A stretch of DNA of 63,983 nucleotides, counting the filler, from Collodictyon triciliatum (lineage: Eukaryota): assembly GCA_043381765.1 (NCBI GenBank). It is 8 parts of 8 records of this genome, joined end to end, with 100 filler letters (N's around TTAATTAATTAA, not from the genome) between each part and the next. Parts side by side here need not be neighbours in the genome. Positions count along the whole stretch, not along the records: positions 8,856 to 17,605 come from JBHJMP010003298.1; positions 17,706 to 26,451 come from JBHJMP010003299.1; positions 26,552 to 35,297 come from JBHJMP010003300.1; positions 35,398 to 44,138 come from JBHJMP010003301.1; positions 44,239 to 52,974 come from JBHJMP010003302.1; positions 53,075 to 61,808 come from JBHJMP010003303.1; 2 more parts are not named here. The stretch is one strand, 5' to 3'. Shown here piece after piece: positions 1-63,983 of the stretch (positions within the stretch are counted from its first letter, which is position 1; each line of letters opens with the position of its first letter). Below the pieces are notes generated by a model. That model was not told the DNA's origin. It ran no database searches and was given only the letters and a program-made list of their open reading frames with translations. A program made the translations under genes and the position numbers.

Positions 1-125
1 AAAAAAACAGAAAAAAAAACAGAAAAAAAAACAGAAAAAAAAACAGAAAAAAAACAGAAAAAAAACAGAAAAAAAACAGAAAAAAACAGAAAAAAACAGA
101 AAAAAACAGAAAAAAAACAGAAAAA
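1..125. repeat. A-rich microsatellite (A7-9CAG)n at contig end
   Basis: Tandem AAAAAAA(A)CAG units read directly. Confidence 0.95.
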
Positions 126-162
126 TAAAAAAGGATGTTGCATTGAAATTTTCAAAAATTAG

Positions 163-3100
163 GTATCCTTTGGGGAATGACCTTGTATCGATTGGAAAAT
201 TCCTTCCATTTGAGAAAGATAGCGCGTAGTGATGTGTCGACTCTTTCTTTATCTTTGCGATCTATAATTGAAGAGGCTAAATCATATTTGATAAACTAAT
301 TAATTCTTTCAAATTATGTAACCTGCTTTAAGACACTGAACAAGCCAGTTTTTTCGATGAAGAGAGAGTCCCTAGGTTGTACAAAATTCAAGAGTATGCA
401 TTAATGAATTAAATGATGGGACAAATTTTGTTTTCAAGTACCTTTTTCCATTACATAAGCAATCATAAACCATAACTGAATAATTGTGCATGTTTTTTTT
501 TTTTGATAAGAGAAAAACCATAAAAGCTTTCCTCTTCAAACTTCGAGAATATAATAGTCCTGCTTGTGCGAGTTTGATCTGTTTATCACATAGTTTGAAG
601 TGATTTCAATAGTGATCAAAATCGACGCCTTATTTTACTTAAATCTATATATTATGGTCCACAGTTTCCATACACCCGCATAATGAATTTTTATACCAAT
701 TTCATCCTACTCCCGACAGCCATTTGACACCATGCACGTATGATTTTCTCTAAATGTAATTTTTTTTTAGAAAGAAGCCTACTTTTTTTTTTTCACTACA
801 ATTCTGTTGAATAATTAAATAAATTACTTAAAAGTGTTGTCGAATGGAGAGTGAATGCAATTCTTTTCTTCTTCTCATTTACAGTATATTGCCTCCAACG
901 TGACATGATACTCATCATTAGCATTTGATTAGAGTATCGAGAGGCTATCAGAGAGCCTTGAGTGTTCAAAAAATTGAAATAATGTTAAACCATGCGAAAA
1001 TACCACTGATTATTTGAGTCTTGGTTTCTTTTTTCTTAAAATTGTTTTCTTCCATACCATAACCCTGTCGTCTTTTTTCTGCAACGTAACCACGCCACCT
1101 GAAAATGTTTTTGGATTTTTCTTTTTTAAAAACAGCATAAATTATTAATATCACTTTGTAAGAGAGAAAAATTTCACCTTTCAAATGCTTTACACAGACA
1201 AAAATTTGCTAGCTTAATAACGGCCTTAGCCATGACTTTTCTTTGTAATGTGTTCTTTTTCAATAGCTCAATTTTCTATTCAAAGATTCATGGACAAAGT
1301 AATAATAATTTTTTTATTGAGAATATTTTGTGTTAATAATCCAGCCCAATTTGTTCCATAATTTTGATGGCATATGAAATTGATTGTGTGTATATAGATA
1401 ATATACCTTGTAGACTTGTCTCTTCTCATGAGCTTTCTTTTTTGTATAGCTTTTCCAGACTATGAAGCAAATCTATGTAATTTATGATTATGGCTACTTG
1501 ATTCAATTTATGCTCTATGAAATGAGAAAGTATGAAAACCTTTTCAATACGGATTTGACGATATGTATTCATTTTTTTCCACTGAATGCTTAGATGCATC
1601 TGGCGGCACCACTATTTATAGTCCAGGTAGCGTTTTCAGTCATATAAATTCAATATTAAAACAAACAGAACGCACCATTTTAAATGAAAAAAAAACCATT
1701 ATTAGAGAATAAATTTTACTTGATAATATACAACTTTTTTTATTCTTTCGTTTCGAATCATGGCAACCTATGACATTGACCAGTACATTACACGTAGCAA
1801 TTAGGATTTTGAAATGAATTCTCATGACACTTTTTTTATTTAAAAAAGTCAATAATGGTATCATTTACATACCATTGTAAAATGCTATCCTATTTTCAAA
1901 AATAAATAAAAAATATGAATCATAAACACTTGCATACCTGTCTCACCGTGTCAAATTCTGTTTTCACTTTCTGTATATAAGCCATCCAACGCTTGAGCGC
2001 TTTACGTACTAAAATTCTACCTTTTTTGTACATAAGCATTTCTATCGTTCTGATGCACTTAACTCGTTTCTTCCACGCAAGAAAGGCGCCTATATGAGCG
2101 ATGTCGCATGAATTTATCAAGACTATTTCGAACAACGCACCATCTTAATGAACTATACGCTTGAGGCAGTTGTGTTTATCTGCTTGCAGCAAAGTTTGGA
2201 AGAATTTGTGTCTATTTTGTGCTAATCTGAACTTGTGGGCCCAAATGGAAAAGCACTATTTGATAAAACAGTAAGAAAATATTTATATAGACACGAAGCG
2301 CTCTGTAATAGCAAAAAATCAAAATCCTGTGATGACAGTTCATATCAAACCATTCCGATTAGTCCTCTGTTGCGAGCTTCGTGGACGTGATCAACTCGAA
2401 GTCTGAGGATGAGATTCTTGGCAGTGACTATTTTTGGGAGTAATGTAAACTTAAAATGATCTATATATTATTCGACTCAATCTGGGGTATATGTGAATAT
2501 GGTTTTACGCAATTTCCATGCGATGAAGATTCTAGCTTTGATGTTGTATGCAGTCCTTGACTGCAAGTTTATCGTGGATTTCATTTTTTCCTTGTTCTAC
2601 ATTTACAAGAGATTATGTTCGTTATGTTATTATTTCCTTCGGCATTTTTTAATTGGAAAAAATACAAGTAGCTAATGTTTTTTTATTAGACAAAAGATAC
2701 ACAGTTTTCTTACTGCTCTTAATAAATCAAATGCCAAACGCATTATAATCAATTCTCTCTTTTTCGCCATGGGAGGGAGAAGTGTTTGAACAACATATCT
2801 ACAAAATATATTCATCATATCTCACTATAATTCACTTCTTTTTGTTTCAGATTCGACTTAAAGAATACCTCAAAACTTAGTTAAAAGAAAGATGATGAAA
2901 TGATAGGAAACTGACATTCGCCTTTGTTTTGCTCTTTGTGTAAAACTGCGCCAGGAACGCAACATTAGCAATACTTTGAACAAGAACCTTCTAAGAGCAT
3001 ATTCTTTGGCCTTTCTCATAATTAAATAAGGTCAGTAGATAGAAAAGTGTCCAAGAAATATTTTCTAAATTTCTTCTCATAGTATATGTTGTAAATTTGA

Positions 3101-6100
3101 AATGATAACTTCAGTTTACCTGTTGCAAAGTGTAGTAACGCCTCTTCCACTGGTAATAGAAAAGAGACTTCCGGTAAATGTAAACTTGATAGACCGAGCA
3201 TCGTAGGATGTGTTGGTAGCGGTTGTACTCTCTACATCATTTGAACGTATAATTGTTTGAATTCACCTGATTTATCAAAGCGAATATTTTTGCTCTTTCC
3301 TTATTACTTTTTTTTTTTGAAGAATACTTACCTCCAAGAGTGAAACGCTAGTCTAACATAAGCATTTTTCTCAGACTCAATAACCCGCATTAGTGCGATT
3401 GTTCGTTGTTTTGAAATGTTGGATAATTTTCTCCATCTTGTAAACGCATCCCAGACTATTAAAATTCGCCTTCGCGCAAGATATGTTTTTATCTATATGT
3501 AAAAAAAAAAAAAGAAAAAAAAGAGGCAATTAAACGGTTTATTAGCGCTCTAAACATATTTTGAATGAATTGGGATGTTGATTATTATTTATTTTTTTTT
3601 AAAAAAAACTGACCTTCCGAGTGTTGGATGCAGATTTCAGCCAAAAGCGAAATACTTTTGACTTCATTTCGGTGAGAAGGGCTTGGAGAATAAAATTCAA
3701 CCTTTGTGTCCTTACAGCTTTCTGCGTGGCATAGGCTCTTTGTGCCATACAATAAATTCAAGTTTTTACAAGACCTCATCCATGGTCTTAAACGATTAAT
3801 TATGTATCTTCACAAACCTCCATTTCGAAAGAACGTCATATTGAGTAAGTCTGTTAAGATGCTGGCGTAAAATCTGCAGTCCACTCTTACGCCGCCGACC
3901 CTTCAGTAAGACGCTCATCCATACTTTGAACGTAAAATCCATAAGCCTAAGTGGAAAAAAAAGTGGCTATATTGGAAAAAGTAACTGTGAAAGATTCTAA
4001 TTTCTTGCAAAACAGAATATTTTTACCTAATATTTTTATCGCGTTCGATTCCTTGCACCCTCCTTTGAATTCTGAAAGGGAGAAAATTACTGAAAGAAAA
4101 TGATTTAAATTCGCCAAATGCATATGTTTTCAACAAATTGCTATATCAACCTCGTTTGGCGAAGCCAATATCGGAAAAATTTACGAGTATCAGAACGATT
4201 CCATATGACAGACGCCATTTTGAGCTTCAATCTAATATCGTATTGTAATTTCATCTATTCATTCTAAAGTTTTCAGCATTTTTCCATGAAAAAAAAATTC
4301 TTCTGAAAATTTGATACATATCATCATGCAACCTCAATTTTGTTGACAATCTCCAATGTGAAAAATTGTTTCGGATGATTAGGTAATTAAATCTCGTCAA
4401 GCATGTCTCTAGACTTTCTCTTTCCATTTTTTTACCCTAAAAATTGTTTATTTTGAAGGGGTTCAGACCAGAATAATTACATCATACTTGTGGAGCAGAC
4501 TTACCAATGCATATCTCCTCCAACGGCGAAGTATATCGTATTTCTGATAAAATCTGTGCCTCGAGGATATTGTCATCTAGAAATGCATTAAAAATATGTG
4601 GAATGATGAACTTGTGAGGGTTCCACTGTCCCTTAGGGTCAAGTGTGTAAAGAAATAAAAATACTTATATTTACCTCATTTTCATATCTCACAGTGATAA
4701 TGCGGTCAGTGCAAGACTTCCATAGGACAAAATGCTCTCTGACTACTCTTGTTACATGATTTCGACTAATTTCCATTTCATGTTCTGGAGAAAGTAATAT
4801 TCTTTTAGTATACCGACTTCATTGATTCATTTTTCAAATGACTAAACACTTTTCATCGCTGCCCGTAGCGAAGCAAGTGATGCCCATGCGCTGACGCATT
4901 TCTTCAGGTTATTGTATTTCCATAAGCGATTAGCAATTTCGGTTGCTTTTCTCTTCACTTTTTTACGACTTGAATAAATGTTCAATAGATAGGAACTATA
5001 GCTTATTATGAATAGTTACGAGCACACTAAACACACGATTTCATTTTTTAAACCATATAATTTTGAAAGGATATCATCATCTTTTCTAACGCTCTGGAAA
5101 CCAAGGATGTATTGCGGAATTCAGTCGCATTACGGATAGAGCGGTATAAACATCTTTTTTTGATGACGTACTTAACCCAGTTCTTTTTAGTTTATTTCAA
5201 ATGGTTAGTATTTATCAAGAAGCTGCGACGTAATATTCTAAATTTTACATATTTGATAAATTAATAATCGAAACCATAAATGTTTTCCTCATCTTTGTTA
5301 TTCCGTGATGATAAGTGGCTATCAGATTATTTTCCTTCTACAGTAATCTATGTTTAAAAAGTGAACCATCAAGAGTATTTTTATTTAGCACATGTCGGGG
5401 TACAAACTTTCTTAGCCTTCATCCCCAACCATTGGTTCCAGGCATCTAAGCAGTATGAATTATTTTAATAAAAATGTATGTCACAAAAATTTAGAATTCT
5501 AATGTCATCCAAATCCCAAATATTACAGAAATATATGTTGAGTTGTTTGTTTGCCCAGAAAGTTACAGCAGCAAGAGCCTTGTTCCTTTTTTTGCTCTTC
5601 TTTTGCGAGTAATATAGCCATACTCTCAAAATTTTTCTCAAAAGAGAGTGTGAATACGAGCGGAGGGCAGATTTCTACGAAAAAAAACATACGGAATTAA
5701 AAGAATCAAAAAAACACTTCGATTGAGGAGAAAATTATATTTAAAGCTTGGGTACCTCTGTTTTTTTCGTCATTCTCAGTTGATGGGTTTTTTGCCTCCA
5801 CTTTTTGAAAAATAAGGATGCGTGTTTCAAATCTCTTTTTTTGAGATAGTAGATCAATTGGCCTGCATAGCAACGCATTAGAAAATATAAGGACGGTTTT
5901 AATCCTTTCAACCTTCAAAAAAAAATGTTGCTGTAAAAATGATTAAAATTATTTTTTCAAAAATATGAACAATAATGACCTTTGTGTATCTTCCTAATTG
6001 TATTAAACTGCGACCACGTCCGAAAAGTCTTGCTCATTATTTTAAGTACATAATGGTAGGATGCTATTTCATACGATTGTTTTCTAATACATCGGTATTG

Positions 6101-7642
6101 AGTATATCTGTTCACATAATTAAGAAATAAAATAGAAAACCAGTAATGGAAATTAAAAGTAGTGTTATATTTGATAATTTTCTATTAAAAATTCATGGTA
6201 AGGATATAATCCATCTTCTGAGAAGCTTCGATAGAGTTTTTATGATGTAGAATTCCCTGCCATTTTTTGTCTGTTTCCTTTTTTGAGCTTTCAGATGATA
6301 ATATCTCAACCATCCCTTTGCATAAATCGTATATTGGAATTTAATTATTTTTTTTTTACAATAATAAAGCTGGACATTTACAAAGCTTTGTGAATCATAG
6401 ATATAGGGGACCTGAAATGTTCTTATCAGTATCTTTTTGAAATATGCAGAAGTTATGAGAATAATTTGGGATTCCTATGATATGGAAAGATTTTGTAACT
6501 CATATTAACATAGCTTTTCATGTGTCACATGCCGTGATTACAAAATAATAATAATAATAATAATGAAGTAATCAATTTGGAGTGCTTTTTTTTTTTACTG
6601 TGCTTTTTTCGACGAAATAAAAATTAGGGGAATCTCTTCTAAATGACTGAACCTTTTCTTGAGTGATATGCACCCACGCACGCCAAATATCTTAAAATGT
6701 TTAAGTTAAGAGACAAATAAATTTCTGATGCTTTTATTTTGGATATGTGTCTTACAGAAATGCCTCCGAAGTAGGTTGTTGGCCCAGAACGTAACAGCAC
6801 GATAAACTTGAATTTTCTCGTTCCTATTTATTCTCCATTGAAGAATCCATATTTTCATGCAGTTATTTAGCAAATTAATGCGACGATATAACGAGGACCG
6901 GGACTAGAAGTGAATTGAGAAGTCAATTAAACGTATTGTTACTCGACCGCACTCAAAGTATGGTAATTAAATAATTACGAATAACAAATTTTTTTTTTAT
7001 AAACTATAACCTCTTTGCGGATAGCAGCCTTCAGAATGGCTTTAAATCTTCTCATGATCCTCATTTTTGTATGATACTACATTTTATGAAATGCATAAGC
7101 ACACTACATGGATTAACAGGTCAAATAAGATGTTTTTTTATTCATGATATTTGGTAACCTCCCAAAGAACGATTGCTTGAGTCCAAGTCCGTATAGCATG
7201 CTCACGTATGGCTTTATTTTCTTCTGTTCTACTGCGCATTAATTCGTAAGTTCTGTAAAATTGTCTGAGGGTGAGCAAGGAAAGTAGATAACTCGCTTTA
7301 TTAAATGAAAATATCACATCGTGAAAGATAGCGAGTTGACACCCGCACGAGCACTTCACACATAATTTTATCACATCAGCCAATAATAGGCCGAAAAATG
7401 TATATCAAATCTCATCAAAAGGAAAATGTAGGCAAGGGCTATGTGACTAACCCCGTTTCTCTTTGAGTGGATGCGGGTGTGTTTTCTCTCCTTGCGATAT
7501 CACCGTTAGTCTTGTCCTGAAGGTAGCCCAAAACATCTGCAATGTCGCTGTATTCACTCTCACTTGAACTCAGCTTTTGGGCTGCGTAGCGTGTCGCGTC
7601 TGGTTGCTGTAAAGGTTCCTGCAGCAGGTTTAATTCTGTCAC
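163..7642 (-). CDS. Multi-exon Sfi1-like centrin-binding repeat protein; exon boundaries approximate, may be incomplete
   Basis: Many short minus-strand exons between AT-rich introns encode basic helical segments with periodic Trp: AFLAWKKRVKC...LVRKALKRWMAY (1920-2135), LMLRSWRSFTQRAKQRR (~2920-2975), LKKCVSAWASLASLR (~4860-4915), RAVTFWANNLLRRHF (~6757-6800), AIREHAIRTWTQAIVLW (7138-7383). This pattern resembles Sfi1 repeats. Confidence 0.6.
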
Positions 7643-8443
7643 TCAGTGTGACCGGGANNNNNNNNNNNNNNNNNNNNNNNNNNNNNNNNNNNNNNNNNNN
7701 NNNNNNNNNNNNNNNNNNNNNNNNNNNNNNNNNNNNNNNNNNNNNNNNNNNNNNNNNNNNNNNNNNNNNNNNNNNNNNNNNNNNNNNNNNNNNNNNNNNN
7801 NNNNNNNNNNNNNNNNNNNNNNNNNNNNNNNNNNNNNNNNNNNNNNNNNNNNNNNNNNNNNNNNNNNNNNNNNNNNNNNNNNNNNNNNNNNNNNNNNNNN
7901 NNNNNNNNNNNNNNNNNNNNNNNNNNNNNNNNNNNNNNNNNNNNNNNTCCCCGGCGCATAGGATATCCCTAATGGGTTTCGGGTTTGCAAGTGAGGATAA
8001 GCTGCTGGTATGCGAATTGAGGTAGCCAACACACTCTTTTTTTTTTTTTTTTCACTTTTTCTTTTGCAACAAACCTGTTGTGACAAATGATTTACAGTAT
8101 CATGGAAATTAGCAAGAGACGATTGTCTTTTACCAACGTTAAAAATATTGAAGCGTTTTTTTTTTTTTATTGCCGCCCACATAGTTTTGATTTGCGTTAT
8201 GATTTTCACAATTTATTTTATGTTTCTTTGTCCATGTGTTTGCATATTAGGGTTTGCCGTGCAGGTATCGCAAAGAAATTACTTTTCATCGCTGCCTTGG
8301 CATGTGTTGACACAGAGAAAAGAGAGGGAATCGTTTGCCTGTGGTGGGCTAGATGCTTTTTTTTTTAATTTTCTTTGCGTTTGGGTTAAAGGGAAAGATT
8401 TGCATAGATTAAAAGAGTTTTCTTTAATGAGGTCAAGGCATCC

Positions 8444-8755
8444 TTGGTGGATTTTCCGAATGGAATCATGTCTGGTGGCGACCTAGCGCAAGGATTTACA
8501 GAGGCCACGGTGCGGCTGATACCAAAGAAAGGAAGCTCGAGCAATCTTGCAGACTGGCGGCCAATATCACTGTTGAATAATGAGTACAAGATATTTACGA
8601 CGATACTCAGAAATCGCATATCACCCATCGCTGACAAACTCATATCCAAAGAGCGGATTGGCTCCATGAGCGGAAGGAACATCGACACAAACATCTGGGT
8701 TGTCAACAAAGAGTACATGGAATATCAAGTAAGCGGGACACCCCGCGCTATGATT
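8444..8755 (+). mobile_element. Non-LTR retrotransposon (L1/Tx1-like) reverse transcriptase N-terminal fragment, cut by contig end
   Basis: ATVRLIPKKG...LADWRPISLLNNEYKIFT..L.NRI...LIS....G.M.GRNI is the typical LINE RT motif 0-2 region. Confidence 0.85.
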
Positions 8756-8855
8756 NNNNNNNNNNNNNNNNNNNNNNNNNNNNNNNNNNNNNNNNNNNNT
8801 TAATTAATTAANNNNNNNNNNNNNNNNNNNNNNNNNNNNNNNNNNNNNNNNNNNN
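8756..8855. other. Artificial contig-joining linker N44-TTAATTAATTAA-N44
   Basis: The identical 100-bp linker (stops in all six frames) recurs at 17606-17705, 26452-26551, 35298-35397, 44139-44238, 52975-53074 and 61809-61908. Intervening contigs are 8750, 8746, 8746, 8741, 8736 and 8734 bp, i.e. length-sorted. Confidence 0.98.
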
Positions 8856-8980
8856 GTTTGGGTCCAGCAAGCCAGGCTGTATATTTTTTATTTTTACTTT
8901 GCGATATCTTGACAACGTAAGTCTGGCCCTTGACCTTGATTTCTTTTTTAAATTCGCTCATACCTATATCTGGAAAATAT

Positions 8981-9332
8981 TATTGCGCCAAATGTGGAAT
9001 TTATAATAATTAAAATTACAAATGTGGAAATAATATTCTAGAGTATTGCCAAATGCGGAATTTATAATAATTAAAATTACACATATGGAAAGAATATTCT
9101 AGAATATTACCAAATGCGGAATTTATAATAATTAAATCCCAAATATGGATATAGAATCTTCTAGAACCTTCCTTTTCTGGATATAGAACCTTCTAGAACA
9201 TTCCTTTCCAAATCTGGAATTCCACATTAGGAAGGTATAGGGGTATATAAAGGATGAACTCTTGTACCCAAATTATATATACCTAGATAATTTGGGTACA
9301 AGAAATTTTTATCGAACTATAATGTGGCAATA
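8981..9332. repeat. LTR-like element: three 61-bp tandem units, TATA-like box, 17-bp inverted repeat
   Basis: Units start at 8987, 9048 and 9109 (CCAAATG[T/C]GGAATTTATAATAATTAAA...TTCTAGA). GGGTATATAAAGG at 9241. Perfect inverted repeat 9260-9276 / 9287-9303. Ends are TATTGC...GCAATA. Confidence 0.55.
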
Positions 9333-9553
9333 CCTGTTTAACTGCATTTCGGAGTCACCACTATACCCTTTGCTTATTACGCACATCTGTGGTACGTGGT
9401 CATCATTCGTCCTCCTCTTTCAAGATATTTAGATGGCAGGGCTTTTATATATTTTAAATTATTCATTCCTTTTAGATATCCGCATTTAATACCATGCCGA
9501 TTCGAATGATAGATGTATTATAGCCGTGAATAACATGAAAATGTAAAAAAAAA

Positions 9554-9589
9554 TTTTTTCCTTTATTCGATTCAAAGTGTAGCGAGGTT
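9554..9589 (+). mobile_element. 36-bp Fanzor-end-like insert flanked by a 19-bp direct repeat (copy A)
   Basis: TTTTTTCCTTTATTCGATTCAAAGTGTAGCGAGGTT lies between ATGAAAATGTAAAAAAAAA (9535-9553) and ATGAAAATGTAAAATAAAA (9590-9608). It closely matches 53783-53824. Confidence 0.8.
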
Positions 9590-12500
9590 ATGAAAATGTA
9601 AAATAAAAATATATGTGGAAGGGCAGCAATTTTATTATAATAAACATACCAGCTTCGAACGGCTGCACTCACCAGAGATTGGTCTTTTGTCATTCGGTGT
9701 GGCCAACATTCGTCGAAAATGATATTCTATTTTTCACCGATAAAATGGTTAGCTGTTGGTCGATTTTAAATACATTTGGGGGCTATTGCGGTTTTCACGC
9801 CGCCGCTAAATGAAAACTACCAAGGATGACCTCGAAAAACATGAGATGTTTTATTGAATTCATGTTATGGTACCAAATATCAGTTCGAGGCATTTCACCA
9901 TTTTTTCCCTTTATTCAGAATCATTTTATCATAAATCGTTGCAGTCTTTGGTTCTCTCTAATCCCTCGTTAACCCCAAGCTCTATTTCCATGAGCTTGTA
10001 GGACATACTAGAGCAGGTCGGATCTGATACTGATATTTTTTTTTTAAAAAAAAAAAGAAAAAAAGGCAGCTTCATATTAGCACTGGCGTCTTTTAATTAT
10101 CCTTTCGCTTCGGCGTCTCGATACTGGTCGGCTATTTCCCTGTTGGAACGGGCTGCTGAGGCGCGTGCTTCGAAGCCATTGAAAATTCTGGAAGCAACGC
10201 AAACGCGTCTGAGGACATCACTAACGCGTTTCTGAAAGGGGTTTGCTTATGCGATACCGATCACAGAATCACAAGACACAGGGCAGCCACACCTCACCAC
10301 TTCCAAGAGCAACACTCTTGACTCTCGCGCCCAGGGTTTTCCAAGCCGAGCAATGGTGAATCAGTATAGTCTTGAAAAGTGATCAGAAGCGAGGAAGGAA
10401 AAAGAAAAGGATGTAAGAGCCCAACTCATGTACAACGTGGCTCTTTGTTTTTTTATGCCAGGTTTTTCCATGCTTCGCTTTGTGGGAAGACTTGTGCTTC
10501 ACCATGCACCGGCTCGTTTCAGTCTTTACTCCACCAGCTCAGCAGTTCACGAGATAACCCTTACGGAAACTTGTGTGAAGGTATACAGCCTTGCCTTGCT
10601 TCATTTTGACACAATTATGCTTATTGGACTAGTGCTTTGCACAACGATGAGTTGTGTCCGGAATCCTTTTTTCTTAAACCCTTTTCTTATTGCTAGGTAT
10701 AAGTCAGTTCCTTCAGCCCGCGTTTTTTTTCTCATCACTCGTCTGTTTCTTCTCACTTTGTCTTGTTCAAATTTTAGATACCCTTTTGGCTCTGGCATAT
10801 TTTTTCTATAATAATAATAATCATAATCATAATCATCGTTCTACTCGATATTGAATGTGTACTTGTTAGTTCTTTGGGCCCCTCGATATTTTCTTACCTT
10901 TTTTTCACCTTCATGAATAGAGAGTAGCGGATATTGGTAAGTATCTGCGAGTATCCGTGGACGGAGGTGGATGCTCAGGATTTGTTTATAATTTTACCTT
11001 CGAAGATGGGCCACAGCAACGCGACCTGTATTAAGAAAACCGTTCTCTTCATTCACTCCGATCACACTTTTAAAATTATTATTCTTAATAATAATTATTT
11101 TATCACATTTGAATGCACTAAAATTACGGCGAATGATTCTTTCATTTCACAATTGAAATTCAATACTGTTTTCTCACATAAAGGTTGTTAGGATTAAGCA
11201 TTTTTCATCGATTTATATACTTACAAACTGTGTTTCATCATTTTGCAGACTGATTGAAAGTCATGGTGCCAAAGTTCTCGTCGATCCCGAATCTCTCCCA
11301 TTTCTCAAGGGCTCTACTATTGACTACCAAAAGGAAATGATATCTTCATCATTTCGAATTCAATCCAACCCAAACTCGTCTTCGAATTGTGGCTGTGGAA
11401 GGTCATTCAATCCAAGCACTTGAGTGTGCATTGGGCACCGAATAAGCAAACGGAAAAGCATACAAAATATTTGGCCTTTTTTTATATCATTAAAAAAAAG
11501 TGAGAGAAAGGGGGAATGTTGTCATGCAATCATTTATATTTCCAAGTGAATGCAATAGTTTGGGAATCTTAATGAAATTATATCCACATTAAAATGCCAT
11601 CAACCACGATGATGTGTTTTCATTCTTTTGTTTCGCTCAAGAGTGAAAACATCTCAAGCGTTCAATACCATCATGTTTCTGACGCCTCCCACACCATCAC
11701 CTCAGCTCTTGTTCGTTGATATGGAGTGTGAAAATATATCTATGCATGGTCTTTGATATGCCTTTGTCATATTCTCCCTGTCAGCGCTTAGATTTATTGC
11801 GCAATATGCGATGTCCCTTCATATACCAAAACCCAAAAAAAAAAAAAATTTTGTCGCTTTAGTCTGTGGACGCGGCCGCGCTTTCTCAATTTCTTGGCGC
11901 ACTGGATGTGAAGAGATATGATACTGTGGTGTTTGTAAATAGGGTATGTAGTGGACATTATCGGCTCTGTATTGATTTGCGCATGGCCTTTGTACAACCG
12001 GAACTGGACTTTTTATTTCCTTCCCCTGAATATTTTGTTCATATTTTGGGCTTTGTAAGACCCATGTGAAACTGACCATCACCTCTGTAAACCACCATTG
12101 TAGCCCTTAGTCTGAAAGTACCCTCAGAAAGATTGAACTCTCAGTAATTAGTAACTGGCAATAATTTTCAGAATGAGTAAGACGAGCGTTTCAATATGTA
12201 GCAAGAGAGCAAGCGAACGAGAATGGACTTGTATGTACACGAATGCCGCCCTGTCGCCGAAGTGCTCGTATTGAAAAGGACTGTGTCTGATAGGTTGGAG
12301 TCGGTCCAGATAAGCAAGAGAAAACACAAGTCTCGTTGGATGAAGCGCTAAGAACACAGGATATATCTCAGTTTGCCACAAGGCAGAGAATGGAATTATG
12401 TGGCAAACGCTCCGAGATTTGAGACTTTTATTGTCAGGTTATCGCCGATCCTACTTCCATCGAATCCTTCAAAGCCGCGGATGCGCACTCGAACGAACAG

Positions 12501-12931
12501 TAGTTGCCTCATACTTAAGTTTGATTTTGATTTTGATTTTATTTTTACTTTTACTTTTTCCTTTTCTTTTCTCTTTTTAGATTTCATTTTTTTTTTACAT
12601 TTTTTTACATTTTTTTACATTTTTTTTTATATATTTTATATATTTTTTTATCTACCCAGCAACCAACGCAGTCACTTTACAAACCCACGCGTGATTTATA
12701 GCGCTTTGGGGGTCAGCCTTCATCTCTCGAGAAACACATAGCGCAAACAACACAGTAGGCGAAAAGGTAAATAATTCAAACATGCAAACAAGCAAACGAC
12801 GGACTAAGAGAAAAGCTAGCCTGACTAAGATAAGACCCGTTTTTCTTCCATAGTTTTCGAAGAAACAAAAAGAGTGTTACAAAAGGTGGCCTTGCTTACG
12901 CCGTAAAAAAAAAACCCTCCGCCGCTTAGTT

Positions 12932-15900
12932 ATGCCTCGAGCAGCCTTTGCTGTCAAGATCAGCGCGCTAACGTCAAGCCGATCTGAGCGACCTGCGACA
13001 TGTCCAGCGATTCGCCGCTATTCAAACCCTCTCTGCAGTCCTGGTATCACCGCTGCTCTACCTTCTTCCTCTTCCCCGCCTTTGCACCCACACGATTCGG
13101 AAGTATATCAACGGTACTTTGAGAAGTATGCCTCGGGTTAGTTTTCGTATTTCATTTATTTTATTACTCCAGTTAACCCCGTCTATTTTGGTCTTGGACG
13201 CTATGTTTGTGTTTTATTTTCTCTTCTTCCTTTTATACATACACGTGGGTAGGTGATGTTTCTAAATGAAAAAAAAAACGCTTTGTCTTTGGGGTTTGTG
13301 CAGCTCAAGGGCATCAAATGGTATTGCCCAATGCAAGGTCTGAAAAGCTACGAGATCAGCTGGCTGAATTCGAGAAAGCGCTCTTCCTGCAGAGAACTAT
13401 CAGTATGGCCAGCGATAGTCGCGATAAGTTGCAGGTTTGGTCGCTGCCTTATAGTGTATTATCTTCAATCCTTTTGTATTCCTTGTTTTTTCTTTTTGGT
13501 TTTATAGTTATTTATTTTTCAATTAAATTTAAAAAGGATTACCATATATCGCGAATTATGTGTGCTTGGTATTTAATGAATGTCCTCAATTGCGGGCAGA
13601 TTCTTCTGGCATCTGGGTCGTGGGCGAGTTTGCATCTCCATCCGCTGACTTCTGATGTGTCACAGATTGTCATCGAAAAGCCGAGTAGCTCCTCCATATC
13701 ACCAAGCTCAGTGACGTTATGTATGTTGAGGCCTTTTATCATAAACCCATATAGTAAACCATTCAAAGGTATTCTATTATTCATTACACTTGTCCCGTAA
13801 CCGGCTAATGAGACAAAAATCATTCTTCATTAATTCAACTCAGCATGTCACAAAGATGGTGGTTCTGTATATGTTGTTGACCATCGTTCTGTCTTTATCA
13901 TCGATGGGAAGAGAGGACCACTTGGGGATTTATCGAGTAAAAAAATGACTTCTCGCAAGGTTTTTTTTTTTCATCAGTACTTACCAAACAGAAAATACCC
14001 AAAGTTCTTACTGGACCAATATTTTGGAATAATTTATTCATCTTCCTAATCTCTTGATGGTAATTGTCCAACAGATAGAATTTGAAACCAATTGTATACA
14101 AGTCGATGCTAGTGAAGACTTTTATATTATTGTTATTCAGACCGAAAACAGTATATCTATATATGGAACCTTACATGACAAGTTTGTATATTATTCACGG
14201 ATTATACCTGCCCATTTTTCTGACGAGCGTGCATTTGGATATTCGATCAATCATCTACGCACTTAATTGAACGGCATCTCTCTTGTTGAACTATGAAGGG
14301 ACTTGAAAATATATCCTATAGCCAAGCTTCAAGGAAAAGGCGTAATTAGAGATATAAAAGTCGCGTATGATTCTCATTATTATTCGTTACTATTTTATTT
14401 CTAATATGCTCATCTTTGAGATTAAGATTGAACTGTTTTTTTTTTCCTTTATCAGATTCAAAGTTGATATAGATTGAGTATTACTGTACCAAATATTATG
14501 GAAGGCATATTTTGTAACTTCATTCATGTTGTTCAATAGGAAAGAACAGGCATTTTATCACATTCATGTTATGCAACAACCCTACGAAGATTCGTCTGAC
14601 TTGGTTCATGTTTTGTATGAATGTAATGGCAAAAAGGTGATCATGTAAAACGATTTCATTTTTTTCTATTCATCATGGCCTATTTCATAAGCGAGTTTAA
14701 ATGAGATGGGGTTTTAATCAAACGGGGAAAGCTATTATTTCCTTACTAATATTGAACCTTTAGATATCCAAGGTAAAATCAACGACCATCAAACTCATTT
14801 CGAGGGTTTTTTGTGTCTCGCTTGCTCCTCAAGGGAGTATCATGTGGATGGTAACTTTTTTTTTTTTTTTACGGCTTAATCCTTACATTCTCAGTTTTTT
14901 TTCTCAAAGTCCTGTTGCTTGGTACTGTTTCTTTTATCTGAAGTAATTGATTGTTGAAAGTTGAGTTTTCTTAATAGGGATGTGAAGATGGTGGAATATT
15001 GTGCTACGATTATTCTGCAGACGTTGTCAAAAGAAAACAGACCGGATATGGAGTATAGCGATTTCTATCTTATTATGATTTCTATTTTTTTTCGGTATTT
15101 GTCATTTTATTATGTTTTTTTTTATTGTATTGTTTCTTTCTGTTTTATCAAAGTAAATTTCTGTTCCTATTTTTGAATTCTTTCGATAGTCTAAATCTTT
15201 CTGTTTTTTCAAGCAATACATCCTCAAATACCTTATTCAGAATGATTCTTGTACTACTGTAGGCTATCCTTAGTTTAACATGGCACCCTCATTCATCTTT
15301 TGTAGTTGCAATACACAAAGGAGGTGTAATGAGGTATACATAAACACATTTTAAAAATCGTGACGTAGTTATGTTGAATTGATTAACAAAATACCCGCTA
15401 CAATATTTCTGATATATCTATTTATCTATACCAAAGAAGTGAATTAGCCACAAAATAAAAAATATAGTTGGTCTGTAGGTGTTATGATGTTGGATCTTAT
15501 TCTTTAGACTTTGTGGTCGAAGGCCTTGACCCTACGCAAAACTTGAGCCTTCCTGAAATGCTAGGGTGCTCTTCAATACTCAACTATACAATTTTATATG
15601 GTCGGCTAAGCCAGTATGTATCTTTTACAGGGGATAACGCAATCAACACCTTTTTAGTTTCCAGACAGGTATAAAGCACGTACACTGGTGCTTGGGCTCT
15701 GACCTTGCACGTCCCAACCCGAACACGTGTGACATTCTCGCCATTTGCCTAGAAAGGTTTTTTTTTTAAAAAAAAAAAATAGCAATCTAAGTTAGCGAGG
15801 GAAAAAAATATGAGTGATGTTTCTGTGAATGATTACTTATATTGCTAGTAAGTTTGATTTCTTGCATAGAGGTCCGGTTGTAATCGTCCGTTTTGAACTT

Positions 15901-17420
15901 GGCATTTTTTCGGAGGGATACATACGTCCGAGAGAAATTGTTAACCTTCGCATCGACTCAGCAGAATGGGAAAAAGTAATTCAATTTTCATAGATATACT
16001 TGTCCAAAGATGGCACGCATTTAGCATATAAAACAATCACCCTGGAATATATTATAAAAAAGCGGGAAAGGTTATTAATAATCAATAAAATGGATGTATA
16101 CCTTATATTCCCATCTTTACATTTCTTTATGTGAAGTTTTGGAAACTAACTCGGTGCTGTGATTCTGTGTGCGGAATCTAGGCTGCTGAGATTATTCAAG
16201 CACTTTCTTCTCCTGAGGAGAAATGCGTTTGTTTCTCAATGATGTTTATGCGACTTCTGAAAATGAGCGACTCTGATGGTATGCAGTAATTTTTGACAAG
16301 CACATCTAAATGTGAACGTGGTTTTCATGACGAGAAAAGACAATATATTATCCAAAACATTATTCCCAGAAATCATGGACAAAATGTTCTCTCGATTCTG
16401 GAACACATTTTCATCTGAAAAAAGTCGCATATATCACCCAATTCGTCAATTATTTCTTCGATACTTCTATCGGTATCTTAGGTTATTTTTGTCATAACAA
16501 ATCTATGCAATTGTAAAGTTATGGAATAAGTGTGAACAATAATTGTACATGCAGTGCTGTTAACCCATCTACTTCGTTTCAGAATAGGATACTTTGAAAA
16601 GGCATTCAATATTGCCGAGAGCATGAAATCTAAAACTTTATTTGAGGTTTCGCAATACTTTCTTTTCTCTCTTTTCTCTCTTTTCTCTCTTTTCTCTCTT
16701 TTCTCTCTTTTCTCTCTTTTCTCTCTTTTCTCTCTTTTCTCTCTTTTCTCTCTTTTCTTTTTTTCTTTTATTTAAAACCCCAATTAAGTATTCGAATTCG
16801 TTGACAGCAAACTATCGCTGTTCACATAATCCGTATACCTCTCTTAGGACATTCACGCTTGGGCTGGTCACAAGGGAGAATATCTCATCCAAGTTTGTTC
16901 CATTCTCTATACAACCTATTTCTAAGTTCGATTTGTCTTCCTTATCTTATGCAGATTGGATAAAAGAAATTGATATATTTTTTTAAAAAAGGCTTGAGTT
17001 GGTCTGGTTCGCTGTGACTGTGAACACATGTATAAGATAATAAATATGCGAAGTGTCGGGTGTTTATTGCTGTTTCATGTAGGCAGCTGCCGCAAAAAAG
17101 TTGAAAGGTTTCAATATCGATGTGGAACTATCAGACATGGTCCCAGAAATCCCAGAAAGCTACACGACTGCCCGCCGTATGTGACTCCCGACTTAATCCA
17201 CGATACTTCTCGTTACTATCCACAAACCCTGAGTTACAGCCGAGGCACAAATCCCTCAACTTTTTTTTCCGTATATGTGCAAAGATTTCATAATTTATAT
17301 TTGTATTCTATTATCAAAACTAATATCTAAACTATCGCGTGTCTACTGCGAAAAGCCTTGGAGGCTCTCCTCAAACTCACGTGGGAAGAGCTCTCAAAGC
17401 AGGAGGCCATGACCGTTGGT
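12932..17420 (+). CDS. WDPCP: WD repeat-containing planar cell polarity effector (Fritz/WDPCP) homolog, multi-exon; 3' end approximate
   Basis: Exon peptides NARSEKLRDQLAEFEKAL...KLQ/ILLASGSWASL...SQIVIEK, WHPHSSFVVAIHKGGVMRCYDVGSYSL and RIGYFEKAFNIAESMKSKTLFE parallel remembered WDPCP motifs (NKRPEKLRDSLKELEEL; WHPSGAILLVGS..GELQIFD; EKAFLLAVD....DLFM). Confidence 0.75.
16661..16760. repeat. Intronic (CTTTTCTCT)n microsatellite
   Basis: Tandem 9-mer read directly; produces the spurious FSLFSL ORFs. Confidence 0.95.
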
Positions 17421-17503
17421 GAGTTTGTGTAGTTTGTGCACGAGGCGAACAAATAATTGCGAACAGAGAAAATAAGGGCATCCGCTAAAGAATGCTTATT
17501 GCT

Positions 17504-17605
17504 TGTTTTTGTTTTTGTTTTTGTTTTTGTTTTTGTTTTTGTTTTTGTTTTTGTTTTTGTTTTTGTTTTTGTTTTTGTTTTTGTTTTTGTTTTTGTTTTT
17601 GTTTT
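17504..17605. repeat. (TTTTTG)n microsatellite at contig end
   Basis: Tandem hexamer read directly. Confidence 0.95.
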
Positions 17606-18489
17606 NNNNNNNNNNNNNNNNNNNNNNNNNNNNNNNNNNNNNNNNNNNNTTAATTAATTAANNNNNNNNNNNNNNNNNNNNNNNNNNNNNNNNNNNNNNN
17701 NNNNNTATTCTCTTTTTTTATTCTCTTTTTTTATTCTCTTTTTTTATTCTCTTTTTTTATTCTCTTTTTTTATTCTCTTTTTTTATTTTCTTTTTCATTC
17801 TCTTTTGAATCTCTCATTTTAAGTCTCTTTCTCTCCTTTTCCCTGAATTTCTTCCTGGTGAGTGTTGGAAATTCTGTTTGGAAAGTAAAATGCTAAATCG
17901 GTCGATGGATTCTTTGTTTTGACACATTCAAATCTGGAAAGTGTTACATCCGGGTCGATCTTGATCTTAAGTCACCGCTGAATCACAGTTTCATTCGTGA
18001 ATTTATAGCCATGATTGTGATGTTGAAACAGAAGAGGTCGGCAGGTCCAAGGCGAATTATACTGTCAGGAGCGCGATGGCAAACGGTTTAATGCATGACG
18101 CGATGAATTTATATATGAGTGATTAAGCTGCGATGACCCATCGACAAATGGAAAAATTGTTGAGCAGCAAAGCCATCTTGGCCAGCCAACGGATGCAGAG
18201 AAAGTCACGACGGGAAGCGCAAAATCTGTCAAGCTTCTGCCTTAATCCAACGCAACTTGTTTGTGTGCCCCTTGTATCTCGTGCGACGATTTAATCCCAT
18301 GCTGAAAGGTCGCCAAGGTCCTATTAATTTCACATCAATCCATTTATCTATATTCGAAGGGACACTTTTTGGCTATAGTTAGGATATTTAAAGGAAAAGA
18401 GTAGGAAATGAAAGGAAAGTTAGAGAATTGATAAAGATGTGATTTTTTGGAATGTGATGGAATTATGAATTAACTGTTTAGGGTATACA

Positions 18490-19900
18490 TACCTCAGGTG
18501 CTGAGAGGGCTGACGAGAAGGTCTCTTTCTTGATTGCAGGCGCCTGGATAAATTAAATGGCGACAAAATATAAGGGAAAGCGGACCTTCAAACTAGATAA
18601 AACTTTGAGATTTTATAGCCTGATAGCGTAATGCAAACCACTATGACTTTGGGTGCTTTGATTTCAGGCTCCATTCCTAACTCGCTGAAGATATCGATAC
18701 TAGTGAAGCAAAGGAAAATATTAAAAAAAAAGGATTTTTTTGTTATGTTAATATAGTTTTGTTGTTTAAATCCTTGTTGGTTTTTTTATTGATTGTTAAA
18801 TAATAATGTAATTCATTAATCGAATACACGGATAGCAGATTTTTTTCTAATAAAAGAATATGCGTGTTGCAATTAACTCTCATGGTGTAATGTTGACAAT
18901 ATGTCCGAGATTAAGAAATAAACGCATGTGTTCTATGCTTATGCTGTGGTCAGCTTTTTGAATTTCCATACTCATCTGATGCAGCAATTTCCTCTTTCTG
19001 GCCAAGAATCAGCTTCGTTTGCGATGATACTGCTGGAGGTGGAGGTGGAGGGTTCAGCTTTCCACTCTACAGGAAAAGAGGAAAACATAATATAAGACAT
19101 GGGAGCGATGTTTTGTTCAATTTAGTTCACTAGCTAATCATACATGAATATATCACGATGAAAAAGGTTCTTGGTGACAATGCATATCGCAAGATTAACT
19201 CACATTGACACGCGGCATTGATGAGGAGGCAAAAGATATAGGTTGTTTCGACTGAGAACCAGCTCCATCTAGAGAAGATGCAGTTCCTGTTCGTGTACTC
19301 GCATATGAAGCCGATGTATGAGGTGCCACACTAACAGATGGAGAATCTGAGAAGCCTGGCTCAACCCTCGGCACAACGTAAGGCTGTCTCTGTTCTTTCT
19401 TGAATGGCTGTGTCGTTAGATCGAGAGCCTCGAAATCATCGTCATCATCTTCATCAAGTTCGTCATCCTCAGGGTTTCCGTCTCGCTTATGTCTGCGCTG
19501 CTCGAAGGACTCGTCGCTATCAGATGCCTCTTCAAATTGGGGGCGGGTCGGTTGTGGTGGAATAACGGCAGGAGACCCTAATGTCCGCGACGAGACACCT
19601 ATTGATTCCTTTGGGGCGGGAGTTGGCCGATGAGTTTCCTTTGTAGCAATTGAGGCAGTACCCTGAATCTCTATGAAGTGTGAATGTAATATTTAGTTTA
19701 AATTATCTATCGGATGTAAATGAAAAAAAAATATTGTTTCATACAAATAATTAGTCTACAGAATGAACATCATGTATTGGTTGAAGCACCATAATGCGAG
19801 CTGTTTATACCTGGCTTGCTTGACACAGGCTGAACTTCGCTGTTTCTGGATTGTGCCCAATCATCCCAATCTTCCTCTTCCTCGTCCCCATCCAGGCGCT
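18490..19900 (-). CDS. Multi-exon hypothetical protein with acidic, low-complexity segments; boundaries uncertain
   Basis: Higher-GC minus-strand blocks with splice-like borders encode e.g. RLDGDEEEDWDDW, EEASDSDESFEQRRHKRDGNPEDDELDEDDDDDF and IDIFSELGMEPEIKAPKVI. No family recognised. Confidence 0.4.
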
Positions 19901-21502
19901 TATAGCAAATGAATTAAGAAATGTGAGACCACCAAGATAGTGCATTAGAAATGACTACAATTCTTTTCTTAAAAAAAAAAAAGAATGATCTTTCTAATAG
20001 ATAATTTGTTGGTACTGAAATGTTCATTCACACCGTGCTGAAATCAAATATGGGGTTGTCAAGAAGATAATACAACATATCTAAAAATGTTTGCACAAAA
20101 AAAAATAGGATAGGTGAACAAACAAGATACAACGACATAACCCCTTGGTTTGAAATCATTTGGTATACTGATTTAGAAAGAAGAAAAGGACCCGCTACCT
20201 GCAACTCACTGTTGTCTCGACTGGTTAGATGATACGACTTAGGTTGGGATGAAACAAAGCAGAAGCAGAAAGTTGACAACAAACGATCACTGAGCGACTG
20301 GCTGCCCATGACTATTGAATAACATGGTGAAGATATAACGCAAAAAGAATATAGACTCATCAGATTCGACGAAAATCTCGAAACAATCAAGAATTATAAT
20401 TACGAGTGAGAGTAAAACATGATAATAAGATTTTTGTTCCTTCATACAATTAAGATAAATAATATGTAAATAAGATAAAACAACCCATCAGAGGAGAAAG
20501 GACTAACGATGCAACACGAAAGAATGTAAAAGAAGAAGAAAGCGTCTCGCCCTTGCAAGTGCCTCGTTGAAGAAAAAAACATAGAATGCATCGCGGTAAT
20601 TCTTCTCCCAGAACCAAAGTATTATGCAACAACAAAAGAAAAAAAAGGGGAAAGGGGAAGAGGTGGGAAAAGCGTAGAAGAAAAGAAAGGAAATAGGGAA
20701 TAATAGTGCAGAAGGGGTGAATATATGTGGCAGAGGCTCTTTGTATGCATAAACGATCGCTTTGCTGCGTTGATTGGGGCGTTGTTTTGCGTTGTGATTT
20801 GTTTCGACGGGTGCCCAAGAACAGGCGGACAAATAGGCGCCGGTATCTCCAGAAGATGCCCCACAAACCTTGTACAACGAATATTTCTAAATATGGTAAT
20901 ATAATTTGGTATGATTACTCATAGTATGTTCGGAGATTGGTGCTTACCCAATTCTGGATGGCAGGCAAGTATATATATCCTCACAGGCAGCCAGTTTCGT
21001 TGCAGTGGGTTCAGCCAAAGATCACACTAGAAAGCTACAATCACAAAACATGCAACTAAGCCAACTTAAGAATCGAATCAGGAGCCCCACAAACAGCAAG
21101 GTAGAATGCAAGCAGAACGCGAACCACCCCAGGCTGGCACACTTGCCCCTAAAGACACAGTCCTAATCCTGCCGCTCGCCCTGCGCCAAGGAGAGCTTTC
21201 TGTGCTATTGCAAAACAGAGTCTTTGAAACAAACCATCCAGCGTAAGCTTAGCTTCCTTCTCCAACCTGCATACGCTCAACCAAATGCTCCTTAATTCAT
21301 TTTTCGCTTTGATCCATAACCTCCTCTTTTCCCTATCTCACACCGGCCTATCGAGTAGTGATTCTATCTTATTGCTTGTGTTGTGTGTATCTAAGTAACT
21401 CTGATCAAAACACTCAGCTGCTTCAGCGGGGTCCCGACTTCCAGACAGATCGTCTGCGACTCAGAGTCCGCCCTGTCCTTCACCGAAGACCTTCTCTACA
21501 CG

Positions 21503-23107
21503 ATGTCTGCTAATCCTCCTCTTATCCACACATTTATGGCCGATTTCAAAAGTCATTTTGACACAAAACAGCGCGTGATTTCCAGCACAGATGGCCGCAT
21601 TTATTTTGTACTGATTCCAGACATCTATATCGGTGACCTGAATCCAAACTTTGAGTCCATCGAAGGCCAGCTGGAGCATTATGTTTTCTGGTGGATCCGC
21701 CTGGCGGATTTGGTAGCCCGGGCGACAGACATCCAACGGTGGTTCGGTTACATCGACCCAAAGTTCGGTTGGACACACCAACCTGTCCACCAATACGAGC
21801 CTCAAATGAGTCGCTTCATCTCTAACGCAGAAGCTATTAAGGACCCGGCCTATTTATCCAAGCCCCCATCAATCCACTTGCCCTCTGATGAAATCGTCCG
21901 ACTTAAATACATCCCAGATTACTGGTATGTAAGAGAAACAGAAACGCACAAGTCATTCCTTGACTTTATTTCGACGGTAGAGGCAACGGAGGCCGTTCAT
22001 CGAGTGTATATGGAGTTCTCTCCAAAGACCCAATGCTTCGACGCAAAAATGACCTCACGGAGACAGGTAAATCTACAATCGCTGGACCATGGGGCGAAAG
22101 ATGCAATTGCTGAGGATTGGGGACGGAGACAAGGGTTGTATGAAGAACTTAGAGGAATGTACAGAAAGACAGAGACCGGGAGCGGAAGCGAGGTAGTGAG
22201 GGCGATAACGAACCACGAGTATGAGAACTCTGCAGAACTGGACTACGGCTATGCACTTAGACGCAAAAGATTACCAGCGGACCAGTATATCTGGCAAAAG
22301 AACCAGCTTGTGGAGATTCTGCCTCGTCTATATCTGACAAATCTTACTACCTCTAATGATGTGGCCCAGCTGAAGAGGCACGGAATCACGCACATTTTAC
22401 GCGCCACAGAAGCACCTCCTTCAGACCCTCATGTGCATATAACTTTTATTTGTTCTCAATACATCTTGCCCGTTCTCTACATACGCACTTGCGGCTCATA
22501 TTTATTCTTCCGATTTTTTTATTGGTACATGTGACAAAAAGAATAGTTAATCTCCAGCCCTAAATTCCTCAAGTAACACGCGTGAATCCTTTATATCATA
22601 GGAATTTGTGTACCATATCATTCCAGAGGAAGACGTGTGTACGACAAACTATCTCGAGTACATGGAATCCACAAACCTCTTTATCGACGCAGGTAGACGC
22701 GCGGGTGGCTGTCTGGTGCACTGGTGAGTTCCATCATTACTATCACCATCACCATCACTATCATCATCATCATCCTTCTTTTATTCTTTCTAATCCACCA
22801 AACAAACGCTGCCCACCACACTAGCATGGCGGGAATGTCCCGGTCGGTGACGTTTCTTGTGTCATACCTCGTGTCACAAGTGCTCGGAGGACAAAGCAGC
22901 GAGGCAGCCGTGAAGGCGTACTTTCATGTGCAGAAGCGCCGCAGTGTGGCGTGTCCAAACAACGGGTTTGTGCAGCAGCTTCTGCACTACCACCGGCTCC
23001 AGCGGCAGGAGCACGAAAAGTACGGCGCGCTGCCCACAGCGAGAGTTCTCCGGCAGCTCCACCGCGTCGCTTCCGCCATAGAAGGTGGCACCACGCAGCC
23101 ACAATAG
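21503..23107 (+). CDS. Dual-specificity protein phosphatase with long N-terminal extension (exons 21503-22432, 22602-22723, 22825-23107)
   Basis: EILPRLYLTN...LKRHGITHIL; the catalytic HCMAGMSRS is rebuilt across a GTGAGT..AG intron; KRRSVACPNNGFVQQL follows. Confidence 0.9.
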
Positions 23108-23253
23108 GACAGGAGAAGGCGTCGGCACTTGCTTCGACACGAACCTCGGCATAAACACAGAATCAGCAGGGAGGCTATCGAGTGTTTTTCTCTTTATGGT
23201 TGCGATACAGCCTAAGAAGAGGGACGAAGCGGGGCGGGGTTGCGTGGGGGCGC

Positions 23254-24857
23254 TTATTTCTTCTTGGCAGCACCCTTGGCGGCGGGGGCGGCACCACCCT
23301 TCTTGGTCTCGACCTTGCGGGTGACCTCCTTGATGACACCGACGGCGACGGTCTGGCGCATGTCACGGACGGCAAAGCGGCCGAGGGGAGGGTAGTTGGC
23401 ATAGGACTCGACGCACATGGGCTTGGAGGGGACGAGGGTGACGATGGCGGCGTCGCCCGACTTGATGAACTTGGGGGCAGCCTCGAGCTCCTTGCCAGAG
23501 CGGCGATCGATCTTGGTCTTGATGTCGGCGAACTTGCAGGCAATGTGGGCGGTGTGGCAGTCCAGCACCGGGGTGTAGCCGTTCTGGATCTGGCCGGGGT
23601 GGTTGAGCACAATGACCTGGGCCGAGAAGTCGGAGCACTCGAATGGGGGGTCGTTCTTGGTGTCGCCGGCGACAAAGCCGCGGCGGATGTCCTTGACCGA
23701 GACGTTCTTGACGTTGAAGCCGACGTTGTCTCCGGGCAGGGCCTCGGGCAGGGCCTCGTGGTGCATCTCGACCGACTTGACTTCGGTGCTCACACCCGAG
23801 GGCGCAAAGACGACAGTCATGTTGGGCTTGAGGATGCCGGTCTCGACACGGCCGACGGGCACGGTGCCGATGCCGCCGATCTTGTAGACGTCCTGCAGCG
23901 GCAGGCGCAGCGGCTTGTCCGTGGGGCGCTTGGGCGGCTCAATCAGGTCCAGTGCCTGCAGCAGGGTGGGGCCCTTGTACCAGGGCAGCAGGGGCGAGGC
24001 CTCAAGCATGTTGTCGCCGGTCCAGCCAGAGATCGGCACGAAGTTGACCTTCTCGGGGTTGTAGCCCACCTTCTTGATGTACGACGAGACCTCCTTCTTG
24101 ATTTCCTCGTAGCGCGACTCGGCGTAGTTGACCGTCTTGTCGTCGAACTTGTTGAGGGCGACGATCATCTGCTTCACACCGAGCGTGAAGGCCAGGAGGG
24201 CGTGCTCGCGGGTCTGGCCGTCCTTCGAGATACCGGCTTCGAAGCCTCCGGTCGTCGAGTCGATGACCAGGATGGCGCAATCGGCCTGCGAGGTTCCAGT
24301 GATCATGTTCTTGATAAAGTCGCGATGGCCGGGGGCGTCGATGATCGTGATGTAGTACTTGGGGGTCTCGAACTTCCACAGGGCAATGTCGATGGTGATA
24401 CCGCGTTCACGCTCGGCCTTCAGCTTGTCAAGCACCCAGGCGTACTTGAAGGAGCCCTTGCCCATTTCGGCGGCTTCCTTCTCGAACTTCTCAATGGTAC
24501 GCTTGTCAATACCACCGCATTTGTAGATGAGGTGGCCGGTGGTGGTGGACTTTCCAGAGTCGACGTGTCCAATGACCTAATAGTCCGGATGTTGGGTTGG
24601 TCGTGTGTCACTGGGTCTCACAGTAGGGCTTTGGCCACGTGAGAGTTCTAGGGGGTGGTGAGAGGCTGCTTGTGGTCAAGTGTGAGGGAAGGTGCGTCAA
24701 CTCGTCCTGGCCTCTAAGCGGAAGGCTAGTTGCTGCCTGGGCTCAGTTCGTGCCCCTCCCTCCAGCTTCTTGAGCCACAAGGTTGACTCTTCCCACGGGG
24801 AGAGGGAATGAGGGAAATACTTACGACAATGTTGATGTGAGTCTTCTCTTTGCCCAT
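23254..24857 (-). CDS. EF1A: Translation elongation factor 1-alpha (exons 24857-24825 and 24576-23254)
   Basis: [37 protein letters not shown]... through [23 protein letters not shown] intron at 24824-24577; strong C/G-ending codon bias. Confidence 0.99.
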
Positions 24858-26029
24858 TGCGATGCGAGGGGGTTAACGCTGTTGAGGTAGGTTGACGTGT
24901 ACCGAGGTTGTGGTGAAGTGAACGTGAGGCTTTGAGTGCTAAGGCGAAAAAATTGCAAAGAGGGCAGGCGAGAGCAATTGGTCCGTTTATATACGGTTCC
25001 ATAGGTTGTCTATGTGGTGGTCTTTGTTTTGTGGGCATAATTTTTTGTTTCATTTTCCTTTCGATACTCGACTTATTGGAATATTCCAAGAGAAAGCATT
25101 TGCTGGCGCCCATGGAATTACTTAGGGAACGGATGTCCATGGATTTCGCTCGTTGGTTTGGGCGAATTTCGGCTTCGCCGGTCTAAATGGGGAATATGGC
25201 TTTGAATGTTTTTGTTTTTTGGTTGTTTAGAACGGCCTTTATAATATATTCTATATATGGGATTGGATTCCAATAGCTTGAGTGGTTCCTGTTTTGGATT
25301 TTATCCGCATTTGAATAAAGACCACACCTCCGTACATAAATTGCTGCTATGTGTGGTCAATCGTCTCAATTGCTGCTATCTGTCTCGTCCGTCTTGCTCT
25401 TACTTAGATTGCACATTGCTAATGCGCGGCCAAAGCCTGGGANNNNNNNNNNNNNNNNNNNNNNNNNNNNNNNNNNNNNNNNNNNNNNNNNNNNNNNNNN
25501 NNNNNNNNNNNNNNNNNNNNNNNNNNNNNNNNNNNNNNNNNNNNNNNNNNNNNNNNNNNNNNNNNNNNNNNNNNNNNNNNNNNNNNNNNNNNNNNNNNNN
25601 NNNNNNNNNNNNNNNNNNNNNNNNNNNNNNNNNNNNNNNNNNNNNNNNNNNNNNNNNNNNNNNNNNNNNNNNNNNNNNNNNNNNNNNNNNNNNNNNNNNN
25701 NNNNNNNNNNNNNNNNNNNNNNNNNNNNNNNNNNNNNNNNNNNNNNNNNNNNNNNNNNNNNNNNNNNNNNNNNNNNNNNNNNNNNNNNNNNNNNNNNNNN
25801 NNNNNNNNNNNNNNNNNNNNNNNNNNNNNNNNNNNNNNNNNNNNNNNNNNNNNNNNNNNNNNNNNNNNNNNNNNNNNNNNNNNNNNNNNNNNNNNNNNNN
25901 NNNNNNNNNNNNNNNNNNNNNNNNNNNNNNNNNNNNNNNNAAAAAAAGAAAAAAAGAAAAAGGTATGAGATATAATTATAATAATAATATGCTAGAAAAT
26001 CCAAATATTTCTTTTTCGCTTATACAGTA

Positions 26030-26182
26030 CTAGATATATTTTGAGAGGAAATCTCGCCTTCTTCGAAGGCCATTAAGGAGGTTCTGTGTTTCTTGAATCT
26101 TGGCTTCCATCGCCGCCATATCGCCGCCACCACCACGCTTTTTTCTCTCCTCTAGGTAGCGAAGCCTCTTTTCACACGCTCT
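26030..26182 (-). CDS. Probable terminal exon of an unknown coiled-coil protein
   Basis: Open frame CEKRLRYLEERKKRGGGDMAAMEAKIQETQNLLNGLRRRRDFLSKYI* after an AT-rich intron-like stretch. Confidence 0.35.
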   Translation of the reverse strand, partial: RACEKRLRYLEERKKRGGGGDMAAMEAKIQETQNLLNGLRRRRDFLSKYI

Positions 26183-26551
26183 TGATTTTTTTTTTTTTGT
26201 GGTTAATTTACTATCAGGGTACAGGCACAGAATAAAGACATGGATTTATTTTCTCTGGGTAGCATTAAATTAGCAATACAAAGGGAACGGGTGATTATCC
26301 TATTCAAATAAGCTTAATCTTACTCGAGAGAACTTTGGAGCTGTAAAAGCTGTGATGATGCTTCCTTTTCGTCAGTTACTTGCTAAAAGAGATATAAATT
26401 TCATTCCATTAGAATTTGAAACTTGGAACAACTTGAGGGGGGGGGGGGGGANNNNNNNNNNNNNNNNNNNNNNNNNNNNNNNNNNNNNNNNNNNNTTAAT
26501 TAATTAANNNNNNNNNNNNNNNNNNNNNNNNNNNNNNNNNNNNNNNNNNNN

Positions 26552-26654
26552 ACATACATACATACATACATACATACATACATACATACATACATACATA
26601 CATACATACATACATACATACATACATACATACATACATACATACATACATACA
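26552..26654. repeat. (ATAC)n microsatellite at contig start
   Basis: Tandem tetramer read directly. Confidence 0.95.
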
Positions 26655-26669
26655 ATTATGTATTCACAG

Positions 26670-28585
26670 AAATTTCAACTCTAGCTCATGGACAAAGTCA
26701 TCGGATTTCCAAAAGCGTTTTTTTCTGGATCTCTGCAACGCCACTATTACCTTGTTATGACTCGACTCGGCCCCAGTCTTCATGATTTGCATGAGAGATA
26801 TAATAAGCAATTCAGCTTGAAAACAATCCTTATGCTTTCTCTCAGAGGCTTACAAATTCTTGAAGCTGTTCACGAAAAAGGTTTCGTCCACTCAGATATC
26901 AAACCAGAAAATTTCCTGATGGGATATGGCGATGATGAAAACCAGCTTTATTTGGTAGACTTTGGCTTAAGCTTGCGATGGATTTTACCAAATGGGCGTC
27001 ACATTCGCATTCGTGAAAATAAAATTGGAATCACAGGCACTCTCAGATACTGCAGTTTAAACACACATACTGAAATTGAGCTTTCTCGGCGCGATGACCT
27101 TGAATCTCTCATCTACACAATGATATATCTGCACAAAGGGATGCTTCCGTGGCAGGGTCAAACAGGAACAAAGGAAGAGAAGAGACTGAAAGTGTACTCT
27201 ATTAAGCGCGCAACACCCCCGAGAGATTTATGTAAAGGGCTCCCCACTGAATTTGCCCAGTAAGCGCTTAATGACAAGGAAAATCAACACCAACATCAAA
27301 CCAATTTTTTTATTTTATTTTATTTTATTTTTAAAAAAGTACAATCCATTTATCGGGGTATGCACTCACGAATAGCTATGAGTCGTACATACGTTCATTT
27401 TGAATCTTGAACACCTTTAACCATATTCTTTATATATGTCAATCTTTAACCATTATTCGCAACAGATTTTTAGATTATGTCCGCTCCTTAAAGTTTGATT
27501 CGACCCCGGAATATAGTCTTTGCCGTAACCTAATCAAAAAGGCACTTTCATCCATCTCCTGTACGGATGATGGGCTCTTTGAATGGGTCACAAACCGTGG
27601 CTATACTCCCTTAAATCGAGCCAAGCGCCCAAATGATGCCGATTTGACTTACCTTCCCCCGACCAAGCGCATTCGCCAAATCTCACCAGAAGAGCTCACC
27701 AAAGCCCAATGGATTGTAACAGTGACGAGGAACCACGAGGGACAGATCCAAAAGTGCGCTCGCGAGAGTGATTACAACACGCTAGTAGAATGGCTGAAGA
27801 CGCACGGCTGGGGGAGCGACCACGGGCTTTACATCACGTCTCTTGTGCATTCCCAGGAACAAGATGGCGGGACCATGTGGAACTGCATCCTATCATCCAA
27901 CACGCCGTTCACGTCGCAGCAAATCAAAAAGTGCTCCTCCCCAATCTCTGCGGAGGCCTGGGCTAAGAAAAAGAGGCAGGAAAACTACAAGGTCACGTGC
28001 ATCTCCGGCCACGTGCACAACTCCTGCGTTGTGGTGGTTGTTTCCAGAACTGACGAGGTCTCGCCTCCACAGGTGATGACCTTCTGCGAGACGTTCCCTC
28101 GTTGCTGGATTGAAACGCAGTGGAGGCAAGGCTACTTCATCACATGCATGGGCGTTGCAGGCGCATTCTGGCTCATCGTCATGACCCAAGGCTCAAACTT
28201 TTATTCCCGGCAATGGTTCCAAACATCACAGACGTTCCCTGCACAGCCCATCAAGGAGCGCTGGGCGTCGGGCTTGCGGGTGACGTCCATGGCCTCCAAG
28301 GACAAGATCTTTGCCTTGGTCATGTCCCAGCTGACTGGGCGCGCCACATCCCAGGGATACAACAGCAGCTACTCTTGGCCTGCCCAGTACATCACAGAGG
28401 CTGAGGGGCAAAACAGGTATGTCACCTCGGTTGTCTGGAAGCTGGAGAATCAGCTGGGTGTGCTACGCGACTCTCACTCCCAATCCTTTCCATTTTTTTC
28501 CACCCAAAGTGACAGGTTCTATCGCGCCCTATCAAGCCATTCTTTATCTCTCCGACCGATTCAATTTTTATTCATTTTTTTTTAA
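26670..28585 (+). CDS. Casein kinase 1-family kinase with MUT9-like (MLK/PPK) C-terminal repeat domain; 5'-partial, intron 27260-27466, 3' end uncertain
   Basis: CK1 motifs HSDIKPENFL, DFGLS, GTLRYCS and SRRDDLESL. The C-terminus has QWIV...GLYITSL...W..ILSSNTPFTSQ...FPRCWIETQWRQGYFITCM...FPAQPIKERWASGLRVTSMA, matching the plant MLK C-terminal pattern. Confidence 0.88.
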
Positions 28586-29144
28586 ATAAAGGAAAAAAAT
28601 GTTCACTGCCATGCCTGTCTTGATGATACACCGATTGATTACTTTTAAATGTCTCTCGCCAGCAAGGTGGTATCTATGTGTCATGATTATGTTTTTCTCT
28701 TTTTATCGGTTTAGTAGCATAATTTGAAAAAAAAAGAAATGAAAAATACCAGAGCAGAGCGAAAAACAGAAGAGGCGGTGTGATATCTTTATTGATTCTT
28801 TTGGGAGGCCAAGGTATCCTCTTCTCTGATTTTTCTTAATTTTGCCCAGTGATTTCTTGTGGCATCAATCCAAATGATTTCGAAGTATTGTCGAGGTAGC
28901 AGAGTGTCTTTCCCTAAACAACCTGTATGATTTATCGACGCGCCCTTGGATGTTGTGAATATATGTCAGGGCCTATGTTATAATAGATTGTTTCGATTGG
29001 TTGATTGGGAACACAAAAACAAGATTTTGAAAAGCGACATTACAAAGAAACATACCAGCCCGGTATAATGTAGAATGTATCACAATATGGATATGCACAT
29101 GCGTGGCAAACACAAAAAGCAAATAGCTTACGATGGAGCGTCGA

Positions 29145-32100
29145 TTAAGCGCCCTGTTTTGGGTTTGGTTTGTCCTCTCCAAGTACGCTGAGCTGACCTA
29201 GTATATCGAATCCGCTATCCGCCGTTGTTACGTTACCATAATCAACCTGGTAGCCTCGTAAGGCGGAGTGTGATGTCCAGACCAGGAGGAGATCAATTTT
29301 ATTCCCATCAGCCGTTGGATCCAATTTTGGCCTCCAAACATACGTGAATCCATTTTCTCCTGTTGTTATAATGACATCGTTCTCTGGACAATATTTTATA
29401 GCTCTGACTTGATTGTGGACCGTGAGCTCGTAAAAAACTTGTACATCCTCAGGTCCTCTAGCAGTAGTCGGCGAATTTATAATATATAGAACTCCGCTCT
29501 TTCCTCCGTAGATTATGTATTCATCTTTGCCGATAATGAATGTATCTAACGCGTAAATAGGTGTTTCTGATTCAACGAGTATAACCTCCTTATGATTTGG
29601 TTCTCCAGTCAAGGACAAGTCAAAGTCAAGGCGACAAATGATTCCGTTTTCGTCTCCTACTACAATGGATAAATTGCTGGGGTCGTCGTTGGTTCTCATG
29701 AATACAGGCGCGATGGGTCTATCCACTTCACTAAATGGCTTAACTTGAGCCAGGATATTAGGGTTAATTCGGATTCCTGTCTTTGTTCCATCCGGTTCAA
29801 TTTCACGGCAGATGACTACACCACTTTCCATTGTGACAATGAAGGGATTTGGCCTGTTGGGGAGAGACTGAACAGAAAAGACAGATATGTCTTTCGTTAT
29901 CAATAGTTCCTGGGAAGGTTGATGGGTGACAGATTTTGACGGCTCAGAAGAGAGACACTCGGCATACAAAGTGGAACGCGTGCAGTAAAACAGGTAATCA
30001 TAGTTGCGAATGCCTACAATTTTGAAACAAATGATACCATCTACCGCAGTAATTGACTTTGCCGGGTAGCTGGGGTCAAAAGGATTGATGCGGGTTAATG
30101 TCCTATTTCTATCTGTCAACTGGTAATATATTTCAGCCTCTCCTTTCACTTTCCTTGCAGTCAGTCTGTAAACTTGAGAGTGCAGAATATGAGAGGAAAG
30201 ACAATTGCCCAAAGAAATATCCCAGACTTTGATATGTTTGTCACTGCTCCCAGTAATCAGTAATCCAGATGTATTTAAAACATCTGAAAGTAATTTCTCC
30301 TGGTGGTTGCTTGGAGTGACTGGTATTCTCGGTGGGGTTGAAAAAAAGACAACTGAAAGTGTGTTAATAGCTTTCTGGTGTCCTCTAGCCTTCTTGATGA
30401 GCTCCGTCGATGAGAGATTCCATATCCAAGCAGATTTGTCCTTACTGCATCCAAGCAAGTAATATGAATTGGAATACTCAAAAATATGCACAGTAGATAC
30501 TTCCTGCATATGGCCGAAGAAAGGCCGAACAAGATTTTCTTCTGCAACATTCCACAAGTAAACCATTCGGTCTGCATCCGAGGAGATCAGTAATTCAGGT
30601 TCGCCATTAAGGGCAGGAAGCCATGCAATATCTAAAATACTCTTATCGTGACGGTTGGTTAATTTCTGATAACATTTGTGGCCCTCAGTCTCCCTGTCTT
30701 CGCCAAATGCTCTGGAATCATTCTTTAAGAAACTGGTTGTATCGAATAAAAGTATGTCACTGCCCACAGCAACCGCAATTTTGTATCGGTCCTGGTACTT
30801 TATCGATCGAATCGCCTTCACTTGTTTGTCAGCCGAGTGCATTTTCCCAGCATTTACAAAATCAAAAGATTTTTTTTCTTTATCATAAGTAACCTTTGAA
30901 ACGTTAATGCAAGGAAGCTGTCCACCATAGATTACATATGAATCGGACTTTTCATAAAAAAAGTCAAGTGACCGAATGGAAAATAGCTCCCTTTTAAGAG
31001 ATACGACGACCGATGAATTCGGTTCTGTTTGATACTCATTGATATTGATTTTACATATTCCGATTCTATTATCCAAACCAGAATAAGCAAATACTACTTC
31101 TTCGGGCATTTTGCCAAACCCAAGAGAGTCCTTTAACTCCTTGCTTGTGTGGATGGATGTAATTTGACCACTACCACCCAGAGTATCGCACTCTAATTTA
31201 ATTTTGGTTTCAAATGTAAGGGAGTCCCAGATGTAAATTTTCCCGCTTCCATCGCCTGTGATCATATATGTTTTGCAATCAGTCATGGTTATGGCTGTGA
31301 CAAGCACATCAGGTTGTTCCGCGCTGTGTTTGTTATACTCGTTGGAACTCAGATAGCAGGACTCAAGATCGGACGAGTAAATTTTCCCCTCTGAGACAGT
31401 AAACAATGTTGATGAATTATCCACAATTCCAACATAGCCATGAGACACAGCGTCTTTGTGTTCGACCTTTGGTAGCTGTCCAAAGTTTGCCCCATCCATT
31501 CTTGCTCGTCCAAAGCGGCAGCCACTCACATCTGCATCCATGAATGATACATTTTCAAGATTAGCGCCGCTAAAATTCACACATTGTAACACACTTTGAG
31601 AGAGGTCAGCCCCAGATATATTTACGCCTGCAAATTCAGAGCAATGGAGAGGGATGCGCGCATAATTCAGTATTGTAATTGCCATACTTGCACACTTTGA
31701 ATAATGTAAGTCTCCAGGCTGCTGTGCAGAGAATTTAACAATTTCAATTAGTTTTTCTGCAAATTTCAAATTACTTGACGTGTAATCAGCCACAAATTGC
31801 TTTATCAGAATATCCTTTTCCTCAAGGCTAGAGAGCAATGACCTCCTTGTCTTCCATGCTGCTGTCTTCGAATCCACCTCCTTAACAATCATTTTGGCCC
31901 CAAAAAATTCCTGGATGGAACGGTGGACAAATCCAAATTTCTCCACATCTTTGGATGCCTCAAAGCACCGTATCATCACACCTTTTCGAATTTCCTTCAT
32001 ATGAGGAGTGTCATTAAAGAACGATTCCCATAGTACATCTGATGCTCCAGTCCTTCTCTTTTGCACAATGGCCACTGTTGTGCCCTCTTTGATGAGGACC

Positions 32101-34919
32101 GCTGCAAATTTCATCGACCAATTATCGAATTTATTTTTTGTAAGGTTTCTGTTTCTGGATTTTTTTTCGCTTTCCAGATGGTATTTTGTGATGAATTTGT
32201 CATAAATCTGAAAACGAGAGAGAACATCATCGCAGCGTATTGCGTGTCTTTTTTCCTCTAAATATTCGGGTAAAACCTCCATAATCATAGACAACACGAA
32301 AGGTGACCCAGCGGCCTCCTTGAGGTCCGAGGAGTTGAAAATCTTTGATGTGAGCATCTCTTTCGTCATGGATGAATTTGGAAAATTAGTCATGTGCTTG
32401 GCGATGTACTGTTTAATTTGGTCTTCACAAAAGGGCTGTATGACCAACAAGGAGAGAGGTTGTTTTTCGGGATGCCCTTCTTCATAGCCGTTGGCATGTA
32501 AATGTCGACCAAACTTATTCTCCAGATCAGCTGGTGTTTCTTGTACATTGTAACGGTATGTTATGATCACGTGTCGATCTCTAAATATGCGTTCATTTGC
32601 TTGTATCACATTGAAAGCCCCTGCATCTCTGAGTTCGTCATATCCATCCAAAATGAAAACAATCTTGGATGATTGTTGAAGGACTGTGCGCTGTGACTCA
32701 ATTTCCCTTCTAATGAAGCTGCCAATGTCCCTCGGATTTTCGACAGCAGGGAGGTTTATAGAGATAACTTTGATGTTTGACTCGCCGTCGTTAGAGGTGC
32801 GGAGCCTTTCTGCTTCGTTCCTTACGAAAGTCGATTTCCCGTAGCCTGACTTACCAAGCACAACAAGAGTACCAGGATTGTCAGAGAGAAAATGATCTAC
32901 GATGTTTTCTGCTACATAGACATTCTCGTCTTCGAATCCTTTTTTTGCACGCAACGGCACATAAATTCTAGATTGGCTAAAATCTTCTCCCTTGGATCGC
33001 ATTTTCTCCTTTTCTTCACGAGCTTGGGTGATTAAGTCTGTTGGGAGGTGAAACTCACTTGTATGCAAAACGGAAGTATTTAGTTTCTCGAGGCTTTTAC
33101 CAAGTTCCTTTTCTAATAAACGAAGAAAGATTGTTTTCTTTGATCTTGTGGTCTTCCCGTCGATAATATCTTGAATGTGCGATATAAAGCCCTCCTTTTG
33201 GCTCAGTTTTCGAAGCTGATGGATGATGTGGTGACCATAGCCGATGCTCTGAGCCTCCATGAAATCATCGTGGGTCATTCTTTCCACAACCAAAAAGGCC
33301 CCGTTTGTACATTCTTTGTAAGGCAATTGAGCGATGCGAACAAACTCCTCGACGACAAACCAAGCGAACTCTGACGTTTTATCGGTCTTGAATATATTGT
33401 AAGAGAATGTGACTGCATCTGTGTATCGATGGGACAAAACGATGGATTTCAGAAATATGTAGTTGTCGTACCATTCTTCTCTGCCGTTCTTTGACCTAAA
33501 ACTCCTGCGCGCGGTCTTGTATTCGTTCATGATATTTGTTGCTTTATCAGAGACGCGGTCTTTAATGAATTTTTCATTGTGTTTTTGATAGTCCAGTGCA
33601 AACGATTCCATGTTATCTTTTGATGATATGCGCAAAAATCCTTGGTATGCCTTCTCAAACACTGGAGTGTTCCTGGGTTGCTGGCTGATGTTGGACTCCA
33701 ACAAGAGTGCCGTGATATTGCGGATTTCCTCCTCACTGAGATACGAAATATCGAACCTCTGCTTGCGCAAGACAATGGCATCGAAGAAGGCGCTGGCGGA
33801 GTGAATGAAGAATTGTGTCTTGAAGGCGTCTTCAGATTCTGGGTCCTTCATTCTGCAGAGCCTCCTTAGGACATTCTCGAGGACTTTCTGCACCATTATG
33901 AGTGTGGATGCGTGGTTTGAGAATAAGAGAACCTCACCAACGCATCGCACATAGTGCGGCTCATCGCAAAGTGACTCCTTCTGGGAAGCTCCTCGGAGTG
34001 TCACCTTTGACATGGACGCCTTCTTGGGCGACACACTGCCGTCGGTATTGCCGCTATCCGAAGCAGCCGGTATGACCGTGATGATGGGCCAGAGCGCCGT
34101 GCAGACGGCCGGGTCGTACGAGCGGGCAAGAAGGCCGATTTCCGAGATGTGGCGCACCGTCAAGACTGGAGCGCACTCGACAATCTTGGCCATGGTCAGG
34201 GCCAGGCTGTGCAGGTCGCTATCGGCCGGGTGGAAGCGGATGAGATGCGCCAGGTCCAGCACGTTGTTTGCCCGCCCCTCCTGACGCCGCCCCTTCCAGC
34301 TGCACAGCTGCGCGTGGTCGACGCCTTGGAACGGCTGCGTGCTCGTCCTGCCGGCTTCCGCCTCCTCTTGCCCTCTATTCGCGCCCGGCACCGCCTCCGC
34401 CTCCGCCTCTGCCTCTGCCTCTGCCTCTGCCTCTGCCTCTGCCTCTGCCTCTGCCTCTGCCTCCGCCTCTGCCTCCAGAATAACCTGGCCCTTGAATGCC
34501 GAGTGCACAAGGCCGCCGCCGCAGAGCCGCGGATGAAGGCTGACGCGTGCAGCATGCTGTCCTGTCCCGTGCCACTCGATGCGTGCGCTGAAGCTGCCGC
34601 AGCCGCCGCTGGCCAGGGCCGCCTCCATGGTCTCCGTGTCGCACGCGAAGAGAACCTCTGCAGGCATCCAGGTGGCGGTGGCGTCGTGGCTGCGGTCTCG
34701 CACTTGAACCTCCACCTGCATGCCCGTGTCGCAGTCGAGAGGAAGGATGCGCACTTCCGGTTGGGCACTCTCGTCGGTTGGGTTCATGACTTTTGTCTGC
34801 CTGTGCGAGCAGGATAGAGACATGATGGGGATGACATGTGACGGGGAGGAAACAAAATGAAAGAGAGACGCAAGTAGAGAGAAAAAGTGTCGGTGCCACA
34901 CAGGGTGGTGGGTGTTCAT
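29145..34919 (-). CDS. NLR-like STAND protein: NACHT NTPase, pentapeptide repeats and WD40 repeats; true start uncertain, possibly 34788
   Basis: 1924-aa ORF with Walker A GKSGYGKST, Walker B VFILDGYDE, winged-helix motif FVHRSIQEFF, pentapeptides GADLSQSVLQCVNFSGANLENVSFMDADVSGCRFGRARMDGANF, and WD motifs (GHMQEV...SKDKSAWIWN, GSSDKHIKVWD). Confidence 0.92.
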   Translation of the reverse strand: MNTHHPVWHRHFFSLLASLFHFVSSPSHVIPIMSLSCSHRQTKVMNPTDESAQPEVRILPLDCDTGMQVEVQVRDRSHDATATWMPAEVLFACDTETMEAALASGGCGSFSARIEWHGTGQHAARVSLHPRLCGGGLVHSAFKGQVILEAEAEAEAEAEAEAEAEAEAEAEAEAEAVPGANRGQEEAEAGRTSTQPFQGVDHAQLCSWKGRRQEGRANNVLDLAHLIRFHPADSDLHSLALTMAKIVECAPVLTVRHISEIGLLARSYDPAVCTALWPIITVIPAASDSGNTDGSVSPKKASMSKVTLRGASQKESLCDEPHYVRCVGEVLLFSNHASTLIMVQKVLENVLRRLCRMKDPESEDAFKTQFFIHSASAFFDAIVLRKQRFDISYLSEEEIRNITALLLESNISQQPRNTPVFEKAYQGFLRISSKDNMESFALDYQKHNEKFIKDRVSDKATNIMNEYKTARRSFRSKNGREEWYDNYIFLKSIVLSHRYTDAVTFSYNIFKTDKTSEFAWFVVEEFVRIAQLPYKECTNGAFLVVERMTHDDFMEAQSIGYGHHIIHQLRKLSQKEGFISHIQDIIDGKTTRSKKTIFLRLLEKELGKSLEKLNTSVLHTSEFHLPTDLITQAREEKEKMRSKGEDFSQSRIYVPLRAKKGFEDENVYVAENIVDHFLSDNPGTLVVLGKSGYGKSTFVRNEAERLRTSNDGESNIKVISINLPAVENPRDIGSFIRREIESQRTVLQQSSKIVFILDGYDELRDAGAFNVIQANERIFRDRHVIITYRYNVQETPADLENKFGRHLHANGYEEGHPEKQPLSLLVIQPFCEDQIKQYIAKHMTNFPNSSMTKEMLTSKIFNSSDLKEAAGSPFVLSMIMEVLPEYLEEKRHAIRCDDVLSRFQIYDKFITKYHLESEKKSRNRNLTKNKFDNWSMKFAAVLIKEGTTVAIVQKRRTGASDVLWESFFNDTPHMKEIRKGVMIRCFEASKDVEKFGFVHRSIQEFFGAKMIVKEVDSKTAAWKTRRSLLSSLEEKDILIKQFVADYTSSNLKFAEKLIEIVKFSAQQPGDLHYSKCASMAITILNYARIPLHCSEFAGVNISGADLSQSVLQCVNFSGANLENVSFMDADVSGCRFGRARMDGANFGQLPKVEHKDAVSHGYVGIVDNSSTLFTVSEGKIYSSDLESCYLSSNEYNKHSAEQPDVLVTAITMTDCKTYMITGDGSGKIYIWDSLTFETKIKLECDTLGGSGQITSIHTSKELKDSLGFGKMPEEVVFAYSGLDNRIGICKININEYQTEPNSSVVVSLKRELFSIRSLDFFYEKSDSYVIYGGQLPCINVSKVTYDKEKKSFDFVNAGKMHSADKQVKAIRSIKYQDRYKIAVAVGSDILLFDTTSFLKNDSRAFGEDRETEGHKCYQKLTNRHDKSILDIAWLPALNGEPELLISSDADRMVYLWNVAEENLVRPFFGHMQEVSTVHIFEYSNSYYLLGCSKDKSAWIWNLSSTELIKKARGHQKAINTLSVVFFSTPPRIPVTPSNHQEKLLSDVLNTSGLLITGSSDKHIKVWDISLGNCLSSHILHSQVYRLTARKVKGEAEIYYQLTDRNRTLTRINPFDPSYPAKSITAVDGIICFKIVGIRNYDYLFYCTRSTLYAECLSSEPSKSVTHQPSQELLITKDISVFSVQSLPNRPNPFIVTMESGVVICREIEPDGTKTGIRINPNILAQVKPFSEVDRPIAPVFMRTNDDPSNLSIVVGDENGIICRLDFDLSLTGEPNHKEVILVESETPIYALDTFIIGKDEYIIYGGKSGVLYIINSPTTARGPEDVQVFYELTVHNQVRAIKYCPENDVIITTGENGFTYVWRPKLDPTADGNKIDLLLVWTSHSALRGYQVDYGNVTTADSGFDILGQLSVLGEDKPNPKQGA
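34392..34476 (-). repeat. Coding (GAGGC[A/G])n hexamer encoding poly-(Glu-Ala)
   Basis: Tandem GCCTCT/GCCTCC units on + strand, in frame within the NACHT ORF. Confidence 0.95.
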
Positions 34920-35208
34920 TGCGACGGAGCGATCTCTGATTGGCGGTGTGGATTTGCGCTGCTCTGGCCGTGCCTGTCATGCCGTGTGGGTTATTGAGGA
35001 TCAAAAGATTCTGGGAGTCGTGCCTGCTTATACCTTGTGTTGGTGATAACATTCAGTGAATTGGTGAGAGTTTGGAAATTCCAGGTTTGGTTTCTTTGGT
35101 GGGGTGCTGTGCTTCAACCAGAGCGTTCTCTGAATCGCCTGCCGAATTCCCGCTGCAGTTCCTTAAGTGATATGTATGTATGTTTGTTCATGGAGCGAAA
35201 AGAAAAAG

Positions 35209-35297
<89 letters not shown>

Positions 35298-35397
35298 NNN
35301 NNNNNNNNNNNNNNNNNNNNNNNNNNNNNNNNNNNNNNNNNTTAATTAATTAANNNNNNNNNNNNNNNNNNNNNNNNNNNNNNNNNNNNNNNNNNNN

Positions 35398-35490
35398 CAA
35401 ACAAACAAACAAACAAACAAACAAACAAACAAACAAACAAACAAACAAACAAACAAACAAACAAACAAACAAACAAACAAACAAACAAAC
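35398..35490. repeat. (CAAA)n microsatellite at contig start
   Basis: Tandem tetramer read directly. Confidence 0.95.
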
Positions 35491-35759
35491 ATGAAAAAAA
35501 AAACGAAACAAATCATAAGGTAATAATCAAAAATCGCTGTTTATCTTTGCATTTGCTTACATCAACTTTTCTCAAGATATCTTTATATATATTTCTTTAC
35601 ATATATTTAATTATCTATTGCTGATATTGTTCGCACTTTTGTCTTTTGCTTAACAAAATTATTGTGATTGTTTGCACTTGATTATTTTTTTTTTAAGAGG
35701 ACGTGAAACTGTCAGCAAGTATGAGTCCATTTAGCACCTGATTGGGATCAGGATAGCTT

Positions 35760-43860
<8,101 letters not shown>

Positions 43861-44365
43861 CTAAGGTAAAAGCTTTTGAGTATGATTGTATTTGAGATTT
43901 TTTTTAAAACTTTTTATTTGGTCAAAATTTTGATAAGCTGATAAAAAAAAGTTGTAAATGAGTTGGTACATGTGGAACGCCTGCATTTCCAAGAATCTTG
44001 TTTCTCAAGGAGCGAAGCATTTCTAGAACTGAGGATTCCATCCTACAAAAACGGTTTAAAGTAAAAAGAATAAAAAAAAGAATAAAAAAAAGAATAAAAA
44101 AAAGAAAAAAAAAAGAATAAAAAAAGAATAAAAAAAGANNNNNNNNNNNNNNNNNNNNNNNNNNNNNNNNNNNNNNNNNNNNTTAATTAATTAANNNNNN
44201 NNNNNNNNNNNNNNNNNNNNNNNNNNNNNNNNNNNNNNTGTTGTTTTTTTGTGTTGTTTTTTTGTGTTGTTTTTTTGTGTTGTTTTTTTGTGTTGTTTTT
44301 TTGTGTTGTTTTTTGTATTGTTTTTTTTTTCAAAGCGTTTAATTTAAATGAAATTGATTACTCAG

Positions 44366-47300
44366 ATGTCAGTACACACAAGATGAACTTTTATCGATGA
44401 AAATGGAAAATGCATTTCAAATTCTTTTGAAATACTATGGTGAAACATGTCCTTTATACCAAGAAGGATTTGGTGATAGAATTTTATCATCTTTCAAGCA
44501 TGGAAATCGCATACATTCGTTTTCATCAGGAAATAGTGTGTCTGAATTGGATTTAAGGGATGAATGTGCATCACTAGAAGCACATAGTTCAATGGAACAA
44601 AATATTTTCAAGTCGAAGAATTTTGAAGCCCCATATTTCCAAACTATTTTCCGTGCAGATAAGACCAGAAGTGAAAAGACTATGAGCCAATATGACCTAC
44701 TAGTTCAATTTTATGAAACCCTCGAGGGTATTGATTGGTTTGACGATAGCGGTTGGAAGAATTTGAGTATTCCCTTATGCGATTGGTATGGAATTCAGTG
44801 TTATAAACGCTGCTCGGTCAAGGAGTATCTGGTTTGTTTTTCAATTATCTGTGTATCATTATGTTCCACAAACCATGTCGCTCATCGCATATTTACATAG
44901 GGTAATACATGCCCTATCGTTGGGTTTGCTATGTCAAGGAATAATCTTAATGGAGACATTAGCAATGCTTTTTCAATAATTGAGAAATTTCCATACCTGG
45001 CTGATATAGATTTTGGATTCAATTTGATATATGGGAACTTAACAGACTTTAATCTACCAAGCTTGCTGTCGTTGAATTTACTAGGGAATAGGATAACCGG
45101 AACAATACCAGACTTTAAAGGGATTCCGAATATTGACAAACTGCAGTTGAGTGCAAATGACTTAGAGGGCACTATGCCTGATTTCTCGAATATTAGATTG
45201 GTAACGACTATAGATATTGGATTGAGCAATAAAATAACAGGTTCCTTTTTTTTATTTCTACTTTCTACTTTCTGATTTCTGATTTCTGATTTCTGATTTC
45301 TGATTTCTGATTTCTGATTTCTGATTTCTTTTCGTATTATTCCTTTCATAGATTACTTTTTTCTTTATTTATATAAATATATACCTACTTATTTACGTAT
45401 TTATTCATTTATTGATTTATTGATTTATTGATTTATTGATTTATGGTATCATGTTTCATTTTACAAATCTCTTCAGGTACCATACGATCTATTCTTTAAA
45501 ATGTTTCTGAAATAAAAGTCCTTTTTTTTTTAGGATCATTACCGGATTTTTCCGGGTTACTTAATATCGAGACGCTTTTAATTCATGGGACTGAAATTCA
45601 TGGTATATATATTTGTTAAAAAAAAAATATAATCAGTATCTGATTTTAAGGACCATAGGACCGATCCCGGATTTTAGCAGCATTCCAAAAATTAGATTTA
45701 TCATTCTTTACAGTAACCAACTGGATGGTGAGTAACTTACAGTTTTTTTTTGGATGAAACGTGATACCCTAATTTACTCACCTATATACAGGAACCATTC
45801 CAGACTTTCGATATATGATAAACACCAATACCATAAGTCTCTCTCGGAATCGACTTTCAGGTAATTTTTTTATACCTAAGTGCTAGTTCCTTGACTGCAA
45901 ATTTTCTAGCATGAACACATAAATTGATGTCTTAGGAACAATACCAGATTTCAGGAGCTTCCCAAATGTTAAAACAATACTTCTCGTTAATAATGTATTT
46001 TCGGGTTGGTTGCTTAAATGTGTTTACTTTAAGAGTGACATGCTTGTTGTATTGTACCCATTTAATAACGAGAATCTTTAAATCACAGGAACTGTTTCAG
46101 ACTTTCGATATATGCCTGAGATAGAAGATATATTTTTCGATGTTAATCAGCTTAGTGGTTGGTTTTAATGAGGATGTTACGTTTCTCTTTTTCGAATTAA
46201 ATGGTTTCATTTATTCAATTTTTAGGCAGTATTACTGACTTCAAAAATACTCCAAAGATACAGATACATAGCTTTCTGATAAATATATTGAGTGGTTAGT
46301 TAAAATTTATCCAAGACAACATCATCCTCGTACCTTAAAGACTAAATTACTCCTGTTTTTCAAATTAGGCACAATTCCTGATTTCGAAAATATCACAAAT
46401 ATCAAAATCATGGACCTCTCACTAAATCAAATATTTGGTGGGTTTGATCGATTCTATCAAGAATTTGAATACCCTTTGTTGTTCTAACATCAATATTGAA
46501 AAATCAAGAAAATTAAACAAAATACCTAAAGGTACTATCCCTGATTTTAAAATACAATGCATCTCTTTTTAATCAGCTTTTTCAGCAACCATCTCAGTGG
46601 TATGTACAAAAATCACGCATTCATCCAAATTTTCTGAATAGTCATAGAAAAAAATTGTATTCTACCTTTTAATGTAGAGTAATAAAAAAAAAATTAAAAA
46701 ATATTTCCAGGTACCATTCCAAACTTTAAAAGTCTTCATTATCTCAGGATGATTAGCCTGTATGGGAACGAACTAACTGGTTAGATAATATTTCGGCCAT
46801 CAATATTTAGAAAAAGTGTTCAATTTTTTCATATTAACTGTAGGAATGATCCCAGATTTTTCAAAGACACCAAATATGGAGTGGATAGTTCTAGGAGATA
46901 ATAGGCTTAGTGGTGGGTATTATGTAAAAAGGTATATTGACATGAAATAATCTTCATTCCTTAAGTTCTTCATATATTTAGGGAAAATTCCAGAATTCAG
47001 CAACGTTCCAAACATAAAATCATTCAGCTTCTTCAACAACCGTCTTAGTGGTAAACTGCATAATTAACGACACAAATGCGCGCCACGATTTTAATGCGTG
47101 TGCTCATGACGAAATTTGACCATGAATTAGGAACAATACCTGACTACCACAACATCACAAAAATTGAGTTGATGGACTTTTCCATCAACCAAGTATATGG
47201 TAAATATTGTCTTCGGCGTGGTATTAAGTACATATTATGTGTTTATTTAATATTTTTTATTTTAGGGACTATACCAGACTTTAAAGGCATTCCAAATGTA

Positions 47301-50300
47301 AGATTGATTAGCTTTTTCAGTAACCAACTAAGTGGTAAGATTCTTTTCATCAACGCATTGGATTACATTTCCTATCCAATGGTTTTTTATTCTTTGAAAT
47401 CGCATTATGAAAAGCTAATTCTTTGATTCCACTAAAAACACTTTAAGGGACAATGCCGGACTTTAGTGGAATTCCTGGTGTCATTTTACTTGATTTTTCA
47501 ATCAATCAAATATACGGTAAGACGTTTAAAGATGGTAGCCAGGAAACCTTGTTCTCAATTTTTCTTATAAAAAAATCACTTAAGGAACCATTCCCGAATT
47601 TAATTACGTTCCCAATGTGGAAAGAATCGGTGTCCACAGTAATCATCTAACTGGTGAGATTTTCATCCTCCCATGTCATTATGGGAATAAAATTTCGAAT
47701 ACTGACCGAAATAATCAAAATAGGAACGATACATGATTTCAAAAGTATCTCAAAGGTTTCCTGGATCGATTTTGGTAGTAATAAACTTCATGGTAGGAAT
47801 CAATTTATAAGAAAGAAAAGAAAATGTCGGTAAACAAGACATGTTGATTCATTCCTATCTCCAAATTTAGGAACTGTTCCAAACTTTGGTAATATTTCCA
47901 TGATTCAAAGGCTCGGACTATACAGTAATCAATTGGAAGGTAATATTTATTTATACATGTAGTGTTTATTTATTGATTTATTAATTTATCATGCGAATAA
48001 AATGTGATGGTAATGTATCCTTTTTAAAATAAATAAATAATAGGAACTGTTCCAAACTTTTCCAACATTCCAGATGTTCGTTCGATTTATCTTTTTAGTA
48101 ACCAACTTATTGGTAGGCCTTAAAAATATAAGACATCAGTCGCCTGAACATTTTCATCTGAATATGTTTTTTAAAACTGTAGGGGAAATTCCAGATTTTA
48201 AAAATATCACGAAAGTCGAGAGAATTTACCTCTCAATTAATCGACTTAATGGTAATCTATTTACTGAATTCATTACAAAGAACAATTGATAAAGAATCTG
48301 TAAAACATCTATTATTTATTAGGAACTATTCCAAACTTTTCGAATGTAAGAAATCTGCAATATCTCTCAGTTTACGATAATTTGATCGAGGGATTTGTTC
48401 CAAATTTTGAACACTGTCCAAACCTGAAGGCTTTACTAATGTTCAGAAATCATTTTATCGGAACCCTACCTTCTTATAAGCTATCATTCCTAGAAATTTT
48501 AGATGCTGCTGAAAATCAAATTATCGGCTCTATTCCTCACGATTTCTATTTACCATCGATTGAATATATCGATTTATCAAGAAATGAAATGAATGGGACT
48601 GTACCAAATTATTTCGAAACTTTAACGAATTTGGAGTCACTAATTCTATCACACAATCAGTTCTCAGGAAGTATGCCCGACATGTTTTGGAAATTACCGA
48701 AATTGGTTACAATTGACTTGAGAAATAACTTATTTTTTGGAGATGTCAGTGTATTTATATCTCCTGTATCAACAGACTATGAATACTACTATGAAAATCT
48801 TCTTCTTGATGACAATCAATTGCATGGAGGTCTTAATTGGTGGATTTTCAATTTCGTCCTAAATCTAAAAATACTGAGTTTAAAGAATAATAATATTACT
48901 AAGCTCGGTGAACTCACTAACCTATTGAAGTGGAGTTCTCTAGACCTTTCTGGGAATCCTATCTCCGGTAGCATACCAGAATCATATAATCAGTTTTCTA
49001 AACTTGAATATCTAGGACTTAAGAACACTCCCATGAATCATGGGAGTGCTAACTTTCTTCCTGACTTTATGGATTTCACTTCACCGTTCAATTTAGAAAA
49101 CGAAAAAAAATTATACATATGTCCTTTAATCGTTGCAAGATTGGGTCTTATAAATATGACTGTAGATTTGGATCCAGAGTATTATGACCACGAGTTTTGT
49201 AAATGTCTACCTGGCTATACCGGTTTTGGAGATAATTGTGTGCAATGCCCAAGAGAATGCGAATGTTTCGATGGGGCATCCATAAAAAATTGCTATGCTT
49301 CTCCAAACTTGACTCATGTGAAATCAGTTCTTCCATGTCCGCGATTAAAATCATGTAGAACCGTAATTCCCGTTAAAAAGACCAAGTCTAATACAACGGT
49401 CGAAACCTCCTCTATATGCCAAGAGGGCTATAAAGGACATTTGTGTTCTCAATGCCAAGAAGGATATGGGAGCCAAGGAAGATTATGTGTAAAATGTGAA
49501 AAAGGAACTATATATTCGACCTTGACATTTGGGTTTATTGGATTCAGTATATTCATAATCTTCCTCTATCGCTCAGAAACATCGAAATCAGGTATTTGAA
49601 GCAAGTAGACAACTATTTTTTTGTTATAATATTTTCAACTAAACAAAATTTTATTAAAAAAATAATAGCTAAACTCAAAATTGTCATGTTTCACATGCAA
49701 ACTCTATCCATTATTTCATCTGGGTTCGTTCAGTCGGAAGATGCCAATAAATTTACCGATTATTTGTCATCGATTGGTTCCATTCAAATTCCGAATCTCT
49801 CTTGTGTATTGGGAATGGACAACATGTTCGACTCTCTCTTATTCAGTTTTTCAAGAATACTAGTTTTCATATTCTTCGGGTTGATTACCTATCACATCGG
49901 ACGTAGCCATATTCAAAACAAGGTATGATTAGAGAAGTGATATAGTAAATGTGTTCGCTTTAAAATATAGCTAAACCTGGTAATTATAAACTAGGCAGTC
50001 TTTATTACGCTCAATCTATTGTTCTTCATTTACTATTCGATTGCCAGAGAAGTATTTGGTGTATTTGGGTGCACTGTTTATGACGATGGAGAGGATATTT
50101 GGTATTTAAACTATGCTCCTTGGATACCGTGTAATCCCACTTCGAGAGAGTATCTAAAATTGCTTGGTATATCGATACCTGTATCTGCTTTGTTTTTGAT
50201 CGGATTCCCCATTTTTGCGTGGCAGAAGGTGGGAATAATGTCTGATAAATCTGGATATGAACCAGGAGCTCGATATGGATTCTTGTATTTGCCGTATAAA

Positions 50301-50864
50301 CAGGTACTTCAATTTGCATATATCATGTATCTGCTCGATGTTAACTAGAGTAATTTATGTCTTAGTCTTTAAAGTATTGGGAATTCATCATTATTGCGCG
50401 TCGAATCGCATTTTCGTTTATCACAAGTGTTATTCCTTACACAAGTCCATCAGCCTACTTTTTATTGCTTGTAGTAGTCATCCAGGTTTGGTTTAGCATT
50501 TTCTTCATCTGTACTGCATAAAATATCCCTTTACTATGCACATTAAGAGACCAATCTTATGCAGGGTTCAATATGGATGCAAAAAGAGTACGCGCCTTAC
50601 AATGCTAAGATTGAAAACCAAATGGAATTGTCCAGTCTATATGTTATATTCGTCTCCTTTTTTGTTGCACTTTTGTCGAGCTTGCTAGATTCTCCATCGT
50701 GGATTTCAGTTTTCTTGATTGCAATTAATTCTGTCTGGCTTTTTTATTTTGCAGCAGGAGCTTTCATCATTCCATTTTTTAAGAATAATTCAGTCAAGAA
50801 AAAAATATTGCAGATGAAAAAATTATCGAAAAAATCTTCAACTTTTGATCCTATGTCGCATTGA
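44366..50864 (+). CDS. LRR receptor-like membrane protein: LRR N-cap, >30 plant-type LRRs, Cys-rich region, ~7 TM segments; probably 5'-partial
   Basis: N-cap LVQFYETLEGIDW...GW...LCDWYGIQC; repeats GTIPDFxxxxxLxxIxLxxNxLx; Cys-rich CKCLPGYTG...CQEGYKGHLCSQCQEGY; hydrophobic exons with KLKIVMFHMQ, YGFLYLPYK..YWEF and PYNAKIENQME. Confidence 0.88.
45534..48251 (+). repeat. Array of 19 one-LRR exons of 69 nt (23 aa), all phase-1 introns
   Basis: Exons at 45534-45602, 45659-45727, 45792-45860, 45936-46004, 46089-46157, 46226-46294, 46369-46437, 46532-46599 (68 nt), 46711-46779, 46844-46912, 46982-47050, 47131-47199, 47266-47334, 47448-47516, 47585-47653, 47724-47792, 47871-47939, 48044-48112 and 48183-48251. 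Each has AG/GT borders that split the Gly codon. Confidence 0.92.
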
Positions 50865-52890
50865 ATTCCAAAAAAATTCGTGTCATAAACCCATATGCCG
50901 AGCAACCATTGATAGAATTTGAAACTATTATTCACTAAATACCTGTTTTTTAGAATGGCATAGGCTGTCTCGAAATCGATTTCACTATGCGAAAATGTCT
51001 ACACCAGAATTTTTTTAATTTTGAATCGCCCTTCATGTTTGGATTCTGTATTGCTTACATTTTGGGTGATTATGGTCAAATATATCAATAAATGGTTCAT
51101 ATTTAACTTCATGTACTCACATAAAATAGACTAAAAGTCTGATTGGAATATGCGTTTGTTTTCAGTCTAAAGTAAATATTTCTTGCGGAAATCGATGAAT
51201 ATGCGTTGGGGTGTTTTAATTGCATCCCTTCTCGCCAGAATTAAATGAATTCAATCATTCTCAATATTTTATTTTACTTTACTTTTATATACTTTAATTC
51301 ATTTTATTTTCATTTAATTTCATTTAATTTCATTTATTTTGATTTCATTTCATTTACTTTAATTAATTTAATTTATTCTATTTTAAAATGTATTTTGAAT
51401 AAAAAAATTTTACATTATAGTGCTGGAAACTATTCGAAGTCTCTCAGCCTATTTTAATTAATGAGTATGTCTTCCAGTGATAAAGAGCATGTGGTTCTCG
51501 TTCCAAAATAGTAAATGGTTCAGATAAATTTTCCAAGATTAATATTTATATGCAAATCCACAACACAACTATATGTGAGTATAGGATTTGCCTGTAAAAG
51601 TACTTATGGTTTTCGCTTGATAGTTTTGTTTTGTTTTTTAGGGCTCAAGTCATTTTTTCCTTTATCATATTTTTTGGGGCTGTATACTTGTGGATGCATA
51701 ATCAATGTTGCTTAACATTCGTCTATCTATTAATTTTGTTGTAATAAATAGAATCTACCCGAGTGTGTAACAGCGATGATAAGAGACGAGGCAAGACTGA
51801 AAAATGCACCTTTTCGCGCATATTACCCTATCTGCACAAGAGTTAACTGAAGAGATTCGTCTGAAACCCCCTATGTTTACCAAGTATATTATATTTATAT
51901 TTCAAATGATAGAAAGCAAACATCTGCCCCTTTTTACAAGAAAATCCGTCTTTTGTTCTTACAACCCGGGCAATACGCTCCTTGTCAGCTGATTGTTGCA
52001 AGGTGCATGTATTTTGTGCATACAAGAGGGTCTATGGTAGCTGTGTTCCTAAAGAGACATCAAATGCTTCAAAATAGTTCGAAAAATCACCTGAACCAAT
52101 ATTCAATCGTGTTTCTAAATCATGGTGACATATGTGGTGCTTTTGGTGCGTTGGGCCTCGTTTTGTTCTATGGAAAGGAGAGGGATTTGTATCATCAACC
52201 CGAAAATCATGTTTCTTGTTCCCTTTTCTTGATTCGGTATGAAAAAGCAAAACGGCAACGATGTTTTTTTTTCTTTTTTTTGGTATTTTCGTATTGTGTC
52301 TCGCTACTTGTTTAATGGTCAATTATATGAACTACTTTTATCGGTGGCGTAATCTTGAATCCCCGCGCACCGCTACGAACCAGAAAAGAAAGAGCCAGAA
52401 AGCAGAGACACAGAGATGAGGGCCACACAGCCAATCGCAAGCCTCCTGCTGTTGAATGGGGTTTGTAAATATTCAGAAGCGTATGAGATATCCTTTCCAT
52501 CACGACAAACAGAACTCATCGATCTACGCTGCTGCTTTTCCACTTGCCTTCCCGACGCCACCTTCGCTGACCCAAACTATTTCGCATAACTCTAAAGACT
52601 GTGCGCGAGGATGAGGATGAAGACGATGAAGTCAGTGATGAGTACATAGTGGTTAACTGGGTTCATTTTGCAGTCTTTACGGTTCTATTTATTGTCGCTT
52701 CGATTCAGCTTTACCGAATCGCGTGAGTGTCTCACTTCAACTTGCTGATGCGTAAATCCTGCAGTTCTTGTTGTACTTGCTTTTCTCTTTAAAAAAAAAA
52801 TTGTAACCACAATCAAATCATCTCCATCAGAGTTTAAGAATTTATGTAATTTAATAAAATCGATTAATTTAGATTTTCTGTTTTTTTTTT

Positions 52891-52974
<84 letters not shown>

Positions 52975-53181
52975 NNNNNNNNNNNNNNNNNNNNNNNNNN
53001 NNNNNNNNNNNNNNNNNNTTAATTAATTAANNNNNNNNNNNNNNNNNNNNNNNNNNNNNNNNNNNNNNNNNNNNTGTTCAGGAAGCTGTATTGCACGAGG
53101 CTCTCAAGCCTGGCTACATTGATTTCTCGTTCGGGTGAATCATTGGAGCGAGAGAATGCACGCACACTCCATAGGGATCGA

Positions 53182-53620
53182 AAATATATATCTATGAAAT
53201 AAAGATGCCAGATAGAACTTTCCAGATTTTATGAATAAGTAACTTTTCGAAAGATGAGATGGAGACAGTATGTTAATATAAAAAGAAGTGAAGAGTTGTT
53301 TATCGACCGAATCGAAAAGACATTTGGCAAGGATGTTGTACTGGCGTATAGAGACTGGAGCAGAAAATGTCAGATGAAACATATCAAGCCAACAATTGGA
53401 AGAGGATTACGAAAAATACTATCCAAACGTTTTGAAGCAGTTAGATGAATTTAGAACCTCCAAGATGTGCTGCAACTGCGAAAAAGGACTGGAATGTATG
53501 AAACTGAAAGGAAATACAAAAAAGATATATAAATGTCTCATGTGTAAAGAATGCAATCGGTCAGAAAGCAAACAAAGTGTATTCTTGACAAGGGACTTGA
53601 ACAGCTAATAATATACTCAA
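53182..53620 (+). pseudogene. Fanzor1 (eukaryotic TnpB-derived RNA-guided nuclease) C-terminal remnant with stops and frameshifts
   Basis: KYISMK*RCQIELSRFYE*VTFRKMRWRQYVNIKRSEELFIDRIEKTFGKDVVLAY[R]DWS...MKHIKPTIGRGLRKILSKRF / LDEFRTSKMCCNC...CLMCKEC...TRDLNS. These are the Fanzor1 GDWS-type motif, the DEFRTSK catalytic Glu, a CxxC-CxxC zinc finger and the RuvC-III RD. Confidence 0.88.
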
Positions 53621-53669
53621 GAAAGTTTTTTTACTCCAAAATATACATACATCTTTCTCTAAAAAAAAT

Positions 53670-53824
53670 AGGCTGTCGGGTCTTTCCTGGCAGCCTTCGC
53701 CACTACACGGCTGACATCATATATATGATGTCAACGGCCTTTGTGAAAGAAGTGATGAGACCTTGGATACTAGCGCACCAAATTTTTTTCTTTCCTTTAT
53801 TCGATTGGAAGTGCAGCGAGGTTA
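53670..53824 (+). ncRNA. Candidate Fanzor omegaRNA scaffold / element right end
   Basis: Lies just downstream of the Fanzor remnant. Hairpin AGGCTGTCGGG-TCTTT-CCTGGCAGCCT (53670-53696, two G-U pairs); palindrome TGACATCATATATATGATGTCA (53712-53733); terminal motif 53783-53824 shared with dispersed copies. Confidence 0.6.
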
Positions 53825-54500
53825 TGCCATACAAATGATGGTTAGAATTATATTGATATTTTTTGTCCATAGTGTGATTTGCTTTCTTCTTTTTTTTTTT
53901 TTTNNNNNNNNNNNNNNNNNNNNNNNNNNNNNNNNNNNNNNNNNNNNNNNNNNNNNNNNNNNNNNNNNNNNNNNNNNNNNNNNNNNNNNNNNNNNNNNNN
54001 NNNNNNNNNNNNNNNNNNNNNNNNNNNTTGTTCAATATCTTACGCTTTTTCTCCTTTTTCTTTGTTTTGCGCTCGCACCCCGCCACACCCCTTGAGCTCC
54101 AGCCTCGTCCATCCCTAAAATGGAATTTGTTGCCAACCTGTTGGCAGATTGATCCACAAAGCCAAGGAATTCCATTTGAATTTTGAATCTGGCCCCGAAT
54201 CAGAAGACCCAAGAAGAAAGGCAAACCAACCCACAGGACTGGGTGGGGCTGAGCCGCCGAGCCGAACCATGAAAACACTGGGCGGACGATAACAAGTCGT
54301 GGGAAAAACGCCCGCTGTTTCTTGAGAACTCGGGATCGACCCTATAGTCATGAGCACATATTCAGGAGAGTACAGATCAACCACATCTTCGCTCGAATCG
54401 TAACCCTCTTTGTCTTGGTACCTATCGCTTTGCCTCATAGGAGAAGCCAGAATAATGTCTGGGGCATCGGACGAACGACAGCGCGCTGGGGCATCCTACG

Positions 54501-55165
54501 ATGGAGCGAACAAGTGGGTGTTATTTGCTTTGGCCTTTTGTTCGTGGATCAATCAAAGCGACCTTTTATTGAAGCTTGGCCCTTATATTTTGCCTTTTCT
54601 TTTCATCTTCTCTCTCTCTCTCTTTTATTCTGGTTCCTTCTTACCGCGCCTTTCCATTTTCAATTATTCAATATTCGTTTGCCAGGGTTTGGTGAGCGCT
54701 TGCCTGCAAAACTCAGTCTACGATTAATCAAAGGCAAAAAGGACTAACGTTACCACTTTGTATAGAGGAAGAGAGGATCGCCTTAAGATCATACTTCTGG
54801 GAGACTCTGCTGTAGGAAAGTCAAAGTAAGGCCTTTTCTTTCAATATTAATGCCATGTTGCGGTACCTACGGTATGACTGGGATCTTAAAAGAGACTGAA
54901 CAATAAACCGTACGTAAAAAATAAATAGGTTGGTGGAGCGATTTCTCATGGACCAGTAGTATCCTTTAACTCTACCATCTCTTTTCTCATTTTAATATAT
55001 GTCTAAAATAAAATGGAAGTCAATTCTATGACTAGGAACGGAGTTCTTTTGTGTATATTTCCTTCATTCACACAGCCAACCGCAGCAACTATCAACCTAC
55101 GCTTTGACCCTGTTTTCTTTTGAAACAAAAGTTGAAGACACACCAGTGAAAATTGGTTTGGGTTT

Positions 55166-55233
<68 letters not shown>

Positions 55234-56416
55234 CATAGGTTTCTTGCATAACTCCTTTATCCGATATTTCATTTATGGACAGTCGTTTTATTTACCTATC
55301 ACTAGACTTTTGGGATACAGCTGGGCAGGAGCGCTTTGATAGTATGCATCCTTCCTATTACTACAAGGCAGACTGCTGCATTTTGGTTTGTAGCATTTAT
55401 AGTATAGGAATTTAGCGAACAATTTTCTTTTCTATTGTTATTTTCTTTTCATTTTTTTCTATTTTTGTAATTTTTATTTGGTGCTTTTACTGGCCCCGAG
55501 TTTGATTACTATGTTTTTGGTTGCTCTAACTTGTTTATTAACTTAGGTTTTTGATGTATCAAGAAAAATTACATACACGAATCTACTGAAATGGTACAAG
55601 GAACTTCAGGTAAGCGTATGGGCACATTTACAAACAATTTGTCGATCACTATTTCATAACTTCCTCTACTCTTGTGCATATCCTGCACACGCTTTTAACT
55701 GACAACTTTCTCAAGATAAACCTCTTTTAATAATTAGGAGAACCGGAAAGGGATCCCCATCATCGTTGTGGCAAACAAAATTGATGGTGAATACCACTAC
55801 TCAAATTACACTTAAATCTACTATGTGGTGGAGGTCCTCTGTTAATCATTTTATATATCATCCAGTTGATTATAGGGTAACATCAAAAGCCTTCAACTTC
55901 GCATCAAAACGAGACCTTCCATTCTACTTTTGTTCAGCTGCAGACGGAACCAACGTTGTTAAGGTAACTTGGCTCGAATAAAAGTGAATATGGAGATATT
56001 ATATCTTATGAACTTGCATTTTAGTGAAACTGTACTTTTCTTCTTCCTTTTCTTCTTCCTTTTCTTCTTCCTTTTCTTCTTCCTTTTCTTCTTCCTTTTC
56101 TTCTTCCTTTTCTTCTTCCTTTTCTTCTTCCTTTTCTTCTTCCTTTTCTTCTACCTTTTTTTAACTTTTCACCTCTCTACTCCTTATCTAACGTCACCAG
56201 GTTTTCGATGAAGCTATCAGACACGCAATTCAATTCCGTGAAAGTCCACCCTCCGACTTTGTGCAGGATGTTCTCGACCTCCTAGATGTAGAGTTCATAT
56301 ACCTGCAAACTTATTGATTACGAATACTCCTAATTCACGAGCCACTCTTCGTCAACCTATATATCGTTGAATTCACAAAATCTCTCTTCCCCATGACCAT
56401 CTAGGAGCTTGAGTAA
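54501..56416 (+). CDS. RABL2: Rab-like protein 2 (ciliary small GTPase), multi-exon; first exon tentative
   Basis: [92 protein letters not shown]; no C-terminal Cys. Confidence 0.92.
56036..56158. repeat. Intronic (CTTTTCTTCTTC)n repeat
   Basis: Tandem 12-mer read directly. Confidence 0.95.
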
Positions 56417-57742
56417 AACAAACCAAGGAGATGTACTTCTGCTGGTCGGCTTAATTCCAACTTCAGGAGTGATTTTTCTTTTGTGTGTTCCTTTATTTTC
56501 TTCTCCCAATAACAAAACATCTCATCGCATTGACAGCTGTCGGACATCACGTCCAGGCGTTCAGTTTTTCCCTCCTCTTTCTTGAAACAAGCCGCGAGGA
56601 AAAAATAAATGTTGGCAAAAGAGTTCAAACATAGGATGCGCAACAACGGAGACGACACGAAAAAATACTTAAATATCCTAAATGTGGATATTATTAAATA
56701 ACATTATTTTAGTAGACTATGATTGATATTATAACGTAATGAGATGAAAAAATATCATATATGTACACGAGATTATTGTTCAATATACTTGTACGGTACC
56801 ACAACGGAAAATTTGCAGCTGATCAATATTTGCTGCCCATGAAATGGTTGCAATGAGCTCGATAGGAACCATGAAACCTCTTCGTCTCTTACAAAACACA
56901 GACAAACTTCGCCGCTTGTCAGGGTTCTCTGCGTAATACCCGCCAGTACATCCAAGTAAGAGGTGAGATAAAAACAAGTAGCTCAATGGCGCACAAGGTG
57001 CACCGACCTCCCTGTTATCCTCTACTCGTCCTGCCTCCCCGCCTCTCCGTCCTCCCTGCCCCCTCACTTCCCTAGCATTATTTGGTATCATACTATAGCA
57101 GCAGCAGCAGCATATTTTGGGGTCATACACTCCACCAAACAAATGGGGACATAAGATAGCTACAAACCACCACATGGGTGCCGTCTATGCCAAAACCTAT
57201 GAAAGTGGTCAACGAATCTGACCTTGCATGAGGTGTACATGTCCTATTAATATTTGAACGATCACCAAGATACACAGACCAGCCGCCATTTGGTATCGAG
57301 CTCGTTCTATCGCGTTCACCTGGTCCATTGAAAATTCGGAGCAAATTTCGATCAAAATGTAGGCAACTTGAGCACTCAAATGGGTTACTAGTCATTTTGA
57401 GATCTGGCATATACCGCTTGGCATTCGGTTTTCATAATTCCTGCCAGCCAGAAAAGCAAAGCCTACGGCCAACTCTTGGATGTCTCCGATCACCACACAN
57501 NNNNNNNNNNNNNNNNNNNNNNNNNNNNNNNNNNNNNNNNNNNNNNNNNNNNNNNNNNNNNNNNNNNNNNNNNNNNNNNNNNNNNNNNNNNNNNNNNNNN
57601 NNNNNNNNNNNNNNNNNNNNNNNNNNNNNNNNNNNNNNNNNNNNNNNNNNNNNNNNNACTCAATCATGAACTACAAGCCCTTTGCTCTCCTTACCGGCAG
57701 ACGTCGCCCCTGCTGAAGTGCCTTGTTTTCTTACCCCACAGA

Positions 57743-58443
57743 ATGGCCTCATACCAAACCAAGATCGCCAAGAAAGGCGATGCCACCGAAATCGAGAAGC
57801 AAGTTGCCCAGGCTCTCTTCGACCTCGAGTCCAACAACCAGGACCTCAAGGCTGACCTCAGCGACCTCCAAATTGCCGGTGTCCGCGAAATCGACGCTGC
57901 TGGCAAGCGCTCCCTCCTCATTTGGGTCCCCTTCCGCAAACTCAAAGGGTTCCACAAGGTGTTCATCCGCAACCTCTGCTTTTTTTCTCTAGATCCATCA
58001 CCAAGCTTGTAAAGTACTCAACCCCCATGGACAATAGCAGGCCCACTCTCACGGGTAGACCTAACATAACCTCTGAATAACAGGTTCAGACCCGCCTTGT
58101 CCGCGAGCTGGAGAAGAAGTTCAGCGGCGCCCACGTTGTCATCATTGCCCAGCGCCGCATCCTGCCCCGCCCATCCCGCAACAACCACATTGCCCGTCAG
58201 AAGCGCCCACACTCCCGCACTCTGACAGCTGTCCATGAGGCCATCCTCGAGGACCTGGTCTACCCCACCGAAATTGTTGGCAAGCGCACCCGCGTCAAGG
58301 TTGACGGTAACAAGCTGCTTAAGGTCTTCCTGGACCGCAAGGACCGCGAGACTGTTGAGCCCAAGTTCAGCACCTTCGCTGCCATCTACAAGAAGCTGAC
58401 TGGCAAGCAGGCCTCCTTCGAATTCCCCGTCCATGTCGAATAA
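57743..58443 (+). CDS. RPS7: 40S ribosomal protein S7 (eS7); exons 57743-57958 and 58084-58443
   Basis: [24 protein letters not shown]...[33 protein letters not shown]...[28 protein letters not shown]. Confidence 0.97.
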
Positions 58444-58639
58444 ATGGACAGTATGAGTCCCTTGTTTCATTACCTTCCCTGCGCGCATATACAGACACAA
58501 GAGTTGAGTGCTATCGCCTTCCTTCTCATGGGGCTTTAATACTATCACGCACTCGCATTTTTTTTATTTGCCCTTGTTGCTACGGAAAGTGTGTGTCTGT
58601 GTGCGTTGGGAGTGTGTTTATTCTCTGCGCTGCGAGACG

Positions 58640-59285
58640 CTATGGATGGGCTTTTTCCTCCTGCACAGCCATCACGGTTTTGAGCCACATGCGGATAACG
58701 TCCTGTCCTTTCTGCTCGGCGTTTTGTCTAATATCGGCGATTCTATTGTTTGTGTACACAGATAGGCTCTTGGCCTCCTCCTCGAAGGAACCTGCTTGCT
58801 GTGGATTCCATGGCATTATCAACCTCAGTCGAACGGTCTATTGCATATATATGTATGCGACACTGCCCAGCCAAAGCAGGATAGGAGAAGAGGCAAATGC
58901 TTGGGCAAGCGTGGCATGAGATAAGACCGGGCTGATTCCTTGTGTGCATTTACGAGAGAAGGACTGGACGCACCTTGGCCAACTCTGCCTTGTACTCGCG
59001 GTCCTTCTGTGCCCTAAACTCTGCAATCTCCCGCTCCGCTTCCTCTCTGGCTTGCCTGAGCCTGGCAACTTTTTCTGTGCAAGTTTCAGAGCAAAAGGAA
59101 GTTAGAGGTCTGGCTGGACAAACGAGAAACTAGTCTGTTTGCAGAGAGAGAGAAGGGATGCGAGTCACAGTGGGATTTGAGGAAAGGATTCTTCAAGCAC
59201 TTTGCCTTGCTTGTGCGATGGTTTCGGATGCCTTTGTCTCTGCGCGTAACAGTTGCTGGATTCCTTGGTTGCCGGCGTCACCCAT
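58640..59285 (-). CDS. ATP6V1G: V-type proton ATPase subunit G (exons 59285-59201, 59074-58974, 58798-58640)
   Basis: MGDAGNQGIQQLLRAETKASETIAQARQ|KKVARLRQAREEAEREIAEFRAQKDREYK; GT..AG introns keep the frame. Confidence 0.92.
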
Positions 59286-59836
59286 CGTGCTGGAGACTTT
59301 CAATTTTCCTACATTATTTGTTTTTACTTCATTTTAAAATATGCGCCACCGAGATAACCTAGCGAGAATGGCTCGTGTTATGCAAAGCCATGACGGAAAG
59401 TGGAGAGGCACTGGTCGCAGAGTCTTGATTATTTCTTATGCTTGTGGGGTTTGGAAGTGCGACCCTCGCTTTGATCATTTGGGTTGAAGATCGCAGAGGG
59501 TTCATTTCTGATTGATGTATGTTGATCGCAGCCCGCAAATTTCCGGAGGCGACTCGTTTGGTGCTGTGATTTTGTTGTGTTCATTTACATCCGATATAAT
59601 TTCAAAAGTCCAGTTTCTTGATTAATTTTTTTCAATATTATTTCGATTCTTGTGTTAGTGTCATTTTCATCCACCCGCCTGGAGCATCAATCGTGGTGAT
59701 TATTATAACAGTATGGCCCAAAGCTTTACTCATACCATGAGCTTTTGGGGGTAGCTCTATTCTGTCGATTAAACGAGTAGGCTTATTGTGTGCCAGACTC
59801 GAGACAGAGGAGCTTTGGTAGAAGAAGACAGAGAAT

Positions 59837-59857
59837 TTTTTTCCTTTATTCGATTCA
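59837..59857 (+). mobile_element. 21-bp truncated Fanzor-end-like insert flanked by a 17-bp direct repeat (copy C)
   Basis: TTTTTTCCTTTATTCGATTCA lies between AGAAGAAGACAGAGAAT (59820-59836) and AGAAGAAGGCAGAGAAT (59858-59874). Confidence 0.75.
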
Positions 59858-60121
59858 AGAAGAAGGCAGAGAATAATGTACGAAATTAGATATACGAGGC
59901 GAGTAGAGAATTAGGGGAGATGGAGAGGTATTACGAGGCATATAACAGCTCTAGTCTCTAGCCAAATGCAATGTCCTTGTTTAATTTTTCTTGAATCCCA
60001 CATAGACAGAAGAAATAACGCGTACAATAGCACTAGCAAAAGATGGAATGAAGGAAAGAGCAAGGGGAAGGAAAGAAAAAAACGGAAGAAAAATAAAAGC
60101 ATGATTAAGAATAATCTGATA

Positions 60122-60156
60122 TCCTCGCTGCAATTTGAATCGAATAAAGGAAAAAA
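60122..60156 (-). mobile_element. 35-bp Fanzor-end-like insert, reverse orientation, flanked by direct repeat AATCTGATA (copy D)
   Basis: Reverse complement reads TTTTTTCCTTTATTCGATTCAAATTGCAGCGAGGA. AATCTGATA is at 60113-60121 and 60157-60165. Confidence 0.78.
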
Positions 60157-60602
60157 AATCTGATACAGGCAGCATCTCCACCATCCCGCACAAAATTGAG
60201 AGGAAGAAAAAAAAAAGAAAGATAATCTGATACAAAGAAAATGGGCATCTATTGATGCTGTTACGAAGCTTTGAAAAAAAGTCCACAAATTGATGATGAA
60301 CCTTTTCACTGGAGATATACTTACAGACACAAAAATAATTGCATCATCTCCACCAATTATTTTTTCGGAACCGCTTTGACGTTTAGATGGTACAATGCCC
60401 TCTTTTGTTGAATTCAAATTTTAAGAGCGCTGTCACGCAAAGAGTGATTGAAGTAGACACACAGGGAAGTGTCATAGCATGAATATTTTTTTTTTTTTGG
60501 TGAATGTAAGACACTGCATAAAAAGCTAGTCAAACCGACTTGACCTGTCCACGAGCTATTGTATTGATTTACTATTTGGGTGAAAAGCATATACTAAATC
60601 TG

Positions 60603-60731
60603 AAGATAAAAGATAAAAGATAAAAGATAGAAGATAGAAGATAGAAGATAGAAGATAGAAGATAGAAGATAGAAGATAGAAGATAGAAGATAGAAGATAG
60701 AAGATAGAAGATAGAAGATAGAAGATAGAAG
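60603..60731. repeat. (AAGATAG)n microsatellite
   Basis: Tandem heptamer read directly. Confidence 0.95.
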
Positions 60732-61715
60732 AGAGAGAAATGGACGAAGGGAATTATGAGAGCCAGAAAATAAGGCCGGAGTGGAATTTTTTTTGTGTAA
60801 AGCTGGGCCACGAAAAAGATCAATAAGAAATGGAAAATGCGATTGGACAGAAAATACTTTGGATAGATACCAAATGCACACATTTAAAGAAAATACAAAG
60901 AACTCCAGACAAAGCCAGATGTGTGCCATTCTCAACGCAGGGGCACAGCGCGAGCATGACGCCACCACAAGCAAGCAATCTGATTCAACGAGACTTTGTG
61001 CCTTCCGAAATCATGCCGCCTTCTTCCCTATCCTTTGCCAAAAAACGCAAATTACCCAAAGACACCAAGCACTATGCTTTTCCATCGCAGCAGGATACAC
61101 GGTCATAGCTGCAAGTAATTGGTTGGCAACGTGTTGAAAACTAGAACACGATTGTCAACAAAAAAACCAAAAACCAAAAACCAAAAACCAAAAACCAAAA
61201 AACCAAAAAAAATAACAACTAGGAATAGTGAATAGTACATGCAGCACAATATAAAGAAAGTCATAAGCTTGCAAACAAACAAAGAAACCGTTCTTCTGGT
61301 ACTTCATCCCTGCAGGCTATTCAAAAGACTTTCACCCATGATCACAACCAAAGTATAAGAAACACAAAGCCAAAACAAAACAGCGATCGCAGTAAGACGG
61401 TGCCACGCGGTACAATGATCAAGCGTCCATCAAATTATTCCTATTCTGCTTGGAAACGAAGGAATTCAGAAAACCAAGAGCGTCTTTCTTTCAGGAGCCA
61501 TGCATCCTTCCCAGCCGCACGCTGTGTACCAAAGCCCGCCTCCGCCTCAGCAACACGGCTACACGCCTGCTGGAAACACAACTTCGCAGGCTCCGCGTTA
61601 TCCTTACCCTTCCATCACGCTTGGAAACCATGTTTGTTTATTATTCTGTTTTGCTTTATCCTCTCCTTTTTATTTATTTATTTATTTATTTATTATTGTT
61701 TTTGCTTTTGTTTCT

Positions 61716-61790
<75 letters not shown>

Positions 61791-63983
61791 GGGGGTGTTT
61801 TTTTTTTTNNNNNNNNNNNNNNNNNNNNNNNNNNNNNNNNNNNNNNNNNNNNTTAATTAATTAANNNNNNNNNNNNNNNNNNNNNNNNNNNNNNNNNNNN
61901 NNNNNNNNGTATTCCAGGCTATCGAGCTCCTCTCAATTTGGAGAAATCCCGATGGTGTTTTAATATCGGACAGAACAATTTCTTCGGACTGGAATACTGT
62001 AATCTAAGGCGATTCAATTATTGGTATTTTTTTAAAAAAAAATAATATGAATCGAATTGAAAGGTATTATATTTATCCACAACTCCCAAAATTTAAAAGA
62101 GACTTTAATTATTTAAGAAGGAAGACCTTATCGTTATATTTGAAGTACAATACGCTCGATCTGAATAGGGGATGCTTGCAGGTTGAATTCGATCACGTAA
62201 TATTTGTTGTATATTATCAACATCCAAAAATTTTCCGAACGAAATATTTAAAGAGTCTACCGAGGTGTTGATTTGAAATAATAAAAATGTGAATGTTTCC
62301 AATAAAATAGAAAAGAAATGAAACAGAATTTAGATTAGAAGACTCACTTTCAGACAACTCTGACCACGGAGTCGATGCACCACACACAGAGCAGACGAGT
62401 AAATATAATATTTATCATCATGAGGCTGTCCGGCTTCTTATGAACAGCCATATCGATCCTCACATTGTGATGTATGAAGCTACGAGTATGACTAAACATG
62501 TCTCTCTTACACTCAGACTTTGACAAAGATTCTCTCAGAAAGCATGCTTGCATCAAAAGTACCAAATCGAATGTCCTTATGAAAAATGTTGTGAAATTGG
62601 TGTTTGAGTGATTTGAAAGGAAAATTTTGAAATGGACATTAAATGTGGTTGATACATCTCATTTTTCAAAGGTTAAAATGAAAAAAAATAAACATGAATA
62701 AATGGATAGACATAATAAAGTGAAAAATGAAGAGGTAAATGTATCAGCTCATATTTCCTTACAGAGGCAGTATAATACTGGGTAGATACTAGTTTTGGTT
62801 CCTCGCAAACCGAAGGTGGGTCATTACAATGTTTGAAATCAAAAAGTATATTTTCTGGTGCCAATGGATTTCATCATATATATCAAGGTCTTTTCTTCCA
62901 CAAAGTAACTCAGATATTGATTAGTGTGTCTATCTAAATCAAATCGGTAGAGCGTCGTGGTCTAGTCTATGATCTTTTAGATGCAACTTTTGACTGATGT
63001 CATCTGGAGCTACCTCCCATCTTGAAAGAGTATGTGGTGCAGTTGGAAACTCTACGCCATACGACATAGAGAGTTCTTGAGAGGAAGTTGGCTCTTTGCC
63101 TGGATTTTGGAGAATATTTGGCCTGGTATCTTTTCTTTGCTGGACCTGTTGCTCTTGGATTCTATTCCGATTTGGTGATTATCATGGCTTGGCACTCATC
63201 AACAGTGATGTTCAACTTGCAATGGCGAAGGGCATACGTGGCAAACTATGTTTTTGTTTCAGCATTTTAGTGCCCTATATTCGAATTATCTCTCGAATGA
63301 ATAAATAACATATCCGTAATATATTAGGTAGTTTATCACGGAGACAAATATGAAGGAAATCACTTCACGATTGGATTGGTCAATGTAGTTAGATTGAGAA
63401 TACCAATATCATTTCTTTCACAGCCACCAGCGTTTCTTGGTCTCCGCCTCGTAATATAATAGAGCATCCCAATGTGGGTCACAGCCATCAGAAACATCAA
63501 TGTTTTCCTTTGTCCCTCACCAACACGAAAGGATTCAAGGCGAAACTCATGGCACATTGTCGGCTCTATATCTTGTATATCATCTATAAAAAAATATCGA
63601 GTGATATATAGCAATATATATATATATATATTACGAGCTGCTTGGGTCATCTTGAATAAGAGAGAGAAAGAGAAGGAATCAAAGAAATAATATGATTGGT
63701 GAGTCTGTAAAATATTCCTTTAAGAAAGGTGTTACAAAATAATATAGGGAAATGTTTCCTTTAATTTTTAGAGGATTTAATGGCACATTATTAGTTAGCG
63801 CCAACAATTTATCAAATGACCATCTATATGGCATTAAGATTTTTACCTATCGAGTTGTAAATCGTATGGCCTACTAAACGTTGGATTCTGGCCAGAACAC
63901 GAGGTTTTATGTTGAGTATTAGCGATATCTTCTCCTTAAGCAAAAATTCCTGTGCTTGGCGAGAAACAGACTTTTCCACGAGC

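Follow-up and report, generated by a model that had tools for sequence, protein, structure and literature searches.

The window analyzed here is a 63,983-nt stretch of Collodictyon triciliatum DNA, composed of eight short contigs joined by N44-TTAATTAATTAA-N44 spacers. Several very short copies of one motif are dispersed in it, some of them between direct repeats, which raises the question of what process inserted them. A first-pass annotation had read these copies as the 3' tip of a Fanzor element or its omegaRNA. The copies are located on contig 2 (8856-17605) and contig 7 (53075-61808), and direct reading recovered all four that had been described: the 13-mer CCTTTATTCGATT occurs exactly four times in the window, at 9560, 53794 and 59843 on the plus strand and at 60138-60150 on the minus strand. 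When up to two mismatches were allowed, 12 matches were found versus 3.49 expected, a number reached in none of 100 shuffles. Our analysis suggests that the inserts very probably arose by target-primed reverse transcription of a poly(A)-type non-LTR retrotransposon (LINE) present in this genome, with severe 5' truncation of each copy. This conclusion is drawn from a 3' end common to all copies whose 5' ends vary, from the poly(A) tails, from the flanking duplications, from the contiguity with ORF2 in a relative, and from LINE body fragments found in the window.

On the opposite strand, every copy terminates in ...GAATCGAATAAAGG followed by A6-A11. AATAAA is located just 2 nt before the tail. 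Including a degenerate fifth copy, all five short copies (c1-c5, Table 1) align to the end of L012, a metagenome contig that was the one true relative in a set of 40 exact 19-mer matches. Their 3' boundary in this alignment is the same, and their 5' boundaries differ. In c1 the match to L012 continues through 9592 (39/39), the final base of c3 falls within its own duplication, and the LINE-derived part of c4 may be counted up to about 32 nt if the ATA of its duplication and one mismatch are included. The tail of c2 reads A3GA7 (53783-53793 on the plus strand).

Table 1. Coordinates of the short copies, their duplications and neighboring elements (positions along the window)
Feature	Position	Strand	Details
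c1, LINE tail copy	9554..9589	-	poly(A) 6 (9554-9559 as T6) + 30 nt LINE 3' end (9560-9589)
c1 target-site duplication, poly(A) side	9535..9553	.	vs 9590-9608, 18/19
c1 target-site duplication, truncated 5' side of insert	9590..9608	.	vs 9535-9553, 18/19
c5, degenerate fifth tail copy	14436..14464	-	poly(A) 10 + about 19 nt; 27/29 to L012
c2, longest short copy	53783..53835	-	42 nt LINE 3' UTR (53794-53835); 48/52 to L012
c3, tail copy	59836..59858	-	poly(A) 7 + 16 nt LINE end; 23/23 to L012
c3 target-site duplication, first copy	59820..59835	.	vs 59858-59873, 15/16 (16/17 with ambiguous T)
c3 target-site duplication, second copy	59858..59873	.	vs 59820-59835, 15/16
c4, tail copy	60122..60158	+	28 nt LINE end (60123-60150) + poly(A) 6-8; 37/40 to L012
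c4 target-site duplication AATCTGATA, first copy	60113..60121	.	vs 60157-60165, 9/9
c4 target-site duplication, second copy	60157..60165	.	first A ambiguous with poly(A)
LINE body fragment, ORF2 C-terminal coding region	53075..53176	-	101/102 to L012 396-497
LINE RT fragment	8414..8755	+	RVT_1, 31.8 bits; runs off contig 1 end
Fanzor/TnpB-like C-terminal remnant, degenerate	53282..53605	+	frameshift + stops; between two LINE pieces

L012 provides the context that the short copies lack. Its minus strand carries, in order, an ORF with a zf-RVT domain (PF13966; 32.4 bits, cut-off 27.5), which is closed by a stop codon, and then a 93-nt 3' UTR that ends in TTTGTATGGCATAACCTCGCTACACTTTGAATCGAATAAAGG and is followed by A10. 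The zf-RVT domain is a zinc-binding (CCHC) domain found in ORF2 proteins of non-LTR retrotransposons. This UTR ends with the 42 bases and poly(A) also seen in c2, and the motif is thus contiguous with an ORF2 C-terminus. By this alignment the motif is best described as the LINE 3' terminus, i.e., the last 42 nt of the 93-nt 3' UTR, ending in AATAAAGG, plus poly(A). The annotation had itself allowed that the motif would be an ordinary retroelement tail if LINEs were found to end in it ahead of their poly(A), and this is its place in L012. It should be noted that L012 is 1157 bp long, includes only the ORF2 C-terminus and is frameshifted relative to the protein P0015. Among viral contigs, no exact match to the 27-nt degenerate form of the motif was found.

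A word-index search of longer proteins with the L012 ORF gave none at E<=0.001, and its relatives came from an exhaustive search, which identified 14 proteins at this threshold. Seven of them are short fragments with 59-98% identity, and zf-RVT was detected in three of the four short fragments scanned and also in P0007, with none in P0006. Four others are proteins of 1226-1275 aa (29-38% identity), all with Exo_endo_phos and RVT_1 domains; zf-RVT in these long relatives scored below the Pfam cut-off (22.6-24.8 bits). One relative with 30% identity (P0009) matched human LINE-1 ORF2p in the PDB, in an alignment that spans residues 3-871 (E 3.4e-57); no APE-type LINE other than L1 was represented by the PDB entries matched. 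The reverse transcriptase and endonuclease domains are seen in relatives, and no available copy joins the exact tail to both of them in one piece. The family appears to be unnamed, its database relatives being either unnamed or listed as "hypothetical protein". These proteins also bear on the idea that the inserts are fragments of processed pseudogenes, the source being an abundant cellular mRNA with the motif at the end of its 3' UTR. AATAAA, poly(A) and duplications would mark mRNA retrocopies equally well, and short mRNA retrocopies are described in human (PMC2831318). However, in L012 the motif is preceded by an ORF with zf-RVT, and the relatives of this ORF are endonuclease-reverse transcriptase proteins rather than a cellular gene, which makes an mRNA source highly improbable.

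A Fanzor origin had been proposed because of the gene remnant upstream of c2. According to this proposal, Fanzor would have made double-strand breaks, and the inserts would be the scars left by abortive copying of the Fanzor right end or the omegaRNA during repair. The remnant does exist, although in degenerate form, and its sequence weakly supports a real Fanzor/TnpB-like C-terminus; in the ESM Atlas, the top matches of its upstream half were unnamed viral clusters, with TnpB-like clusters appearing only at 0.85-0.87, and these matches serve as leads only. Two observations are in line with the proposal, namely the location of c2 about 180 nt downstream of the remnant and the presence of the motif translation NFFPLFDS in P0036, the remnant's nearest relative in the database. 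In that protein, however, the motif lies inside the nuclease C-terminus, and the same site is empty in the window copy; because the motif is placed differently in the two, they represent independent insertions rather than a shared element end. A candidate Fanzor/TnpB right end was accordingly rejected, as the motif has no fixed position downstream of a nuclease gene: it is ~180 nt downstream in the window, inside the C-terminus in P0036, and in L012 it follows LINE ORF2 with no Fanzor gene.

The boundaries of the inserts argue in the same direction. It had been thought that three of the four copies stop at the same GAGG(T/A)T point, but c2 extends 12 bases past GAGGTT (ATGCCATACAAA, to 53835), these additional bases also match the UTR of the parent element, and the 5' ends of the short copies vary (16, about 19, about 28-33 and 42 nt of LINE sequence). 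Thus, all inserts agree at the poly(A) end and vary at the would-be omegaRNA 3' tip, the reverse of what copying of that tip would produce. LINE pieces are found on both sides of the remnant, which lies outside the repeat family and is merely flanked by it. In addition, SpuFz1 is described as cutting after bases 16/17 and 20/21, a stagger of about 4 nt (PMC10432273), and fill-in of such a stagger would not yield duplications of 9-19 bp. Taken together, these data leave the Fanzor proposal with almost no likelihood: the short inserts are unrelated to the neighboring Fanzor gene remnant and are ordinary LINE material. The first-pass annotation had also considered LINE-mediated target-primed reverse transcription of an antisense RNA. 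The mechanism and the minus strand ending in AATAAAGG-An stand, whereas the antisense RNA does not: what was copied is the sense transcript of the LINE itself rather than any antisense Fanzor RNA. As a whole, the earlier interpretation is partly supported.

The duplications described previously were found again: three of the five short copies (c1, c3 and c4) are each flanked by their own direct repeat, 9-19 bp in length. As also described, c2 has no flanking duplication of at least 6 bases (at most a 4-nt CAAA overlap). No significant duplication was detected around c5, where the best gapped alignment of the flanks was equaled in 144 of 2000 shuffles. As a control, 20000 random positions were examined per copy, and an equal or better duplication was found at 103 (c1), 186 (c3) and 224 (c4) of them, i.e., about 0.5-1.1%. 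Each duplication alone is thus unusual at about 0.5-1%, and the three jointly are far beyond chance. Most of the random-position duplications in this control fell in simple repeats of the window. Every isolated insert is very probably a separate, aborted retrotransposition event.

At the 5' junction of c1, the LINE sequence and the duplication overlap by 3 nt (CAT, element strand), and microhomology of 1-3 nt was seen at two 5' junctions and possibly at a third. Four nick sites could be read from the junctions; on the nicked strand they are AAAAA^ATATA, AGAA^TAATG, AGAT^TATTC and CAAA^TGATG. None of these four resembles the L1 nick consensus TTTT^AA, where the T-rich primer left by the nick can pair with poly(A).

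Target-primed reverse transcription is established for L1 and R2, and by analogy with these systems we infer the following enzymatic steps of insertion. The LINE endonuclease would nick one DNA strand, and the LINE reverse transcriptase would prime on the nick and start copying at the poly(A) end of the LINE RNA. Synthesis or template would give out after just 16-42 nt. The second strand would be cut 9-19 bp away, giving rise to the target-site duplication, and the short cDNA end would then be joined to the target, via the 1-3 nt of microhomology at two of the junctions and possibly at a third.

Longer pieces of LINE sequence are also present in the window. The ORF2 C-terminal fragment at the start of contig 7 belongs to the same LINE as the tails and counts as its sixth copy in the window; it is 5'-truncated at 53176, inside ORF2, and runs off the contig start. 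The fragment on contig 1 may belong to the same or a related LINE family and is not physically joined to the tail; it was found by tblastn and then confirmed by the RVT_1 match, whereas a Pfam scan of 86 + 70 stop-to-stop frames of the window, which did not include this region, revealed no reverse transcriptase. Because two contigs end inside LINE sequence, the short size of the assembled copies is expected: that all copies recovered whole are tiny is probably due in part to short-read contigs breaking inside the longer ones.

The small size of the inserts could otherwise point to a discrete short RNA, either a SINE-like element or a processed ~30-nt 3' fragment carrying the LINE tail, mobilized in trans by the LINE machinery. 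All five assembled copies are very short, and the 5' ends of c1 and c4 are only about 1-3 nt apart, a closeness that might reflect a preferred stop or such an RNA. For the 93-nt UTR with A4 added, the predicted fold (-12 kcal/mol, z = -0.03) was not significant and so offers no structural explanation for the similar truncation points of c1 and c4. On the other hand, the 5' ends differ overall, all insert sequence is collinear with the LINE UTR, and the assembly breaks already account for short copies. A SINE would have a pol III head (tRNA-, 7SL- or 5S-derived), for which 16-42 nt is too short; an Rfam search of the whole window gave no match at the gathering score. Mobilization of a short RNA is therefore improbable, though less so than either an mRNA or a Fanzor source, and truncation of the LINE's own transcript is preferred.

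The finding is mainly a correction: very short inserts with poly(A) ends and duplications that lie near a Fanzor remnant seem exotic if the wrong strand is read, yet are standard LINE debris. LINE tails of 20-40 bp will escape annotation pipelines, and contig breaks in copies of this LINE bias what the assembly shows. The density of tail-only inserts is about 1 per 12 kb of assembled sequence in the window. We consider it a speculative and rather unlikely extension that this family aborts target-primed reverse transcription unusually early and often. Tail-only inserts of 16-42 nt would then number in the thousands, and the nick site used for them, roughly RAW^WAWT, would differ from that of L1 and offer no T-rich primer. 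If so, the AATAAA of each insert could serve as a ready-made polyadenylation signal. If the density is genome-wide, and not an effect of copies that a short-read assembly can span, the family would be a natural system for early abortion of this process.

Compared with the right end of a Fanzor/TnpB omegaRNA, the inserts have only proximity in common, with one copy close to a degenerate Fanzor-like C-terminus. They differ in that the motif is in a LINE 3' UTR, has no guide-like variable 3' flank, and has its poly(A) end as the conserved end, and the duplication lengths do not fit the stagger given for SpuFz1 (PMC10432273). The inserts resemble 5'-truncated L1 insertions made by target-primed reverse transcription. 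The L1 signature, as outlined in PMC2912911, includes 5' truncation, duplications, 5'-junction microhomology, and short duplications in some truncated copies. Similarly, the inserts are truncated to varying degrees at the 5' end, share a 3' end with poly(A), and show duplications of variable length and 5'-junction microhomology, and some copies, like truncated L1 (PMC2912911), have a short duplication or none. Distant relatives of L012 also have APE, reverse transcriptase and C-terminal zinc domains and align with human ORF2p. Unlike L1, the inserts (16-42 nt) are far shorter than typical annotated L1 fragments, their tails have just 6-11 A with AATAAA 2 nt upstream, and none of the four nick sites that could be inferred is TTTT^AA; given this difference in nick sites, the family may belong to the L1 clade or to another. 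Very short human retrocopies with poly(A) and target-site duplications have been explained by truncated templates or aborted reverse transcription (TSDscan, Terai et al. 2009, PMC2831318). Like these mRNA-derived retropseudogenes, the inserts are recognizable just by poly(A) and duplications; however, the templates described there are cellular mRNAs acting in trans, whereas the template of the inserts is the LINE's own RNA.

The 13-mer CCTTTATTCGATT occurred exactly four times in the window, and with up to two mismatches 12 matches were found against 3.49 expected, a number reached in none of 100 shuffles. Direct reading of the window bore out the motif sequences where the first-pass annotation had placed them. 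On the opposite strand, every copy (c1-c5, see table) read ...(CTTT)GAATCGAATAAAGG and then A6-A11; the poly(A)-side end was common to all copies, and the other end varied. Direct repeats had been claimed around c1, c3 and c4 and denied for c2, and a control supported both statements. When 20,000 random positions per copy were scored for adjoining repeats of equal or better quality, 103, 186 and 224 per 20,000, mostly simple-sequence tracts, equalled the duplications of c1, c3 and c4, respectively, and c2 had no flanking duplication in the same test. No significant duplication was detected at c5, where the best candidate was equalled in 144/2000 shuffles.

Motif copies, LINE fragments and the Fanzor-like remnant in the window (nick sites are inferred and given on the nicked strand)
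Feature	Coordinates	Strand	Details
Contig 2	8856-17605		bears motif copies
Contig 7	53075-61808		bears motif copies
c1	duplication 9535-9553 / 9590-9608; nick junction 9553/9554		30 LINE-derived bases (33 with overlap); A6; 5' junction shares 3 nt (CAT) with duplication; 19 bp duplication, 18/19 identical; nick AAAAA^ATATA
c2	nick junction 53782/53783		42 LINE-derived bases; A3GA7; 5' junction overlap <=4 nt, CAAA; no duplication; nick CAAA^TGATG
c3	duplication 59820-59835 / 59858-59873; nick junction 59835/59836		16 LINE-derived bases; A7; 5' junction overlap 1 nt; 16-17 bp duplication, 15/16 identical, or 16/17 with ambiguous T; nick AGAA^TAATG
c4	duplication 60113-60121 / 60157-60165; nick junction 60158/60159		28 LINE-derived bases (~31-32 with one mismatch); A6-8; possible 5' junction overlap with ATA of duplication; 8-9 bp duplication, 9/9 identical; nick AGAT^TATTC
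c5	14436-14464		~19 LINE-derived bases; A10
LINE ORF2 C-terminal fragment	53075-53176	-	101/102 identical to L012 396-497
RT fragment, first RT motifs	8414-8755, end of contig 1	+	RVT_1 31.8 bits
Degenerate TnpB/Fanzor-like C-terminus	~53282-53605	+	Pfam Cas12f1-like TNB 18.6 bits, cut-off 26.3

When the exact 19-mer TGAATCGAATAAAGGAAAA was searched once against metagenome contigs, 40 loci matched, and in 39 of these similarity was confined to the 19-mer. The sole locus with similarity extending upstream was a 1157-bp contig, L012, whose minus strand holds a 202-aa open frame with a C-x2-C-x8-H-x4-C motif and a match to Pfam zf-RVT (PF13966; 32.4 bits, cut-off 27.5). Following a frameshift relative to an intact relative (P0015), the frame is open to a stop, after which come a 93-nt 3' UTR ending in TTTGTATGGCATAACCTCGCTACACTTTGAATCGAATAAAGG, A10 and an AT-rich flank. 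Identity to this end was 39/39 for c1, 23/23 for c3, 37/40 for c4, 48/52 for c2 and 27/29 for c5. The common stop at GAGGTT that had been described for the motif did not hold, as c2 runs on for 12 more bases shared with the LINE UTR. Nothing was found in an Rfam search of the window or in a viral contig scan for the motif, and in a sequencing-run search with a window probe, no run shared more than 0.15 of its words.

Among 1.84 billion representatives, searched exhaustively, 14 proteins matched the L012 ORF at E<=0.001; database relatives of the family are unnamed or annotated as 'hypothetical protein'. Seven were short fragments with 59-98% identity to it; zf-RVT was present in 3/4 short fragments of one scan and in P0007, and P0006 had none. 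Four relatives were 1226-1275 aa long and 29-38% identical in the C-terminal region; each of them contained Exo_endo_phos and RVT_1, and zf-RVT was sub-threshold in three. One of them, P0009, gave an alignment to human LINE-1 ORF2p spanning residues 3-871 (E 3.4e-57) and one to R2 proteins limited to the RT. Judged by these domains and alignments, the tail-bearing family is probably an AP-endonuclease-type LINE.

Copies that have the poly(A) end in common, differ at their 5' ends and are flanked by duplications of various lengths bear the textbook signature of target-primed reverse transcription (TPRT) by a non-LTR retrotransposon (PMC2912911). The inserts would then have formed when TPRT aborted on the RNA of the LINE itself, an origin that we consider, with high confidence, the best explanation. 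It is improbable that they derive from a discrete short RNA or from a SINE-like element that was mobilised in trans, and a retrocopy of a cellular mRNA is very hard to credit: the copies are collinear with the LINE UTR downstream of zf-RVT, and their 5' ends vary.

The same two features leave almost no room for the proposal that the inserts are scars of Fanzor-induced breaks. The Fanzor-like remnant reported near c2 is present, in degenerate form and with a TNB score below cut-off, flanked by the ORF2 fragment and c2. Its frames read ...DEFRTSKMCCNCEK...CLMCKEC...FLTRDLNS, after which stop codons appear, and a frameshift precedes this stretch; the residues resemble a zinc finger and the last RuvC motif of TnpB-type nucleases. 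Its closest database relatives were P0036 (68% identity) and P0037 (61%; TNB 19.9 bits). Directly after ...TRDFNS, P0036 has 13 extra residues, ANFFPLFDSTLTA, and the window (53590-53631) continues without an insert. Within them, NFFPLFDS corresponds to translated poly(T)+CCTTTATTCGATTC, an 8/8 match to c3. Read from the protein alone, the P0036 locus has probably received a very short tail insertion of its own, and the window would represent the empty site. Because the motif lies at different positions in the two remnants and has no Fanzor context in L012, it is not, contrary to the earlier suggestion, the end of a Fanzor element. The published cuts of SpuFz1 have a ~4 nt stagger (PMC10432273), which would not yield the 9-19 bp duplications. 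We regard the Fanzor interpretation as refuted and the inserts as LINE tails of an ordinary kind.

In two of the eight contigs, a contig boundary cuts LINE coding sequence. The ORF2 fragment, a copy of the same LINE as the tails, occupies the first bases of contig 7; its 5' truncation lies at 53176, and its other side is lost beyond the contig edge. The RT fragment is 35-42% identical to the long relatives (P0009-P0012) and 61-63% to its closest relatives, metagenome fragments; it may come from the LINE family of the tails or from a related one. The breaks inside LINE sequence probably go some way to explaining why only copies short enough for read-through are seen whole, and long copies are under-represented among the visible ones.

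The 63,983 bases comprise eight contigs of ~8.7 kb with N44-TTAATTAATTAA-N44 spacers and a few internal N runs. Homopolymers or microsatellites lie at the ends of most contigs, and G+C is 30-45% in most 2-kb bins, which fits short-read assembly of AT-rich eukaryotic DNA. The internal N runs (7658-7947, 25443-25940, 53904-54027 and 57500-57657; 124-498 bases) are distinct from the 44-N spacers, and the third lies ~70 nt past c2. A 61-nt AT-rich unit (family D16) forms two tandem copies, 92% identical, at 8987-9108, ~450 nt upstream of c1. An intronless eEF1A frame (23257-24576, minus strand; 440 aa; GTP_EFTU E 2e-56) lies in a local G+C-rich stretch (0.56), compared with 30-45% elsewhere. One open frame of 1943 aa (29148-34976, minus strand) with NACHT, pentapeptide-repeat and WD40 matches looks like a large intronless STAND-type NTPase gene. 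Leucine-rich-repeat coding units (LRR_4/LRR_8 matches) form an array at 44901-49596 (plus strand), where direct-repeat families D8, D9 and D13 encode G-T-I-P-D-F-like units.

The 5' ends of c1 and c4 nearly coincide, and as the LINE UTR had no significant fold (z = -0.03), this is without a structural explanation. The inferred first-strand nick sites (n=4 only) are A-rich 5' of the nick, with TA/AT 3' of it, unlike the TTTT^AA site of L1; at these four sites the primer end would lack complementarity to poly(A). Novelty may be limited to the LINE family itself, possibly together with the very large share of copies that are ultra-short and the non-L1 nick site. Very short human mRNA retrocopies, recognisable only by poly(A) and target-site duplication, are already described (PMC2831318). 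Known 5'-truncated LINE copies carry poly(A), duplications and junction microhomology (PMC2912911), and the window copies are of the same kind.

Follow-up and report, generated by a model that had tools for sequence, protein, structure and literature searches.

An array of 19 equal one-LRR exons in a receptor-like gene of Collodictyon triciliatum looks like an old product of tandem exon copying

Exon-per-repeat LRR genes in other lineages

The closest known counterparts of the array described here are the type I LRR exons of Ectocarpus and other brown algae, which occur in ROCO genes, in some LRR-kinases and at other LRR loci. As described in excerpts of the two relevant papers (PMC3341825, PMC11378527), these are equal tandem exons of one LRR each, and the same arrangement is found in the gene that we analysed in a 63,983-nt stretch of Collodictyon triciliatum DNA (GCA_043381765.1; hereafter the window). 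The brown-algal exons open at a conserved Gly and follow the pattern GxxPxx...LxxLxLxxNxLx (PMC3341825), and those studied here read GxIPDF...LxLxxNxLx in the same register; in both, a single boundary phase makes in-frame gain and loss of units possible and the concave-face positions are variable (PMC3341825, PMC11378527). The systems differ in exon size, 72 nt (24 residues) in the algae against 69 nt (23 residues) here, and in the partner of the LRRs, which is a ROC-COR or kinase domain in the algae but a Cys-rich stalk with a multi-pass domain in our gene (PMC3341825, PMC11378527). The marks of active shuffling described for brown algae, namely non-coding or inverted intronic LRRs and recombination blocks in dot plots (PMC3341825, PMC11378527), were sought in the window and not found, and no alternative LRR isoforms were seen in the RNA contig of run X1 or in 10 homologous genes of Diphylleia rotans, in contrast to the splicing described in Ectocarpus (PMC11378527). 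In being modular yet unshuffled, the array resembles the Ectocarpus LRR-kinases, as these are presented in the same excerpts (PMC3341825, PMC11378527).

The part of PMC6564038 used here also describes long series of LRR exons, all of exactly one length and of uniform intron phase, and reads them as clonal exon duplication. Those exons measure 90 bp, have phase-2 introns and number tens of thousands, compared with 69 nt and phase 1 here, and many of them are young and species-specific with introns that are alike, whereas those of our array are old and diverged. The LRR receptor kinases of rice and other plants, in the portion of PMC3050792 used here, share with our gene the LxxLxLxxNxLxGxIP core, the CxWxGxxC cap and the plant-type consensus and, where their LRR regions are rich in introns, the short exons again correspond to exactly one repeat. 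Exon duplication followed by intron loss has been proposed for these genes (PMC3050792), a course that would also account for the intron-free flanking LRRs of our gene. The rice exons, however, are mostly of 72 nt, with phase-2 introns that split the first Leu of xxLxLxx, which is another register than that found here, and the signalling part of the rice receptors is a kinase (PMC3050792). Finally, human NLRP3 and other NLR genes, according to excerpts of PMC6642158, likewise have LRRs of strictly modular exon structure, in which removal of an exon preserves the frame, and the skipping of NLRP3 exon 5, shown by experiment (PMC6642158), provides a model for a splicing-based role; but the NLRP3 exons are of 171 bp, encode ribonuclease-inhibitor-type repeats and belong to a cytosolic sensor (PMC6642158), and no skipping was seen in the X1 contig of our gene.

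The array and its gene

In the window, two runs of 44 N each, separated by 12 bases, recur at intervals of about 8.84 kb; the 12 bases at 44183-44194 are TTAATTAATTAA, and the pairs appear to be joints at which several contigs of about 8.74 kb were connected through spacers. The gene lies on the contig at 44239..52974, and DNA beyond these limits would therefore be no true neighbour of it. All the exons described below are on the plus strand.

Between 45534 and 48251 we found 19 consecutive exons, all directly preceded by AG and directly followed by GT, 18 of them of 69 nt and one (at 46532) of 68 nt. Each corresponds to one 23-residue LRR in the middle of the LRR outer domain of a membrane-protein gene. 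Every boundary reads G|GN, with a G both as the last base of an exon and as the first base of its successor, so that the junction codon is always GGN (Gly), cut in phase 1. The initial annotation had described just such a series of one-LRR phase-1 exons, all interrupted inside a Gly codon, and its description is borne out. Exons 1 to 6 are predicted from sequence borders and profile matches at 45534-45602, 45659-45727, 45792-45860, 45936-46004, 46089-46157 and 46226-46294. Exon 7 (46369-46437) is the one inside which the X1 contig begins, at 46403, and from which it joins exon 8 (46532-46599), whose X1 joints are 46436>46531 and 46598>46710. Sequence borders and X1 RNA together define exons 9 to 19, at 46711-46779, 46844-46912, 46982-47050, 47131-47199, 47266-47334, 47448-47516, 47585-47653, 47724-47792, 47871-47939, 48044-48112 and 48183-48251; exon 13 (47266-47334) is the nearest of all to the array consensus and has the top profile score. 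The introns between them measure 56-113 nt. With 69-nt exons of phase 1-1 the array is exactly modular: loss or duplication of any single exon would preserve the reading frame, as had been claimed. Within the repeats, a low-entropy scaffold (G1, I3, P4, D5, F6, I/V12, I/L15, L/F17, N20 and L22; 0-1.9 bits) is conserved, and variability is highest (2.6-3.0 bits) at positions 13, 14, 16, 18, 19 and 23.

The 5′ end of the gene, with the start codon and signal peptide, lies off the contig: the Diphylleia homologues extend further upstream and start in a signal-peptide-like manner, and 56 loose letters ahead of the first exon in X1 record 1 have no match anywhere in the window. The first exon on the contig (44366..44535; covered by X1 record 1 at 44364-44535) is followed by an in-frame GT..AG intron of 123 nt (44536..44658), across which the same record joins 44535 to 44659. 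The cap exon (44659..44831) carries, ahead of the LRRs, a CxWxGIxC motif conserved in the relatives P0001 and P0002; in the alignment consensus, CxWxGxxC is conserved across the family, and the match of this exon to LRRNT_2 (PF08263) is weak (E 0.038; 14.7 bits, cut-off 20.7). Its donor, 44831|44832, was predicted from homology, and the donor used in the X1 contig lies about 46 nt upstream, the aligned pieces ending at 44784 and resuming at 44900. A long exon with about four LRRs (44901..45240; LRR_8, E 2.9e-4) comes next, its last base being the G of a Gly codon (phase 1), and is separated from the array by a 293-nt intron (45241..45533) in which Tandem Repeats Finder reported two microsatellites, ATTTCTG ×10.9 at 45254-45329 and ATTTATTG ×5.8 at 45399-45444.

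Downstream of the array, an exon of 1269 nt with phase 1 at both ends (48323..49591; covered by X1 record 2 at 48322-49589) holds two further 23-residue units and about eight LRRs of irregular form, and also encodes both the Cys-rich stalk and the first membrane helix. Its Pfam matches, on 48325-49590, are LRR_4 (E 2.1e-23), LRR_8 (E 3.1e-19) and LRR_1 (E 1.4e-16), with DUF7630 under the cut-off (E 4.7e-4). The initial annotation had placed the flanking LRRs in long exons, which is correct for both sides (44901-45240 and 48323-49591). Three membrane-domain exons follow, at 49669..49922 (X1 record 2, 49667-49920), 49995..50303, with a conserved Cys loop and an RYGFLY motif (sequence, X1 and family alignment), and 50366..50485 (sequence and X1; its joints also occur in run X4), and the last coding exon, 50565..50864, ends with a TGA stop (sequence and X1). 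The protein thus has four modules: the cap motif, a run of about 33 LRRs, the stalk rich in Cys and, at the C terminus, the domain that crosses the membrane several times. Pfam matches and homologues support its description as a membrane protein of receptor-like type whose outer domain consists of LRRs; its location at the surface, its binding of ligands and any activity as a channel or in signalling are putative.

A phmmer search at E ≤ 1e-3, with the membrane-only ORF P0149 as query, gave 1,312 cluster representatives. Half of the relatives scanned (22/44) contained LRR families, and PF06011 was found in six of the 44 at E ≤ 1e-5, in four of these above the cut-off. When the membrane domain of the family was compared by profile-profile alignment (hhalign) with five PF06011-like proteins, those four together with P0282, which falls just below the cut-off, the match had a probability of 100% and an E-value of 1.4e-42 over 332 columns. 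No direct PF06011 match was obtained for the membrane exons of the window, nor for the membrane domain of P0001 at E ≤ 10, and a model of the domain had no clear solved relative. Judged from these alignments, the C-terminal domain appears to be distantly related, via intermediate relatives, to PF06011, the fungal Flc/TRP-like family. The Flc1/TrpR-type proteins of fungi, as described in parts of PMC9600462, PMC8618638 and PMC10732042, would then have a homologous multi-pass domain, with the motifs RYGFLY...YWE...RR in common; unlike our gene, they are not reported to have LRR outer domains in those parts of the literature. Calcium homeostasis is the role given there for the fungal proteins (PMC9600462, PMC8618638, PMC10732042), and for the present branch it would be conjectural.

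Splicing, copy age and family variation

RNA cover of the array comes from one spliced, cDNA-type contig of run X1 (2,924 nt, depth 9.4), which spans part of exon 7 through exon 19 and shows 13 of the 19 joints downstream of array exons, from 46437|46532 to 48251|48323, all at the predicted borders and all GT..AG. Ahead of 48322 it consists of 22 adaptor-like letters, 35 nt of exon 7 and 12 × 69 nt, a count that fits the presence of exons 8-19 once each in genomic order. Exon 8 is of 69 nt in this contig, with an extra A after 46548 within a run of A, and the 68 nt of the window are thus probably the result of an assembly or strain indel rather than the mark of a special exon. With a placeholder at this indel, the gene model reads through 1,445 codons up to the stop, and it also stays open that far when exon 8 is omitted; with the 68-nt exon kept, the frame is broken and many stops follow. 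If the 68-nt form were real in the source strain, the gene would be open only by skipping that exon.

The array exons have a mean pairwise nucleotide identity of 52.8% and a maximum of 69.6% (171 pairs). Their identity at third codon positions is 0.36, compared with 0.29 expected from composition, and reaches 0.61 at positions 1 and 2; the synonymous sites are on these figures near saturation, and the exons are old copies. The array introns were no more alike than shuffled ones (local-alignment mean 14.9 vs 14.7, sd 2.9; maximum 30 vs 29), Tandem Repeats Finder did not detect the array, and blocks of high nucleotide identity were absent among exons and exon-intron units. A search of the window by nhmmer and six-frame hmmsearch, with DNA and protein profiles of the 19 exons, gave matches on the plus strand only, to the array exons and to the LRRs in the long exon on either side; LRR exons that were relics, lay in introns or were inverted were not found.

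Duplication traces had also been claimed within the array. The shared words exist, as exact 17-base runs that each occur at two places in the window and no more, one at 45801 and 46098 and the other at 47868 and 48041, and the exon pairs 7/12 and 8/13 rank among the most alike, at 70% and 65%; as traces they are weak, a shared run of at least 17 bases arising in 7.4% of 500 column-preserving shuffles and the two-exon block 7-8 vs 12-13 having a permutation p of 0.105. The 17-base runs could reflect later local copying or conversion.

The nearest sequenced relatives of the gene are transcripts of Diphylleia rotans, and the top relatives keep the full architecture, P0001 being 41% identical across the last of the large exons (E 4.6e-142). 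In pairwise alignments, the LRR region of the gene aligned with those of P0148 and P0147 without any gap of at least 5, and with those of P0124, P0007 and P0005 with small irregular gaps only. Against P0001, P0123 and P0151, the gap blocks in the LRRs were mostly multiples of 23 residues (46, 46, 23, 92, 23, 46 and 69), some of them split in two (9+14 and 8+15, for example), with the exceptions 47, 156 and 5; P0020 had one such block (69) besides others of 47, 24, 17, 29 and 42. Length within the family thus varies in steps of whole 23-residue units, which is what gain or loss of exons over evolutionary time would produce. No unit-by-unit match to the Diphylleia arrays was found at the variable positions, either in a collinear-path test of eight proteins (z from −2.1 to 1.5 for seven; the eighth gave no score) or in a register scan against three proteins, in which none stood out, so that a stable order of exons across species is unsupported too.

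Diversification or an old product

The initial annotation had proposed that exon shuffling or alternative splicing diversifies a surface receptor here. In a splicing-based version, regulated or stochastic skipping of symmetric cassette exons would yield receptor isoforms with different LRR surfaces, and the layout would permit this, as any subset of the exons is joined in frame through GGN junctions and omission of exon 8 leaves the frame intact; such splicing is moreover described in the excerpts cited above, in Ectocarpus (LRR exons; PMC11378527) and in NLRP3 (exon 5; PMC6642158), and the discrepancy between the X1 donor and the homology-predicted donor in the 5′ part of the gene indicates that splice choice in the gene is not rigid. 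However, exons 8-19 occur in order and once each in the sole RNA contig that covers the array, and no skipping joint is among the X1 joints listed. We also looked for in-frame deletions of multiples of 23 residues in 10 homologous Trinity genes of Diphylleia rotans with at least two assembled ORF isoforms (35 isoforms in total), and found no LRR cassette difference in any; the isoforms differed at their N or C ends. An apparent 46-column gap among them was rejected as an alignment artefact. Because assembled contigs lose rare isoforms, low-level skipping would be compatible with these data, but we consider skipping as the function of the array unlikely. The reading of the array as a recombination hot spot like those of brown-algal ROCO genes, swapping LRR exons internally as well as with paralogous loci so that binding specificity is rapidly renewed, seems equally improbable: it would find the whole-unit differences between family members, the 17-base runs and the two similar exon pairs to its liking, but no exon pair exceeds 70% identity, synonymous sites are nearly saturated, introns are alike at chance level only, and the runs and the two-exon block fall in the shuffle range. 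The intronic, inactivated or inverted LRR exons used as marks of shuffling in Ectocarpus, in the part of PMC3341825 cited, are likewise missing from the window, and the X1 contig differs from the window by 1 base and 1 indel over about 860 nt of array, compared with 6 bases over about 1,950 nt downstream. As to exchange with other loci, no stretch resembling the array turned up in the sequence index searched.

The least probable reading, and to our minds a very doubtful one, is that of a pseudogene broken by the 68-nt exon, or of an array mis-assembled from repeats. The frame break caused by that exon and the fragmented, gapped assembly would be in keeping with it, but the independent spliced contig has a 69-nt exon and is open through the remainder of the gene, unspliced metagenome contigs (X3 records 14-18) match portions of the array, and the exons, at 53% identity, are too dissimilar for collapse or mis-joining by an assembler.

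We therefore think it probable that the array forms the middle of a receptor-like gene with constitutive splicing and that its equal exons are the footprint of old tandem exon copying. One exon-plus-intron unit, cut in phase 1 within the Gly codon that opens the repeat, would have been copied in tandem many times as the solenoid grew, probably by unequal recombination within introns; selection would afterwards have maintained the length of exactly 69 nt in every exon as the sequences of exons and introns drifted apart, and the exons would now be spliced successively into a single long LRR array of a freshwater-protist protein. The initial proposal is partly supported: the array is modular, family members differ by whole units, and evolutionary exon duplication is supported, whereas active shuffling or splicing-based diversification in the present is not. 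The symmetric layout would then be relevant on an evolutionary time scale, permitting the in-frame gain and loss of repeats with which the differences among family members are consistent, and the array looks like an already known kind of exon copying, an old product rather than a working generator of diversity.

The exon array and its gene

Nineteen consecutive short exons were confirmed on the + strand at 45534–48251, 18 of them of 69 nt and one (exon 8, 46532–46599) of 68 nt. The exons were recovered with a script for AG/open frame/GT segments of 60–79 nt with one carried-over G, which yielded the 18 exact 69-nt exons, and each of the 19 sits between an AG and a GT. As the last base of an exon is G and the first base of the next is also G, the junction codon is GGN (Gly) and the introns, which measure 56–113 nt within the array, are all of phase 1. 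Each exon encodes one repeat of 23 residues, GxIPDFxxxPxIxxIxLxxNxLx, in which, across the 19 exons, positions 1, 3–6, 12, 15, 17, 20 and 22 are conserved and variability is highest at positions 13, 14, 16, 18, 19 and 23 (2.6–3.0 bits). Such a fixed scaffold with a variable concave face is the pattern usual for any LRR array.

Every ~8.84 kb the window has two 44-N runs separated by 12 bases, and it appears to be a chain of contigs of ~8.74 kb with spacers between them (8756–8855, 17606–17705, 26452–26551, 35298–35397, 44139–44238, 52975–53074 and 61809–61908); in the fifth spacer, the 12 bases (44183–44194) are TTAATTAATTAA, with stops in all frames. On this reading, the gene is confined to the contig at 44239–52974, as delimited by the recurring N-run pairs, its 5′ end is absent, and genes on different segments are not necessarily neighbours, nor do they necessarily belong to one organism. 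Other segments hold a GC-rich, intron-free EF-1alpha ORF of 440 aa (23254–24576, − strand), one uninterrupted reading frame 1,943 aa long (29145–34976, − strand) and kinase-like ORFs (26685–28585, + strand). The gene-bearing contig starts with a microsatellite (13-mer ×6.9, 44239–44327) and ends with a run of 94 T (52881–52974); two further microsatellites, ATTTCTG ×10.9 (45254–45329) and ATTTATTG ×5.8 (45399–45444), lie inside a 293-nt intron, and another follows the gene (51265–51386).

Upstream of the array, the gene has + strand exons at 44366–44535, 44659–44831 and 44901–45240, the last with about four LRRs. Downstream, a long + strand exon of 1269 nt, in phase 1 at both ends (48323–49591), encodes two further 23-residue units, about eight irregular LRRs, the Cys-rich stalk and the first membrane helix, and the multi-pass membrane domain is encoded by four exons (49669–50864; stop codon 50862–50864). 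With a placeholder at a one-base indel, the gene model is open for 1,445 codons. A Pfam scan of the gene found LRR families (LRR_4, E 2.1e-23), with sub-threshold hints of LRRNT_2 in the cap (E 0.038) and DUF7630 in the stalk (E 4.7e-4), and no match for the membrane exons; an Rfam scan of the window gave no match. On either side of the array there are 23-residue units that lack introns, which would be explained equally by a later loss of introns and by growth of the array from an internal unit.

Transcript evidence and the 68-nt exon

None of the listed sequencing runs is on record as RNA; we took run X1 to be cDNA because its assembled contigs are spliced and start with an adaptor-like oligonucleotide, presumably of the template-switching kind. 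The X1 contig over the array (2,924 nt, depth 9.4) begins inside exon 7 (46369–46437), at 46403, leaving exons 1–6 without RNA cover. It has 13 joints in the array, all GT..AG at the predicted borders, and then four downstream joints. Its letters before 48322 comprise 22 that are adaptor-like, 35 more and 12 × 69, so that exons 8–19 are each present once and in order. Neither cover nor joints that bear on the array came from runs X4, X2 and X3, and some odd X2/X3 joints with foreign letters between them were discounted as deriving from repeats or from other organisms.

At the A run of 46545–46548, the X1 contig carries one extra A behind 46548, and exon 8 is therefore 69 nt long in the RNA, encodes a regular repeat and leaves the frame open. 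The frame break in the 68-nt exon of the window most probably stems from an indel, of the assembly or of the strain, in this A run, for which no cover was found in DNA runs. Over the array, the X1 contig differs from the window by one substitution in ~860 nt (R to K, at variable position 13), and downstream of it by six in ~1,950 nt; by this comparison, the array did not stand out as more variable.

Towards the 5′ end of the gene, X1 sequence splices out 44536–44658, a 123-nt in-frame intron that is itself also open, and uses a donor ~46 nt upstream of the homology-predicted donor at 44831 (region 44785–44900). By the coordinates of the pieces, the upstream donor skips 115 nt, which would remove the conserved GIxC of the cap and shift the frame; the contig may represent a splice form that is not productive, or a quirk of the assembly. 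The unplaced letters at the 5′ end of X1 record 1 had no match in the window. Run X4, labelled as a different organism from the same study, contains the 3′ end of this transcript (window 50077–50729), with two splice joints identical to those of X1 and one base difference common to both; the two labels may have an organism in common, or there may be some carry-over.

Divergence of the copies and readings of the array

In register, the array exons are on average 52.8% identical (range 36–70%, 171 pairs). At third codon positions identity is 36%, where composition alone would give 29%, placing synonymous sites near saturation; at first and second positions it reaches 61%. Compared in 171 pairs, the 19 introns showed no likeness beyond that of shuffles (local alignment mean 14.9 versus 14.7, sd 2.9; maximum 30 versus 29), Tandem Repeats Finder detected only microsatellites on the gene's contig, and adjacent exons were no more alike than distant ones (0.539 versus 0.528), with no offset outstanding. 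The initial annotation had pointed to two words shared between exons, and to the resemblance of exons 7 and 8 to exons 12 and 13, as visible traces of duplication. Both words are real, but a run of at least 17 appeared in 7.4% of 500 column-preserving shuffles; likewise, exons 7 and 12 (47131–47199; 70%) and exons 8 and 13 (47266–47334; 65%) are among the most similar, but the block statistic was matched in 10.5% of 5,000 permutations. Exon 13 simply lies near the array consensus.

The nearest proteins are all Diphylleia rotans transcripts (EukProt); with P0001, identity is 41% across the last large exon (E 4.6e-142), and four more related genes emerged from a second search. These relatives share a build of signal peptide, CxWxGxxC cap, 23-residue GxIPxF repeats, Cys-rich stalk and the same membrane domain. 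Extra N-terminal modules occur as FG-GAP repeats in P0143 (E 1.5e-49) and NIDO in P0123 (E 1.7e-32), and such differing modules amount to a shuffling of domains at the receptor's outer end. Aligned pairwise to the window model, P0148 and P0147 have an LRR region with no gap of at least 5, while P0001, P0123, P0151 and P0020 are shorter; the gap blocks are mostly multiples of 23 residues in the first three of these, with only one such block in P0020, and the family thus changes length by whole repeats. We saw no signal of unit-to-unit correspondence between the window and Diphylleia arrays at variable positions, in a comparison whose repeat pattern overlooked many units in some of the proteins (only one was found in P0143, for example); this result speaks neither for nor against an exon order conserved between species. 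A metagenome scan for related loci returned one weak locus, L001 (31% over 59 residues), and index look-ups, by the sequence and by its relatives, returned none.

We consider it probable that the array is the product of an old serial tandem duplication of an exon-plus-intron unit, since held at 69 nt and constitutively spliced into one long solenoid. One such unit would have been copied serially, long ago, and its copies then kept at 69 nt each, all being joined into a single solenoid; the symmetric layout permits the in-frame gain or loss of repeats over evolutionary time. The earlier proposal that exon shuffling or alternative splicing of the array diversifies a surface receptor is supported in part, as regards exon duplication, but an active diversification system is unsupported. 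Diversity generated by splicing would have a counterpart in NLRP3, whose LRR exons of this kind can be skipped with functional effect (available part of PMC6642158). However, among ten Diphylleia Trinity genes with at least two ORF isoforms in 90% clusters (35 ORFs in total), there were no in-frame deletions of 23 residues or multiples in the LRR region; the isoforms differed in shortened starts, in the sequence of their C-termini and, in one case, by a 5-residue indel, and an apparent 46-column gap proved to be an alignment artefact. The evidence that this provides against routine cassette splicing is weak, as clusters and assemblies may miss isoforms, and we regard splicing-based diversity as unlikely.

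Ongoing shuffling with other loci would resemble the case of Ectocarpus, in which Zambounis et al. describe non-coding and inverted LRRs in introns, and recombination blocks, as marks of active shuffling (available part of PMC3341825). Marks of this type are absent from the present array: DNA and protein profiles of the 19 exons revealed no relic LRR exons in introns, between genes or on the − strand, their matches being limited to the array exons and to LRRs within the long exon on either side, always on the + strand, and exchange of this sort seems improbable. That the gene is broken or the array an artefact, as the 68-nt exon might suggest, has to be set against the open frame and regular joints of the X1 contig, and is very improbable indeed.

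The membrane domain, known systems and the protein class

A direct Pfam scan of the family's membrane domain found no family. The model of this domain in P0149, a membrane-only ORF (320 residues, pLDDT 76.6, pTM 0.70), had no clear solved relative in the PDB (Foldseek, best E 0.33), and its best VIA-align wide score (Z 8.8; rmsd 3.2, 118 aligned) lies inside the helical-bundle background; a model of the related protein P0145 (730 residues) reached pLDDT 75.1. An exhaustive phmmer search with P0149 gave 1,312 cluster representatives at E ≤ 1e-3, 105 of them at ≤ 1e-10. Among 44 sampled relatives, 22 carry LRR families and six match PF06011 ('TRP', fungal Flc/TrpR type) at E ≤ 1e-5, four of them above the cut-off. 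Profile–profile comparison of the family's membrane domain with five PF06011-type proteins (four above the cut-off and one just below) gave a probability of 100% (E 1.4e-42, 332 columns); motifs common to both sides, such as RYGFLY...YWE...RR, were recognized by eye, and an Atlas look-up placed PF06011 on 12% of one cluster, which is a lead only. Judged by these profiles, the C-terminal multi-pass domain of the gene (49669–50864), together with those of P0149, P0226, P0193 and P0207, is a divergent relative of PF06011 (fungal Flc/TRP-like).

Named LRR-bearing members come from Thecamoeba quadrilineata, Gefionella okellyi and Anaeramoeba ignava, so that the class of LRRs on a PF06011-like domain is spread over several protist groups or supergroups. 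In these three, an amoebozoan, a malawimonad and an anaeramoeba, the comparison covered the LRR and membrane domains; the whole architecture is found here and in Diphylleia. We found no description of proteins that combine outer LRRs with a PF06011-like membrane part, and no papers on 69-bp LRR exons or collodictyonid LRR proteins, in the literature searched.

As to the exons, the closest known kind are the brown-algal type I LRR exons, which likewise have one repeat per exon, an opening Gly and one uniform phase; they differ in being 72 nt long, in belonging to ROCO and other genes, and in having shuffling marks and splice variants (available parts of PMC3341825 and PMC11378527). The register here is the brown-algal one, one residue shorter, and the match may reflect an intron position in plant-type LRRs that is very old, or else a solution reached more than once. 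Tetrahymena LRR exon arrays have 90-bp exons in phase 2 (available part of PMC6564038), and rice LRR-kinase exons are mostly of 72 nt, in phase 2 and another register (available part of PMC3050792).

A bolder proposal, which we hold to be rather unlikely, is that the 69-nt exons supply the part that can be adjusted in a large and so far undescribed class of protist sensors, with LRRs and a Cys-rich stalk on an Flc/TRP-like, channel-type domain; in this lineage, the gain, loss and low-level skipping of whole exons would reshape the recognition surface. This would give a channel-coupled repertoire for recognizing prey or microbes, with an origin independent of the plant, animal and brown-algal systems. 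With the array, a deep-branching protist lineage related to Diphylleia joins those organisms whose LRR domains are assembled from exons of one repeat each, and the array provides a clean negative example, in that exon symmetry, even when perfect, is insufficient to show a working generator of diversity. The protein class is the more useful by-product and, if the membrane part is a channel, would consist of ligand-sensing channels of a new build.
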